Positions 1 through 64,000 of a DNA stretch of 64,000 nucleotides are shown piece by piece. Location: positions 620,001 through 684,000 of the forward strand of contig NC_135820.1 in assembly GCF_964213995.1 (NCBI RefSeq). The letters are read 5' to 3'. Under the pieces are notes generated by a model that did not search any database, had not been told where the DNA came from, and saw nothing but the letters and a program-made list of their open reading frames with translations. The position numbers and the translations under genes were made by a program. Every line of letters begins with the position of its first letter. The stretch's first letter is position 1. The stretch is from Mustelus asterias (lineage: Eukaryota).

Positions 1-209
1 GTCCCTGGATGTAACGTGAGGAATCACCAATCGCAGCTCATTGTTGGATCTTGTTCTGTTTATTGGGACATTAAGATGTCTCCAGGTCAGGTTAGAAGCT
101 GGGAAGCTCTCGACAGAGCAGATTATCACTGTTGAATTCCCCTCAGTTATACTGATCCATGAAGAGTTAATCATATCAGGAGAAGTCATTGTGACATTCC
201 GTGGTGCAT
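1..209 (-). CDS. Siglec-like gene A, C2-set Ig exon (duplicate of 6417-6698), truncated by window edge
   Basis: Acceptor tttttag|ATGCACCA at 209; phase-1 reading (Y)APRNVTMTSPDMINSSWISITEGNSTVIICSVESFPASNLTWRHL; near-identical to the 6417-6698 exon. Confidence 0.8.
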
Positions 210-338
210 CTAAAAACAAATAAGGATTTTACTGTGAGCAAACACAATGCAGGACGCCATGCTTCATCTCTCTGCATCTGATGTCGATCTGCATTTCCAG
301 GCATCTTCCCTCAATATAAGTTCCTATGTCACATTTAC

Positions 339-790
339 AATGTGGGTGGGTGTGAGGTAGGCATGTGTGCGTGTTGTGTTCATGTGTGTGTGTTTGTGTG
401 GCCTGTTCACATATGCTTGGAATGTGTGTGTGTAATATGCATGTGTGTATCATGTGTGTGTGTCTGTGCATGTGTATGCGTGTGTGCCTGTGAATGTGTG
501 TGCGTGTGTGTGTGTGCTGTGCATGTGTGTATCGTGTGTATGGTGTGCATGTGTGTGAATTTGTTGAATGGTGTGTGTGTGTTTGTGTGTGTGTGTCCAG
601 TAGGCATGTGTGTGGTATGTACGTGTATGGTGTGCATGTGAGTGTGATGTGTGCTTGTGTGGCCTATGAGTGTGTGCGTGTCTTTGTGTGCAGTAGGTGT
701 GTATGTGTGCATGTGTGTTGTGTGCATGGGTGTGATGTGAGTGTGCCGTTTGCATGTGTGTGTTGTCTGAGTGTGTATGTGTGTGCGATT
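339..790. repeat. Degenerate (TG)n low-complexity tract (second copy ~6828-7280)
   Basis: TG/CA-rich imperfect dinucleotide repeat; source of spurious HT/CV-rich ORFs. Confidence 0.95.
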
Positions 791-1364
791 GCAGAATGCT
801 ATGTTCTCAAAGCCATGCAAGTGATCATAAAACTGTGGAAATCATACTTTATTTTTTGTGCTTACTTTAAAATGGGCTTTGCTAAACCAATAGATGGCTG
901 GATTGGGCACAGTTGCTGGAAATTTCGTACAGCAGTTAGAGGGAGTTCTGGAGTTCCAACTTCATCCTTGTGGAATCTCACACCTTATTGGAAGAACACT
1001 TTATATACCAGGGAACCAGAGGACGAGCAGACGATATTCTTCAAGAGAGGCCCCTTGGATTTTGACTTTCTGGACTCGAGCAATCAAGTGAACTGCTGTC
1101 CATTTCTGTGGTTCTCCGTCCTGTTAACCATACTTATTATTGAAAGTCCCACATCCCGATCCCATACTGTATACCTGTGTGCAGCAGTGTATGATGTTGA
1201 CGGCTGTACTTTAGGTTAAACAGAGATTCCATGATGCATCTCCAAACAAATTTGGATCAATTAACGTGCATTGTTTGTGAAGAACTTTGTGACCCTGAGA
1301 ATGTGAAAGGTGTGATATCAATGTAGGTTCCTTCACCACAAAACACGGAAACCAGACACTTCAG

Positions 1365-3060
1365 TTCAGTACTGAGAATGCTGCACTGTCAGAGTGTCAG
1401 TACTGAGGGAGTGCTGCACTGTCAGAGGGTCAGTACTGAGGGAGTGCTGCACTGTCAGAGTGTCAGTACTGAGGGAGTGCTGCACTGTCAGAGGGTCAGT
1501 ACTGAGGTAGTGCTGCACTGTCAGGGGGTCTGGACTGAGGGAGTGCCGCACTGTCAGAGGGTCAGAATTCAGTGAGCGCCGCACTGTCAGAGGGTCAGTA
1601 CTGAGGGAGTGCCACACTGTCAGAGGGTCAGTACTGAGGGAGTGCCGCACTGTCAGAGGGTCAGTACTGAGGGAGTGCCGCACTGTGAGAGTGTCAGTAC
1701 TGAGGGAGTGCCGCATTGTCAGAGGGTCAGTGCTGAGGGAGTGCCGCACTGTCAGAGGGTCAGTACTGAGAGAGTGCCGCACTGTCAGAGGGTCAGTACT
1801 GAGAGAGTGCCACACTGTCAGAGGGTCAGTACTGAGGGAGTGCCGCACTGTCAGAGGGTCAGAACTGAGGGAGTGCCGCACTGTCAGAGGGTCAGAACTG
1901 TACGAGTGCCGCACTGTCAGATGGTCAGTACTGAGGGAGTGCTGCACTGTCAGAGGGTCAGTACCGAGGGGGTGCTGCACTGTCAGAGGGTCAGTACTGA
2001 GAGAGTGCCACACTGTCAGAGGGTCAGTACTGAGGGAGTGCCGCACTGTCAGAGGGTCAGAACTTAGAACATAGAACATAGAACAGTACAGCACAGAACA
2101 GGCCCTTCGGCCCACGATGTTGTGCCGACCTTCATCTGAAACCAAGATCAAGCTATCCCACTCCCTACCATCCTGGTGTGCTCCATGTGCCTATCCAATA
2201 ACCGCTTCAATGTTCCTAAAGTGTCTGACTCCACTATCACTGCAGGCAGTCCATTCCACACCCCAACCACTCTCTGCGTGAAGAACCTACCTCTGATATC
2301 CTTCCTATATCTCCCACCATGAACCCTATAGTTATGCCCCCTCGTAATAGCTCCATCCACCCGAGGAAATAGTCTTTGAACGTTCACTCGATCTATCCCC
2401 TTCATCATTTTATAAACCTCTATTAAGTCTCCCCTCAATCTCCTCCGCTCCAGAGAGAACAGCCCCAGCTCCCTCAACCTTTCCTCATAAGACTGACACT
2501 GCAAACCAGGCAGCATCCTGGTAAATCTCCTCTGCACTCTTTCCAGCGCTTCCACATCCTTCTTATAGTGAGGTGACCAGAACTGCACGCAATATTCCAA
2601 ATGCGGTCTCACCAAGGTCCTGTACAGTTGCAGCATAACCCCACTGAGGGAGTGCCGCACTGTCAGAGGGTCAGAACTGTAGGAGTGCCGCACTGTCAGA
2701 TGGTCCGTACTGAGGGAGTGCTGCACTGTCAGAGGGTCAGTACTGAGGGAGTGCCGCACTGTCAGAGGGTCAGTACTGAGAGAGTGCCACACTGTCAGAG
2801 GGTCAGTACTGAGGGAGTGCCGCACTGTCAGAGGGTCAGAACTGAGGGAGTGCCGCACTGTCAGAGGGTCAGAACTGTAGGAGTGCTGCACTGTCAGATG
2901 GTCAGTACTGAGGGAGTGCTGCACTGTCAGAGGGTCAGTACTGAGGGAGTGCTGCACTGTCAGAGGGTCAGAACTGTAGGAGTGCCGCACTGTCAGATGG
3001 TCAGTACTGAGGGAGTGCCGCAATCCCGGAGGGTTTGAACCGATGGAGTGCTGCAACATC
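1365..3060 (+). repeat. 33-bp minisatellite (GAGGGTCAGTACTGAGGGAGTGCCGCACTGTCA)n, interrupted by a CR1 LINE
   Basis: Tandem 33-nt unit, seen as 11-aa periodic ORFs (PHCQRVSTEGV). Confidence 0.95.
2065..2642 (-). mobile_element. 5'-truncated CR1-clade LINE (RT C-terminus, 3' UTR, (GTTCTAT)n tail)
   Basis: LYRTLVRPHLEYCVQFWSPH...LERVQRRFTRM...RRRLRGDLIEVYK; absent from the paralogous array at 7855-8500. Confidence 0.9.
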
Positions 3061-3185
3061 AGTGGTGAACTTTTAACCAGATAAAGATAAATGTCCATTT
3101 GCGATGTATTGTGCTCTTTATGGTATTTTCCTGTGCATAATCTAGACCATTCGGGCTAATGTAGAATTGATGATGCCTGTATTAC

Positions 3186-3313
3186 GCAACACCGTTAGTA
3201 CGAGGATCCGCTCTGATGAAACAGATGAATATCTCACTCTACAGGTGAGATTGTGTTCGTGGTGTTTGAATGATGGGATCAGGGTCAGAACAGAAGTATA
3301 GGTAAGAGTGACA
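3186..3313 (-). pseudogene. 3' half of a Siglec domain-2 C2 exon (relic)
   Basis: Matches 8632-8759 (TLTYTSVLTLIP...CRVRY); no acceptor, donor region degraded. Confidence 0.85.
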
Positions 3314-5216
3314 ATTGAAAAAAGATTTCAATTCTGATACATTTCTGGGGGCCGGTACTTCCTTAATTGCTTTGAACTTCTCTTCCATAAGTTACAGCTC
3401 ATTTGCATCTACTCTGAACCCTAAACATGTCATTTCTTGAGCCTAGAATGTACATTTCTCCCTTTTTAGCCTCACTCTGGCCTGTTTAAATCTTTTTGAA
3501 GCTTCTTTGAAATTTGCTGGATGTTCCTCTTCGGATGCTTCTGTAATCAGTACACCGTCTAGATAGACAACCAACTTTAGTAGGTTCTGTAGTAAGCTTC
3601 CCATCATGAGCTGGAAAATTTCACACGTCGATGATACCCCGAAGAGTAGCCAAGTATACTGGTATGAGTGTTTGTGGGTGTTGATTGTAACAAATTCTCT
3701 TGACGTCTTGTCTAATTCAAATTGTTGATATACATGGCTCATATCAAGTTTAGTATAATTAAACCTCCTGGAAATTTAGTGTGCAAATCTTCAATTCTTG
3801 GTATTGAGTATCGATCAAATTTTGCTGCTTAATTGAATGTCAATTTGTAGTCCTCACAAATCCCTATGGTTCTATCTGGCTTAACACTGGCATGATGTGA
3901 GTTATGATGTGGAGATTTCTTCACATGTGCTGATGTGATTGACACACACAAGTACACATGATGTGAGTTGCCCACTCCGAAATCTGTACAGGCTTAATAA
4001 TGCCTAATTCATCCAGATTCAAGTTCAGACTCAACCTTATCGTGCAAGACATAGGTATAGGTCAGGCTCTGTTAAATTTGGCCGTGGTCTCAGGACCCAC
4101 ATACATATTTGCATTTAGGCCCTGAAACTTGCCTAATTCATCTTGGAACACCTCCTGATCCTTTTTGAAGACATTCTGGAAGTTTTCATTATAGATCTTG
4201 AAGATTTCCATCCAATTTAATTGAACTTGATGAAGCCAAGCTCAGCCCATCAAACCGAGCCCCTGGCCCTCTACTACTATTAGAGGCAGTTGAGCTGACT
4301 TCTGTGAGTGAATTAGGGGCATTGTTGCTGTTTCTAGGATCCTTAAAGCATCCGCACTATAGGTTGCTAGCATGGCCATCATGCTTCTCAACTGTAGGGG
4401 GCTCAACCCCTCCTTGTAAATAACAAAACGGTTGTTCCTCTATAACTGTAGGGGAGGCACCAGTATCCACCTCCATTCTGAATGGTTGACTGCTTACGCC
4501 GCAGACTAGTCTGTCTCTCAGCATGCCGTTGAGTAATGACCCAAACTTTGTTAAGCCATTTGCCTTAGGCATGCCATGAATGCCGCTATCCACTCCCCTG
4601 GGTTCTTGCTGTCAAATTAAATTTGTATCACTGCATGATCACTGAGGGATTCTGGCAGTAATGACCCTTAATCAATTCAACAAGCTCCTCAAAGGTTTTG
4701 GTGTCGGGTGCATCTGGAGAAGTTAGATTCCTTATCAGGCTGTTAATAGGATTACTTGCTGCTTCCCTCCCCCCAGGTTTAATTGGCCTTAAACAAAATG
4801 CATGCTTTTGACATATTGCACCCACTGCTCCGTGTTAGGTTGAATGGGTCAAGTTTTCCAAAAAGGGGCATTTTAACACTTAAACATGTTGCTGAACATG
4901 TTTGCTGCTTGTCTACCACACGAGGTCTGCTCTCCTGATTTCTGCAGCAATAGGAAGGCACTTCCATTGATCCTTGTCGCCAAATGAAGTATCGTCAAAG
5001 ATGGGCGACCACCAGGTAGGTCAATGGATGAACAATTTATTAGAGGAAAATGACTATTTAGTAGGGTGACATAAAGGCAACTGTATTCCACGACTCCAGA
5101 TTCCTAACTGCAGGGAAAACCCACGCTCAGTCCCATGATTCGTGCCCTCCACTCCAATTGGCTGATTGGATCACATGACCCTCCAAGAACATGCCCCCTA
5201 ATGGGGCACGCTACCC
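3314..5216 (-). mobile_element. Degenerate Gypsy LTR retrotransposon (LTR, PBS, gag, protease, RT), 3'-truncated
   Basis: PBS-like TGGCGACAAGGAT at ~4970-4982; gag MPLFGKLDPF; protease MEVDTGAS; RT YLDGVLI (YxDD-like) in ORF 3443..3742. Confidence 0.85.
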
Positions 5217-5431
5217 CAGTGAGCGAGGTGGTGGGTTTGGAAGGTGCTGCCGAAGGAGCCTTGGTGAGTTGCTGCAGTGCATCTTGTAGATGCTACACAT
5301 GGCTGTCACTGTGCGTCGGTGGTGGAAGGAGTGAATGTTGAAGGTGGTAGAGGGGCTGCCAGCCCAGTGGGCTACTTTGTCCTGGTGTGTGTGTGTGTGC
5401 GTGTGTGATGTTGAAGCCTGTGTACACTCAC

Positions 5432-5713
5432 ATTCCACAGTGATAGTGATGGACCCCTCCACTGCTCCATGTTCATTCTCTGCCACACACTGATAGTCTC
5501 CAGTGTCCCTGGATGTAACGTGAGGAATCACCAACCACAGCTCATTGCTGGATCTTGTTCTGTTCATTGGGACATTAAGATGTCTCCAGGTCAGGTTAGA
5601 AGCTGGGAAGCTCTCGACAGAGCAGATTATCACTGTCGAATTCCCCTCAGAAATATTGATCCATGAAGAGTCAATCATATCAGGAGAACTCATTGAGAGA
5701 TTCCGTGGTACGT
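5432..5713 (-). CDS. Siglec-like gene A, C2-set Ig exon (domain 4)
   Basis: ag|ACGTACCA...GAAT|gtgagt; 282 nt, phase 1-1; ICSVESFPASNLTW...DTGDYQCVAENEHG. Confidence 0.88.
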
Positions 5714-5864
5714 CTAAAAACAAAGGAAGATTTTATTGTGAGAAAACACAGTGCACAGTAAGACTCTCTCTCTATCTGATGTCTATTTGCATTTCAGGAT
5801 ATCTTTCCTCTTTATAAGTTGCGAAGTCACATTTACAATGACCACTGAGTATGTGTGTTTCTCA

Positions 5865-6240
5865 CTATTCTTTCACAAGATATGCACATTGCTGGTAAGG
5901 CCAGCGTTCATTGCCCATCCTTAGTTGCCCCGTTAGAAGCTGAGTTGGCTTCCTGATCTGCTGTAGTCCATGTGGCACAGATACACCCAGAGTGCTGTTG
6001 GGGACAGAGTTCAAGGATTCTGATCCAATGACCATGAGGGAACGGCCAATAAATTTCCAAATCAAGATGGTAAGTAGCTTGGTGGGGAGCCTGTTGGCAG
6101 TGGTGTACCCATGCATCTGCTGCGCTTGCCCTGCTGTTGAAGGAACATTGACAAGTTGCTGTAGTGCACTGTGTAGATGGTTCAATCTGCTGCCATTGTG
6201 CATTAGTGGTGGAGGGGCTGAACATTGATGATGGTGCATG
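5865..6240 (-). mobile_element. LINE 3' fragment (same family as 19650-20810)
   Basis: Shares GATGGGCAATxAA 3' end and CATCTACA..TGCACT segment with the 19650-20810 element. Confidence 0.65.
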
Positions 6241-6416
6241 TAGTGACAAACAAGCAGTTTGTGTTTCGTGTGTCTGCGTGTCTGTGTATCTCTGTGTATA
6301 TTTCTGGAACGTCTGCATATGACGTGCATGTCAGTGTCGAGATGTTTCTGTGTGTTTTTGAGTGTGCACGAGAGTGTGTTTGAGTGCGTGTGATGTTGAA
6401 GCCTGTGTACACTCAC

Positions 6417-6698
6417 GTTCCACAGTGATGGTGATGGACCCCTCCACTGCTCCATGTTCATTCTCTGCCACACACTGATAGTCTCCAGTGTCCCTGGATG
6501 TAACGTGAGGAATAACCAATCGCAGCTCATTGCTGGATCTTGTTCTGTTTATTGGGACATTAAGATGTCTCCAGGTCAGGTTAGAAGCTGGGAAGCTCTC
6601 GACAGAGCAGATTATCACCGTTGAATTCCCCTCAGTTATACTGATCCATGAAGAGTTAATCATATCAGGAGAAGTCATTGTGACATTCCGTGGTGCAT
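6417..6698 (-). CDS. Siglec-like gene A, C2-set Ig exon (domain 3)
   Basis: ag|ATGCACCA...GAAC|gtgagt; 282 nt, phase 1-1; canonical C-W-C Ig residues, several N-x-S/T sequons. Confidence 0.88.
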
Positions 6699-7854
6699 CT
6701 AAAAACAAATAAGGATTTTACTGTGAGCAAACACAATGCAGGACGCCATGCTTCATCTCTCTGCATCTGATGTCGATCTGCATTTCCAGGCATCTTCCCT
6801 CAATATAAGTTCCTATGTCACATTTACAATGTGGGTGGGTGTGAGGTAGGCATGTGTGCGTGTTGTGTTCATGTGTGTGTGTTTGTGTGGCCTGTTCACA
6901 TACGCTTGGAATGTGTGTGTGTAATATGCATGTGTGTATCATGTGTGTGTGTCTGTGCATGTGTATGCGTGTGTGCCTGTGAATGTGTGTGCGTGTGTGT
7001 GTGTGCTGTGCATGTGTGTATCGTGTGTATGGTGTGCATGTGTGTGAATTTGTTGAATGTTGTGTGTGTGTTTGTGTGTGTGTGTCCAGTAGGCATGTGT
7101 GTGGTATGTACGTGTATGGTGTGCATGTGAGTGTGATGTGTGCTTGTGTGGCCTATGAGTGTGTGCGTGTCTTTGTGTGCAGTAGGTGTGTATGTGTGCA
7201 TGTGTGCTGTGTGCATGGGTGTGGTGTGAGTGTGCCGTTTGCATGTGTGTGTTGTCTGAGTGTGTATGTGTGTGCGATTGCAGAATGCTATGTTCTCAAA
7301 GCCATGCAAGTGATCATAAAACTGTGGAAATCATACTTTATTTTTTGTGCTTACTTTAAAATGGGCTTTGCTAAACCAATAGATGGCTGGATTGGGCACA
7401 GTTGCTGGAAATTTCGTACAGCAGTTAGAGGGAGTTCTGGAGTTCCAACTTCATCCTTGTGGAATCTCACACCTTATTGGAAGAACACTTTATATACCAG
7501 GGAACCAGAGGACGAGCAGACGATATTCTTCAAGAGAGGCCCCTTGGATTTTGACTTTCTGGACTCGAGCAATCAAGTGAACTGCTGTCCATTTCTGTGG
7601 TTCTCCGTCCTGTTAACTATACTTATCATTGAAAGTCCCCCTTCCCGATCCCAGACTGTATACCTGTGTGCAGCAGTGTATGATGTTGACGGCTGTACTT
7701 TAGGTTAAACAGAGATTCCATGATGCATCTCCAAACAAATTTGGATCAATTAACGTGCATTGTTTGTGGGGAACTTTGTGACCCTGAGAATGTGAAAGGT
7801 GTGATATCAATGTAGGGTCCTTCACCTCAAAGCACGGAAACCAGACGCTTCAGT

Positions 7855-8500
7855 TCAGTACTGAGAATGCTGCACTGTCAGAGGGTCAGTACTGAGGGAG
7901 TGCTGCACTGTCAGAGTGTCAGTACTGAGGGAGTGCCGCACTGTCAGGGGGTCAGTGCTGAGGGAGTGCTGCACTGTCAGAGGGTCAGTACTGAGGGAGT
8001 GCTGCACTGTCAGAGTGTCAGTACTGAGGGAGTGCCGCACTGTCAGGGGGTCAGTGCTGAGGGAGTGCCGCACTGTCAGAGGGTCAGCACTGAGGGAGTT
8101 CTGCACTGTCAGAGGGTCAATACTGAGGGAGTGCTGCACTGTCAGAAAGTCAGTACTGAGGAGTGCCGCACTGTCAGAGGGCCAGTACTGAGGGAGTGCC
8201 GCACTGTCAGAAGGTCAGTACTGAGGGAGTGCCGCACTGTCAGAGGGTCAGCACTGAGGGAGTGCCGCACTGTCAGAGGGTCAGTACTGAGGGAATGCCG
8301 CACTGTCAGAGGGTCACTACGGAGGGAGTGCTGCACTGTCAGAGGGTCAGTACTGAGGGAGTACTGCACTGTCAGAGTGTCAGTACTGAGGGAGTGCTGC
8401 ACTGTCAGAGGATCAGTGCTGAGGGAGTGCCGCACTGTCAGAGGATCAGTGCTGAGGGAGTGCCGCACTGTCAGATGGTTTGAACCGATGGAGTGCTGCA
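7855..8500 (+). repeat. 33-bp minisatellite (paralog of 1365-3060)
   Basis: Same tandem unit. Confidence 0.95.
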
Positions 8501-8631
8501 ACATCTGTGGTGAATTTTTAATCAGATAAAGACAAATGTCCCTTTGCAATGTATTGTGCTCTTTATGGTATTTTCCTGTGCACAATCTGGACCAGTCGGG
8601 CTAATGTAGAATAGATTATGCCTGTACTTAC

Positions 8632-8925
8632 ATTGCACAGTCAGTCCGAGGATCCGCTCCGATGAAACTGATGGATATCTCACTCTACAGGTGAGATTGT
8701 GTCCGTGGTGTTTGAGTGATGGGATCAGGGTCAGAACAGAAGTATAGGTCAGAGTCACACCATGCTGAGTTACAGAGTTTGAGACTGACCCAGGTACGTC
8801 AGTGGGAGTGTCCCAGGTTAAGACAGGTGCTGTTCCATTGCACGTTGTGTTGAAGGTGCAGCTTATGTCCACACGCTTTCCTGCAATAATTTCAGCAGGG
8901 AATATCGTGGGTTTATCTGTGAAAT
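8632..8925 (-). CDS. Siglec-like gene A, domain-2 C2-set Ig exon
   Basis: ag|ATTTCACAG...CAAT|gtaagt; 294 nt; DFTDKPTIFP...CTFNTTCNGTAPVLTW...NLTCRV with the extra Cys typical of Siglec domain 2. Confidence 0.9.
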
Positions 8926-9055
8926 CTAACACACAGAGAATGGATCCTTTTAGATAAATATAACATGAAGCATCAGTTCAAATAGAAATCACAGCCCCAC
9001 AAGAGAAAGCACTGTTATAAGGATGAAATCTGAACTCAATCCGAGACTATTGAAG

Positions 9056-9605
9056 AAAGAACAAAGAAAATTACAGCACAGGAACAGGCCCTTCGGCTGT
9101 CCATGCCTGCACCAACCATGGTGCCCGACTGAACTAACACCCTCTACCCTTCCGGGGACCATGTCCCTCTATTCCCATCCTATTCATGTATTTGCCAAGA
9201 CGCCCCTTAAAAGTCACTACCGTATCCCCTTCCACTACCTTCCCCGGCAATGAGTTCCAGGCACCCTCCACCCTCTGTGTAAAGAATCTGCCTCGTACAT
9301 CTCCTTTAAACCTTAAACCTGTGCCCCCTAGTAATTGACTCTTCCACCCTGAGAAAAAGCTTCTGACTATCCACTCTGTCCATCCCCCTCATAATCTTGT
9401 AGACTTCTATCAGGTCTCCCCTCAACCTCCGTCGTTCCAGTGAGAACAAACCAAGTTTCTCCAACCTCTCCTCATAGCTAGTGCCCTCCATACCGGACAA
9501 CGTCCTGGTAAATCTTTTCTGTACCCTCTCCAAAGCCTCCACATCCTTCTGGTAGTGTGGCGACCAGAATTGAACACCATATTCCAAGTGCGGCCTAACT
9601 AAGGT
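9056..9605 (-). mobile_element. 5'-truncated CR1 LINE
   Basis: LVRPHLEYGVQFWSPH...RRRLRGDLIEVYK ORF 9306..9638 plus 3' tail. Confidence 0.85.
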
Positions 9606-10107
9606 TTGAAATTGAATTGACAATCGCTGCTGAGGCATTGTCAGAAAGCTTTGATTGCACAGATATGCTCAAATAAAGATCTGAGTGAGCAGACTGCACC
9701 CCCCCCCCCCCACCCCCCCCGCCCCCTGTGGTGAGATTACAGCACGTTGCCTCTCATTTCACTGAGTGGGACAGCACGTCGAGAGGACCAGCACTATGTT
9801 CGCTCAGTCAGGAAAGGAGAGTGACCAGGGTGTGGGCCGGGTCGACAGTGAGTGAGGGAGAGTCAAGCAGAAGGAAAAACAAACAAAAGAAAACAATCCT
9901 AAAAATCAGGCCAAGGAACATTACGATTGTAACGGGCAGAGATTTGGAAAAATGCACCAAAGGAGCTGCAGCAACACTCATTGCAGGAAATATCAGGAAG
10001 GAAGGAAAAAGGGATATTGTCAAAAGGTCCACAGAATTCCCCAGTTTGTTGTGGGATACAGCTGACTTACTGTCCAAATGCAAAATGTTTAAACAGCATA
10101 CAGAGTG

Positions 10108-10238
10108 AGGCTAGGGATTTTTCCCATCCCTTCTGCCACGGGAATCGTAGCGGGCAGGGGCGGACCATGCAAAGGGTTTGTTGGCTTTGGGTGGAATTTT
10201 CCGGTTTTGGGGTGAGTGGGGCCAGAAAAACCCGCCTC
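10108..10238. mobile_element. Short GC-rich MITE-like element (related copies ~28843-28945, ~42275-42362, ~57012-57135)
   Basis: Imperfect terminal inverted ends; absent from the homologous sequence at ~48735-48745. Confidence 0.55.
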
Positions 10239-10730
10239 TGGTTTCTTGATTCAGTTGTCACTGAACCAGACAAACAAGCCTGAAAAATTCTCCTTGCAGT
10301 GAAGGTCTACACAGGCTGAACTTGTCACTATCAACAGAGGAAGAGCTAAACATTCCCAAAATAAAATGAACTACATTGGAAGACTGATTGACGTCACCTG
10401 GAGGGAAGTGTGTCATGCTGTAAATGCTTAAAGACATGTTGAACAGCCCACTTCAGTGATTGCATGAATAAGCTTCCTCTTACATATCTCACCCTTCTTG
10501 AAGTATTTACTCACTGGGAATAGAGAAACAAAGTAATTTTGTGGTTTTCATACCATTATTTACTCTTTTCTTTCTCAGCCTGTTCAATCTGTAGTTATAT
10601 TTCATGGCATTTTCCCCCAGTCTAAGTTCCTGCGTCATTTGCAGTGAAAACTGCATATGTGTTTCTTTTTGTTCATTCACAGGATGAATTCACATTGTGA
10701 ATTGTTGAGTTATTATAACACAGAACTTAC

Positions 10731-11096
10731 CAGAAACGCGAAGCCGGGTTACAGGGTAGTAGCTGTAACTATTCTTTTTGTCAAATTCTATTCTGAAATA
10801 ATAAGGTCCAGCATCTCCCCGTGTGATGTTGTTTATAATCAGGGAACAGTTGCCATCTTTCAGGTCTCCAGACAGCCGGGTCTGATGGTGGAATTGTGGT
10901 GCCTCCTGATTGTGATCCCCGGAGTGAAAGGCGATAGATGATGATGAATATTCCTCATTATTAAACCAGATTCCGACTCGCGGCTGGTTTGCCAAATGTG
11001 ATGGATAACTGTACTGACATGGAATCTGTACACACACACCTTCCTGTGTTGTCACCTCTTGTGGAGTGTTGCCTTTCCACTCCTGTGACAGTCCAA
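10731..11096 (-). CDS. Siglec-like gene A, V-set (sialic-acid-binding type) exon
   Basis: ccag|TTGGAC...TCTG|gtaagt; 366 nt; VTTQEGVCVQIPC...W...GDLKDGNCSLIINNITRGDAGPYYFRIE (B-E strand Cys pair, essential Arg). Confidence 0.92.
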
Positions 11097-11822
11097 CTGG
11101 GGAGAGAAATATCAATATTTAACACTGGATGGTTTGTAGATCCACGAGACCAATATCCACCCCCTCCGTCACTGGTGCACAGTGGCTGCAGTGTGGACCA
11201 TCTACAGGACGCACAAGAAACTCCCCAAGATTTCACAATCGATGAAAGAGAATCCTGGAAATAGGAGTGGACCAGTTCATTCTACATTGACTCATGGTCC
11301 TCAGGACCCTGTTTAATGGTGTCAGTCTCCACCCAACACAATGTCTACAAGAATGAGATACATTCAGTGCTGATTTACAAGGCAGGACAATGGATTAGGA
11401 GCCGTCAGAACTCCCACCATTTTCACCATCATGAATCACTGATTAGCCTCACTTTCCTGGATCCTCATTGTCTCAGGCAAGAGTTCTTAAACCTTTTTGG
11501 TTTAAAGAGCCCTTTTCAGTGGATTATTAATCATGGACCCCCAATCTAATTTCTAATGCTGATGAACATTCCTCACTCAAGGCCACTAAGTTTTAATCAT
11601 ATGTTTAAGAAAACTGGTAATTTGTTCAAGTTATAGTTTAACATCAATGTGACTGATTTAGAGACCATGATGAAACAGACCAGAGAAACCAGCGATAAAG
11701 GATAAGTGCGACTCCATAGGATTGCATCAGATATCAAACAAATACACAGACCATTCGGCCTATCTGCTGCATGCCGCTGCTGCTGCTCCTCACAAGACTC
11801 CTCTCAATCCCCTGTTATTAAT

Positions 11823-12357
11823 TGTTAGTGGGGTTTTCCGACGTGGTGGCAATTATACTCTGAAAACCAAGCTCACAGTATAAAGGTAAAACTTTATTAA
11901 AAACCAGTGATCAATGGGATAAATTATATCGATGGTCTCAGGTTCAGAATACCTGGACCATTCGAATAAGTTCTAATGTTATCATTAAAATACAGGACAC
12001 TTATACATTTTCTTAATCTGATTCTCCGCCTTAGATTAGTTTATAAGTAATTTCATTTAATGTCCATGCATCAACATAAATCTTTGTCAGATACTTCAGC
12101 CAATTGCTTAGTACTTTCCAGCATAATGTTTTCTCATTTGTCTATTACATATGGGACGTTACTCCCATCTTGGCTAAAGCTACTTCCTTGTTGCCTGGAT
12201 ACAGTAGATGTTACTGTAAAGGTCAAAGTGGGGGTTCCCACTGGCTCACTGCCAAGCTGAATAGACATATGTTCCTGCATCCAGGATCATGTCTAATCTA
12301 TGACTAGGCTGTAAATCAACTTATTCATAAATTTGCAAAATATGTTCCCCCGTAATG
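11823..12357. mobile_element. Possible solo LTR
   Basis: Begins TGTTAGTGGGG, ends with degenerate inverted CCCCCGTAATG; ~535 bp, no coding. Confidence 0.3.
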
Positions 12358-12371
12358 CTCTCATAGATGAG

Positions 12372-12880
12372 GATCAGAATTAGGCTATTCAGTCCATTGA
12401 GTCCGCTCCGCAATTCGATCATGGCTGATATGATTCTCATCCCCATTTCCCTGCCTTCTGCCCATAACCCTTCAACCCATTACCAATTAAAAATCTAACT
12501 CCTCCCTAAATTTACTCACACTCCCAGCATCCACCGCACTCTGGGGTAGCGAATTCCACAGATTCACAACCCTTTGGGAGAAGTAGTTTCTCCTCAACTC
12601 TGTTTTAAATTTGCTACCCCTTATCCTAAGACTATGACCTCTCGTCCTAGAATGCCCCACAAGAGGAAGCATCCGCTCCACATCTACTTTATCCATAGCC
12701 TTTCATCACCTTGAATACCTCAATTTGATCTCCCTTCATTCTTCTAAATTCCAGAGAGTATCGCCCTAAACTGTTCAATCTCTCTTCACATGACAAACCC
12801 TTCATCTCTGGAATCAATCTAGTGAGCCTCCTCTGAACTTCCTCCAATGCCACTACATCTTTCCTCAAATGCAGGGACCA
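12372..12880 (-). mobile_element. CR1 LINE 3' fragment
   Basis: LEEVQRRLTRLIP...RTRGHSLRI...FSQRVVNLWNSLP. Confidence 0.85.
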
Positions 12881-13199
12881 AAACAGTTGTAAGCATTGCA
12901 GGAACTGAAAAATCAGCGAGGAATCCGAAGAAAACAACATTGGAAAGAAGCTCGCCACATGTTCTGCCCAAAATGATGTATAACAGTACCGGGAGCTCTG
13001 GGAGTCGCAAGTAGCCTGCAACAACAAATGTAAAGCCGGGGGATGTTGTCAAGCACAAAGGAAAACAGACTGAGCTCAGGTTTACCTTGTTTTGGCGAGA
13101 ACGGAAGGAAGATTATGCTAAAAAATTACATGGCACATCGTGCTCACGCAAGTCATTTCATCGTGAAAAGTAGCAAGAGTTTTTGGCTCCATTGGTACC

Positions 13200-13885
13200 T
13201 TTTGATTTGATTTGATTTGATTTATCATTGTCACATGTATTAGTATACAGTGAAAAGTATTGTTCCTTGCGCGCTATACAGACCCCAAAAGCATACCATT
13301 CATAGAGAAGGAAAGGAGTGCAGAATGTAGTGTTACAGTCATAGCTAGGGTGGAGAGAAAGATCAACTAAATGCAAGGTCGGTCCATTCAAACGTCTGAC
13401 AGCAGCAGGAAAGAAGCTGTTCTTCAGTTGGTTGGTACGTGACCTCAGACTTTTGTATCTTTTTCCTGATAGAAGAAGGTGGAGAGAGAAGGTCCGGGGT
13501 GGGTGGGGTCCTTAATTATAGAACTTACTATAGATCCTACAGTGCAGAAGGAGGCCATTTGGCCCATCGGGCCTGCACTGACCACATTCCCACCCAGGCC
13601 CTATCCCCACAACCTCATGCATTTACCCTAGCTAATCCTCCTGACACTACGTGGCAATTTAGCATGGCCAGTCCACCGAACCCACACATCTCCAGATTGT
13701 GGGCGGAAACCGGAGCACCCAGAGGAAACCCACGCAGACACGGGGACAATGTGCAAACTCACACAGATAGTGACCAAAGCTGGGAATCAAACCGGGTCCC
13801 TGGCACTGTGAGGCAGCAGCACTAATCACTGTGCCACGGTGCCACCCTAATGCTGGCTACTTTTCCGAGGCAGCAGGAAGTGGAA
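13200..13885 (-). mobile_element. Rex1/Babar LINE 3' end with nested HE1/V-SINE-like SINE (13519-13848)
   Basis: (AAATC)n tail shared with 14618-15344; SINE has tRNA-like head GGCACCGTGGCACAGTG...GGTTTGATTCC. Confidence 0.75.
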
Positions 13886-14617
13886 CTCATATACAGAGAG
13901 ATTTGACTATTTTGTCCGAACAAACAAGATAGCAGCAGATATAATAGTCACTACATTCCTGAGCATAATGGTGGGGACAGAGGGAACATTTAGCCTCCTG
14001 AGGAGTCTGGTACAGCTGGAAAAGTCAGGCATGAAAAGTTACGATGCAAAAATGGAAATATTGCAGGACAACTATTCACCAAAACTACTTTAATTATCAT
14101 AGGAAAGTTTAGGTTTCATAAGTGCAACCAAGAAGATAGTTTATCGGTTGCACAGTTTCGAGCTACCCTGAAAAGACTGGCTGAACACTGCAAATTCGGG
14201 GATGTGTTAAACGATACCATCAGAGATCGATTAGTCCGTGGTTTAAGGAGCAAGGCTATTCAAATTCCAGGTTAACTGAAAGTAAGCTGACCTGAAAGAA
14301 AACTTTAGAAGTCGTTGTATCCATGAAAAATGCTCAACAATTGAATTCAAGTACAAGAATTCACAAAATATTGGCCAAAACTCAAACACAAACACAGATT
14401 TGCATTTGCCATGGTTGTGCCAAAAAAACGGGTACTCGGGAACAGATTGTTGGTGCAAAAATGCTATGTGCAGAAATTGTGGACAAAAGGTCTATGCTGA
14501 ATACTTTTGTTGGAAAAAGACAGAAGTTTCAGGTGAAATTTGCAGAAAGCAAAAGCTGAATAAATCAAACGGCAAGCTGAACCAAGGAAAATGTGTCCAC
14601 ATGGTACAAAAAGGACG

Positions 14618-15344
14618 TGAGAATGAAGAAGATTGTCATCGACTTAAGGAAGCGTAAAGGAGAACATGCCTCTATCTACATCAATGGGGACAAAGTAGAA
14701 AGGGTTGAGAGCTTCAAGTTTTTAGGTGTCCAGATCACCAACGACCTGTCCTGGTCCCCCCCATGCCGACACTATAGTTAAGAAAGCCCACCAACTTTCT
14801 CAGTAGACAAAGGAAATTTGGGATGTGAGCAACGACTCTCACCAACTTTTACAGACGCAGCATAGAAAGCATTCTTCCTGGTTGTATCACAGCTTGGTCT
14901 GGCTCCTGCTCTGCCCAAGACCGCAAGAAACTGCAAAAGGTCGTGAATGTAGCCCAATCCATCACGCAAACCAGCCTCCCATCCATTGACTCTGTCTACA
15001 CTTCCCGCTGCCCCGGCAAAGCAGCCAGCATAATGAAGGACCCCACACTCCCCGGACATTCTCTCTTCCACCTTCTTCCATCGGGAAAAAGATACAAAAG
15101 TCTGAAGTCACGTACCAACCGACTCAAGAACAGCTTCTTCCCTGCTGCCGTCAGACTTTTGAATGGACCTACCTTGCATTAAGTTGATCTTTCTCTACAC
15201 CCTAGCTATGACTGTAACGCTACATTCTGCACTCTTTTGTTTCCTTCTCTATGAACAGTATACTCTCTGTATAGCGCGCAAGAAACGATACTTTTCACTG
15301 TATGCTAATACATGTGACAATAATAAATCAAATCAAATCAAAAA
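14618..15344 (+). mobile_element. Rex1/Babar-clade LINE, 5'-truncated
   Basis: VERVESFKFLGVQITNDLSW...RTNRLKNSFFPAAVRLLN; AATAAA-(TCAAA)n tail. Confidence 0.85.
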
Positions 15345-15544
15345 AGAAACTCAATTCACAGTCCAAAGACAAACTGTTACTAAATGTACTGGCTATTGCT
15401 GGTGAAACAAACTGTTTCTGGTTCACTCCACTATTGGACGGTCAGCAAGTGAAGAGGGAGGTGGACACTGAGGCAGCGGTCTCGTAGGTACCAGTAACTG
15501 TTTATCAAGAAAAGCTCTGGCATATTTCCCCGAAGCCCGCAAAC

Positions 15545-17070
15545 CTAGCTGTTAAATTGGTCAGAGCAATAGCAGATGGAATTTAACCCTCAGGTCTAAT
15601 AAGTGTAGGATATACACAATGAATGGTAGGTCCCGAGGGAGTATTGAGGAACAAAGAGACCTTGACGTACTAGTCCATAGATCCTTGAGGGAGACAGCAC
15701 AGGTAGACAGATTCATAGAGTCATAAAGGTTTGCAGCATGGAAACAGGCCCTTCGGCCCAGCTTGTCTATGCCGCCCTTTTTTTTAAAACCCTAAGCTAA
15801 TCCCAATTGCCCGCATTTGGCCCATATCCCTCTCCACCTATCTTATCCATGTAACTATCTAAATGCTTTTTAAAAGACAAAATTGTACTCGTCTCTACTG
15901 CTACCTCCAGCAGCTTGTTCCTGACACTCACCATCCTCTGTGAAAAAATTGCCCCTCTGGACACTTTTGTATCTCTCCCCTCTCACCTTAAACCTATGCT
16001 CTCTAGTTTTAGACCCCCCGCTACCATTGGGAAAAGTTTTTGACTATCTACCTTATCTGTGTCCCTCATTATTTTATAGACCTCTATAAGGTCATCCCTC
16101 AGCCTTCTACGCTCTAGAGAAAAATGTACCAGTGACCAGAATTTCACACAGTATTCCAAGTGTGGCCTTACCAATGTCTTGTACAACTTCAACAAGACGT
16201 CCCAACTCCTGTATTCAATGTTCTGACCGATGAAACCAAGCATGCCGAATGCCTTCTTCACCACTTTGTCCACTTGTGACTCCACTTTCAAGGAGGATAG
16301 GGTGGTGAAGAAGGTATATGGAATGCTTGCCTTCATTTGCTGGGGCATAGAATATAGGAGCAGAGAGGTCTTGGTGCAACTTTATAGAACATTGGTGAGG
16401 CCACAGATGGGATATAGTGTGCAGTTCTGGTCGCCACACTATCGGAAAGACATGATTGTACTGGACAGGGTGCAGAGGGGATTTACCAGGATGTTGCAAG
16501 GCTGGAAAGTTTCAGTTATGAGGAAAACAAAGAACAAAGAAAATTACAGCACAGGAACAGCCCCTTCGGCCCTCCAAACTTGTACCGACCATGCTGTCCG
16601 TCTGAACTAACAGTCCTTATCCTTCCAGGGACCATATCCCTCTATTCCCAGAGACTGGATAGGCTGGATTTGTTTTCACTGGAACAAAGGAGGCTCATGG
16701 GACCTGACAGCGGCATACAAAATTATGAGATGCATGAATAGGGTATATCATAATAGTCTTTTCCCCAAGGCAAAGATGTCTAAGATTGGAGGGCATTGGT
16801 TCAAGGTGAGGAATAAATGGTTTAGAGAGAATCAGAGGAAAAATGTTTTCACCCAGAGGGTGGTGGAAATATGGAACTCGCTGCCTGGGAGGGTGGTGAA
16901 GGCAGGAACTCTCGCAATATTTGAGAAGCATCTGGACAAGCACTTAAATCGCCAAGGCATAGTAGGCTATGATCCAAGTGCTGGTAAATGGGATTAGTAT
17001 AGATTGGTATTTGATGGTTGGCATAGACATAGTGGGTCCAAATGGCCTCTTTCTGTGCTGTCTGACTCTA
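15545..17070. mobile_element. Composite of nested CR1 fragments on both strands
   Basis: CR1 RT C-terminal motifs in ORFs 15983..16348(-), 16230..16610(+), 16725..16997(+). Confidence 0.75.
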
Positions 17071-18159
17071 TTACTCAGTTTTAAAACCTACACTAGAGAA
17101 GTGGTTCCGCTGAAGGACCTTGTTGATATAACAGTACAATTAAATGGACAGATGGCAGATTTGTCCATGCGCATCATCAAAGAAAATTATCCAGCACTAA
17201 TGGAAAGAACCTCATTGGAAAAGATTGGATTCAATTGGGCCGAGGTAAATCTCATGACAGATTCCCAACCAGGCCTACCCAAATTTTAAGCTGATTGGAC
17301 AGAGTCCAGTGCTGCTTCGATGACATCTTGGTTGCTGGAAAGAATTAGGAAGAACATCTGCACAACCTAAATGCCACACTCCAGAGATTAGAATATTATG
17401 GATTAAGAGTCCAAAAAGACAAATGTGAATTTTTCCAATCCTCAATTGACTATCTGAGTCATGTCATTGACGCCAAGGGATTGCATACATTGCCTTTGGA
17501 AGTCAAATCTGAGGCACCTGCATCTCAAAATGTCAACCAACTTTGATCTTTCTTAGGCTTACTAAATTGTTTTGGAGGGTTTGTCCTTAATCTGGCTAGT
17601 GTTCTAAAACCCTGCAGCACCAAATATAAACTGAAAATGGGTGGATCAATGTGTGAGAGCATTCATGCCATCCAAAGAGGTGCAACTCAAGTCAGAAGTC
17701 CTGGCACATTTGAACCAATTTTACCCCTGCAACTGGCATGTGACACATCACCTTATGGAGTTGGGGTGGTGGTTTTCCCACATAATGCCCACAGGTGAAG
17801 GAAAGACAGTAGCCCTCACGCCGAGGTCCTTGAACAAGGCCAAAAGTAATTCTGCGCAGATAGAGAAAGAAAACCTCGGAATCATTTTTAGGATAAAATA
17901 GTTCTACCAACTCCTGTATGGGAGGAAATTCACTTCATTGACAGATCATCGTCCACTGACAGCAACTCATGGACCTCACCCTGGGACTCCATCACAGGCA
18001 GCGAGCAGGATGCAGAGGTGGGCATTGCTGTTGTCAGCACACACATACACATCAGTCAAACCTTCACGGGAACACAGATGGATTCTCCTGACTACCCTTA
18101 CCCGATAGTTTGTCGATAAGCAATTTGTGTTGAAACATTTTCTAGTTCAAGCAAGTAGA

Positions 18160-18442
18160 TGGTTAGCACTGCTGCCTCACAGCGCCAGGGACCTGGGTTC
18201 GATTCCGGCTTGAGTCACTGTCTGTGCGGGTTTTACACATTCTCCCCATGTCTGCGTGGGTTTCCTCCCACAGTCCAAAGCTGTGCGGGTTAGGTGCATT
18301 GGCCATGCTAAATTGCCCCTTAGTGTCAGGGAGGCCAGCTCGGGTAAATGCATGGAGTTGTGAGGATAGGGCCTGGGTGGGATTGTGGTTGGTGCAGACT
18401 GATGGGCCGAATGGCCTCCTTCTGCACTGTCGGATTCTATGA
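18160..18442 (+). mobile_element. HE1/V-SINE-like tRNA-derived SINE
   Basis: TGGTTAGCACTGCTGCCTCACAGCGCCAGGGACCTGGGTTCGATTCC head (B box), V-domain-like core, CR1-like tail. Confidence 0.8.
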
Positions 18443-19649
18443 TTGGAGATCACGCTCCTGTAACCTCAGGACAAGTTAAGAAACTTAGCAGAAATGATCC
18501 AGTACTGTCAGAGGTTATGGACATGACGCTTCTAGGCAAGACCTCAGGAGCAAATCCTGAGTTAATGACATTTTGTACTTGAAAATTATAATTATCCGTA
18601 CAGGAAGGTCGCGTCCTCTGGGAATGAGAGACATCATCCCACCACTACTAGAAAGCGTGTATTAAATCAATTACGTGAAGGCCACTGTGGTATTCTAAGG
18701 ATGAAGGAGATAGCTAGGAGCTATTTTTGGTGGCCAGGCCTCGATGCTGAAATTGAGGAGAAGCAGGAATATGTTCGTCATGCGCAAAAGTGCAGACTTG
18801 CCACCATTAGCTCCATTAAACCCATGAGAATGGCCGACACTTGGACAAGAGTACATCGAGATTACGCCAGACCATTTGAAGGGCGTATGTTTCTCATTCT
18901 GGTAGATGCTCACTCGAAATGGCCTGAAGTTGCCATCATGAAGACAATGTCATTGGAGAAAACAACTCAGATATTGGGGGAAACCTACAGCAGCTTTGAT
19001 TTCCCTGAACAATTGGTGAGCAATAATGGGCCACGATTCATTTTGCAAGAGTTCATACACTACTTGAAGGGGAACAGAATTTAAGATGTCCGATCTGCTC
19101 CTTATCATCCTGCCACAAATGGACTGGCAGAAAGTTTTGAACAGTTAATGAAACATTTGTTGAAGGTAACTAGAGAATAAGGTTCATTGTCCAAATGTTT
19201 GAATCAATTCCTGCTCATGTACAGGAATACTGCACACTCAACCCAATTTTCTCTTGCATTGCTCATGGCTAGAACTCAGCTACGCACAGCATTCAATTTG
19301 CTTAAACCACCCAAGACAAAGGAAATTGTCAAGAAAAAGCAGCAGGATCAAGTTACACGGTGGGACAACAAGACAAAATGTTGTATTTTCGCCAGGGTGA
19401 AGGAGTTCTGGTAAGGACCTATACCAAAGTGAATACTTGCCACCATCTGAGCACTGACAGGACTGATCTCCTACACCGTACAAACATGAGGCAATGTAAC
19501 ATGGAGGAGGCATGCACATCAACATTTGGTGACACAAACCAATAGCCAGAGACAGAACGGAGAGTAAGTTCAAATAAGCTGTACCGAGAGATGACCTGGA
19601 CCTTCCTGAGAGCCTGACACTAAACAAACCAAATGAGGAAAGACTCATT

Positions 19650-20810
19650 ACAGTCTTGGTTCAAACATGGGGAAAAGAGCTGAATTCCAGAGGTGAGAGA
19701 CATCAAGGCCACATTCGACCGAGTATTGCATCTTGGAGCCCCAGCAAAACTGGAATCAATGGATATCGGGGAAAAACTCTCCACTGGTTGGAGTCATACC
19801 TGGTACATAGGAAGATGGTTGTGGTGGTGGGGGTCAGTCATCTCAGCTCCAGGACATCTCTGCAGGAGTTCCTCAGGATAGTGTCCGAGATCCAACAATC
19901 TTCAACTGCTTCATCAATCCTTCCTTCCATCATAAGGTCAAAAGTGGGGATGTTCACCGATGATTGCAAAATGTTCAGCACTATTTGTGACTGCTCAGGT
20001 GCTGAAGCAGTCCATGTTCAAATACAACAAGATCTGGACAATGTCCAGGCTTGGGCTGACAAGTGGTAAGTAACATTTGAGTTACACATGCCAGGCAATG
20101 ACCATCACCCCTTGACATTCAATGGTGTTACCATCACTAAATCCCCGCTGTCAGCATCCTTTGGGTTACCATTGACCAGAAGATCAACTGGACTCACCAC
20201 ATAAACACAGTGGTTACCAGAGCAGGTCAGAGGCTAGGAATACTGCGGCGAGTAGCTCACCTCCTAACACCCCAAAGCCTGTCCACCATCTACAAGGCAC
20301 AAGTCAGGAGTGTGATGGAATACTGTCCACTTGCCTGGATGGGTGCAGCTCCAACAACACTCAAGAAGCTTGATACCATCCAGGACAAAGCAGTTCTGCT
20401 TGATTGGCACCACATCCATAAACATTCAATCCCTCCACCACCCTCAGTAGCAGCAGTGGGTACTATCTACAAGATGCACTGCAGAAATTCACCAAAGCTC
20501 CTCAGGCAGCAGCTTCCAAACCCAAAACCACTTCCATCTAGAAGGACAAGAACAGCAGATACATGGGAAACCGCCACCTACAAGGTCCCACCAAGTCACT
20601 CACCAGCCCGACTTGAAAATATATCGCCATTTCTTCACTGTCGCTAGGTCAAAATCCTGGGATTCCCCCCCTCATGGTAGTGTGGTCAACCCACAGCATA
20701 TGGACTACAGCGATTTACAAAGGCAGCTCACCCCCACCTTCTTTAGAGCAACTAAGGATGGGCAATAAATGCTGACCAGCCAGCAATGCCACGATTGAAT
20801 AAAGAAAAAG
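19650..20810 (+). mobile_element. CR1-like LINE 3' region
   Basis: GMFTDDCKMF (RT), YKAQVRSVMEYCPLAW; 3' UTR ending GATGGGCAATAAATGC. Confidence 0.8.
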
Positions 20811-21279
20811 CCGCCTCGTATATATTACAAAGTGACCAGTGTTCTGTGATCAAGCCAGTGAGAGATTAATATCAATGGAAGATGTTGCTCCTGCTCAGCA
20901 GGACAGGCAGTGGTGAGAGTGCCGATTGCCCACTATGTCCAAACTGAATATCCCCCCCCCCACCTCCGAGTATGAGAGCAGCAACCAGCTGCCCATCTCT
21001 GCTCCCCTCCCACTGAAATTCAATCTGAAACAGGCTGCTGAAACCATGAGGCTGAGGGGCCCGTTAGCTTGACAGGGGCAAGTGTTGGGTAGCTCAGGGA
21101 GATGACATCTTGTCACCTACTGATGTGGGGTTAACACTAATCCCGATAGTTTGTACAATGCAAATGGTTTTCAATTTATCGCACCTTCCACGCTATCTCC
21201 AGTATTTTTTATGATTCTTCCAAGGATCAGTTGGAAAGTCATTGGCCCCATTTCAAGAATCAATGGAATAAGAAATATC

Positions 21280-21385
21280 ATTTGATCCTCATTGTCTAAG
21301 GAAGCTCTTTGGATCCTCATTGTGCAAGGAATCTCTTTGGCTCCTCATTGTCTGAAGAATCACTTTGGATCCTCATTGTCTAAGG
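21280..21385. repeat. Short tandem repeat, ~4 x 28-29 bp (TTTGGATCCTCATTGTCTAAGGAAGCTC)
   Basis: Four visible imperfect units. Confidence 0.85.
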
Positions 21386-22093
21386 GATTATCAGTGATCC
21401 AATCCCCATATTGTTGTATTGTTGATTCTGATGCAGCATTGGAGACTGACTTGTCCCCAAATTCAGTGCTGACCCTGTGAAACACTGTGAAACACACAGA
21501 CAAAGTACCTCCAGCCTGAGCTCTGCGTGTGTCGGAGGTGTCGCTGTTGAGTTCACAACCTTCACAGATGGTCTCACTATTTTCGTCAAAAATGAACTGG
21601 GCCCCACACGAAACGCTGACACCAAAACCCTCTGGTTCCCTGTTCTTCTCAAACATCCATGACTTCAGCAGGAACCTGAAAGAGTTGCTGAGAAGGAACT
21701 TAAATAATCGAATCATGGGATCTTATAAAGAGAGGCTATTCAGCCCACCGTATCTATGCTGGCTGTTTGATCGATCAATCTAAATATTCCAATTCCCCCC
21801 AACACCGCTCCTTCCCCCAAAACCCAACAAACGTTTCCCATCACATATTTACCCAAATTCCCTCTGGAACGTTCCAATTAAATCAGCATCTACCATTATT
21901 TCTGGTGTTGTCGGAGTCAACGCTGCTGTCAGACAGGGAGTCAGTGTGTATCAGTGAGCACGGGTGATGGGTGAATGGGACTGGGTGTGAGTTTGTACAC
22001 TGGGTCACTGCTGAATTGGTTCCCAATCAGAGCTCAATAAGAATGATCTTTTACAATTAACCATGAATCTGTCCGAGCTGACGATGATATTAC

Positions 22094-22133
22094 CTTGGAG
22101 AAGTGACAGGAGGAAGTAAGATTTCCCGATCAT
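22094..22133 (-). CDS. Siglec-like gene A, signal-peptide exon (exon 22094-22175 including 5' UTR)
   Basis: ATG ATC GGG AAA TCT TAC TTC CTC CTG TCA CTT CTC CAA G|gtaata = MIGKSYFLLSLLQ; phase 1 joins V exon to give ...LLQVGLSQEW; conserved at 40440 and 62761. Confidence 0.88.
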
Positions 22134-22581
22134 TGTCCACTCCCAGATATTTCACCAGCTTCTCACTCTCAAGCTCTGAAAGAGAAAGGAGTTAATGAGA
22201 CCTCACCTCTTGTCCGACAGCTCTTGAGAGATCAGAACTGCATTTAGACAATGTCTTCACAGACAAGTTGGATTCTGTGTGGGATGATAGGTGCTCTGCA
22301 GAGTTACAAGGCTTTAAGAAAGAGAAACAATGAAGGACTTGCATTTCTTTAGCGCCTTTCACCACCTCAGGACATCCCAAAGCTCATGTCTCTGTGCTTC
22401 CCTCATCCCATGAACTAGAAAGATGTTCTGTTCGACAGACTTGAGCCTCACAGCCAGATCTCAATAATCAGCAGAAATCTTTCAAAAGTATCAATCATTG
22501 GAATCTGTCTTTATAAAGTCACAACATCAACAAAGGACAATGTTGGTCGTGGAAGTGAATTCCAATCGTTCCGTTACTTAC

Positions 22582-22720
22582 CCAGGACCTGTCCGTCTGC
22601 TCGCCTGGGGAGTAACTGCGGTCCCGCTCTGCTTGGGCTGAATGTCCTCTTCCTGTGCTGTTCCCTCTGTGTGTTTAATTCAACAGGGTTGATGTGTCAC
22701 TGTGACTCAAAATGGGGGTG
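22582..22720 (-). promoter_or_regulatory. Putative non-coding first exon and promoter of gene A
   Basis: Donor TGG|gtaagt at 22582; ETS-like ACAGGAAG; AP-1 heptamer TGACTCA 22703-22709; block conserved at 40931-41070. Confidence 0.55.
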
Positions 22721-22829
22721 GGGACAATATGAGAATACAACTCATGTTTTGAGGTGTTGAGCAGCTGTTAACCCTTTGTGTCCTGTCCCATGATATTTCT
22801 GCTCAAAGATCGATAATCATTGAAAATGA

Positions 22830-23172
22830 GTTGGTCAGGGTGTTTCACACCACTTCTCTTACCTGAGGCAGGAGGTCATGGGTTTGAGACACCATTCCTG
22901 AGAATGGAATCCCATAATGCAGATCAACACTCCTCAGTGTCATTACTGAAGGAGCGCAGCACTGTTGGAGGGTCAGTACTGAGGGAGTGCAGCACTGTCA
23001 GAGGGTCAGTACTGAGGGAGTGCCACACTGTCAGAGGGTCAGTACTGAGGGAGTGCCGCACTGTCAGAGGGTCAGTACTGAGGGAGTGCTGCACTGTCAG
23101 AGGGTCAGTACTGAGGGAGCGCCACACTGTGAGAAGGTCAGTACTGAGGGAGTGCTGTACTGTCAAAGGGTC
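22830..23172 (+). mobile_element. DeuSINE (SacSINE1-like) 5' part running into the 33-bp minisatellite
   Basis: Degenerate tRNA-like head followed by CAGTGTCATTACTGAAGGAGCGCAGCACTGTTGGAGG then tandem units. Confidence 0.55.
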
Positions 23173-23490
23173 TGTTATGATAATCTGTGATGCAGCAGAT
23201 GCCAGTGTATCAGCAACAACATGTTCAAGTAGAATATCTCCTCCTGTAGCTGTGGCAAGGCTGTGATGATACAGCACCACCATTGTCGGGAGGGTGTAAC
23301 TACAATGTGACATGTTTACATGGGAAATTTCTATTTTAACAGTGGACGCAGGAATTCATATTGATGGGGAAAATGTGACAACAGGAAGGAACAAATCTGA
23401 GCCAGAACTTTGCTTCAAAAGAAGTTTAATTTGTAAATATCCACAGAACAGTCTGAGCAATTTAATCACTTGTGTTAATAAATGTAATAT

Positions 23491-23812
23491 TGTTCATATT
23501 CAATCAAATCAAATCCAATTCAGAGTCTCAACAAGTTGAGACATTTCAGATCCAGGCTGACAAGACAGGGCGAGCGACCAAATCACCCTGTCCTGGGCCT
23601 GATCTACATGAGCCAAGCTGATTGGAGGAGGGAAAGCAATACCTCCTCCAAGACTTGAGCTCATTTGCATCTTAGCCAAAAGGCCGAGATGCCGCTTTTA
23701 AAAATTGCTTCATATGAAACATATGAAGCTTCAGTGTAACCTAATGACCTCAACCAAGTGCAGCATCCAATCCATACTACACTTGATCTTAGCCAAAAGG
23801 CCGAGAAGCGAT
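23491..23812 (-). mobile_element. U2-snRNA-headed ~320-bp retroposed element
   Basis: 23812-23774 = U2 nt 1-39 exactly (ATCGCTTCTCGGCCTTTTGGCTAAGATCAAGTGTAGTAT); second U2 piece (nt 7-27) at 23689-23669; hairpin-rich body; (GATTT)n tail; empty paralogous site at ~48270-48300. Confidence 0.75.
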
Positions 23813-24424
23813 CCAAATGCTTCTTACAGTCGAACCTAGCATGGAAAAGGTGCAGCTTTCAGAAAGCACATTCTGATCTAATTACTAAGCTGAGCAACAT
23901 CACATTTCTGTTCATTACTATTCGACCATGTTGGCTGCACACAGTGAGACAATGCCTTGGTTATGATGTGTCCACACAGCAGGACTGGGGAGCAGCAGGA
24001 ATAAGGAAAAGTTTCAGCTTGCTGAGGAGAAGAAGGAAAATCTCTGGTTCCAGGTTTCTCTCCATACATTAAGAAGCACGCATGCTGATGTTCCATTGCT
24101 CTCTGTCTGCTGATAGCACTCTGCTTGGAAATTGCAGTTTATGCTGATGGGAAGAACAAGCTTTTCAGAAATAGAGGGATTGAGGAGAAAATAGGGAGGT
24201 TCTGCTGAGCATTTCTCAAGTTCTGGTTAGGTCACAACTAGAATACTGTGTCCAGTTCTGGTCCCTCACTTTGGGAAGGATGGGAGGGTCCTTGAGAGGG
24301 TACGGAGGGGGATTTACCAGAATGGGTCCAGGGATGAGGGGATTTTAGCTTGGAGGTCCGGGTTGGAGAAGCCAGGGTTGTTCCCCTTGGGACGTAGAAG
24401 ATTGAGGGGGGATTTGAGTGAGGT

Positions 24425-26890
24425 TTTGATTTGATTTGATTTATTATTGTCACATGTATTAGCATACAGTGAAAAGTATTGTTTCTTGCGCGCTATACAG
24501 ACAAAGCATACCGTTTATAGAAAAGGAAACGAGAGAGTGCAGAATGTAGTGTTACAGTCATAGCTAGGGTGGAGAGAAAGATCAACTTAATACGAGGTAG
24601 GTCCATTCAAAAGTCTGATGGCAGCAGGGAAGAAGCTGTTCTTGAGTCGGTTGGTACGTGACCTCAGACTTTTGTATCTTTTTCTCAACAGAAGAAGGTG
24701 GAAGAGAGAATGCCTTGGGTGCGTGGGATCCTTAATTATGCTGGCTGCTTTGCCGAGGCAGCGGGAAGTGTAGACAGAGTCAATGGATGGGAGGCTGGCT
24801 TGCGTTTAAGATTGGGCTACATTCACGACCTTTTGTAGTTTCTTGCGGTCTTGGGCAGAGCAGGAGCCATACCAAGCTGTGATACAACCAGAAAGAATGC
24901 TTTCTATGGTGCATCTGTGAAAGTTGGTGAGAGTCGTAGCTGACATGCCAAATTTCCTTAGTGTTCTGAGAAAGTAGAGGCGTTAGTTGGCTTTGTTAAC
25001 TATAGTGTCGGCATGGGGGGACCAGGACAGGTTGTTGGTGATCTGGACACCTAAAAACTTGAAGCTCTCAATCCTTTCTACTTCGTTCTCGTTGATGCAG
25101 ACAGGGGCATGTTCTCCTTTACGCTTCCTGAAGTCAATGACAATCTACTTTGTTTTGTACACATTGAGGGAGAGATTATTGTTGCTGCACCAGTTCACCA
25201 GATTCTCTATCTCATTCCTGTGCTCTGTCTCGTCATTGTTTGAGATCCGACCCACTACGGTGGTGTCGTCAGCAAACTTGAAAATCGAATTGGAGGGGAA
25301 TTTTGCCACACAGTCATACGTGTATAAGGAGTATAGTAGGAGGCTGAGAACACAGCCTTGTTGGGCACTGGTGTTGAGGATGATCGTGGAAGAGGTGTTG
25401 TTGCCGATCCTTACTGATTGTGGTCTGTGAGTTAGGAAGTTCAGGATCCAGTCGCAGAGGGAGGAGCCGAGGCCCAGGCCACGGAGTTTGGAGATGAGTT
25501 TCAGGAATAAGTGTTGAAGGCTGAGCTGTAGTCAATAAATAGGCGTCTGACATAGGTGTCCTTGTTATCTAGGTGTTCCAGGGTTGAGTGCAGGGCCAGG
25601 GAAATGGTGTCTGCTGTGGACCTGTTGCGGCGACAGGCAAACTATAGTGCATCCGGACAGTCCGGGAGGCTGGAATTGATTCGTGCCATAACTAACCTTT
25701 CGAAGCACTTCATAATGATGGATGTCAGAGCCACTGGCTGATAGTCATTAAGGCACGCTGCTTGGCTTTTCTTAGGTACCGGGATGATGGTCGTCTTCTT
25801 GAAGCAGATAGGGACCTCAGACTGTTGTAAAAAGAGGTTGAAGATGTCTGTGAATGCCTCCACCAGCTGATCCGCGCATCCGCGCAGCTGATCTGAGTGC
25901 TCATCCGGTTACCCAATATGGGCCAGTCGCTTTCCGTGGGTTGACCTTTGAGAAAGCTGCTGTGACATCTGCAATGGTGACCCCAGATACAGGTTCATCC
26001 AGGGTTTCCAGGGTGGAGGGCATGGTCTCGCTGACCTCTTGCTTAAAACGGGCGTAGGATGCATTGAGCTCATCAGGGAGAGGTGCGTTGGAGCCGGCGA
26101 TTTTACATGCCTTCATCTTGTAGCCTGTTATGTCTTGCAGACCTTGCCATGGTCGGCGGGAGTCGGTTTGGCTAGCCTGGGACTCTAGCTTGGTCTGGTA
26201 CTGTCTTTTGGCATCTTTGATGGATCTCCTTAGATCGTATCTGGCTTTCTTGTACAGGTCAGTGTCGCCTGACTTGAACACCTCAGACCTGGACTTCAGC
26301 AAGCAGTGGGTATCTCTGGTCATCCATGGTTTCGGGTTGGAAAACACACGGATTTGCTTCTTTGACACACAGTCTTCTGCACACTTGCTAATGAAGTCAG
26401 TTACTGTAGTGGCTACTCGTTCAGGCTGGTCACAGAGTTTTTAAATACTGACCAGTCCACTGACTCCAAGCAGCCCCGCAGGAGGTCATCCGATTCCTCA
26501 GCCCAACATTGCACGACTCTCTTTGATGGATTCTCCCGCTTCAGTTTTTGCTTGTAAGCCGGGAGCAGGAGCACAGCCTTGTGGTCTGATTTGCCAAAGT
26601 GTGGGTGGGCGATAGAGCGATAGGCATGTTTGATATTTGTGTAGTAATGGTCTAGGATGTTTGGGCCTCTGGTGGAACAGGAGATGTGTTGGTGGTAACT
26701 TGGTAGTACGCTCTTGAGCTTAGCCTGATTGAAGTCCCCGGCCATGATAAACAAGACCTCAGGATGTTTCATCTCAAGGCTATTTGTAGTGGTGTATATT
26801 TCGTCCACCGCGAACTTCACATCCGCATGGGGTGGGATGTAAACTGCCATCAGGATAACGGAGGTGAACTCCTGCGGAAGGTAGTAGGGG
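24425..26890 (-). mobile_element. Rex1/Babar LINE (EN-RT remnants, frameshifted) inserted in an older CR1 fragment (~24220-27260)
   Basis: AVYIPPHAD...AGDFNQ...FGKSDH (APE endonuclease); [16 protein letters not shown] (RT); (AAATC)n tail. Confidence 0.88.
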
Positions 26891-27386
26891 TGTGTGTTAC
26901 AAGATGGTGACAGATTTAGATGAGGCAAACAATGAAAAGGTGTTGCTGGTATTTGATGGTTCAAGGACTGAGGGAGGGGGGCACAGAATTAATGTTTTTG
27001 GTAGTGAAGCTGATTTGAGGAAGATCTTTTTGTCCAGTGAGTGGTAACAACCTGGAACCCACTGTATACGAAGGGGGTGAAAGCAGAGACGATGAATGAT
27101 TTCAAAAGGAAATTGGATGGAGACTTGAGGGTAATAAACTTGCAGCGATACGGGGAGAGAGCGAGGGGAATGGGAATGACTGGATTGACCTATAGAGAGA
27201 TAGTATGGACTGGACAGGCTAAATGGCCTCCTCCACTGCCAGAATGACTCTTTGACACTAAAGTGATTCTAACCAGGACCACTGAGTGGTTTCATTGCAA
27301 CTTAACCCAACAGCGCACGTTATTTGTCTTCACTGACAGACGAGATCGTTACTGTATGAAGCTTTAAACAATCTGTCCGCTTCCTT

Positions 27387-27496
27387 TCACTGTTTGTCGC
27401 TGCCAGACACAAACCCAGTGATAACGACACCCACAGTGAATATCATAGCTCGTATTCCCAGGATCAGGATCACGTTCAGAATCTCTCCTCCACTGT
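27387..27496 (-). pseudogene. Candidate TM exon with intramembrane Arg and very short tail (gene B)
   Basis: ctag|AC AGT... phase 1: SGGEILNVILILGIRAMIFTVGVVITGFVSGSDKQ*; weak polypyrimidine tract. Confidence 0.45.
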
Positions 27497-27524
27497 CTAG
27501 TTCCTGTCTCTGCCCAGAGAGTGC

Positions 27525-27610
27525 GGAGAATGTGGGACTCGTTCCCACGGGGAGTGGGAAGAATGTGGGACTCGTTCCCACGGGGAGTGGGGAGAATGTG
27601 GGACTCGCTC
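27525..27610. repeat. ~2.5 x 33-bp tandem repeat (GAGAATGTGGGACTCGTTCCCACGGGGAGTGGG)
   Basis: Visible tandem units, unrelated to the other 33-mer. Confidence 0.8.
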
Positions 27611-28171
27611 ATTCTCTTGCCCCCAAAGGGAGAGGGGAGGATGTGTGTCTTGCTCCTGGAGGGACTGGTTGAGATGAATCGTATCGATGCCTTTTAGGGG
27701 GAAGTTGTATAAACACTTGAGGGAGAAAAGAATAGAAGGAAACAGTGATGGGGTCAGATGAAAAGAGGGAGGTGGAAGGAGATTTGTGTGGAGCTGAAAA
27801 ATTGGCAGAAAACAAATGGGCTGAATCGCTGGGGATACTGCGTAATTCAGAATTAAAATACGAGAACCAAGAAGAGGGAGGAAATGTTCGAGAAATCACC
27901 TCTGCAACACCCTGAGGCAATCAGAAACCACTGCAGGAAACCACACAGTCCATGTAATTACCTGTTAATCCACTTCACATTTCTATAATGTGACCCAGGA
28001 GAGATTTACTGGAATGGTTCCAGAGATGAGGGGCCTTCAGTTCACCGGAGAGACTGGGACAAGCTTGGATTGTTCCCCTTAGAGCAGAGAAGGTTAAGAG
28101 GGAGATTGAATTAAGGTGTTTGAATAGAATCAATAAGGAGAACATGGCTGGAGGCTTTTTTTTTCTCTCAG

Positions 28172-28530
28172 GGGATGTGGGCATCGCTGGGTGGTCCAAT
28201 ATTTATTGCCCATCCCTAATTTGTCCTTGAACTGAGTAGTTTGCTATTCTATGTCAGAGGGCAGTTGAGAGTCAACCACTTTGCTATGGGTCTGGAGTCA
28301 CGTGCAGGCCAGACCAGGTAAGTACGGCGGATTTCCTTCCCTGAAGGGGACATCAGTGAACCAGGTGGGTTTTTACAACAATGGGCAAGAGCTTCATGGT
28401 CATCATTTAACTGCAGATTTGTTATTGAATTCAAATTTACTATCCGCTGTGGTGGAATTCGAACCCAGGTCCCAAGAGCATTAACCTGGGTCTCTGGATT
28501 ACTCGTCCACTGACAGTACCACTGCACCCC
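28172..28530 (-). mobile_element. tRNA-derived SINE whose 3' tail resembles the LINE at 19650-20810
   Basis: Head GGTGCAGTGGTA...GGGTTCGAATTCC (A/B boxes); tail AGGGATGGGCAATAAAT...CCAGCGATGCCCACATCCC. Confidence 0.7.
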
Positions 28531-29907
28531 AGCCCCTGGTAATTAGAAAACAGATTGGAGAGAATTGGTAAAAGAACCAGAGGTGGGGGAGATGAGGAGA
28601 ATTTTATTTTGGACACACAGCGAGTTGTTGTGATCTGGAAGGCGCTGCCTGAAAGGGCGGTGGAAGCAGATTCAATTAAAACTTTCAAAAGGGGCAATTG
28701 GAGAAATACTGGAAGGAGGAAAATTTACAGGGATATGAGGGGAAAAGCAGGGAGGAACAGTGGGGAGTAATTCAAATAGGCTCGATGAGCTGAATGGCCT
28801 CCTGTGCTGTATTCTATGATTCCATGATCTCTCCCCCAGTCAAGGGCCGGGATTCTACTGCCCCGTCCACCACAGGAATCAGAGCAGGTGAGGGGCAGAC
28901 AATGGTAAAGTCCGTTGACCTCGGGCGGAATTTTCCGGTTTCATGATGAGCAAGGGACTTTACTTGAATTTCAGGATCATTGCAAGATTACTCCCACTGC
29001 ATCCTCAATCTTTGCAGCTACTTCTGTTAATATCCTGGGATGCAACATATCAGGTGCTGGGGACTTAACGGTCTATAGTTCCATCAGTTTCCCAAATACT
29101 TTTTCTCGTGATAATTATTGTATCTATTTCCTCCCCCCCCCCACCACCACCGTCTCCCCCCCACCCATTTTGCTGCCCCTCGATTATTTTGCATTTTTGG
29201 ATGTTATTAGTGTCTTCCTATATGAACACTGAACAAAGTATTTATTTAACTCCTCTGCCATTTCCTGGTTCCGCATTATTACCTCCCCAGTCTCACTCTC
29301 TAAATGCGCTATGTTCACTTTGGCCTCTTGCTTCCTTTGTATATATTTGACGAGGCTCTGACGGGGAATAAAGCCAAATGCTTTGCCCTCAGTTCAATTC
29401 TGAACTGTTCACTTGTTCCATAATATTAACCCAAAACACAGCTTATTATAACACAGTGATTATCAATAACCTGGTGATAGCTTCAGTTCAGTCCGAAAGC
29501 AACCTCTGATACTCATTTTAATGTCAATGATTAAATGTACTGACTGCGTCCATCGATAACCTTCCTTCCAACATAAGGACAGAAGTGGGGATGTTCACTG
29601 ACGACTGCACAATATTAAGTGCCATTCGTGACTCCTTAGATTCTGAAGCAGTCCATGTAAAAATGGAGCAAGACCTGGGCAATATCCAGGATTGGGCACA
29701 CATGTCGCAAGTAACATCCACGCCACACAAGTGCCAGGCAATGACCATATCCAACAAGAAAGCATATAACCACCGCCCCTTGACATCCAATGGCATTACC
29801 ATTGCTGAATCCCCCACTATCAACATCCTGGGGGTTACCATTATAATGCCCTAACTACATCTTATTATCTTACGTGAATTGTTGAATAATCATAACACAT
29901 CACTTAC

Positions 29908-30276
29908 CAGAAACATGAAGCCGTGTTACAGGCAAATAGCTGTAGCTATTCCTGCTGCCAAATTCTATTCTGAAATAATAAGGTCCAGCATCTTCCCATC
30001 TGACGTTGCTTATAATTAGGGAACAGTTGCCATCTTTCAGGTCTCTAGACAGCCGGGTTCGATTGTGGAACCGTGGCAACTTGTGATTGTGATCCTTGGA
30101 GTAGAAAGCGAGGAGGACATTGGGAATATGTTCCTCATTATCAAACCAGCCTCCATCTCGTGGTTGATTCTCCAGACATGATGGGTAACTGTAATGGCAT
30201 GGAATCTGTACACCTGAACCTTCCTGCGCTGTCACCTCTCGTGGAGTGTCACCTTTCTACTCTTGTGACAGTTCAG
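29908..30276 (-). pseudogene. Gene B second V-set exon (pseudo)
   Basis: Acceptor AG->AA; in-frame TAG at 30259-30257 (Trp codon in paralogs); SCVQ->SGVQ; donor intact; YYFR retained. Confidence 0.88.
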
Positions 30277-30504
30277 TTGCGGACAGAAATATCAACATTT
30301 AACACGAGATGGGTTATAGATCCACTGGACGCAAAATGTACAGATGAGAGTGATTGGGGGATAGGCAATACTGAGGAGTCTACAATCAATCTGTTTGGCA
30401 GGATGGATACAAAAACAGAATATTATTTAAAATGAAAGGGATTACAGACTGGAGTACAGAGGGATCTGAGCGTCCTTGTCCATGAATCACAAAATGTTTG
30501 CATT

Positions 30505-32447
30505 TGTTAGGGACCAGATCATAAATCCTAAGGTATATTATGAAGTTAGACTAGACCACAACTACTTTTCTTTATTTTGGCATTAGTGTAAGTTTCACTA
30601 TAGGTATGATTCTATTGACACACTAGGAAGTTTTCATCAAAACAATCTTTATTTGACAATGCAATTTAACTATAACAAATGAATTAGCTTAATTTTTACC
30701 AATTGAAATACTTAGACATGAGATGATACAATTAACTGCCAGTCTACCTCTATTAGTTCCAATTTAAGCAATATTCCACATAGACTTAAACACCTCGTCA
30801 AAAGCAGTTTGCAAACAACACAGGCTAACATGTTTCTTTACTTGTTAACAGTCATAGAGCCTTTGAATACTTCTGGAGAGATAGACAGAGACACCTGTTT
30901 TCTGGCAGCCCCAAACAGCAGCCTCCAGCGAGAGAGACCATAAGACCATAAGACATAGGAGCGGAAGTAAGGCCATTCGGCCCATCGAGTCCACTCCACC
31001 ATTCAATCATGGTTGATTTCAACTCCATTTACCCGCTCTCTCCCCATAGCCCTTAATTCCTCGAGAAATCAAGAATTTATCAATTTCTGTCTTGAAGACG
31101 CTCAACGTCTCGGCCTCCACAGCCCTCTGTGGCAATGAATTCCACAGACCTACCACTCTCTGGCTGAAGAAATTTCTCCTCATCTCTGTTCTAAAGTGAC
31201 TCCCTTTTATTCTAAGGCTGTGCCCCCGCGTCCTAGTCTCCCCTGCTAATGGAAACAACTTCCCTACGTCCATCCTATCTAAGCCGTTCATTATCTTGTA
31301 AGTTTCTATTAGATCTCCCCTCAACCTCCTAAACTCCAATGAATATAATCCCACGATCCTCAGACGTTCATCGTATGTCAGGCCTACCATTCCTGGGATC
31401 ATCCGTGTGAATCTCCGCTGGACCCGCTCCAGTGCCAGTATGTCCTTCCTGAGGTGTGGGGCCCAAAATTGCTCACAGTACTCCAAATGGGGCCTAACCA
31501 GTGCTTTATAAAGCCTCAGAAGTACATCCCTGCTTTTGTATTCCAAGCCTCTTGAGATAAATGACAACATTACATTTGCTTTCTTAATTACGGACTCAAT
31601 CTGCAAGTTTACCTTTAGAGAATCCTGGACTAGGACTCCCAAGTCCCTTTGCACTTTAGCATTATGAATTTTGTCACCGTTTAGAAAATAGTCCATGCCT
31701 CTATTCTTTTTTCCAAAGTGCAAGACCTCGCACTTGCCCACATTGAATTTCATCAGCCACTTCTTGGACCACTCTCCTAAACTGTCTAAATCTTTCTGCA
31801 GCCTCCCCACCTCCTCTATACTACCTGCCCCTCCACCTATCTTTGTATCATCGGCAAACTTGGCCAGAATGCTCCCAGTCCCGTCATCTAGATCGTTAAT
31901 ATATAAAGAGAACAGCTGTGGCCCCAACACTGAACCCTGCGGGACACCACTTGTCACCGGTTGCCATTCTGAGAAAGAACCTTTTATCCCAACTCTCTGC
32001 CTTCTGTCTGACAGCCAATCGTCAATCCATGTTAGTACCTTGCCTCGAATACCATGGGCCCTTATTTTACTCAGCAGTCTCCCGTGAGGCACCTTGTGAG
32101 AGAGAGAGAGACACCCCTTGCTTTTTTCAAGACCATGCTTCTTTCAGAACTGCTTGCTTCTCCTGTTCGCTTAGGTCCTCCCATTAGCATATGACTCTCT
32201 AGTCAATCAGTCGAATCAAAACCCTGCTCTGGAACCCCAGAGAGAAAACCAAAAGTAAATAAAAATGCATTAACTCAGATTAAAACAAACACCCCATTAT
32301 CCAGGATCAATTATTAATCTGCATTCTCAGCATGCGAACTGCCCTGAACGGAGCAATCGGCACCATGTAAACAGAGTGGAATTCTAAACATACCCTTTAT
32401 AACAAACATGTAAGAAATACATTTCTTAAAGGCAAGGAGTCATCACA
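30505..32447. mobile_element. Solo LTR (TG...CA, 4-bp TSD CATT) interrupted by a young CR1
   Basis: catt|TGTTAGGG...CATCACA|catt. Confidence 0.65.
30937..32097 (-). mobile_element. Young CR1 LINE, 5'-truncated, open 357-aa RT ORF
   Basis: VTSGVPQGSVLGP...KFADDTK; (CTTATGGT)n-type tail; inserted in an (AG)n tract. Confidence 0.93.
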
Positions 32448-32519
32448 CATTCCGCTACAAGAAATGATAGAGCCATAGTCCCATAAAATCCTTACAGTGC
32501 AGAATGAGGCGATCCAACC

Positions 32520-33950
32520 CTCCGAGAGAGCACCTTACCCTGGTAACAAATGTATGGATGAGAGTTTCAGCAATTGATGTGCTGAGATGGGGTAAAGTTG
32601 CGTGATGTTCCAGAGATGGAATTAGGTGGTCTTAGTGATGGCACGGATATGAGGTCAGAAATTCATCTCAGGATCAAATGTGACACCAAAATTACGACCA
32701 GATTGGATTAATGTCAGAGAGCTTCCAGGGAGAGGGATGGAGTCGGTCGCTCGGGAACGGAGTTTGGAATAGGGACTGTAAACAATGGTTTTCATTGGAG
32801 GAGGATGGTGCGGTCACCGTGTCAAAGGCTGCAGACAGGTGGAGAAGGACGAGGAGAGAAAGTTTCCCTTTGTCACAGACACACAGGGTGTCATCAGTGA
32901 CTTTGATAAGAAATGTTTCAGTACTGTGGCCGGGGCAGCAACCTGATTGGAGGAATTCAACCATGGAGTTCCGGGAAAGATGGGAACGGATTCAGGAGAT
33001 GAAAACACGTTCAAGAACTTTGGAGGTGGGAGAGAGGTTGGAGACAGGACAGGAGTTTATAAGGATGGAGTGGTCAAGATTTGTCTTTTGAGGAGATGGT
33101 TGATCTGAAGGAGAGAGGAGTGACAAACAACAAAAGTGAACTATTAACAATGTCAGCTGGCATGGAGACCAGGAGGGGACATTGTCCAGTCAGCAGTTTG
33201 CTGGGAAAAGGGTCAAGGGAACAGGAGGTGGCTTTCATGGACAAGCTGTGTTCAGAATGGGAATGAAGGAAGAAAGGAGGGAAACTGGGGAAAGATGTGA
33301 GTTCAGGGAGAGGGTCGGGATGCAGGTGCATCAGAGGAATTTTGTCCCAGTGGTTATTGGAAGGGAGGGACACGGCACAAGTAGCTGATTGGCTTGTCTC
33401 AATCTTAGTGACCGAGGATCCATGAGTTATCAGCAGCTGGTCTTCCTTTAGGAGAATGTTTTCCTTGTGGGCATCAGGTGGAGAGTGATCTCAGAGGAGA
33501 GAGAGCAGGATGTATTAAGATGGAGATTGAGATCTCTGAGAATAAGAATTCATTTAGTGCAGTGACTGAGTGAGGAAAGCAGTGAAGATGTTCTGGTGAG
33601 AACATTTTTATCATATCTGGGAGGGCGATGGAGAACGGGGATTTTGAAAGAGAGGTGAGAGGGATAGAACACGGTGAGATGTTCAAAAGAGGAGAAAGTG
33701 ACAGAGGAGTCGGGGAGTCGGGAAACAGTGGGGCGGGGGGGGCGTGGTCAGGTCAAGGTGAGATTTGGTGATAAGCTCCACACTACCATCACACCTGATT
33801 TGACAGAGTGACTGGTGGAGGCTGTAGCCAGGAGTGGGGGGGGCGGGGGGAGGGGGGATCAGGTTAAAAAAGTGATTTGGTAATTAGATCCTCTCCACCG
33901 CCACCGATTTTGACAGAGTATTGGAGGTGTAGACAGGAATGGCGGGGGGG
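32520..33950 (-). mobile_element. Degenerate L2-clade LINE
   Basis: HSTETFLIKVTDD...LLVLLHLSAAFDTV (RT); SCSLDPFPSKLL; endonuclease remnant ~33450-33700. Confidence 0.75.
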
Positions 33951-34170
33951 GGGGGGGGGGGGCTTCGTTGAAGGGGAAGGTGTCATCACTCCTCAGCTAT
34001 GTTTACATTAAGGTGAAGATCTTTGTTCAATATGTCGATTCAATCAGATACAAGTTCATGGATCATTAAAAATAGTGACACTGGTTAACACAGCCACAAA
34101 ACAAGCAAATCAAACATTGGGATGTGTTATTTCCTATTGAGTGTGGGGTGTGAGTTCAGTAATTATAACA

Positions 34171-34536
34171 CAGAAACATGAAGCCGGGTCACAGGATAGT
34201 AGCTGTAACTATTCTTGTCAGTAAATTCTATTTTGAAATAATATGGTCCTGCATCTGCCCATCTGATGTTGTTTATAATGAGGGAACAGTTGCCATCTTT
34301 CAGGTCTCCAGACAGCCGGGTCTGCTGGTGGAACCATGATGATATACTATTGTGATCCTTGGAGTGAATGGCTATAGAGGATGTTCCCTGTTTCTCGTTA
34401 TTGTACCAGATTCCATCTCGCGGCTGGTTTGCCAAATGTGATGGATAACTGTAATGACGTGGAATCTGTACACACGAACCGTTCTGCGCTGTCATCTCTC
34501 GTGGAATGTTGCTTTTCCACTTCTGTGATAGTCCAA
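34171..34536 (-). pseudogene. Gene B first V-set exon (pseudo)
   Basis: Open frame, but B-strand Cys->Arg (IPRH), essential Arg->Lys (YYFK), and splice donor removed by a 10-nt deletion between CAGAA repeats. Confidence 0.88.
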
Positions 34537-35759
34537 CTAGGGAGAGAAATATCAACATTTAACACTGGATGGATTGCAGATCCACCAGACTCGATATCCA
34601 CCCCGTCCGTCACTGGTGCACAGTGGCTGCAATATGGACCATCTACAGGACACACAAGGAACTCTCCAATGTTTCACAATGGATGGATGGAAATCCCCGT
34701 TCTCCATCGCCCTCCCAGATATGATAAAAATGTTCTCACCAGAATATCTTCACTGCTTTCCTCACTCAGTCACTGCACTAAATGAATTCTTATTCTCAGA
34801 GATCTCAATCTCCATCTTAATACATCCTGCTCTCTCTCCTCTGAGATCACTCTCCACCTGATGTCCACAAGGAAAACATTCTCCTAAATGGCTCATGGTC
34901 CTCAGGACGCTGTTTAATGAAGCCAGTCTCCACCCAACACAATGTTTACAAGACACACCAATGGAGGTGCATTCAGTGCTGATCGACAAGGCAGGACAAT
35001 GGATTAGGTGTCCCCATAGCTCCCACCATTTTCACCGTCACGAATCACTCATTAGCCTCACCTTCCTGGATCCTCAGTGTCTCAGACAGTGGTTCTGATT
35101 GTAATTTGCTTTTAAGGGATAAAAAGTATCACATCACTCGTGGGGAAGTATGTGATCTAGTCTTAGTTTCACTTTGACCTGTGAGCAGAACACAGCACAC
35201 ACGGCTCTGCTGCTGGTGTCTTCAAGCTTTCTACCCATGTACATGTTTTCATGTGCCTAGTCTAAATAATTGAATCCACAACATATTTATATAATCCCTA
35301 GTGGGTGATTGGTGCTTTTATATCATCATGAAAACACAACATGATGTTCAGCGGTGGTCAAACATTCTGGCAGCAAGATTCAGTACAGGTACGACACGGT
35401 GAACAGCCTTCAGTCACGCTACATAACATGAGACCACCCTGGACACTTTGATCAGACACAACAGTTGCAGTGTCGGAGAATGTTGATTTCACAGCTGCTG
35501 ACTGTACAGGAAATCTTTGAAAACAGAAACACAGACATGAAGTGATTGACAAACCAAAAGATGACAGTGATGTGCACAATGAGAGGAAGAGCGTTGATCG
35601 ATATTTCACTTTATACACATATCCTGAAATGGCCCAACAATGAATTGCAGACCGTAATCCATAAAGATCTCTGAAATTAAAATATTCAGAGTGTGTGTAA
35701 CAGTTGTGCTCGGTGATGTTATCGTCCAAACTGATGTTACCACTGGACAACTCAAATAG

Positions 35760-35960
35760 CAGAAACAGAAAATGCTGGAAAATCTCCACAGGTCTGACAG
35801 CCTCTGTGGGGAGAGAATAGAACCAACATTTTGAGTCAGAGCTTGAAAGACTCGAAACGTTGGCTGTATTCTCTCCTCACAGAGGCTGTCAGACCTGCTG
35901 AGATTTTCCAGCATTTTCTGTTTTTGTTTCAGATTCCAGCATTCACAGTATTTTGCTTTT
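35760..35960. mobile_element. Short Penelope-type non-autonomous element in inverted (palindromic) arrangement; related single copies ~47540-47625 and ~51805-51903
   Basis: Arms GAAAATGCTGGAAAATCTC...GAGTC / GACTCGAAACGTTGG...GAGATTTTCCAGCATTTTC. Confidence 0.6.
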
Positions 35961-36079
35961 AACTCAGATACCAAATTGGAAACTGGGCTGATAGATCCTA
36001 ACTTTTATCTTTTGTCAGATACGGGGAAGGAGGCTACTGAGCAGAGTCACAGGAGTCAGCTGATGAACTTTTAACAAGT

Positions 36080-37340
36080 GACCTGCACTGCCCTCTGGGG
36101 GAGAGAATTCCACAGACTGATGAGCCTCTGAGAGGAGAAATTCCTCCTCTTCTCCCTCTTCAGTGGGACACCCCTCATTCTGACACCAGCCTCTGAGGAG
36201 TTATCTCAGCCTCAGCATCCACTCCGTCAAAACCCCTCACAATTATGTTTCAATTTGAACACCTCTCATTCTTCTAAACTCCAGTATCGACACAAAATGT
36301 TCAAAATGTCTTCATGAGACAAACCCCTTCAACACAGGTATCAGTCTAGTGAACATTCTCTGAACCGCCTCCAATACCAGAACGTCCCTCCCTCAGCAAG
36401 GAGATGAAAACTATACACTGTACTCCAGGTGTGGCCTCACCAATGGCCTGTACAGTTGTAGCAAGACTTCCCTACTTTTACACTCTATCCTCCTTTCAAT
36501 AAAGGCCAATATTTCATTTACCTTCTTAATTCTTTGCTGTTCCAACATGGGAACATTTTTAGATTCATGTACAGGTTCCCTCTGTAGAACATAGAACATT
36601 ACAGTGCAGTACAGGCCCTTCGGCCCTCGATGTTGCACCGACCAGTAAAACCAATCTAAAGCCCCTCTAATCTACACTATTCCAATATCATCCATATGTT
36701 TATCCAATGACCATTTAAATGCCCTTAATGTTGGTGAGTCCACTACTGCTGCAGGCAGGGCATTCCACACCCTTACTACTCTCTGAGTGAAGAACCTACC
36801 TCTGACATCTGTCCTATATCTATCACCCCTCAATTTAAAGCTATGTCCCCTCGTGCTAGCTGTCACCATCCGAGGAAAAAGGCTCTCACTATCCACCCTG
36901 TCTAATCCTCTGATCATCTTGTATGCCTCTATTAAGTCACCTCTTAACCTTCTTCTCTCTAACTGCATTCTGCAGTCTCTCTACTAATATTACGCTTTTC
37001 AACATTTCCTGCCAATGTGGACAACCTTGCATTTTCCCTCTTTATATTCTATGTCACAAATAGTTTGCCCACTCACTGAAACTATTTTGATCGCTCTGCT
37101 GCCTCTTTGTATCCTCCTCACAGCTTTCTTTCCTACCTCGCTTACATCTTTCCTGCTTATCTTGATGCTCTAGTCAGAACATCTGTCTGCAGTACAATCA
37201 GATCCACCATCTGTCATTCATGAGGATTGTAAGTATTTGAGGCCACAGCACTGATCCTTGTGGCACTCCATGAGATACAGTTTGCCAACCTGAAAATAAC
37301 CCCTTTATGCTGTCTCTCTGTTTCCGTTAGTTACCCAGTC
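36080..37340 (-). mobile_element. Old CR1 with nested younger CR1 (36585-36962)
   Basis: RRRLRGDLIEAYK...FFTQRVVRVWNALP; LYRPLVRPHLEYS. Confidence 0.75.
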
Positions 37341-37342
37341 CA

Positions 37343-37980
37343 CACGGTGGCACAGTGGTTACCACTGCTGCCTCACAGCACCAGGGACCCAGGTTCGATT
37401 CCCACTTGGGTTACTGTCTGTGCCGAGTCTGCGTGTTCTCCCTGTATCTGCGTGGGTTTCCTCCGGGTGCTCCAGTTTCCTCCCACATTCTGAAAGACGT
37501 GCTGGTTAGGTGCATTGACCCAAACAGATGCCAGACTGTGGCGACTAGGGAAATTTCACGGTAACTGCATTGCAGTGTTAATGTAAGCCTTACTTGTGAC
37601 ACTAATAAATAAACTGTGACAAGTGGCGTTCTTCAGGGATCAGTGCTGGGACCTTTGCTGTTTGTAATATATATAAATGATTTGGAGGAAAATGTAACTG
37701 GTTTGATTCGTAAGTTTGCGGACGACATAAAGGTTGGTGGATTTGCGGACAGTGATGAGGACCATCAAAGGATACAGCAGGATATAGATCAGTTGGAGAC
37801 TTGGGCGGAGAGATGCAGATGGAGTTTAATCTGGACAAATGTGAGGTAATGCATTTTGGAACGTCTAATACAGATAGGAAATATACAGTAAATGGCAGAA
37901 CCCTCAAGAGTATTGATAGGCAAAGGGAACTGGGTGTATAGGTACACCACTGAAAGTGGCAATGCAGGTGGAGAAGGTAT
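37343..37980 (+). mobile_element. V-SINE-like SINE (37343-37612) followed by CR1 RT fragment
   Basis: CACGGTGGCACAGTGG...GGTTCGATTCC head; TSGVLQGSVLGP...KFADD. Confidence 0.7.
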
Positions 37981-38074
37981 CTGAGTCCTTGCATCAGGAT
38001 ATAATTCATCCCCAGTTTTATCCCTGCTTCTTTACTCAACACATTGCCTCCCTTTCACTCACTAACCGAGGTTC

Positions 38075-38290
38075 TCCTCCAGCACCTTCAACCCTCCTTA
38101 TCTCTGTAACCTCCTCCAGCACCTTCAACCCTCCCTATCTCTGTAACTTCCTCCAGCCCCTACAATCTCCCCTATTTCTGTAACCTCATCCAGCCTCCAC
38201 AGCCCTCCCTATCCCTGCAACCTCTTCCATCCCCTGCAACCCTCCCCATCACTGTAACATTCCCCAGGCTGTACAAACCTCCGAGATCTC
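38075..38290 (+). repeat. L2-derived ~37-bp tandem repeat (CTCCCTATCTCTGTAACCTCCTCCAGCCC...); larger paralog 62310-62590
   Basis: Visible tandem units in the leader-V intron of genes B and C. Confidence 0.75.
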
Positions 38291-38437
38291 TGCTCTCCTC
38301 TAACTCTGCTGTCAGACAAGGAGTCAGTGTATATTAGTGAGGATGTGGAGATGCCGGCGTTGGACTGGGGTAAACACAGTAAGAAGTTTAACAACACCAA
38401 GTTAAAGTCCAACAGGTTTATTTGGTAGCAGAAGCCA

Positions 38438-38474
38438 CACAAGCTTTCGGAGCTCTTAGCCCCTTCTTCAGGTG
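38438..38474 (-). ncRNA. Minimal hammerhead ribozyme motif in the Penelope terminal repeat
   Basis: Reverse complement of the 40189-40225 motif. Confidence 0.6.
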
Positions 38475-40188
38475 AGTGGGAATTCTGTTCACAAACAGAG
38501 CTTATAAAGACACAGACTCAATTTACATGAATAATGGTTGGAATGCGAATACTTACAACTAATCAAGTCTTTAAGAAACGAAACAATGTGAGTGGAGAGA
38601 GCATCAAGACAGGCTAAAAAGATGTGTATTGTCTCCAGACAAGACAGCCAGTGAAACTCTGCAGGTCCACGCAACTGTGGGAGTTACAAATAGTGTGACA
38701 TGAACCCAATATCCCGGTTGAGGCCGTCCTCGTGTGTGCGGAACTTGGCTATCAGTTTCTGCTTAGCGACTCTGCGCTGTCGTGTGTCGCGAAGGCCGCC
38801 TTGGAGAACGCTTACTCGAATATCAGAGGCCGAATGCCCGTGACCGCTGAAGTGCTCCCCAACAGGAAGAGAACAGTCTTGCCTGGTGATTGTCGAGCGG
38901 TGTTCATTCATCCGTTGTCGCAGCGTCTGCATAGTTTCCCCAATGTACCATGCCTCGGGACATCCTTTCTTGCAGCATATCAGGTAGACAACGTTGGCCG
39001 AATTGCAAGAGTATGTACCGTGTACCTGGTGGATGGTGTTCTCACGTGAGATGATGGCATCTGTGTCGATGATCTGGCACGTCTTGCAGAGGTTGCTGTG
39101 GCAGGGTTGTGTGGTGTCATGGTCACTGTTCTCCTGAAGGCTGGGTAGTTTGCTGCGGACAATGGTCTGTTTGAGGTTGTGCGGTTGTTTGAAGGCAAGA
39201 AGTGGGGGTGTGGGGATGGCCTTGGCGAGATGTTCGTCTTCATCAATGACATGTTGAAGGCTCCGGAGGAGATGCCGTAGCTTCTCCGCTCCGGGGAAGT
39301 ACTGGACAACGAAGGGTACTCTGTCCACTGTGTCCCGTGTTTGTCTTCTGAGGAGGTCGGTGCGGTTTTTCGCTGTGGTGCGTTGGAACTGTTGATCATG
39401 AGCCTTCAACATGTCGTTGATGAAGACGAACATCTCGCCAAGGCCATCCCCACACCCCCACTTCTTGCCTTCAAACAACCGCACAACTTCAAACAGACCA
39501 TTGTCCGCAGCAAACTACCCAGCCTTCAGGAGAACAGTGACCATGACACCACACAACCCTGCCACAGCAACCTCTGCAAGACGTGCCGGATCATCGACAC
39601 AGATGCCATCATCTCACGTGAGAACACCATCCACCAGGTACACGGTACATACTCTTGCAATTCGGCCAACGTTGTCTACCTGATACGCTGCAAGAAAGGA
39701 TGTCCCGAGGCATGGTACATTGGGGAAACTATGCAGACGCTGCAACAACGGATGAATGAACACCGCTCGACAATCACCAGGCAAGACTGTTCTCTTCCTG
39801 TTGGGGAGCACTTCAGCGGTCACGGGCATTCGGCCTCTGATATTCGAGTAAGCGTTCTCCAAGGCGGCCTTCGCGACACACGACAGCGCAGAGTCGCTGA
39901 GCAGAAACTGATAGCCAAGTTCCGCACACACGAGGACGGCCTCAACCGGGATATTGGGTTCATGTCACACTATTTGTAACTCCCACAGTTGCCTGGACCT
40001 GCAGAGTTTCACTGGCTGTCTTGTCTGGAGACAATACACATCTTTTTAGCCTGTCTTGATGCTCTCTCCACTCCCATTGTTTCGTTTCTTAAAGACTTGA
40101 TTAGTTGTAAGTATTCGCATTCCAACCATTATTCATGTAAATTGAGTCTGTGTCTTTATAAGCTCTGTTTGTGAACAGAATTCCCACT

Positions 40189-40225
40189 CACCTGAAGAAG
40201 GGGCTAAGAGCTCCGAAAGCTTGTG
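40189..40225 (+). ncRNA. Minimal hammerhead ribozyme motif in the Penelope terminal repeat
   Basis: CAC-CTGAAGA-A-GGGGC(TAAGA)GCTCC-GAAA-GCTT-GTG. Confidence 0.6.
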
Positions 40226-40439
40226 TGGCTTTTGCTACCAAATAAACCTGTTGGACTTTAACCTGGTGTTGTTAAACTTCTTACTATATTAGTGAGCACA
40301 GGGGTGATGGGTGAATGGGAATTGATCTGAGTTTGTACACTGGGTCACTGCTGAATTGGTTCCCAATGAGAGCTCAACAAGAATGATCTTTTATAAAGAC
40401 TATTAACCATAAATCTGTCCGAGCTGGCGATGATATTAC

Positions 40440-40479
40440 CTTGGAGAAGTGACAGGAGGAAGTAAGATTTCCCGATCAT
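40440..40479 (-). pseudogene. Gene B signal-peptide exon (intact itself; exon 40440-40521)
   Basis: MIGKSYFLLSLLQ, G|gtaata; downstream V exons are defective. Confidence 0.8.
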
Positions 40480-40930
40480 TGTCCACTCCCAGATATTTCA
40501 TCAGCTTCTCACTCTCAAGCTCTGAAAGAGAAAGGAGTGAATGAGACCTCAGCTCTCGTCCGGCAGCTCTCGAGAGACCAGAAACTGCTTTTAGACAATG
40601 TCTTCACAGACGAGTTGGATTCTGTGTGGGATGATAGGTGCTCTGCAGAGAGACACAAGGCTTTAAGAAAGAAAAACAATGAAGGGTCTGCATTCCTATA
40701 GCACCTTTCACCACCTCAGGACATCCCAAAGCTCATGTCTCTGCGCTTCCTTCATTCCTTGAACTAGAAAGATGTTCTGTACGACTGACTTGAGCCTCAC
40801 AGCCAGATCTCAATAATCAGCAGAAATCCTTCAAAAGTATCAATCATTGGAATCTGTCTTTATAAAGTCACAACATCAACAAAGGACAATGTTGGTTGTG
40901 GAAGCGAATTCCAATCGTTCCGTTACTTAC

Positions 40931-41070
40931 CCAGGACCTGTCTGTCTGCTCACCTGGGGAGTAACTGCTGACCCGCTCTGCTTGGGCTGAATGTCCTCTT
41001 CCTGTGCTGCTCCCTCTGTGTGTTTAATTAGAAAGGGTTGATGTGTCACTGTGAGTCAAAATGAGGAAGT
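40931..41070 (-). promoter_or_regulatory. Putative non-coding first exon and promoter of gene B
   Basis: Donor TGG|gtaagt at 40931; AP-1 TGAGTCA 41052-41058; adjacent GAGGAAGT (PU.1/ETS-like) 41063-41070. Confidence 0.55.
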
Positions 41071-41496
41071 TGGATCCAAGTGGGCAAAAAGCATGTCCCC
41101 TCGTCCTACCAGCAAACCCTCTGCCTATTTAAGAATGTAAGAACAAAACAGGAACAGGAGATGACCATTCAGCCCCTCAAGCCTTCTCCACCATTCAATA
41201 CTTGTGTCTTTAACACCACATTTTTGCCCCACCTCTTGTCCACCTCCACGCCTCAATAATTTTGATTTCCTGAAGTCTCTAATCTCAACCTTGAAAATGT
41301 TCAATGGCCCGGCCTCCACTCCACTCTGGGGGATGAATTCTGCAGACTAATGACTGTCCGAGAGAAGGAATTCCTCCTCCTCTCTGTCTGCGATGGGAGA
41401 CCACTCATTCTGAAACTATGTCCCCCCCTCATTTTAAATTTTACCATCAGTGGAAACGCCCTCTCAATTCAACCCTGTCAGGTCCCTCTTAGTATT

Positions 41497-43535
41497 TTTT
41501 GATTTGATTTATTATGATCACATGTAATGGGACATAGTGAAAAGTATTGTTTTTTGCACATTAAACAGACAAAGCATACTCTTCATAGGGAAGGAAAGGA
41601 GAGGCTACAGAATGTAGTGTTACAGTCATAGCTGGGTGTCGAGAAAGATCAACTTAATATAAGGTAGGTCCATTCAAAAGTCTGATGGCAGCAGAGAAGA
41701 AGTTGTTCTTGAGTCAGTTGGTACGTGACTTGACTTCTGTATCATTTTCCCGACGGAAGAAGGTGGAAGAGAGAATGTCCGGGGTGCGTGGGATCTTTGA
41801 TTATGCTGGCTGCTTTTCCCGAGGCAGCGGGAAGTGTAGACACAGTCAATGGATGGGAGGCTGGTTTGTGGGATGGACTGAGCTTTGTTCACAACCCGTT
41901 GTAGTTTCTTGCGGTCTTGGTCGGCGCAGGAGTTATACCAAGCTGTGAAACATCCAGAAAGAATGCTTTCTATGGTGCACCTGTAAAGATTGGTGAGAGT
42001 TGTAGTGGACATGCCAAATTTCCTTAGCCTCCTGGGAAAGTAGAGGCGTTGGTGGGCTTTCTTTACAATGGCATCAGCATGGAGGGACCAGGACAGGTTG
42101 TTGATGATTTGGACACCGAGAAACTTGAAGCCCTCGACCATTTCCACTTCATCCCCGTTGATATAGATGGGGGCATGTACTTCACTACGTTTCCTGAGGT
42201 CGATGACGACCTCCTTCATTATACTGACAGTGAGGGAAAGATTATTGGCATCACACCAGCTCACCAGATTCACCGCAAAATCCCACCCAAAGTCAATGGA
42301 CCTTCTTATTGGCTGTCCATCGCCAGCTCCGATTCCCGTGCTGGGCAGGAAGGTAAAATTCTAGCGTCTCTTTCCTGTACTCGAACTCATTATTGTTTCA
42401 GATCATCAGCAAACTTGCAAATGGAGTTGAAGAGGAATTTGGCCACACAGTCATAGTGTCTGAGAAGTACAGTAAGGGGCTGAGGACACAGCCTTGTGGA
42501 GTACCGGTGTTGAGGATGATCATGGAAGAAGTGCTGTTGCCTATTCTTACAGATTGTGGTCTGTGGGTTAGGAAGTTCAGGATCCAGCCACAGAGGGAGG
42601 ATCCGATTCCCAGGTCACAGAGTTTGGAGATGAGTTTTGTGGGAATAATGGTATTGAAGGCTGAGCTGTATTCAATAAATAGGAGTCTGACATAGGTGTC
42701 CTTGTTATCCAGGTGTTCCAGGGTTGAGTGCAGGGCCAGGGAGATGGCGTCTGCTGTGGACCTGTTGCGGCGGTAGGTGAACTGTAGTGGATCCAGGCAA
42801 TCTGGGAGACCGGAGTTGATGCGTGCCAGACTAACCTTTCAAAGCACTTCATAATGATGGATGTCAGAGCCACTGGGCGATAGACATTAAGGCACGCTGC
42901 TTGTCTTTTCCTTGGTACAGTGATGATAGTGGTCTTGTGAAGCAGATAGAAACTTCAGATCGGTGTAAGGAGAGGTTAAAGATGTCTGTGAATACCCCTG
43001 CCAGCTGGTCCATGCAGGATCTGAGTGCTCGTCTGGGTACCCCGTCCGAACCTGTCGCTTTCCATGGGTTAACTTTTAAGAAGGCTGATCTGATGTTTGC
43101 AATGGTGACCTCGGATACCGGTTCAGTTGAGGCTTCAGCGAGTCCTCGTGCTGACCTCTTGCTCAAAACAGGCATCGAATGCATTGAGCTCATTGGGGAG
43201 GGGTGCATTGGCGATTCTACACACCGTCATCTTGTACTCTGTTAGATCTTGCAGACCTTGCCTTACTCAGTGAGAGTCCGTGCGGCTAGCCTGGGACTCT
43301 TGCTTGGTCTGGTACTGTCTCTTGGCATCTTTAATGGTTCTCCATAGATCGTATCTGGATTTCTTGTGTAGGTCAGAGTCACCCAATTTGAACTCCTCAG
43401 ACTTGGACTTCAGTAAGCAGTAGATATCCCTGTTCATCCATGGTTTCCGGTTGGGAAACACATGGATTTGCTTCTTTGGCACACAGTCTTCGACACATTT
43501 GCTGATGAGGTCTGTTACTGTAGTGGCAAACTCGT
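41497..43535 (-). mobile_element. Rex1/Babar LINE (degenerate) nested in CR1 remnants (~41125-46095)
   Basis: FKFLGVQIINNLSW; [14 protein letters not shown]; FPNRKPWMN. Confidence 0.85.
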
Positions 43536-44519
43536 GCTTACATGTTTCGATATAATCGCCTTTTGTTCTTCTAAACTCCAAGGGGTAAAGGCCCAAATCT
43601 GCTCAACCGTTCCTCATCAGACAACCCCCGTCATCCCAGGAATCAGCCCAGCCCAGTGAACCTTCTCTGAAATGGACCCACTGTGAGTATATCCCTTCTT
43701 AAAGAGAGAACAATGTAAACAGTACTCCAGGTGTGGTCTCACCAAAGCCATGTACATTTATTGCAAGATTCCCTCACTCATATACCCCTTTTCAGAAAAG
43801 GAGAACACTTCCTGATTCTTTGCTATACCAGAGTGGTAATATTTTATGATTCATGTACAAGGGCACCCAGATCCCTCTGTACTGCAGCATTCTGCAGCCT
43901 CTCTGCATTTAAATAATATTCTGCTTTTCTAATCTTCCTGCTGAACTGGATTACCTCACATTGTCCCTCATAATATTCCATCAGACAAATATTTTGTCCA
44001 CTCACTGAATCTATTAATATCCCTTTGCAGCCTCTTTGTGTCCTCCTCACAACTTTCTTTCCTACCTTGCTTAAATTTTTCCCACCTACCTGATAGCACA
44101 GTCAGAAAATCTGGCTCCAGCATGGTTGGTTCCTTCATCCAAGTCATTCATGTGGATTGTAAATAGTTGAGGTCATATCACTGATCCCTCTGACACTTCC
44201 CGTGTTATGGTTTGCCAACCTGAATATGATCTATTTATCCCGAGTCTGTTTCCTGCTGGTTACCCAGTCCTACATCCATTCTAATATTTCACCCCAACAC
44301 TATCAATTTTATCTGTTACAGTAACCTTTTATATGGCACCATATTGAATGACTTTTGGAAATCCAAATAGACTACATCTACTGGTTCCCCATTATCCACC
44401 CTGCTTGTTACAACCTCATGGAACTCTAATATATTTTGCATCCTTGATATCCTTTTCACAAAACCATGTTGACTCTGCCTGATTGTATTATGATTTTCTA
44501 CATGTCCTCCTACTGCCTC

Positions 44520-45260
44520 AAAATCAAAGAACAAAGAAAATTACAGCACAGGAACAGGCCCTTCGGCCCTCCAAGCCTGCACCAACCATGCTGCCTGACT
44601 GAACTAAAACCCCCTACCCTTCCAAGGACCAGACTCCTCTATTCCCATCCTATCATGTATTTGTCAAAATTCCCCTTAAAAGTCGCTGTCATATCTGCTT
44701 CCACTACCTCCCCCAGCAGCGAGTTCCAGGCACCCACCACCCTCTGTGTAAAAAAACTTGCCTCTGTACATCTCTAAACCTTGCCCCTCACACCTTAAAC
44801 CTATGCCACCTAGTAATTGACTCTTCCACCCAGGGAAAAAGCTTTTGACTATCCATTCTGTCCATGCCCCTCATAATCTTGTAGACTTCTATTCAGGGCG
44901 CCCCTCAACCTCCATCGTTCCAGTGAGAATAAACCAAGTTTCTCCAACCTCTCCTCATAACTAATGCCCTCCATGCCAGGCAACAATCTGGTAAATCTTT
45001 TCTGTACCCTCTCCAAAACCTCCACATCCTTCTGGTAGTGCGGCGGCCAGAATTGAACACTATATTCCAAGTGCAGCCTAACTCAGGTTCTATAAAGCTA
45101 CAACATGACTTGCCAATTTTTTAACTCAATACCCCGGCTGATGCCGTATGCCTTCTTGACTACCTTCTCCACCTGCATTGCCACTTTCAGTGACCTGTGT
45201 ACCTGTACACCCAGATCCCTTTGTCTATCAATACTCTGAAGGGTTCTGCCATTTACTGTA
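44520..45260 (-). mobile_element. CR1 LINE 3' fragment
   Basis: [27 protein letters not shown]; same tail as 9056-9605. Confidence 0.8.
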
Positions 45261-46094
45261 ACAATGAATTTCAGTATTTTCCAATGACAGATGTGAGCCT
45301 AACTGAGCTGTAGTTCCCTATTTTCTGTCTCCCTCCATTCATGAATGGTGATGTTTCATTGGTGATTTTCCAATCCACTGGGACACTTCCACAATCTCGA
45401 TAATTTAGGAAGATTTTAAACAACGCATCCACCATCTCTGCAGACCCCTTGTGTCCTGGTCATCTGGTCCATGGGGCTTGTCATCATTTAGTTCCATTAG
45501 TTTTCCTGGTGCTTTTTCTTTGGTGATTGTGATTGTTTTTTGTTCCTCCCTCCTTTTGTCCCTTGATTTTCTGCTGAAATTGGGATGGTTTGAGAGATTT
45601 TCACTTTGGAGACAGATATAAAAGATATGTTCAGGGTTCAGTCATTTCTTGTTTACCGTTACTAATTCCACAGACACATCCTTTCTGTGTCCAATTTTTG
45701 CTTTCGCGACTCTCTTACTTTTAATGTGCTTTGAGAACACCTTTTTGCTTTGATATTTCTTGCTAGTTTAGTCTCATATTCTAATTTCTCCCTCTTTATT
45801 TTTTTGTCACCCATTGCTGCTTTTACGTGCAATTTGATCCCATCCTTAGCTTCTTTAGTTGACCAGAGATGATTCATCCTTCTTATGGATTGTTCCTTTC
45901 TCAATGGAATATATCTGTCCTGGGAATTATGAACTATCTCTTTAAATGTCTTCCATTGGTCAATCACTGTCTTACCTTCACCCTATTGTGTCACTCTGCT
46001 TTACTCAACTCTGTCTTCTGTAATTATCTTTAGTTAAGTTTGAGTAATTTGCTTCAGACCCAAATTTATCACCCTCAAACTAAATGTGAAATTC

Positions 46095-47460
46095 TAACAT
46101 GACGTCCGTGGTAGGGAAGTTGTTGGAGAGGATTCTTAGAGACAGGATGTATGTGCGTTTAGAACGGAACAATCTCATTAGTGACAGACAGCATGGTTTT
46201 GTAAGAGGGAGGTCGTGCCTTACAAATTTGGTGGAGTGTTTTGAGGAAGTGACAAAAACGGTTGACGAAGGAAGGGCCATGGATGTCGTCTATATGGATT
46301 TCAGTAAGGCATTTGACAAAGTCCCACATGGCAGGTTGGTTAAAAAGGTTAAGGCTCATGGGATACAAGGAGAAGTGGCTAGATGGGTGGAGAACTGACT
46401 TGGCCACAGGAGACAGAGGGTAGCGGTCGAAGGGTCTTTTTCTGGCTGGAGGTCTGTGACCAGTGGTGTTCCGCAGGGCTCTGTACTGGGACCTCTGCTA
46501 TTTGTGATATATATAAATGATTTGGAAGAAGGTGTAACTGGTGTTATCAGCAAGTTTGCGGATGACACGAAGGTGGCTGGACTTGCGGATAGCGATGAGC
46601 ATTGTCGGGCAATACAGCAGGATATAGATAGGCTGGAAAATTGGGCGGAGAGGTGGCAGATGGAATTTAATCCGGATAAATGCGAAGTGATGCATTTTGG
46701 AAGAAATAATGTAGGGAGGAGTTATACAATAAATGGCAGAGTCATCAAGAGTATAGAAACACAGAGCGACCTAGGTGTGCAAGTCCACAAATCCTTGAAA
46801 GTGGCAACACAGGTGGAGAAGGTGGTGAAGAAGGCATATGAGATGCTTGCCTTTATAGGACGGGGTATAGAGTATAAAAGCTGGAGTCTAATGATGCAGC
46901 TGTATAGAACGCTGGTTAGGCCACATTTGGAGTACTGCGTCCAGTTCTGGTCGCCGCACTACCAGAAGGACGTGGAGGCGTTAGAGAGAGTGCAGAGAAG
47001 GTTTACCAAGATGTTGCCTGATATGGAGGGTCTTAGCTATGAGGAGAGATTGGGTAAACTGGGGTTGTTCTCCCTGGAAAGATGGAGAATGAGGGGAGAT
47101 CTAACAGAGGTGTACAAGATTATGAAGGGGATAGATAGGGTGAACGGTGGGAAGCTTTTTCCCAGATCAGAAGTGATGATCATGAGGGGTCACAGGCTCA
47201 AGGTGAGAGGGGCGAAGTATAACTCAGATATTAGAGGGATGTTTTTTACACAGAGGTTGGTGGGGGCCTGGAATGCACTGCCAAGTAGGGTGGTGGAGGC
47301 AGACACCCTGACATCGTTTAAGACTTACCTGGATAGTCACATGAGCAGCCTGGGAATGGAGGGATACAAACGATTGGTCTAGTTGGACCAAGGAGCGGCG
47401 CAGGCTTGGAGGGCCGAAGGGCCTGCTTCCTGTGCTGTACTGTTTGTTCTTTGTTCTTTA
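46095..47460 (+). mobile_element. Young CR1 LINE, 5'-truncated (RT with one nonsense codon at ~46396)
   Basis: QHGFVRGRSCLTNL...DFSKAFDKVPH; TSGVPQGSVLGP...KFADDTK. Confidence 0.93.
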
Positions 47461-48449
47461 TGTTATGATCATTCTTCACTTGAGAATCCTTGGAGTCATT
47501 CAGGCGGCTGAGGGAGAATCTGAACGAAAGGAAATATGAATAGAAACAGAAAGTGCTGGAAAAACCCAGCAGGTCTGGCAACATGTGTGGAGAGAGAGAG
47601 AGACAGAGTTTACATTTTGAGTCCAATGTGACCTTGTGGCAGCATCAATGTTGTAATGTTAGAAATGTGGCAGGCAATTTGTGCACAGCAAGATCCCACA
47701 AACAGCCGTGAGACACTGGCCCAGATAGAACCACAGCATCCCTACAGGGCATTAAGAGGCCATCCGGCCCATCAATTCCGCACCGACTCACCTAAAGAGC
47801 ATCACACAAGGACTGACCCTGTGTACTCCCAGGCTCTGTCTTAAAATTATGTTTTCCTCTTGGCAAGACAGAGATGGACGGTTGGAAAACACCTTTCACC
47901 AGAATTCTGTCTGAGCAATAAGGCAAATACAGCCAATAAAACCACTCTGATTACCAACATCATAAACATGGATAAAACACGACCTTTGGTCATACCTGTG
48001 TGTTACCAATATTGTAAATAAAGGGGAAATGTCTGAGAGGCAAAATGTTGATGCTCGGACACCACCATGGCAGGAGGATGTAATTACAATGTGACATGTT
48101 TACATGGGAATTTTCCATTGCAAATGAAAACACAGGAATTTAAATAATAAAATTGGCTTGTGGCAACAGGAAATTGTGCTTTGGAGATAGGAATCATTCA
48201 CGAGAGTATGATATTTAATTTGAAAAAAATGTATGGAACCATCTGAGCATTTAAATTGCTTGTAGTAATAGATGAAAAATTATACAGAACTCAGCAGCTT
48301 CTTGCAATTTTGAAAGCATGAAAAAGTTGCAGCACTCAGAAAGCACATTCAGAACTCTTTTCAAAATTTCAACAACATTATATTTTTGTTCATTACTATT
48401 CTACCCTATTTGCTTCACACACCCCACAGCCCCTCTCCCCGCTTCACAC

Positions 48450-48624
48450 TCAGTTTCGCTGGAATCTGAGCTGTGCGTATTCCGTGACCTCGCTCCTGTG
48501 CACAGTCCCATCACCGCTGGGCAGCACCAAGAAGTTGATGTTGGCGTAGAGAAGGTTGTCGGGTCTGTTGGTGTGTCCATGGATATGTGCGTGAGAGCAG
48601 CTGCAGCAACTCTCATTCCAGGCA
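48450..48624 (-). CDS. Siglec-like gene C, terminal cytoplasmic exon with ITIM and ITSM-like motifs
   Basis: ccttctcctgtag|T GCC TGG...; phase 2: (N)AWNESCCSCSHAHIHGHTNRPDNLLYANINFLVLPSGDGTVHRSEVTEYAQLRFQRN*; this frame is not in the ORF track. Confidence 0.85.
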
Positions 48625-48869
48625 CTACAGGAGAAGGAAGGTCAAAGGGAGATAGTTAAAATGTCCAATAACGTCCACCATTTAAAATGAATTGTATCTG
48701 ACCTACTCTCTGAATTCAGAATGTTTAAACTGTACAGAGCTGTGGTTTCTTAATTCTGTTTTATCTGAACCAGAAAAGCAAACCACAAAATTAGGAATGA
48801 AAGTTTATACAGGCTGAAAACACCAGGAGCTAAAAGATCCCTAAAAGAAATGGACTACATTGTAAGACC

Positions 48870-51800
48870 CGTTCAGATTCAGGTTAAAATTCAAATTCTA
48901 TTGGCTAGATTCCATGTCACTTCAACAACAGCCTATAGAACCCATAAACCACTTTATCAGCAGATGCAGAGAAAAGGGTCCATCCAGTGTCTTTCCAAAG
49001 GCAGAGCTGACAGACAGAATTGTTGAGTTGCTAATCGTATGCACTCCCATGGAAGTGTTCCAGAAAGATCCGCTAGACAAGCCTAAAACGTACAACATCG
49101 AAGAGCTACTCAAGGATAGATGTATGTGTGAAGAGATACATGCAGATCAGGAAAGCTTACAGATCTGGAGTACAACCCCAATTGTTGATTTGATTTGGTT
49201 TGATTTTATTGATTATTGTCACGTGTAATGGGATATAGTGAAAAGTGTTGTTTCTTGTAAGCTATACAGACAAAACATACCGTTACTAGAGTACATAGGG
49301 GAGAGGGAAAGGAGAGAGTGCAGAATGTAGTGTTACAGTCATAGCTAGGGTGCAGAGAAAGATCAACTTAATGCAAGGGAGGTCCATTCAAAAGTCTGAC
49401 AGCAGCAGGGAAGAAGCTGTTCATGATTCGGTTGGTGCGTGACCTCAGACTTTTGTATCTTTTTCCCGATGGAAGAAGGTGGAAGAGAGAATGTCCGGGG
49501 TATGTGGGGTCCTTAATTATGCTGGCTGCTTTTCCGAGGCAGCGGGAAGTGTAGACCGTGTCAATGGATGGGAGGCTGGTTTGCGTGACGGACTGGGCTT
49601 CATTCACAACCCTTTGTAGTTTCTTGCGGTCTTGGACAGAGCACTCCCTCAAACACCAAACCTAGCAAGACATGTGGAAGATGTGGTCTTTGCGATGCAA
49701 CAAGAAAGTGCCCAGCTTTCCATCAATTCTGCAAGGCAGAAAAGACCATTATCAGCGACAGTGCACCAGAGCAAAGACTGACACAGTTAAAAAGAGCCAT
49801 GCACTGATCCAAACAGTGTGTACAGAACGGGGACCTTCAATCAATAAGAATAACCTTCCGCTGTCCAATCAGAAACATATACATGGGGTGATTGACAAAC
49901 CAGAAAATGACAATGAGGTGCACAATGTGACGAAAGGCGGCAAACACATTTCACATCATCAATCTCAATGTGGAAAACACAGAAACCATCACACTGTCCA
50001 CTGTTTCACAAGATTGCAAGTATTTCCACTGAGAAGGTTAGTAATTACTCGTTATTGACCAAGATTGACACAGGGACAAATGTTAACAAACCAACTCTCC
50101 CTCCTCCTCTGCCCACCGCCCCGCTTCAGCCTGCAAAGCTGCAAATGTTAAAATGCATGTACGCACAGACATGGTACGCCATGACAAAACCTACTGCTGT
50201 GAAACTTCCAGTGTACAACTGTTCATTAGTACATGGTCCATTGTGCTGGAGGTGCAAGTGCAATCAATGCCACAGGTGTTGTGCACCACGGAAACTAAAG
50301 GCTCGGCAATCGCAGGTCTGCCGGTACGTTGTGAACTCACTCTCGTGACAATTCATAGAATCAGCCAGACAGCACAAGGTAGATCAGCCTCAGAAAGCAT
50401 GTAATTGCTGCATCTACACACGGATAGGAATGGACATTGAGTGAGACAAATGAGAGAAATATGGGATCAATCAAAGTCTCCAAGACAAGACAGAGTGGTG
50501 CAGCTCAAGGTCTTGTCATAAAGGAGGACAGGTCATTGATTCACAGCCTTTAAATGCAGCTTTGTAACATTGCCCTGACAAAATCTCCACATTTAAAGAG
50601 TTAACTCAAAGATTTGTACGTTCAAAATTCTTCTCGAATCTTGATGCCAAGCATGGTTACTGGTCAGTCCATCGCGGAGAAAAGTCCCAAGAGCTGACTA
50701 CATTTCACACCACATTTGGAACATACTGTTTTCAAGGATTTATTTTGAGGCTGTCTTTTCACCAGGATATATTTCAAGCTCAGATGAACCACATTAACTG
50801 CACTGTATCAGAATACATCTGTGTGTCCATGACATAGCTGGTGTGGGAAGATCGAAGCAAGAACATGACCACAATCTGTATTTATCTGCGTCAGGATGCA
50901 TCAATGAAGAATTGGTGATCAGCGGTCTGAAATGTAACATCAATGTACAGCAGGACAATTTCTTCAGTTCTATTCATTCCAGTGTTGACATATATCCCAA
51001 TCCAAGCAAAAGAGAGGATATTAAAGACATGCTCAAGACAGTCCCAATTTTGCTGAAGGGGGATTTTCACAGTAACTTCACAGTGTTCATGTGAGCCGAC
51101 TTTAGCTAATAAATAAACTTTTACTTTTAATATCATCCTTGCTCAGGTAATTGTTGAGAAATGAAGTGCCATTCCTGTGACACGAAGACTACCAATACCT
51201 CACGAGGCATCTGCCAGATAATTATTGTTAAAGGCAGCCAGGTCACCATACCAGAATATCTGTGGCTGGATATTCTTCAACATGATCACTCATACATGGA
51301 CATAGAGCAGACATACTCACAAGAGAGACAGTCTATTGGCCGGCCGGGCATGGTCAATGACAACGAGGTCATCAAGAAGTACGGGGCATGTCAAGCGCAT
51401 ATGTCAAATCAGCACAAAGAACCACTGAGTGCGCAGGAGGTTCCTACCAATCATTGGTCCAAAATCCCATCTGACCTCTTTCAAGTCCATGGCACTGACT
51501 TCATTTTGATTGTTTCCTACTTTACCAAGAACCCCATTATTCAACAATTGCACAATACATCAAGAACAAGTGTCGTGGATTCTCTGGGTGGTATTTTCAG
51601 TTCATTTGGTGTATCTGGAGAGATCATTTCAGAAAAGAGTCCACAATTTATTGGGACGGTATTTCAGGATGTGTGAGAAGTGGACTATCGATCAAACTGC
51701 TACTTCTCCTCCTTACCCTTCACATAATGGCCTAGCTGAATTAGTAATTTGCATGGTGATATCGAATTCTCAAATGTAGAGAAATCAACATCTACATATT

Positions 51801-52260
51801 ATAATCAACAAAAAACTGCTGGAAAATCTCAGCAGGTCTGACAGCATCTGTGGAGAGCAAGTAGAGCCAACGTTTCGAGTCTGGATGACCCTCCATCAGA
51901 GCTGAGAGGAAAGGTACAGCTTGTTAAAGGACTGCCTGAGGAAAATGCACGTACAGAATTGCTAGGCCTACAGTTGGGACAGTAAGTTCACATCCAGGAT
52001 CGCACAGAAGGTTTATGGCAACCAGTCAAGGTGTCAAGGATTTGTTCAGATCCAAGATCCTCAGAAATCATTACAAACAAAAGCACAATGGTGAGATGTC
52101 ACTGAGGACCAATCAGATCCATTCCTGCTCCTCAACCACTGTAGAATCCTATTACATCCAGGGTGAGATCCCAAATGCACCCAGGAACAATATCCACGTG
52201 CGACAGGATGTAGTGATGAATGTTGTGCTGCTATAAAGACAACAATCATTCATTGAAGAC
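48870..52260 (+). mobile_element. Highly degenerate Gypsy retrotransposon (nested Rex1 49186-49645); related fragment ~35100-35750
   Basis: RT remnants ~50600-50900 (LDAKHGYW-like); integrase WSKIPSDLFQVHGTDFILIVSYFTK...PQF in ORF 51161..51676. Confidence 0.7.
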
Positions 52261-52418
52261 TGTGTCGACATGTTGTGGGCTCATTGATTAAGACTAATAT
52301 CCAAGAGTGAGGATCCCACAGATCACTGCATGTGATTAAAGAAGGGAAAAAATCACTGACTTAAGGGAAGATTGCAGTAAATATTTAGAAAAACATCAAG
52401 TTAAATCTTCTCACTTAC

Positions 52419-52515
52419 TTTCTCACAAACATGAAGATGAAGATTCCAGCCAGGAAAATGCCCAACATGATCCCAGTTGTGAGCAATCCTGCTATCCAGT
52501 TACTGGTGTCTCTCT
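52419..52515 (-). CDS. Siglec-like gene C, transmembrane exon (uncharged)
   Basis: tttttacag|AG AGA...GTG AGA AA|gtaagt; (Q)RDTSNWIAGLLTTGIMLGIFLAGIFIFMFVR; 97 nt, phase 1-2. Confidence 0.88.
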
Positions 52516-52955
52516 CTGTAAAAACGGACATTAATTACTGCACTACGCTTTTAGAGAGATGCTCTGATGTATCTCGAGAAGCGAGACACTCACGCAATGT
52601 TTAAATACTCATTCTCTGGCAATGTCAACATTTATTGTCCATCCCTAGTTTCACCTTGAGAAAGTGGAGGCAGGTTTTCCTTCTGAACCACTGGTTTGAC
52701 ATGAACTGGAAGACCAGTTCAGAGGGCAGTTCAGAGTTAACCACATTGGTGTTTGAGGCTGGAGTCAACTATTCACTCAGTCCTGTTAAAATTGGCAGGT
52801 TTCCTTCCCAAAAAGAGTTATCAGTGACCTACCTTGTATGTGTGTAACCCCCTGCTGACCACTATATGGGGCTACTATTTAAATATTCAATCAACAGGAT
52901 CCCGAATTCCTAGCGGTTGATGTTGATTTGGCTAATTCCCTGTTTACCCATAAAT

Positions 52956-53605
52956 TTGCCTATATCGCGAGGGGGATAGAATATAAAAGCAGGGATGTCT
53001 TGATGCACCTGTACAGGGCATTGGTGAGGCCGCAGCTGGAATACTGTGTGCAGTATTGGTCCCCTTATATGAGGAAGGATATATTGGCATTGGAGGGAGT
53101 GCAGAGAAGGTTCACCAGGTTGATACCGGAGATGAGGGGTTTGGATTATGAGGAGAGGCTGAGGAGATTGGGTTTGTACTCGTTGGAGTTTAGAAGGATG
53201 AGGGGGGATCTTATGGAGACTTATAAGATAATGCGGGGGCTGGATAGGGTGGAGGCGGAGAGATTTTTTCCACTTAGTAAGGAAGTTAAAACTAGAGGAC
53301 ACAGCCTCAAAATAAAGGGGGGTCGGTTTAAGACAGAGTTGAGGAGGAACTTCTTCTCCCAGAGGGTGGTGAATCTCTGGAATTCTCTGCCCACTGAGGT
53401 GGTGGAGGCTACCTCGCTGAATATGTTTAAAGCGCGGATGGATGGATTCCTGATCGGTAAGGGAATTAAGGGTTAAGGGGATCAGGCGGGTAAGTGGTAC
53501 TGATCCACGTCAGATCAGCCATGATCTTATTGAATGGCGGGGCAGGCTCGAGGGGCTAGATGGCCTACTCCTGCTCCTATTTCTTATGTTCTTATGTTCT
53601 TATGT
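52956..53605 (+). mobile_element. Young CR1 LINE 3' fragment
   Basis: LYRALVRPQLEYCVQYWSP...; (TTCTTATG)n tail. Confidence 0.9.
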
Positions 53606-54560
53606 CAGTACTGTAATCGGAATATCAAAAATAAATTTAATAACACATATCATTAACAGACATAAAACAGTGAGCTCTGATCTATAACCGTTGGGGGCCC
53701 TCCGTTGGTGCACATATGGGGAAACTCATCCTCAGTAACACATTTGTAGATACTGTTCCAGTTGGACTGTATAGTCCCCACCAGTTACTCACGACACCCA
53801 CACACAGTCCAGGAGAGACACACGTGTGGAAGATGATGCCGCAGGAGGCAGAGGTGCCGCGAGCTATCCATGCAGCAACGTAGGTCGAGTGCGCTGAAGG
53901 CTGTCCTCCTCGTCGGTAATGAAAAGAACAGGCAGGGGAACGCCTGGCTGCCTCTCCCTCCAAACCGAATTCTCACTGCCTGGAAAAAGCTCTCTCTCTG
54001 CAGCTGCTTCACTTCCTCTCCAGCTCTCTCCCTCTCCAGCTCTCTGCCTCTCCAGCTCTGCCTCTTCAGCTCTGCACTGCTTCACTTCCTGGCACCTTTT
54101 TTTCCTCCCGCCCCCAGAGCAATCCCATTGGCCCAGCCCACATCACTCAACCAACAGCATCCTGTTCACAGCACCCACCCGGCAAACAGGACACTGAAAC
54201 CCACAAGGGACAAAGAACACTGGTAAATGTCTTCCGCACAAATTTTCCTCAGTCCCTTACATGTGTAATCTCTATATATGGATCAACCAAATTCAATGAT
54301 ACAATGTATTTTCAGAACACTATTACATTGTTGTTTGGGATCTTGCTGTGCACAAATTGATGGCCATGCTTCCATATTATAACATGATGACGATTCAAAT
54401 GTATTTCATTGGCTATAAAGTGTTTCAGGATGATCTCATCACCATATGAATGCAACTTTTCCTTTCCAAATTAACATTTACACATAAAATATTGAGAGTG
54501 TGTGTGTGTGTTTGAGTGTTTGTGTGTGTGAGAGAGATGTTGCAGTCTGTGTACACTCAC

Positions 54561-54842
54561 GTTCCACAGTGATGGTGATGGACCCCTCCACTGCTCCATG
54601 TTCATTCTCTGCCACACACTGATAGTCTCCAGTGTCCCAGGATGTAACGTGACGAATCACCAACCACAGCTCATTGTTGGATCTTGTTCTGTTCATTGTG
54701 ACATTAAGATGTCTCCAGGTCAGGTTAGAAGCTGGGAAGCTCTCGACAGAGCAGATTATCACTGTCGAATTCCCCTCAGTTATATTGATCCAGGAAGCAT
54801 CAAACATATCAAACAAAGTTATTGAAAGATTCTGCGGTGCAT
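54561..54842 (-). CDS. Siglec-like gene C, membrane-proximal C2-set exon
   Basis: ag|ATGCACCG...GAAC|gtgagt; 282 nt, phase 1-1. Confidence 0.9.
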
Positions 54843-54974
54843 CTAAAAACAAATGAAGATCAGTTAACTTACATGGACTGTGAATTACTTTGAGAGACTC
54901 TGAGAATGTGAAGGTGTGATATCAACATAGGTTCCTTCACCACAAACCGGGTAAACCAGAGACAAACTTTAGTT

Positions 54975-56140
54975 CAGTCCTGTGAGAGTGCGCACTGTCA
55001 GAGGGTCAGTGCTGAGGGAGTGCCGCACTGTCAGAGGGTCAGTGCTGAGGGAGTGCCGCACTGTCAGAGGGTCAGTACTGAGGTAGTGCTGCACTGTCAG
55101 AGGGTCAGTACTGTGAGAGTGCCGCACTGTCAGAGGGTCAGTGCTAAGGGAGTGCCGCACTGTCAGAGGGTCAGTGCCGTGAGAGTGCCGCACTGTCAGA
55201 GGGTCAGTGCTAAGGGAGTGATGCACTGTCAGAGGGTCAGTAGTGAGGGAGTGCCGCACTGTCAGAGGGTCAGTACTGAGGGAGTGGCGCACTGTCAGAA
55301 GGTCAATACTGAGGGAGTGCCACACTGTCAGAGGGTCAGTACTGAGGGAGTGCCGCACTGTCACAGGGTCAGTACTGAGGGAGTGCCGCACTGTCAGAGG
55401 GTCAGTACTGAGGGAGAGCTGCACTGTCAGAGGGTCAGTACTGAGGGAGAGCTGCACTATCAGAGGGTCAGTACTGAGGGAGTGCCGCACTGTCAGAGGG
55501 TCAGTACTGAGGGAGTGCCACACTGTCAGAGGGTCAGTACTGAGGGAGTGCCGCACTGTCAGAGGGTCAGTACTGAAGGAGTGCCACACTGTCACAGGGT
55601 CAGTACTGAGGGAGCACTGCACTGTCAGAGGATCGGTACTGAGGGAGTGCCGCACTGTCAGAGGGTCAGTACTGAGGGAGTGCCACACTGTCGCAGGGTT
55701 AGAATCTTAGAATCATAAAATCCTGCAGTGCAGAAGGAGACCATTCAGCCCATCTAGTCTGCACCGACCACAATCCCACCCAGCCCGTATTCCATAATCC
55801 CATGCATTTACCCTAGCTATTACCCCTGATACTTACGGGCTATTTAGCATCGCCAATCCACTTAACCTGCACATCTTTGGACTGTGGGAGGAAATCGGAG
55901 CACCCATGCAGATAAGGGGAAAACGTGCAAATTCTACACAAACAGTGACCCAAGGTGGGAATCGAATCCAGGTCCCTGGCGCTGTGATGCATCAGTGCTA
56001 ACCTCTGTACCACCGTGCCACCCTTAGAGGATTAGTACTGAGGGAGTGCTGCGTTGTTGGAGGGTCAGGGCTGAGGGAATATTGCAATTTTAGAGGGTCA
56101 GTACAGAGGTAGTGCTGAACTGTCAGAGGTTCCATCTTTC
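54975..56140 (+). repeat. 33-bp minisatellite with inserted HE1-like SINE (55700-56023, minus), ending in Deu-domain-like sequence
   Basis: Same unit and same intron position as in gene A. Confidence 0.9.
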
Positions 56141-56331
56141 ATATGATATATGATATCATATCATGGGATATAAATGATCCCAAGACATGATGTGATGGAG
56201 TGTTCTCACGAGGCAGTGCCGCTATTTAAAGGCAGACACACCAGCCCAAACCACAGTGCTGCTAGTGGGATATTACTGTGCAGAATGGAAACTATTACAC
56301 CTCATGTAGAATGAATTATATCTGTACTTAC

Positions 56332-56625
56332 ATTGCACAGTTAGTACGAGGATCCGCTCCGAAGAAACAGATGGGTATCTCACTCTACAGGTGAGATTGT
56401 GTCCATGGTGTTTGAGTGATGGGATCAGGGTCAGAACAGAAGTATAGGTCAGAGTAACACCATGCTGAGTTACAGTGTTTGAGACTGACCCAGGTACGTC
56501 AGTGGGAGTGTCCCAGGTTACGACAGGTGCTGTTCCATTGCACGTTGTGTTGAAGGTGCAGCTTATGTTCACACGCTTTCCTGCAATAATTTCAGCAGGG
56601 AATATCGTGGGTTTATCTGTGAAAT
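56332..56625 (-). CDS. Siglec-like gene C, domain-2-type C2-set exon
   Basis: ag|ATTTC...CAAT|gtaagt; 294 nt; 4 aa differences from the gene A exon. Confidence 0.9.
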
Positions 56626-57239
56626 CTAACACACAGAGAATGGATCCTTTTAGATAAATATAACATGAAGCATCAGTTCAAATAGAAATCACAGCCCCAC
56701 AAGAGAAAGCACTGTTACAAGGATGAAATCAGAATTGAGAGATTACAATGATCAGGAAAGAATTTCCTATTTTCAGACTTGCTGAAACTCTGTCAGCAGC
56801 TTAATACACTTTCACTCAGTGACCCTTGATTTGACCAGACTGGGTGAGGGTGGAGGGACAGCTCACAGCTCGGGGAGAACAGGTTCATCACTTTGTCCAA
56901 AGCCTGCCAAATTTAAATTAAATCCTGTTTGCGATAGGACAGAAACAGTTTGAAACTATCTCTGAACCAACAGCTAAAACAGAATAAGAATTCTATTGGA
57001 GTGGAAACATTGAGCGGGTTTTTACAGCCTCGCTTGGGCGAGACCGGAAATTCCCGCCTCAGGTCAATGGAGATTTCCATTGTCGGACCCTCACCCTCGC
57101 CAATTCCGTGGCGGGCGAGGTGGTGGAGTTCTGGCCATTATCCCTGTTTCTCTCTCGGCAGACACTGGCGGCCCAGCTGAGCTTTTCCAGCATTTTCTGA
57201 TTTTATTTTAGGTATCCGGAATCTGCAGTAATTTTGTTT

Positions 57240-58315
57240 TTCCTGGAATCAGAAAAGACCATAAAATATAGGAACAGATGTTGGCCATTCTGCCCCTCGA
57301 GCCTGCTCCACCATTCCAAAGGATCAGGGATGATCCAACATTCCTCACATCCACTTTCCAGTCCTTTCCCCGTAACCCTTGATTCCTTTACTCTCCCAGC
57401 CTTAAAGAAACACAAGGGCTCTGCCCCCACAGCTCCCTGTGGCAAGGGTTCAAAGACTCACTACCCACTGAGAGAAGAACCTCATGCTCATCTCAATCTT
57501 AAGTTGGTGCCCCTTTATTCTGAGAATATTTTCTCTGGTCCTGGACTCTGTCATGAAGGGAAACATCCTCTCAGTATTTACCATGTCAAGCCACTTAAGA
57601 ATCAAGTTGATTCAATTCGATCACCCCTCATTCTTCTAAAGTCCCAACCTGGTTAACCTTTCCTCCATATCGGGGATCATCCTCGTGAACCCTCTCTGAA
57701 CTGCCTCCAATTAAATAAAATCTTTCTAACCCCCTTGAAATAAAGGCTAACATTCCATTACCCTTCCTGATTACCTCTGTACCTGTGTGCTAGCTTTCTG
57801 TGTTTCATGCACAAGTTTCCCCCAAGCCCCTTTGTGTTGCAGCTTTCTGCAGTTTTTCTCCATTTAAATAATACTCTGTTCTTTTGTTCTCCCTTCCAAA
57901 ATGAACAACTTCGCATTTTCCCACATTATTACCACGAAGCATGAGAGGTGACCTGATAGAGGTGTACAAGATGTAGAGATTGGGTGGATTCTCGGAGGCT
58001 TTTTCCCAGGGCTGAAGTGGCTGCTACAAGAGGACACAGGTTTAAGGTGTTGGGGGGTAGGTGCAGAGGAGATGTCAGGGGTACGTTTTTCACTCAGAGG
58101 GTGGTGGGTGAGTGGAATCGGCTGCCATCAGTGGTGGTGGAGGCAAACTCGATAGGGTCTTTTAAGAGACTTCTGGATGAGTACATGGAACTTAATAGGA
58201 TTGAGGGTTATAGGTAAGCCTATATATAAGCCTAGGTAGGTAGGGACATGACCGGCGCAACTTGTGGGCCGAAGGGCCTGTTTGTGCTGTATTTTTTCTA
58301 TGTCCTATGCTCTAT
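57240..58315. mobile_element. CR1 fragments (minus ~57240-57930; plus ~57935-58315)
   Basis: TRGHRFKVLGGR...FFTQRVVGEWNRLP. Confidence 0.7.
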
Positions 58316-58879
58316 ATTCCATTTGCCAACTTTCTGCCCAGGTAGTTAACCTATCAACATCTCTTTGTAAACTGTTTGTATCCCTCTTGCTCAGGTTATT
58401 AATCAGGTTATTGATCAGATTGCTGTCTGTGGGAGCTTGCTGTGCACAAATTATTCACTAATAAATCCAATCTGGAATTCAGCAGGGACTCATTTACCAC
58501 AGTGTTCAGAATGTGAAATTCAGGAATTATTTAATTGTCTGTGAATCAATTTGTGATGTCCTGAGGTGGTGACAGGTGCTATAGAAATGTGAGTCTTTCT
58601 TGTGCCGATATGTCAGACTATTAAACAGGATGAGAGAGATCGATGGGATTGGATAACCCGATAACATTGATGGACGCAGTCAGTATATTTAATCATTGAT
58701 ATTAAAGTGAGTATTAGAGGTTGCTTTAGGACTGAACTGGAAGCTATCACCAGGTAATTGATAAGCAGACACTGTAATAATAAGCTGTGTTTTGTGTGAA
58801 TATGTAAACATCACAGTTTGTGTTATTTCCCATTGAGTGATGAATGTGAATTATTGAGTAATTATAACACAGAACTTAC

Positions 58880-59245
58880 CAGAAACGTGAAGCTGGGTTA
58901 CAGGGTAGTAGTTGCATCTATTCTTGCCGTCAAATTCTATTCTGAAAAAATAAGGTCCAGCATCTCCCCGTCTGACGTTGTTTATAATCAGGGAACAGTT
59001 GCCATCTTTCAGGTCTCCAGACAGCCGGGTCCGATTGCGGAACCGTGATGATATACTATTGTGATCCTTGGAGTAAAAGGCTACAGACGATGATGATTGT
59101 CCCTTGCCATTATACCAGACTCCATCTCGTGGTCGGTGTCTCAGACACGATGGATAACTATACTGACATGGAATCTGTACACACGAACCTTCCTGCGCTG
59201 TCACCTTTTGTGGAGTGTCACCTTTCCATTCCTGTGACGGTTCAG
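58880..59245 (-). CDS. Siglec-like gene C, second V-set exon
   Basis: ccag|CTGAAC...TCTG|gtaagt; 366 nt; AEPSQEW...SCVQIPCQYSYPSC...GNCSLII...DAGPYFFRIE...NRCNYY. Confidence 0.9.
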
Positions 59246-59697
59246 CTGGGGTGAGAAATATCAACATTTAACACTGGATGGATTGTCAATCCTCAAAATG
59301 TACAGATGGGAGTGAATTGGGGCCATGATCAATACCGAGGAGGACTGCAGTGAATTACAGGAAGATATTAATAAATATACTGGATGGACAGATAATTGAC
59401 AACTGAATTTCAACATTAATAAATGTGAAGTATTATATCTTGGTTCGAAAGATGAGGAGTTTGCATCTGACCTCGAAAACGTAAATCGAAATGGATTAGA
59501 GGAACAGTTTGATCTGAGAAACAAATACACAAATCAGTAAAGGTAGAGATACAGGTGAACAAAGTGATGAAACAAACAATCCAAACATGAGAGATTATTT
59601 CTAGAGGGATGGAATTCGGAAAGTCGAGAAGTTATCTTCAACCTGTCTTGAACCTTGGCCAGACCACAGCTGGAGTAACGAGTACAGTTCTGGTCAC

Positions 59698-60930
59698 CTT
59701 ATTGAGTTTTTTGAGAAAGTGACCAAGGAGGTGGATGGGGGCAAGGCAGTGGACGTGGTATATATGGATTTTAGTAAGGCGTTTGATAAGGTTCACCATG
59801 GTAGGCTTCTGCAGAAAATGCAGATGTATGGGATTGGGGGTGATCTAGGAAATTGGATCAGGAATTGGCTAGCGGATAGGAAACAGAGGGTGGTGGTTGA
59901 TAGTAAATATTCATCATGGAGTGCGGTTACAAGTGGTGTACCTCAGGGATCTGTTTTGGGGCCACTGCTGTTTGTAATATTTATTAATGATCTGGATGAG
60001 GGTATAGTTGGGTGGATTAGCAAATTTGCTGATGACACCAAAGTCGGTGGTGTGGTAGACAGTGAGGAAGGGTGTCGTAGTTTGCAGGAAGACTTAGACA
60101 GGTTGCAAAGTTGGGCCGAGAGGTGGCGGATGGAGTTTAATGCGGAGAAGTGTGAGGTAATTCACTTTGGTAGGAATAACAGATGTGTTGAGTATAGGGC
60201 TAACGGGAGGACTTTGAATAGTGTGGAGGAGCAGAGGGATCTAGGTGTATGTGTGCATAGATCCCTGAAAGTTGGGAATCAAGTAGATAAGGTTGTTAAG
60301 AAGGCATATGGTGTCTTGGCGTTTATTGGTAGGGGGATTGAATTTAGGAGTCGTAGCGTTATGTTGCAACTGTACACAACTCTGGTGCGGCCGCACTTGG
60401 AGTACTGTGTGCAGTTCTGGTCCCCACATTACAGGAAGGATGTGGAGGCTTTGGAGAGGGTGCAGAGGAGGTTTACCAGGATGTTGCCTGGTATGGAGGG
60501 GAGATCCTATGAGGAGAGGCTGAGGGATTTGGGATTGTTTTCGCTGGAAAGGCGGCGGCTAAGAGGGGATCTTATTGAAACATATAAGATGATTAGAGGT
60601 TTAGATAGGGTGGATAGTGATAGCCTTTTTCCTCTGATGGAGAAATCCAGCACGAGGGGGCATGGCTTTAAATTGAGGGGGGGTAGTTATAGAACCGATG
60701 TCAGGGGTAGGTTCTTTACCCAGAGGGTGGTGAGGGATTGGAATGCCCTGCCAGCATCAGTAGTAAATGCGCCTAGTTTGGGGGCGTTTAAGAGATCCGT
60801 AGATAGGTTCATGGACGAAAAGAAATTGGTTTAGGTTGGAGGGTCACAGTTTTTTTTTTTAACTGGTCGGTGCAACATCGTGGGCCGAAGGGCCTGTTCT
60901 GCGCTGTAATGTTCTATGTTCTATGTTCTA
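59698..60930 (+). mobile_element. Young CR1 LINE (open 371-aa RT ORF) nested in an old CR1 (~59300-61250)
   Basis: DFSKAFDKVHH...SGVPQGSVLGP...KFADDTK; (GTTCTAT)n tail. Confidence 0.93.
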
Positions 60931-61597
60931 TATTATACAAAAGGTTGGAGAGACACTGGAGAGGGTGATAAAAAGATTTACAAGGATGATATTGGAAATG
61001 TGAGGGTTTATCTGTCAGGTGCAGATGAATGAACTGGGTCTCGATTCTCCTGAAAAGAGAAGGTTCAGGCTTGACCATATAGAGAACAGTAACATTCGGA
61101 AAGGCTTTGGTGTAGAGGAGACACAGGGAGAAAGTTTCCACTTGTGAGGAAGATAGACCCAGAGGCTAAAAATATAAGATAGTCACTAATAAATCCAATC
61201 CGCAATTCAGAAGATTCTTATTTGTCCAGAGAATGGTGAGAATGGAGAAATTCAGGAATTAATTCATTGCCTGTGATCTGAGGCGGTGACAGGCGCTATA
61301 GAAATGTGAGTCTTTCTTTTCTCGATATGTTAGACTTTTAAACAGCATTAGAGAGATCTATGGGATTGGATAACCCGATAACATTGATGGACGCAGTCAG
61401 TACATTTAATCATTGATATTAAAGTGAGTATTAGAGGTTGCTTTAGGACTGAACTGGAAGCTATCACCAGGTTATTGATAACCAGACACTGGGTTATAAT
61501 AAGTTGTGTTTTGTGTCAATATGTAAACATCACAGTTTGTGTTATTTCCATTGAGTGATGAATGTGAATTATTGAGTAATTATAACACAGAACTTAC

Positions 61598-61963
61598 CAG
61601 AAACCTGAAGCTGGGTTACAGGGTGGAAGCTGTAATTATTTCTGTTCTCAAATTCTATTCTGAAATAATAAGGTCCTGCATCTCCCCGTGTGACGTTGTT
61701 TATAATCAGGGAACAGTCGCCATCTCTCAGGTCTCCAGACAGCCGGGTCCGATGGCGGAACTGTGACAACTCACGATTGTGATCCTTGGAGTGAAAGGCG
61801 ATAGATGATACATTCCGTATCTCGTTATTGTACCAGATTCCAACTCGCGAATGGTTTGCCAAATGTGATGGATAAGTGTAATGACATGGAATCTGCACAC
61901 ACGAACCTTCCTGTGCTGGCACCTCTCGTGGAGTGTTGTCTTTCCACTCTTGTGACAATCCAA
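61598..61963 (-). CDS. Siglec-like gene C, first V-set exon
   Basis: ccag|TTGGAT...TCTG|gtaagt; 366 nt; VGLSQEW...SCVQIPC...GDCSLII...DAGPYYFRIE. Confidence 0.92.
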
Positions 61964-62760
61964 CTGGCGAGAGAAATATCGACATTTAACACAGGGAGCT
62001 GAATATCAACACCCTTTTCAAATTTTCTAGCACGGTGTGAATGGACAGGAAGTGGGATGCTGAACAGCCTGTCTATTCTCGGAGCTTCTATGTTGTTTTC
62101 GTGGAACATTCTGACCAAAATTAGCAAAAGGCAGATAGTCTGAGCCAAGGCTATCAGAGGCGCAGCATCAGATTTCATCCCCAGTTTTTATCCCAGTCTC
62201 TCTACTCCACTGTTACTTGCTCATCTCCATTGGTTGCAGGCTCAGAAATGCCTCGTATTTAAAATTCTCATCCTCAATTTCCAAACCCTACATCAATCCC
62301 CACTCGATTTCCTATCTCTGTAACCTCCTCCAGCCCCGACAACGCTCGCTGTCTCTGTGACCTCCTCCCACCCCTACAACCCTTCCTATCTCAGTACCTC
62401 CTCCAGTCCGAACAACACTCCCTATCTGTGTAACCTCCTCCAGTGCCGACAATCCTCCCTATCTCTGTAACCTCCTCCAGCCCCCATAACACTCCCTATC
62501 TCTGTAACCTCCTCCAGCTCCTACACCTCTCCCTATCTCTGTAACCTCCTCCAGCCCACACATCCCTCCTATCTCTGTAACCTCCCATCAGACGGGGAGT
62601 CAGTGTATATCAGTGAGCACAGGGGTGATGGGTGAATGGGACTTGGTGAGAGTTTGTACACTGGGTCACTGCTGAATTGGCTCCCAATCAGAGCTCAATA
62701 AGAATGATCTTTTACAAAGACTATTAACCATAAATCTGTCCAAGCTGGCGATGATATTAC

Positions 62761-62800
62761 CTTGGAGAAGAGACAGGAAGAAGTAAGATTTCCCGATCAT
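62761..62800 (-). CDS. Siglec-like gene C, signal-peptide exon (exon 62761-62842)
   Basis: MIGKSYFFLSLLQ, G|gtaata. Confidence 0.88.
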
Positions 62801-63304
62801 TGTCCACTCCCAAATATTTCACCAGCTTCTCCCTCTCAAGCTCTGAAAGAGAAAGGAGTTAATGAGACCTCACCCTTGTCCGACAGCTGTCAAGTGATCA
62901 GAACTGCTTTTAGACAATGTCTTCACAGCCTTGTGGTCTGATTTGCCACACTTTGACAAATCAGACCACAAGGCTGTGCTCCTGCTCCCGGCTTACAAAC
63001 AAAAATTGAAGCGGGAGAATCCATCAAAGAGAGTCGTGCAATGTTGGGCTGAGGAATCGGATGATCTCCTACGGGGCTGCTTGGAGTCAGTGGACTGGTC
63101 AGTGTTTAAAAACTCTGCGACCAGCCTGAACGAGTACGCCACTACAGTAACTGACTTCATTAGTAAGTGTGCAGAAGACTGTGTGTCAAAGAAGCAAATC
63201 CACGTGTTTCCCAACCCGAAACCATGGATGACCAGGGATACCCACTGCTTGCTGAAGTCCAGGTCTGAGACATTCAAGTCAGGCAACACTGACCGACACA
63301 AGAA

Positions 63305-63555
63305 AGTAAGAAGTCTCACAACACCAGGTTAAAGTCCAACAGGTTTATTTGGTAGCAAATACCATAAGCTTTCGGAGCGCTGCCCCTTCGTCAGATGGAG
63401 TGAAAATCGACAGATTTTCACTCCATCTGACGAAGGGGCAGCGCTCCGAAAGCTTATGGTATTTGCTACCAAATAAACCTGTTGGACTTTAACCTGGTGT
63501 TGTGAGACTTCTTACTGTGCTTACCCCAGTCCAACGCCGGCATCTCCACATCATG
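63305..63555. mobile_element. Penelope terminal-repeat hairpin insertion (104-bp perfect arms, 4-nt spacer) within Rex1
   Basis: 63305-63408 is the exact reverse complement of 63413-63516; 3' end matches the 38342-38430 Penelope end; flanked by imperfect GAC..ACAAGAAA duplication. Confidence 0.85.
63423..63459 (+). ncRNA. Minimal hammerhead ribozyme motif (mirror copy 63362-63398, minus)
   Basis: CCAT-CTGACGA-A-GGGGC(AGC)GCTCC-GAAA-GCTT-ATGG. Confidence 0.65.
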
Positions 63556-64000
63556 ACTATACAAGAAAGCCAGATACGATCTAAGGAGATCCATCAAAGA
63601 TGCCAAAAGACAATACTGGACCAAGCTAGAGTCCCAGGCTAGCCACACAGACCCCCGCCGACTATGGCAAGGTCTGCAAGACATAACAGGCTACAAGATG
63701 AAGGCATGTAAAATCGTCAACTCCAATGCACCCCTCCCTGATGAACTCAATGCATTCGACGCCCATTTTGAGCAAGAGGTCAGTGGGAGTATACCCTCCA
63801 CCTTGGAAGCACTGCATGAACCTGTATCTAGAGTCACCACTGCAGATGTCAGAGCAGCTCTCTCGAAGGTCAACTCACGGAAAGCGACTGGCCCGGATGG
63901 GGTACCCGGACGTGCACTCAGATCCTGCGCGGATCAGCTGGCGGGGGTATTCACAGACATCTTCAACCTCTCTTTACAACAATCTGAGGTCCCTATCTGC

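Follow-up and report, generated by a model that had tools for sequence, protein, structure and literature searches.

Which receptors are encoded by the clustered immunoglobulin-domain genes at this locus of the shark Mustelus asterias, and how do they relate to the CD33-related Siglecs (CD33r) of mammals? We analysed a window of 64,000 nucleotides, the whole stretch of DNA under study (contig NC_135820.1, positions 620,001 to 684,000). Three 40-nt leader exons lie on its minus strand (62800-62761, 40479-40440 and 22133-22094) with a mutual likeness of 95% and the translation MIGKSYF(L/F)LSLLQ, which bears out the three units with a common leader described in a first-pass annotation made from the sequence letters alone. 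Its five V-set exons could all be located as well (starts at 61963, 59245, 34536, 30276 and 11096). Of the three, unit 1 alone is intact and lies completely within the 64-kb window; unit 2 has become a pseudogene, and unit 3 extends past the left end. A probable 5′ non-coding exon was seen in units 2 and 3, with none adjacent to unit 1. Judged from its sequence, the cluster is one of shark immune receptor genes of the sialic-acid-sensing type (Siglecs), with inhibitory and activating versions and a resemblance to the mammalian CD33 family.

Unit 1 (62800-48450, minus strand) has a coding sequence of 1620 nt (exons of 40+366+366+294+282+97+175 nt) for 539 amino acids with a single, terminal stop. 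The in-frame joining of its seven exons through GT-AG sites was confirmed for six of six introns (phases 1,1,1,1,1,2), and the product has a type I membrane layout with a leader, two N-terminal V-set domains, two C2-set domains, a transmembrane (TM) segment and a tail with an ITIM and an ITIM-like motif:

62761-62842, minus: unit 1 leader exon; 40 coding nt from the ATG at 62800, which follows an acceptor AG at a distance of 42 nt
61598-61963, minus: V1 exon, first-type V-set; Cys35, Cys40, Cys97, Trp20, Arg115, B-C loop without Cys
58880-59245, minus: V2 exon, internal-type V-set; Arg237, additional B-C loop Cys169, Cys246 replacing the G-strand Tyr
56332-56625, minus: first C2-set exon (C2a); extra Cys286, both splice sites in use in RNA-type contigs of relatives
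54561-54842, minus: second C2/I-set exon (C2b)
52419-52515, minus: TM exon; uncharged, missing from the RefSeq model, matched by 57 homologous proteins
48450-48624, minus: last exon; ITIM LLYANI, distal TEYAQL and stop, same junction in P0005 and P0040

The two-motif cytoplasmic tail proposed before thus holds, as ITIM LLYANI plus ITIM-like TEYAQL. The gene had also been called hidden, which is wrong for the public annotation, where the RefSeq model XP_078093144.1 (Mustelus asterias, 'Siglec-13' or 'sialic acid-binding Ig-like lectin 13') covers it; this name is an automatic best-hit label and not a sign of orthology. The model is identical to unit 1 at residues 1-449 and in the last 57 residues, which correspond to the last exon. 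It has two other segments in place of the TM exon and hence no membrane anchor, and a paralog backs the TM-exon junction of the first-pass annotation over the RefSeq version. In practical terms, the public gene model is one without its TM exon. The description as complete is right for the coding sequence and not for an adjacent 5′ non-coding exon; the likeness of unit 1 to units 2 and 3 ends at 62928, with repeat DNA beyond. RNA-type contigs of other species (four putative-RNA runs, compared over 55710-62300 only) use the C2a acceptor and donor, and because of this splicing and the RefSeq identity we do not regard the exon chain as a product of chance. With eight paralog tails, no additional cytoplasmic exons of the kind seen in 113-residue tails were found in intron 6, and unit 1 is therefore of the short-tail type.

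The proposed Siglec identity is supported by Pfam domains, PDB matches and the alignment of the Arg and Cys residues. V-set and Ig_CD22 scored above the cut-off in all three V exons tested (49.9 and 40.1 bits for unit 1 V1), C2-set_2 on C2a and Ig_3/I-set on C2b. The best PDB sequence matches were Siglecs throughout; V2 alone matched MAG, CD33, sialoadhesin and Siglec-7 with E-values between 5e-15 and 2e-13, the first non-Siglec following at 6e-10. A V+C2 profile gave CD33 at 125 bits, Siglec-5 at 113, Siglec-10 at 108, MAG at 107, CD22 at 54 and Siglec-15 at 47.5, with the Arg and all Cys in register. Arg115 and Arg237 align with the essential F-strand Arg of MAG, CD33 and sialoadhesin, and this residue is present in 129 of the 136 V domains of 86 homologs and replaced by Lys in the pseudo-exon at 34536. 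An intra-sheet B-E Cys pair without an F-strand Cys is a Siglec feature; at the sequence level Cys40/97 and Cys162/219 align with this pair of CD33 and MAG, and an F-strand Cys is missing. Siglec binding sites are flanked by aromatic residues of the A and G strands, and the A-strand Trp is present in both V domains of unit 1, the G-strand Tyr in V1, with Cys246 in its place in V2. In the alignment, Cys157 and Cys286 match the CD33 pair for the disulfide between V and first C2, a bond described for Siglec-6 (PMC10122656). A membrane-proximal ITIM with a distal motif was found in 21 of the 86 homologs and an Arg-bearing TM segment with a short tail in six.

We find it hardly credible that these are multi-V receptors from outside the Siglecs, such as pIgR/CD300 or JAML, even if one homolog is automatically named pIgR-like and secretory component took the top Foldseek rank. 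The latter rows have TM-scores of 0.18-0.20 at 14-16% identity and come from a poor model (AlphaFold of P0010 from a 17-row alignment, mean pLDDT 53.6, pTM 0.33; Foldseek TM-scores below 0.25 by query), and by sequence pIgR reached 38 bits and the top Siglecs 50-59. Multi-V receptors of the pIgR/CD300 type have the canonical B-F disulfide in each V domain. The shark domains have the Siglec Cys pattern and carry Arg at the F-strand Cys position of a canonical V; their F strand Y(Y/F)FR is without Cys, so there is no such disulfide, and pIgR/CD300 identity was rejected.

The other two units agree with the birth-and-death turnover suggested earlier, which is supported by the exon survey, the domain searches and the tree:

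40931-41066, minus: unit 2 probable 5′ non-coding exon, its exon status presumed from conservation with unit 3; donor GTAAGT after 40931, 5′ end approximate
40440-40479, minus: unit 2 leader exon
34171-34536, minus: unit 2 pseudo-exon for V1; Arg instead of the B-strand Cys, Lys instead of the essential Arg, splice donor lost by deletion
29908-30276, minus: unit 2 pseudo-exon for V2, of internal type; Cys in the B-C loop retained, in-frame stop, acceptor AG lost
27364-27496, minus: unit 2 activating-type TM/short-tail exon; membrane Arg (ILGIRAMIF), frameshift near the 3′ end
22094-22133, minus: unit 3 leader exon; donor of a probable 5′ non-coding exon after 22582
10731-11096, minus: unit 3 sole V exon, first type; Arg present, open
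8632-8925, minus: unit 3 first C2-set exon; 96.6% nucleotide identity to unit 1
6417-6698, minus: unit 3 second C2/I-set exon
5432-5713, minus: duplicate of the unit 3 second-C2 exon; open, GT-AG
3190-3313, minus: 3′ fragment of a first-C2 exon; 5′ part replaced by reverse-transcriptase-bearing repeat DNA
1-209, minus: another second-C2 exon copy, truncated at the window end; block 1-2008 is a repeat of 6490-8496 (96%)

Going by its lesions and its Arg-bearing TM exon (81% to Carcharodon P0026/P0028), unit 2 is a dead partner of the activating type, and its TM Arg would once have paired with an ITAM adaptor. We rejected the idea that unit 2 serves unit 3 as a live variable cassette, both V exons of unit 2 being broken. 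The TM exon of unit 2 is one of two features that were absent from the first-pass annotation; the other is an extra Cys in the internal V domains.

Among the 86 shark and ray models, 28 have Arg-bearing V domains in tandem; they come from nine of 20 named species, including two rays. After setting nine gapped domains aside, a B-C loop Cys was found in 36 of 45 internal V domains (nine being without it) vs one of 82 first V domains, and after dropping identical rows in 32 of 41 vs one of 69. With kinship taken into account, six independent pairs gave a median p of 0.25 in an underpowered comparison, the association thus not being independent of kinship. No Cys was present at this position in the 11 internal V domains of ten non-elasmobranch tandem-V models. 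The position is that at which the disulfide between Siglec domains 1 and 2 is taken up in the first C2, and of 48 adjacent V pairs 33 combine an upstream donor Cys with a loop Cys in the next V.

We give a probability of roughly 0.6 to an elasmobranch-specific Siglec cluster that works like CD33r and had an expansion of its own, in which duplication of an internal V exon led to disulfide-linked V chains. Unit 1 would be an inhibitory type I receptor whose Arg-bearing V-set domains bind sialylated glycans, and established Siglec biology suggests that its ITIM and distal Tyr motif recruit SHP-1/SHP-2. The family has two classes of V exons, the internal one with its Cys in the same loop as the disulfide acceptor of C2a, which could allow each V to be bonded to the following domain, V or C2; for unit 1, if spliced from V1 to V2, the predicted bonds are Cys35-Cys169 and Cys157-Cys286. 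Duplication of the phase 1-1 internal V exon would lengthen the receptor to a chain of two to seven potential binding domains. Considering Cys246 at the G-strand Tyr position in V2 and a His there in 24 of 37 Cys-bearing V domains, binding by the internal domains may be weak or absent. A stronger version, with a dedicated internal V exon giving a disulfide daisy-chain in rigid rods, two to seven sialic-acid sites per polypeptide, inhibitory and Arg-TM activating members and a CD33r-type ancestor in the first jawed vertebrates, is put forward as tentative.

The extra V exons could instead be alternatives, one per transcript joined to a shared C2-TM-tail part, or leftovers of neighbours joined by the gene predictor, leaving ordinary single-V Siglecs. 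Every V exon has phase 1-1, so that its skipping would keep the frame, and the multi-V proteins are predicted models throughout, with P0018, P0030 and P0137 plainly fusions of neighbouring genes. RNA-type contigs of other species showed the C2a sites in use, and among the contig joints listed (15, of 15 + 242; other species, 55710-62300) only V-to-C2a joints and no V-to-V joint were seen; record 25 of RNA contig X5 has only about 34 letters ahead of its single V exon. Among short sequences, no protein spanning a V-V junction was found (seven matches from 25 candidates, all single-V database models). Nevertheless we consider such an arrangement unlikely, as the internal V exons are systematically distinct, with the loop Cys and, in no fewer than 19 of those tallied, a start of the AEPS/AELS type in place of the signal-peptide end VGLS. 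Moreover, unit 1 has one leader, its V1 and V2 are not separated by a promoter-like leader block, and RefSeq also joins V1 to V2. That the extra Cys serves a homodimer or a bond to another protein appears quite unlikely, too. The low-confidence fold of P0010 (mean pLDDT 53.6) gave no distances and V2 of unit 1 holds a further unpaired Cys, Cys246, both leaving room for this idea; yet a dimer-forming Cys would be equally useful in first V domains, where it is nearly missing (1/82), and the 33 of 48 donor-acceptor pairs as well as a spacing from the B-strand Cys of +7, close to the +6 of C2a, speak for the bond between successive domains.

The lineage-specific expansion proposed at first is supported by the tree, in which the shark and ray family forms a single elasmobranch-only Siglec clade (support 100/97). 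A clade of this family with mammalian CD33r alone was rejected (p-AU 0.0105), and with it a nesting within mammalian CD33r; MAG (p 0.245) and CD22 (p 0.252) as sister were not rejected. Thus, the V+C2 phylogeny called for in the first-pass annotation, run without Siglec-1 and Siglec-15 and with no true shark MAG included, gave a separate Siglec clade and did not join it to mammalian CD33r alone, and 'CD33r-like' stands as a mode of working (ITIM and ITIM-like tail, cluster, pseudogenes, activating partners) and not as tested descent. In Pristis and Heptranchias, the longest contig is of equal length for family members and for CD22-like or MAG-like models, which is no more than an indirect hint on synteny. 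True shark MAG, Siglec-1 or Siglec-15 sequences were not found in the homolog searches. The family might be a true co-ortholog of bony-vertebrate CD33r, with a CD33r ancestor bearing an ITIM and ITIM-like tail in the first jawed vertebrates, to which we give slightly less than an even chance; this is compatible with the chained-V mechanism and differs in the history. In the best tree the family groups with further MAG-like models from sharks and with the teleost/tetrapod CD33-like clade, apart from MAG and CD22 (86/88), another tree run gave SH-aLRT 92, CD33 is the top PDB profile match and the tail layout agrees with CD33r. Against this, the branch is unstarred in a tree lacking Siglec-1 and Siglec-15, both other sisters were retained, long members align across the entire five-domain MAG ectodomain (198 bits) and a MAG-domain-5-like motif is present in 23 of 86 homologs.

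As in mammalian CD33r (CD33, Siglec-5/14, -7, -8, -10, -11/16), the V-set has the essential Arg, the Siglec Cys pattern is combined with an ITIM and ITIM-like tail, and a tandem cluster with pseudogenes contains inhibitory members and activating partners with a charged TM residue. Unlike them, the shark family forms a separate clade, has models with up to seven V domains in a chain and possesses a dedicated internal V exon whose B-C loop holds a Cys; sharks and mammals are about 400 million years apart. Unit 1 shares the V-V-C2-C2-TM-ITIM layout of Siglec-12 (P0202, P0203), which is described with two V-sets in PMC6288428. The second V of Siglec-12, in contrast, is without the loop Cys, and as Siglec-12 nests among mammalian CD33r the two-V layout therefore arose separately. 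For single proteins, MAG (Siglec-4) comes first or nearly first among the PDB matches, and long shark members align over its five domains. It is a single-copy, conserved, neural gene, whereas the shark family is multi-copy and variable and unit 1 combines two V domains and two C2 domains with an ITIM tail; MAG orthology of unit 1 was rejected on the V-V-C2-C2 layout in a multi-copy cluster vs the five-domain ectodomain of a single conserved gene.

Already known is an auto-labelled RefSeq gene; unusual are the many members with two to seven V domains, probably disulfide-linked, and no published description of these shark Siglec features was found in the literature searched. Siglec sites are weak and rely on clustering, and a natural chain of binding domains would, if true, be a new route to avidity or to the reading of polysialic acid. 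Inhibitory and activating Siglec pairs are described for mammals in two papers (PMC13358205, PMC6288428). For fish, PMC7226832, which covers bony fish and leaves sharks unmentioned, names only Siglec-1, CD22, MAG and Siglec-15 as regularly present and ITIM-bearing CD33r as absent, and a 2026 survey (PMC13262535) places the Siglecs under Tetrapoda. A cluster with inhibitory as well as activating members in a shark would take the paired pattern, commonly interpreted as a contest of host and pathogen for sialic acid, as far back as cartilaginous fish or would mean that it evolved twice. Models from other vertebrates (mammals, turtles, frogs, bony fish) also contain tandem V domains. Within the shark family the V exons are more variable, with dN/dS of 0.83-0.97 (four pairs) vs 0.23 for C2a (one pair).

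Across the window a six-frame motif scan located three leader exons on the minus strand together with Siglec-type V and C2 segments, and copies of the unit 1 exons were mapped by blastn and tblastn. Unit 1 (gene C) has seven coding exons:

62800-62761, minus strand, leader exon of unit 1
61963-61598, minus strand, first V-set exon (V1)
59245-58880, minus strand, internal V-set exon (V2)
56625-56332, minus strand, first C2-set exon (C2a)
54842-54561, minus strand, second C2-set exon (C2b)
52515-52419, minus strand, transmembrane (TM) exon
48624-48450, minus strand, tail exon

They join to a CDS of 1620 nt for 539 aa with a stop only at the end and GT-AG sites at 6/6 introns, exactly as summed in the first-pass annotation, and the product runs from the signal peptide through V, V, C2, C2 and an uncharged TM segment to a tail with LLYANI and TEYAQL. 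The gene is not hidden as claimed there, being already in RefSeq as XP_078093144.1 (‘sialic acid-binding Ig-like lectin 13 [Mustelus asterias]’, P0010 in our protein search), which agrees with our model at every position of residues 1-449 and of the last exon, with two other segments standing in for the TM exon. As 57 homologous proteins have a match to this TM exon and the TM-to-tail junction recurs in the Mustelus paralog P0005 and the catshark model P0040, we prefer the first-pass version of exon and junction to that of RefSeq. A search of intron 6 for an additional cytoplasmic exon found none. Units 2 and 3 have about 590 bases 5' of the ATG in common, including splice donors at 40931 (unit 2) and 22582 (unit 3); the likeness of unit 1 to this block breaks off at 62928 with repeat DNA beyond, and unit 1 is therefore complete solely as a CDS. 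It is a real gene, correctly assembled and a member of a known family. Just inside the membrane its tail (48624-48590) has a Cys-rich stretch with three Cys (488-491), also present in P0005 and partly in P0040, and one might speculate about a palmitoylation site.

A search with the V2 exon gave 127 candidates, from which 86 homologous proteins were kept, and all named ones are from sharks and rays. Pfam assigned V-set and Ig_CD22 to the three V exons tested and C2-set_2 to C2a, and against the PDB 17 Siglec sequences ranked ahead of the first non-Siglec for V2. A V+C2 profile scored best with CD33 (125 bits), followed by Siglec-5 (113), Siglec-10 (108), MAG (107), Siglec-8 (104), CD22 (54) and Siglec-15 (47.5), its alignment bringing the Arg and the cysteines into register. 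At the essential position Arg is found in 129/136 V domains of the homologs and Lys in 5. Since dN/dS within the window (NG86) is higher for V exons (0.83-0.97 in four pairs) than for C2a (0.23, one pair) and C2b (0.51-0.65, three pairs), the binding domain is the variable part, although dN/dS alone is no proof of positive selection. P0206, P0229 and the N-terminal parts of P0018 and P0030 represent another Siglec-like lineage of sharks, in which Tyr replaces the essential Arg; since two gene models join it to family members, it is probably a neighbour of the cluster. Three ray proteins (P0011, P0012, P0101) are four-V models in which Arg and Lys alternate at this position.

Adjacent V domains occur in 28/86 models and 9/20 named species, counts that are biased as frequencies because the set includes isoforms and the query was an internal-type V. 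The maximum is 7 V domains in Cetorhinus, 6 in Scyliorhinus torazame, 4 in S. canicula, Mobula and Hypanus and 3 in Mustelus. In unit 1 the V1 and V2 blocks (61180-61995 and 58452-59277) are 84% identical over 830 bases including the downstream intron, and the V exon block was therefore duplicated in tandem. A Cys at +7 from the B-strand Cys is present in 36/45 internal V domains (those preceded by another V) versus 1/82 first V domains, 9 gapped domains being set aside, and in 32/41 versus 1/69 after removal of identical rows. In the first C2 domain the extra Cys stands at +6 and aligns with a CD33 Cys, and for Siglec-6 an interdomain bond involving this Cys is described in the accessible part of PMC10122656. 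The donor Cys, the presumed V-domain partner of the extra Cys in the next domain, is kept in every ungapped V domain (127/127). In the Ig fold the B-C loop is turned to the domain before it, the donor Cys to the domain after it. Given this topology, the +7 Cys and the kept donor Cys, the simplest reading is a disulfide-linked chain of V domains, in which unit 1 would form the pairs Cys35-Cys169 and Cys157-Cys286 and leave Cys246 unpaired.

Tandem-V models are also found in mammals (Siglec-12), turtles, frogs and bony fish. Siglec-12 resembles the family in this respect, but its internal V is without the +7 Cys, which is absent from all 11 internal V domains of such non-elasmobranch models (0/11; one has a Cys at +4). 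The association of Cys and position is strong if kinship is ignored (Fisher p 5e-22), whereas an independent-pairs test with too few pairs gave a median p of 0.25, and a single inherited exon class, occurring in both sharks and rays, is the reading that fits the pattern best. Contigs from four presumed-RNA runs of other organisms were placed on 55710-62300 at 82% likeness. In one contig of read set X1 the 3' end of a V is joined to C2a at 56626, record 25 of set X5 covers V and then C2a, and contigs of X3 and X5 cease to match the genome at 56332, where the donor was predicted. These contigs speak for splicing of the family at the predicted sites, the evidence coming from relatives and not from Mustelus unit 1 itself. 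Against the V chain, record 25 has space for just one V, and none of the 15 joints listed connects V to V, with 242 further joints beyond the listing.

For the phylogenetic tree V+C2a segments of the homologs were combined with 150 representatives (20 named) and added rows for human and mole CD22, hamster Siglec-10 and, as sole MAG row, the N-terminal part of a chimpanzee MAG-CD22 read-through model. With 22 of 59 rows left aside as redundant the tree had 37 rows, with Siglec-1 and Siglec-15 absent. The elasmobranch family forms one clade (100/97), in agreement with the lineage-specific expansion proposed earlier, and teleost and tetrapod CD33-like genes form another (100/97). Both, and three ‘MAG-like’ models from sharks, share an unstarred branch (86/88) that excludes MAG and CD22. 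A grouping of the family with mammalian CD33r alone was rejected by the AU test (p 0.0105); groupings with MAG (p 0.245) or CD22 (p 0.252) were not. From the separate clade and this rejection it follows that the expansion is independent, and the label CD33r-like fits as a description (tail motifs, cluster, pseudogenes, activating partners) but not as established descent. Long family members align across all five MAG domains.

The family is auto-annotated in about 20 species and apparently undescribed: we found no description of a shark Siglec cluster or of chained V domains in the literature searched, though subscription papers on Siglec evolution may mention shark genes. A single mention of Siglecs, among the Ig families of jawed vertebrates, stands in the accessible part of a whale shark paper, whose supplementary file 9 may list them. 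A cluster alone is of a known kind; what is new here is an internal class of V exon that brings its own Cys, in combination with activating-type partners, and the novelty of a V chain would rest on predicted gene models and the cysteine pattern.

A candidate for such a partner is unit 2, now a pseudogene. In its first V exon the B-strand Cys has become Arg and the essential Arg has become Lys, and a deletion of 10 bases, with a short direct repeat on each side, removed the donor (34171, minus strand). The second V exon contains a stop and is missing its acceptor AG. No downstream C2 exon was found with the unit 1 exons, and one further exon was recognized:

27496-27364, minus strand, TM exon of unit 2 with a membrane Arg and short tail, 81% identical to Carcharodon models, frameshift near its end

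This exon type is intact in 6/86 homologs from three species and by analogy with Siglec-14 and -16 (accessible parts of PMC13358205 and PMC6288428) would supply the activating side of a receptor pair. The intron that follows the leader of unit 2 contains, about 155 bases in, a Penelope-like element (38378-40285) with a weak GIY-YIG match (E 2e-4) and two inverted arms of 886 bases, whose 98.9% identity indicates a recent insertion. An inverted repeat of 198 bases (33447-33644 and 34691-34888, 99% alike) lies on either side of the broken V1 exon.

Unit 3 is open across leader, V, C2a, C2b and a second C2b, with TM and tail beyond the window, and had no exact match among 8 Mustelus proteins checked. 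After the second C2b come a truncated C2a and, within a 2-kb block repeating 6490-8496 at 96%, a third C2b. A 33-base minisatellite (1366-2064, 2643-3055, 7855-8500, 22939-23172, 54974-55699) is located in the C2a-C2b intron of every copy and also upstream of unit 3, and could favour unequal exchange of C2 exons. Fragments of RT-bearing repeats, recognized by Pfam RVT_1 on three ORFs and self-matches in the window, lie in introns and between the units (3330-5300, 31022-32143, 41677-43600, 25148-26988, 62946-64000).

Follow-up and report, generated by a model that had tools for sequence, protein, structure and literature searches.

A minus-strand insertion of about 312 bp, running from 23812 to about 23500 within a Siglec gene cluster, was found to begin with an unchanged copy of the first 39 nt of U2 snRNA and to continue with a structured body that folds back on this head. 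On balance we read the insertion as the retrocopy of a short noncoding RNA that was rebuilt from U2, namely a LINE-dependent retroposon similar to the SINEU elements but of independent shark origin. The copy would be young and full-length, and it is the only one in the window, by which we mean the whole 64-kb stretch of DNA that was analysed. Comparison with known systems suggests that the element is an snRNA-headed retroposon with a self-masking arm, undescribed in the literature compared.

The window is filled by a Siglec-like gene cluster in which V-set and C2 exons are present. The best named matches of one V-set exon were Siglecs of Carcharodon (74% identity) and Rhincodon (66%), which agrees with the shark host of the sequence-only reading. 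Repeats are abundant and presumably CR1-, Rex1-, and Penelope-like, judging from sequence features. The insertion itself (23498..23812, minus strand) was delimited by comparison with a paralogous empty site at 48060..48421, situated 3' of a Siglec-like last exon. Both flanks of the element align to this site at 74–82% identity and approximately 312 bp are absent there, which bears out the sequence-only reading, in which the segment had been called an insertion because the paralogous flank lacks it. The flank of the element is thus paralogous to the region after a Siglec last exon; this exon (48452-48640) carries two tyrosine-based motifs, which we take to be of the inhibitory type.

The best-scoring ends of the insertion fall within 23810-23818 on the 5' side and within about 23498-23507 on the 3' side, with an uncertainty of about 8 nt; the previously proposed 3' end at 23491 had to be given up. 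The sequence ATTTGG at the 5' junction (23813..23818, minus strand) is ambiguous and could be a short target duplication or a microhomology with the tail, possibly with one extra G. Comparison with the paralog revealed no clear target-site duplication; a duplication that is short and imperfect, or a microhomology, is the most that can be made out. A B-box-like 7-mer (23830-23836, minus strand) lies some 20 nt upstream of the head, in a part of the flank that differs from the paralog; it is probably a chance match. Neither a C2 nor a last exon was detected after the two V-set exons upstream of the element, and this Siglec gene copy may be a fragment.

The U2 head occupies 23774..23812 of the minus strand and includes the branch-point recognition hexamer at 23775-23780. 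Read from 23812 to 23774 it is identical to nt 1-39 of human U2 as printed in S1 Fig of PMC4640811, and the element departs from the human sequence at nt 40; the comparisons with full-length U2 were made by eye against printed sequences. The 5' end of the element lies exactly at U2 +1. U2 (RF00004) was the sole Rfam match above threshold in the 64 kb (23609-23812, 55.4 bits, gathering score 46), and in this alignment element nt 1-204 (approximately 205) are collinear with the whole U2 model. The printed sequence and the Rfam match thus agree with the exact U2 nt 1-39 reported earlier. The score also justifies the earlier warning that the element may be mis-annotated as U2, and since such copies pass Rfam as U2, shark annotations that include them would overstate the number of U2 genes. 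With 0 of 39 positions changed, the divergence of the head is bounded at less than 7.4%. Set against the difference of 18–26% between the flank and its paralog, the intact head indicates that this copy of the element is young.

The sequence after nt 39 had been described as non-U2. It does diverge from U2 at nt 40, but nt 47-75 turned out to be antisense to U2 nt 11-39. This antisense arm (23738..23766, minus strand) is joined to the head by a 7-nt loop (23767..23773, minus strand) and pairs with U2 11-39 at 25 of 29 positions, eight of them as G·U, giving a 25-bp hairpin with two 2x2 internal loops. Of the 127,944 29-mers of the window, leaving aside the exact complement of the head, the arm forms the most pairs with the head (25; next best 23). 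Compared with a perfect inverted copy it carries 12 changes, eight transitions and four transversions, the latter forming the two 2x2 loops. All eight transitions are A>G or C>T and keep the pairing as G·U (P 0.012), and the 12 changes in the arm stand against none in the head (two-sided P 5e-4). The masking hairpin is found on the U2-sense minus strand only (z -5.3 versus -1.7).

By this fold-back of the arm the branch-point recognition sequence of U2 is predicted to be buried. The computed probability of being unpaired is below 0.005 for the hexamer in the element, compared with about 0.9 at five of its six positions when the head is folded alone, and enforcing stem–loop I over the masking hairpin costs 8 kcal/mol. 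In trans, the duplex of the arm with U2 is calculated at -34.6 kcal/mol and ends exactly at nt 39.

As the intact head caps decay after insertion at about 7%, the changes in the arm are most likely older than the present copy. The wobble-keeping transitions (8/8) together with the unchanged head argue that the arm was most likely under selection at the RNA level before this young copy was made. The template would most likely have come from an RNA lineage which was selected for structure and whose U2 head was kept constant or renewed, judging from this one sequence rather than from covariation. Two further observations concern this region. Element nt 39-48 can be read as two TGGAT pentamers resembling those of the tail; a TGGAT/TTGAT pentamer is seen at the 5' junction, right after U2 nt 38 (23765-23774), and in the tail (23498-23522, both minus strand). 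The arm was also considered as a snoRNA or scaRNA guide for U2, with a CUGA 3 nt after it; this candidate was rejected, as Rfam lent it no support and the presumed target would be paired through wobbles.

The 322 nt examined fold with -143 kcal/mol (z -10.3), and none of 100 shuffled sequences was as stable. The hairpins named in the sequence-only reading are all present in the minimum free energy and centroid folds, except that the last one has 7 bp and a 4-nt loop instead of 8 bp and 2 nt. Ranked by fold strength among 215 windows of 150 nt, those overlapping the element take ranks 2-4; 213 of the windows tile the minus strand and two element-overlapping ones, both within these ranks, were added by hand. 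The only stronger fold is that of a perfect inverted repeat at 63.3 kb.

Downstream of the arm the element follows the order of U2 with altered parts. Stem–loop IIa is lost, the U2 model positions after 39 being unmatched, and stem–loop IIb is replaced by a perfect 10-bp hairpin (23707..23729, minus strand; mean pair probability 0.86). Between two hairpins there is an unpaired Sm-site-like sequence A-A-U5-A (23699..23706, minus strand; probability unpaired above 0.9 in the fold, placed by the Rfam alignment), which lacks the G that comes after the U-run in U2, where the Sm site is at nt 99-106. The position of stem–loop III is taken by a second stem–loop I (23667..23692, minus strand). This copy, noticed already in the earlier reading, was verified as 23/24 identical to U2 nt 4-27; its stem is longer by 3 bp, to which the sole change contributes by creating a pair. 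A long hairpin (23608..23664, minus strand) with AUUGC in its 10-nt loop (23632-23641) is collinear with U2 stem–loop IV in the Rfam alignment. Around this loop, 14 of 17 positions are identical to the printed mouse U2 and 13 of 17 to the human one; the Sm-like run starts at element nt 108 compared with 99 in U2, and an 8-nt match in the loop region of stem–loop IV at 170 compared with 157 (all by eye). The last long hairpin, of about 23 bp (23547..23606, minus strand), is non-U2.

An Sm-like site in a linker and an AUUGC in a loop, in the order of U2, occurred in a fraction of 3e-4 of 200,000 structure-fixed shuffles, and the same two motifs irrespective of structure in 0.27% to 1.2% of 20,000 shuffles, depending on the positional limit; in both tests the motifs were those picked after viewing the Rfam alignment. 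The U2 3' domain contributes only about 11 bits to the Rfam score (55.4 versus 44.2) and by itself gives no U2 call in Rfam, and the Sm-like site and the stem–loop IV loop each deviate at a conserved base. Judged by these sequence features, the Sm-like site and the AUUGC hairpin are probably degenerate relics of the U2 3' domain. In U2 the Sm proteins bind the Sm site, and U2B''/U2A' bind stem–loop IV (PMC5435868). Taken together, the arm and the relics of the 3' domain make the body resemble a rebuilt U2 more than a foreign LINE fragment.

We considered four alternatives to a LINE-dependent retroposon. First, the element could derive, as a retropseudogene, from a functional U2 paralogue that is specific to sharks and present in few copies, serves as a decoy, regulator or switch and has its own snRNA promoter, and not be a member of a mobile family. 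The collinearity of nt 1-205 with all of U2 above the gathering score, the Sm-like and loop-IV-like motifs retained in their proper context, and a structure that appears to be under selection would all fit such an RNA. Transcription of divergent variants of U2 is known in human (bioRxiv 2020.01.24.917260), and a short duplex of U2 itself, SLIId, masks the same hexamer (bioRxiv 2021.08.01.454689). On the other side, the element differs from U2 snRNA in that stem–loop IIa is missing, the hexamer is in a long duplex, a copy of stem–loop I replaces stem–loop III, and 110 nt are added at the 3' end. This extension, with its hairpin and pentamer tail and without poly(A), is LINE-like, both protein-binding motifs are degenerate, and SINEU elements typically carry duplicated U2 heads (PMC4494074). 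We regard a U2 paralogue as unlikely, though the most probable of the four alternatives. The element at its present site is not a U2 gene, although Rfam calls it U2: positions -26 to -131 align to the paralogous flank and contain no proximal sequence element, so that the U2 promoter that had been suggested is absent from this copy, and no match to the 3' box consensus was found downstream.

The approximately 110 extra nt beyond the U2-collinear part end in a terminal hairpin and a pentamer tail. The hairpin (23525..23542, minus strand; 7 bp, 4-nt loop) is a candidate for the stem recognized by a LINE, and LINE/SINE pairs of the stringent type typically end in a 3' stem–loop (PMC3747384). Instead of the regular (GATTT)n tail described before, there are five imperfect pentamers of the TTGAT type (23498..23522, minus strand), the last one or two of which possibly belong to the host sequence; pentamer repeats are indeed present, but only two perfect GATTT units occur in this short, imperfect tail, and there is no poly(A).

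In the 64-kb window only one copy of the element was detected by BLASTN with 7-nt words and by a pattern search allowing three mismatches; a SINE-like family, as proposed in the sequence-only reading, is putative on this count. A 26-nt pattern of the body had no match in prokaryotic genomes, which is uninformative for a shark element. Translated-frame searches for exonised or spuriously translated copies, which are weak tests, were done with two of the six frames. The plus-strand frame of 56 aa gave no copy at near or longer lengths, and the minus-strand frame of 53 aa gave seven weak matches (29–58% identity, one without a value), mostly to repeats in several stretches and judged unrelated from the table. 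The 3' end of the element was found in none of ten 170-nt stretches beside LINE-like ORFs in the window, several of which are fragments or not true 3' ends. A Rex1-like LINE, as we presume the clade to be, was rejected as the partner, the tails of the Rex1-like LINEs in the window being the reverse complement and thus of opposite polarity.

The second alternative is an internally deleted, nonautonomous derivative of Keno or Utopia that was cotranscribed from a U2 gene, with the arm being the 5' end of the LINE adapted to its target RNA. Keno, of the Tx1 clade, and Utopia share the insertion site 38|39 in U2 (PMC4640811, PMC6136364), and the U2 match of the element ends at nt 39, i.e., 1 nt past this common site; the sequence-only reading had put the insertions of these elements at about this position. 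Reptile Utopia elements also insert outside U2, with relaxed specificity (PMC4640811), TCTGT is found in the paralog close to the empty site, and 13 nt of the tail region occur in the 3' end of Utopia-1_PMi of the bat star, an AT-rich match found by eye that is probably due to chance. However, the proposed descent from a U2-targeting LINE was not borne out. Keno and Utopia encode a reverse transcriptase and an endonuclease, whereas the longest reading frame inside the element has 62 aa; they are usually followed by U2 from nt 39 onward, whereas the 3' flank of the element is paralogous Siglec-cluster sequence. The pentamer tail is unlike the AATAAA-type ends of vertebrate Utopia elements (PMC4640811), and each of four motifs of the element had zero or one unrelated occurrence in ten Utopia supplements of the same paper. 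Much of the body is moreover accounted for as rebuilt U2; the sequences compared were those of Utopia. The element is neither Keno nor Utopia, and we give little credence to its derivation from either of them.

Third, the insertion could be a one-off chimera, made when reverse transcription of U2 1-39 switched to an unrelated structured fragment, or by a duplication that folded back at the time of insertion and then decayed neutrally. The single copy in the window would fit, and U2 retrocopies that are chimeric or truncated at the 3' end are frequent (PMC5322556, PMC4494074). Yet neutral decay should strike both arms of the hairpin and both directions of change, and the observed ratios are 12:0 and 8:0. 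Furthermore, the arm, the second stem–loop I and the relics of the 3' domain tie the body to U2 before insertion. Probable selection on the arm prior to insertion is the main argument that makes a one-off event quite improbable. Finally, a DNA-level repeat (MITE, Helitron or cruciform) or an artefact of assembly, with hairpins that mean nothing as RNA, is hardly credible: most hairpins of the element do fold on the plus strand as well (z -8.0), but the number of G·U pairs favours one strand (13 versus 3, P 0.011), no inverted repeat connects the two ends, and the element starts exactly at an snRNA 5' end.

Among known retroposons the element comes closest to SINEU, a resemblance already seen in the first reading. 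SINEU-1, -2 and -3 are snRNA-headed SINEs reported from crocodilians only, and all groups have poly(A) (PMC4494074). SINEU heads are derived from U1 or U2, as is the exact U2 1-39 of the element. SINEU-1 contains internal segments derived from U snRNA by repeated head addition; the second copy of U2 4-27 corresponds to them and may have arisen in this manner. In SINEU-3 a U2 with internal alterations is joined to a 3' end of non-U2 sequence. SINEU and the element alike are shorter than 500 bp and have oligo-T runs and no internal promoter. The element differs in its host, a shark, in having a pentamer tail and 3' hairpin instead of poly(A), and in not being inserted in Mariner-N4, and a head-masking antisense arm is not described for SINEU in the available text of PMC4494074. 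Because poly(A) is missing and the target is different, we conclude that the element is not a member of SINEU although it would work like one; it is set apart by tail, target and host and not by a comparison of sequences.

Neither is it a pol III SINE. Runs of 4-5 T occur at element nt 15, 109, and 132, and such internal U-runs exclude pol III, as they do in SINEU. No tRNA was found in the element, and no match to a B-box-like consensus lies inside it. HE1, SacSINE1, and CmiSINE are likewise short LINE-dependent elements, found in cartilaginous fish and partnered by CR1/L2 (PMC3747384, PMC5499810), but they have tRNA heads and pol III boxes, both of which are absent here. A hammerhead- or HDV-like ribozyme, as in retrozymes and R2-type 5' ends, was rejected after empty descriptor scans and a best Rfam HDV match of E 3.7; a miRNA precursor was rejected as all Rfam matches were far below the gathering score. 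By titles and beginnings of abstracts, no U2-headed shark element was described among the matches listed, the search covering literature other than Repbase Reports, Dfam, and subscription journals, and none is mentioned in the available text of PMC7245038, PMC5499810, PMC3747384, and PMC4640811. A U2-headed family may already be catalogued in Repbase or Dfam.

For a LINE-dependent retroposon rebuilt from U2 the following course can be proposed. The source RNA would be transcribed from a master copy controlled by a U2 promoter, the simplest case being a master inserted in a U2 gene at 38|39. Alternatively, the arm might seize a real U2 snRNA in trans, which would be copied once the reverse transcriptase had switched templates at nt 39. 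In the computed structure, U2 11-39 is covered by the arm, so that neither the branch-point recognition sequence nor the 3' side of stem–loop I is left open. As the spliceosomal face is closed in this way, the RNA should neither act as U2 nor poison it. The Sm-like site and the AUUGC loop might, on slight evidence, still confer snRNP-type stability and traffic between nucleus and cytoplasm. A stringent-type LINE reverse transcriptase would recognize the pentamer tail together with the 3' hairpin and copy the RNA up to its 5' end, and priming by microhomology would leave little or no target duplication. The present copy is probably inert.

A bolder version, which we think rather unlikely, would make the retroposon a counterfeit U2 snRNP. 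Its Sm and stem–loop IV signals would provide for snRNP export, capping, and import while the head is silenced; the arm would grip U2 in trans, and a jump of the reverse transcriptase would supply every new copy with an unused head, which could pair with U2 genes and regain a promoter.

If a separate origin in sharks holds true, the design of an snRNA-headed SINE recurs beyond crocodilians. The paper describing SINEU left their mode of transcription open (Kojima 2015, PMC4494074). The anatomy of the element bears on how such heads are acquired, whether in cis through a U2 promoter or in trans from U2 RNA, and on whether masking of the branch-point recognition sequence makes a U2-headed parasite tolerable.

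Several other features of the window were noted. The near-perfect inverted repeat of about 100 bp at 63305-63516 (z -10, strongest fold of the 215 windows) is inserted in a LINE fragment and is related to the ends of a Penelope-like element at 38335-38488 and 40175-40285. The young element at 38378-40285, presumably Penelope-like, has an 886-bp inverted repeat with 98.9% identity and two GIY-YIG-type ORF ends. An inverted pair of 198 bp with 99% identity (33447-33644 and 34691-34888), which may stem from a recent inversion or from insertion as a pair, lies on either side of the V-set exon 34155-34558. This exon is one of five Siglec V-set exons, the others being at 10702-11113, 29879-30298, 58851-59267, and 61569-61985. 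A tandem duplication (1-2008 and 6490-8496, 95.8% identity, period of about 6.5 kb) repeats a Siglec C2 exon, and one 33-bp minisatellite occurs at five sites of the cluster (1366-2064, 2643-3022, 7855-8500, 22939-23172, and 54974-55699).
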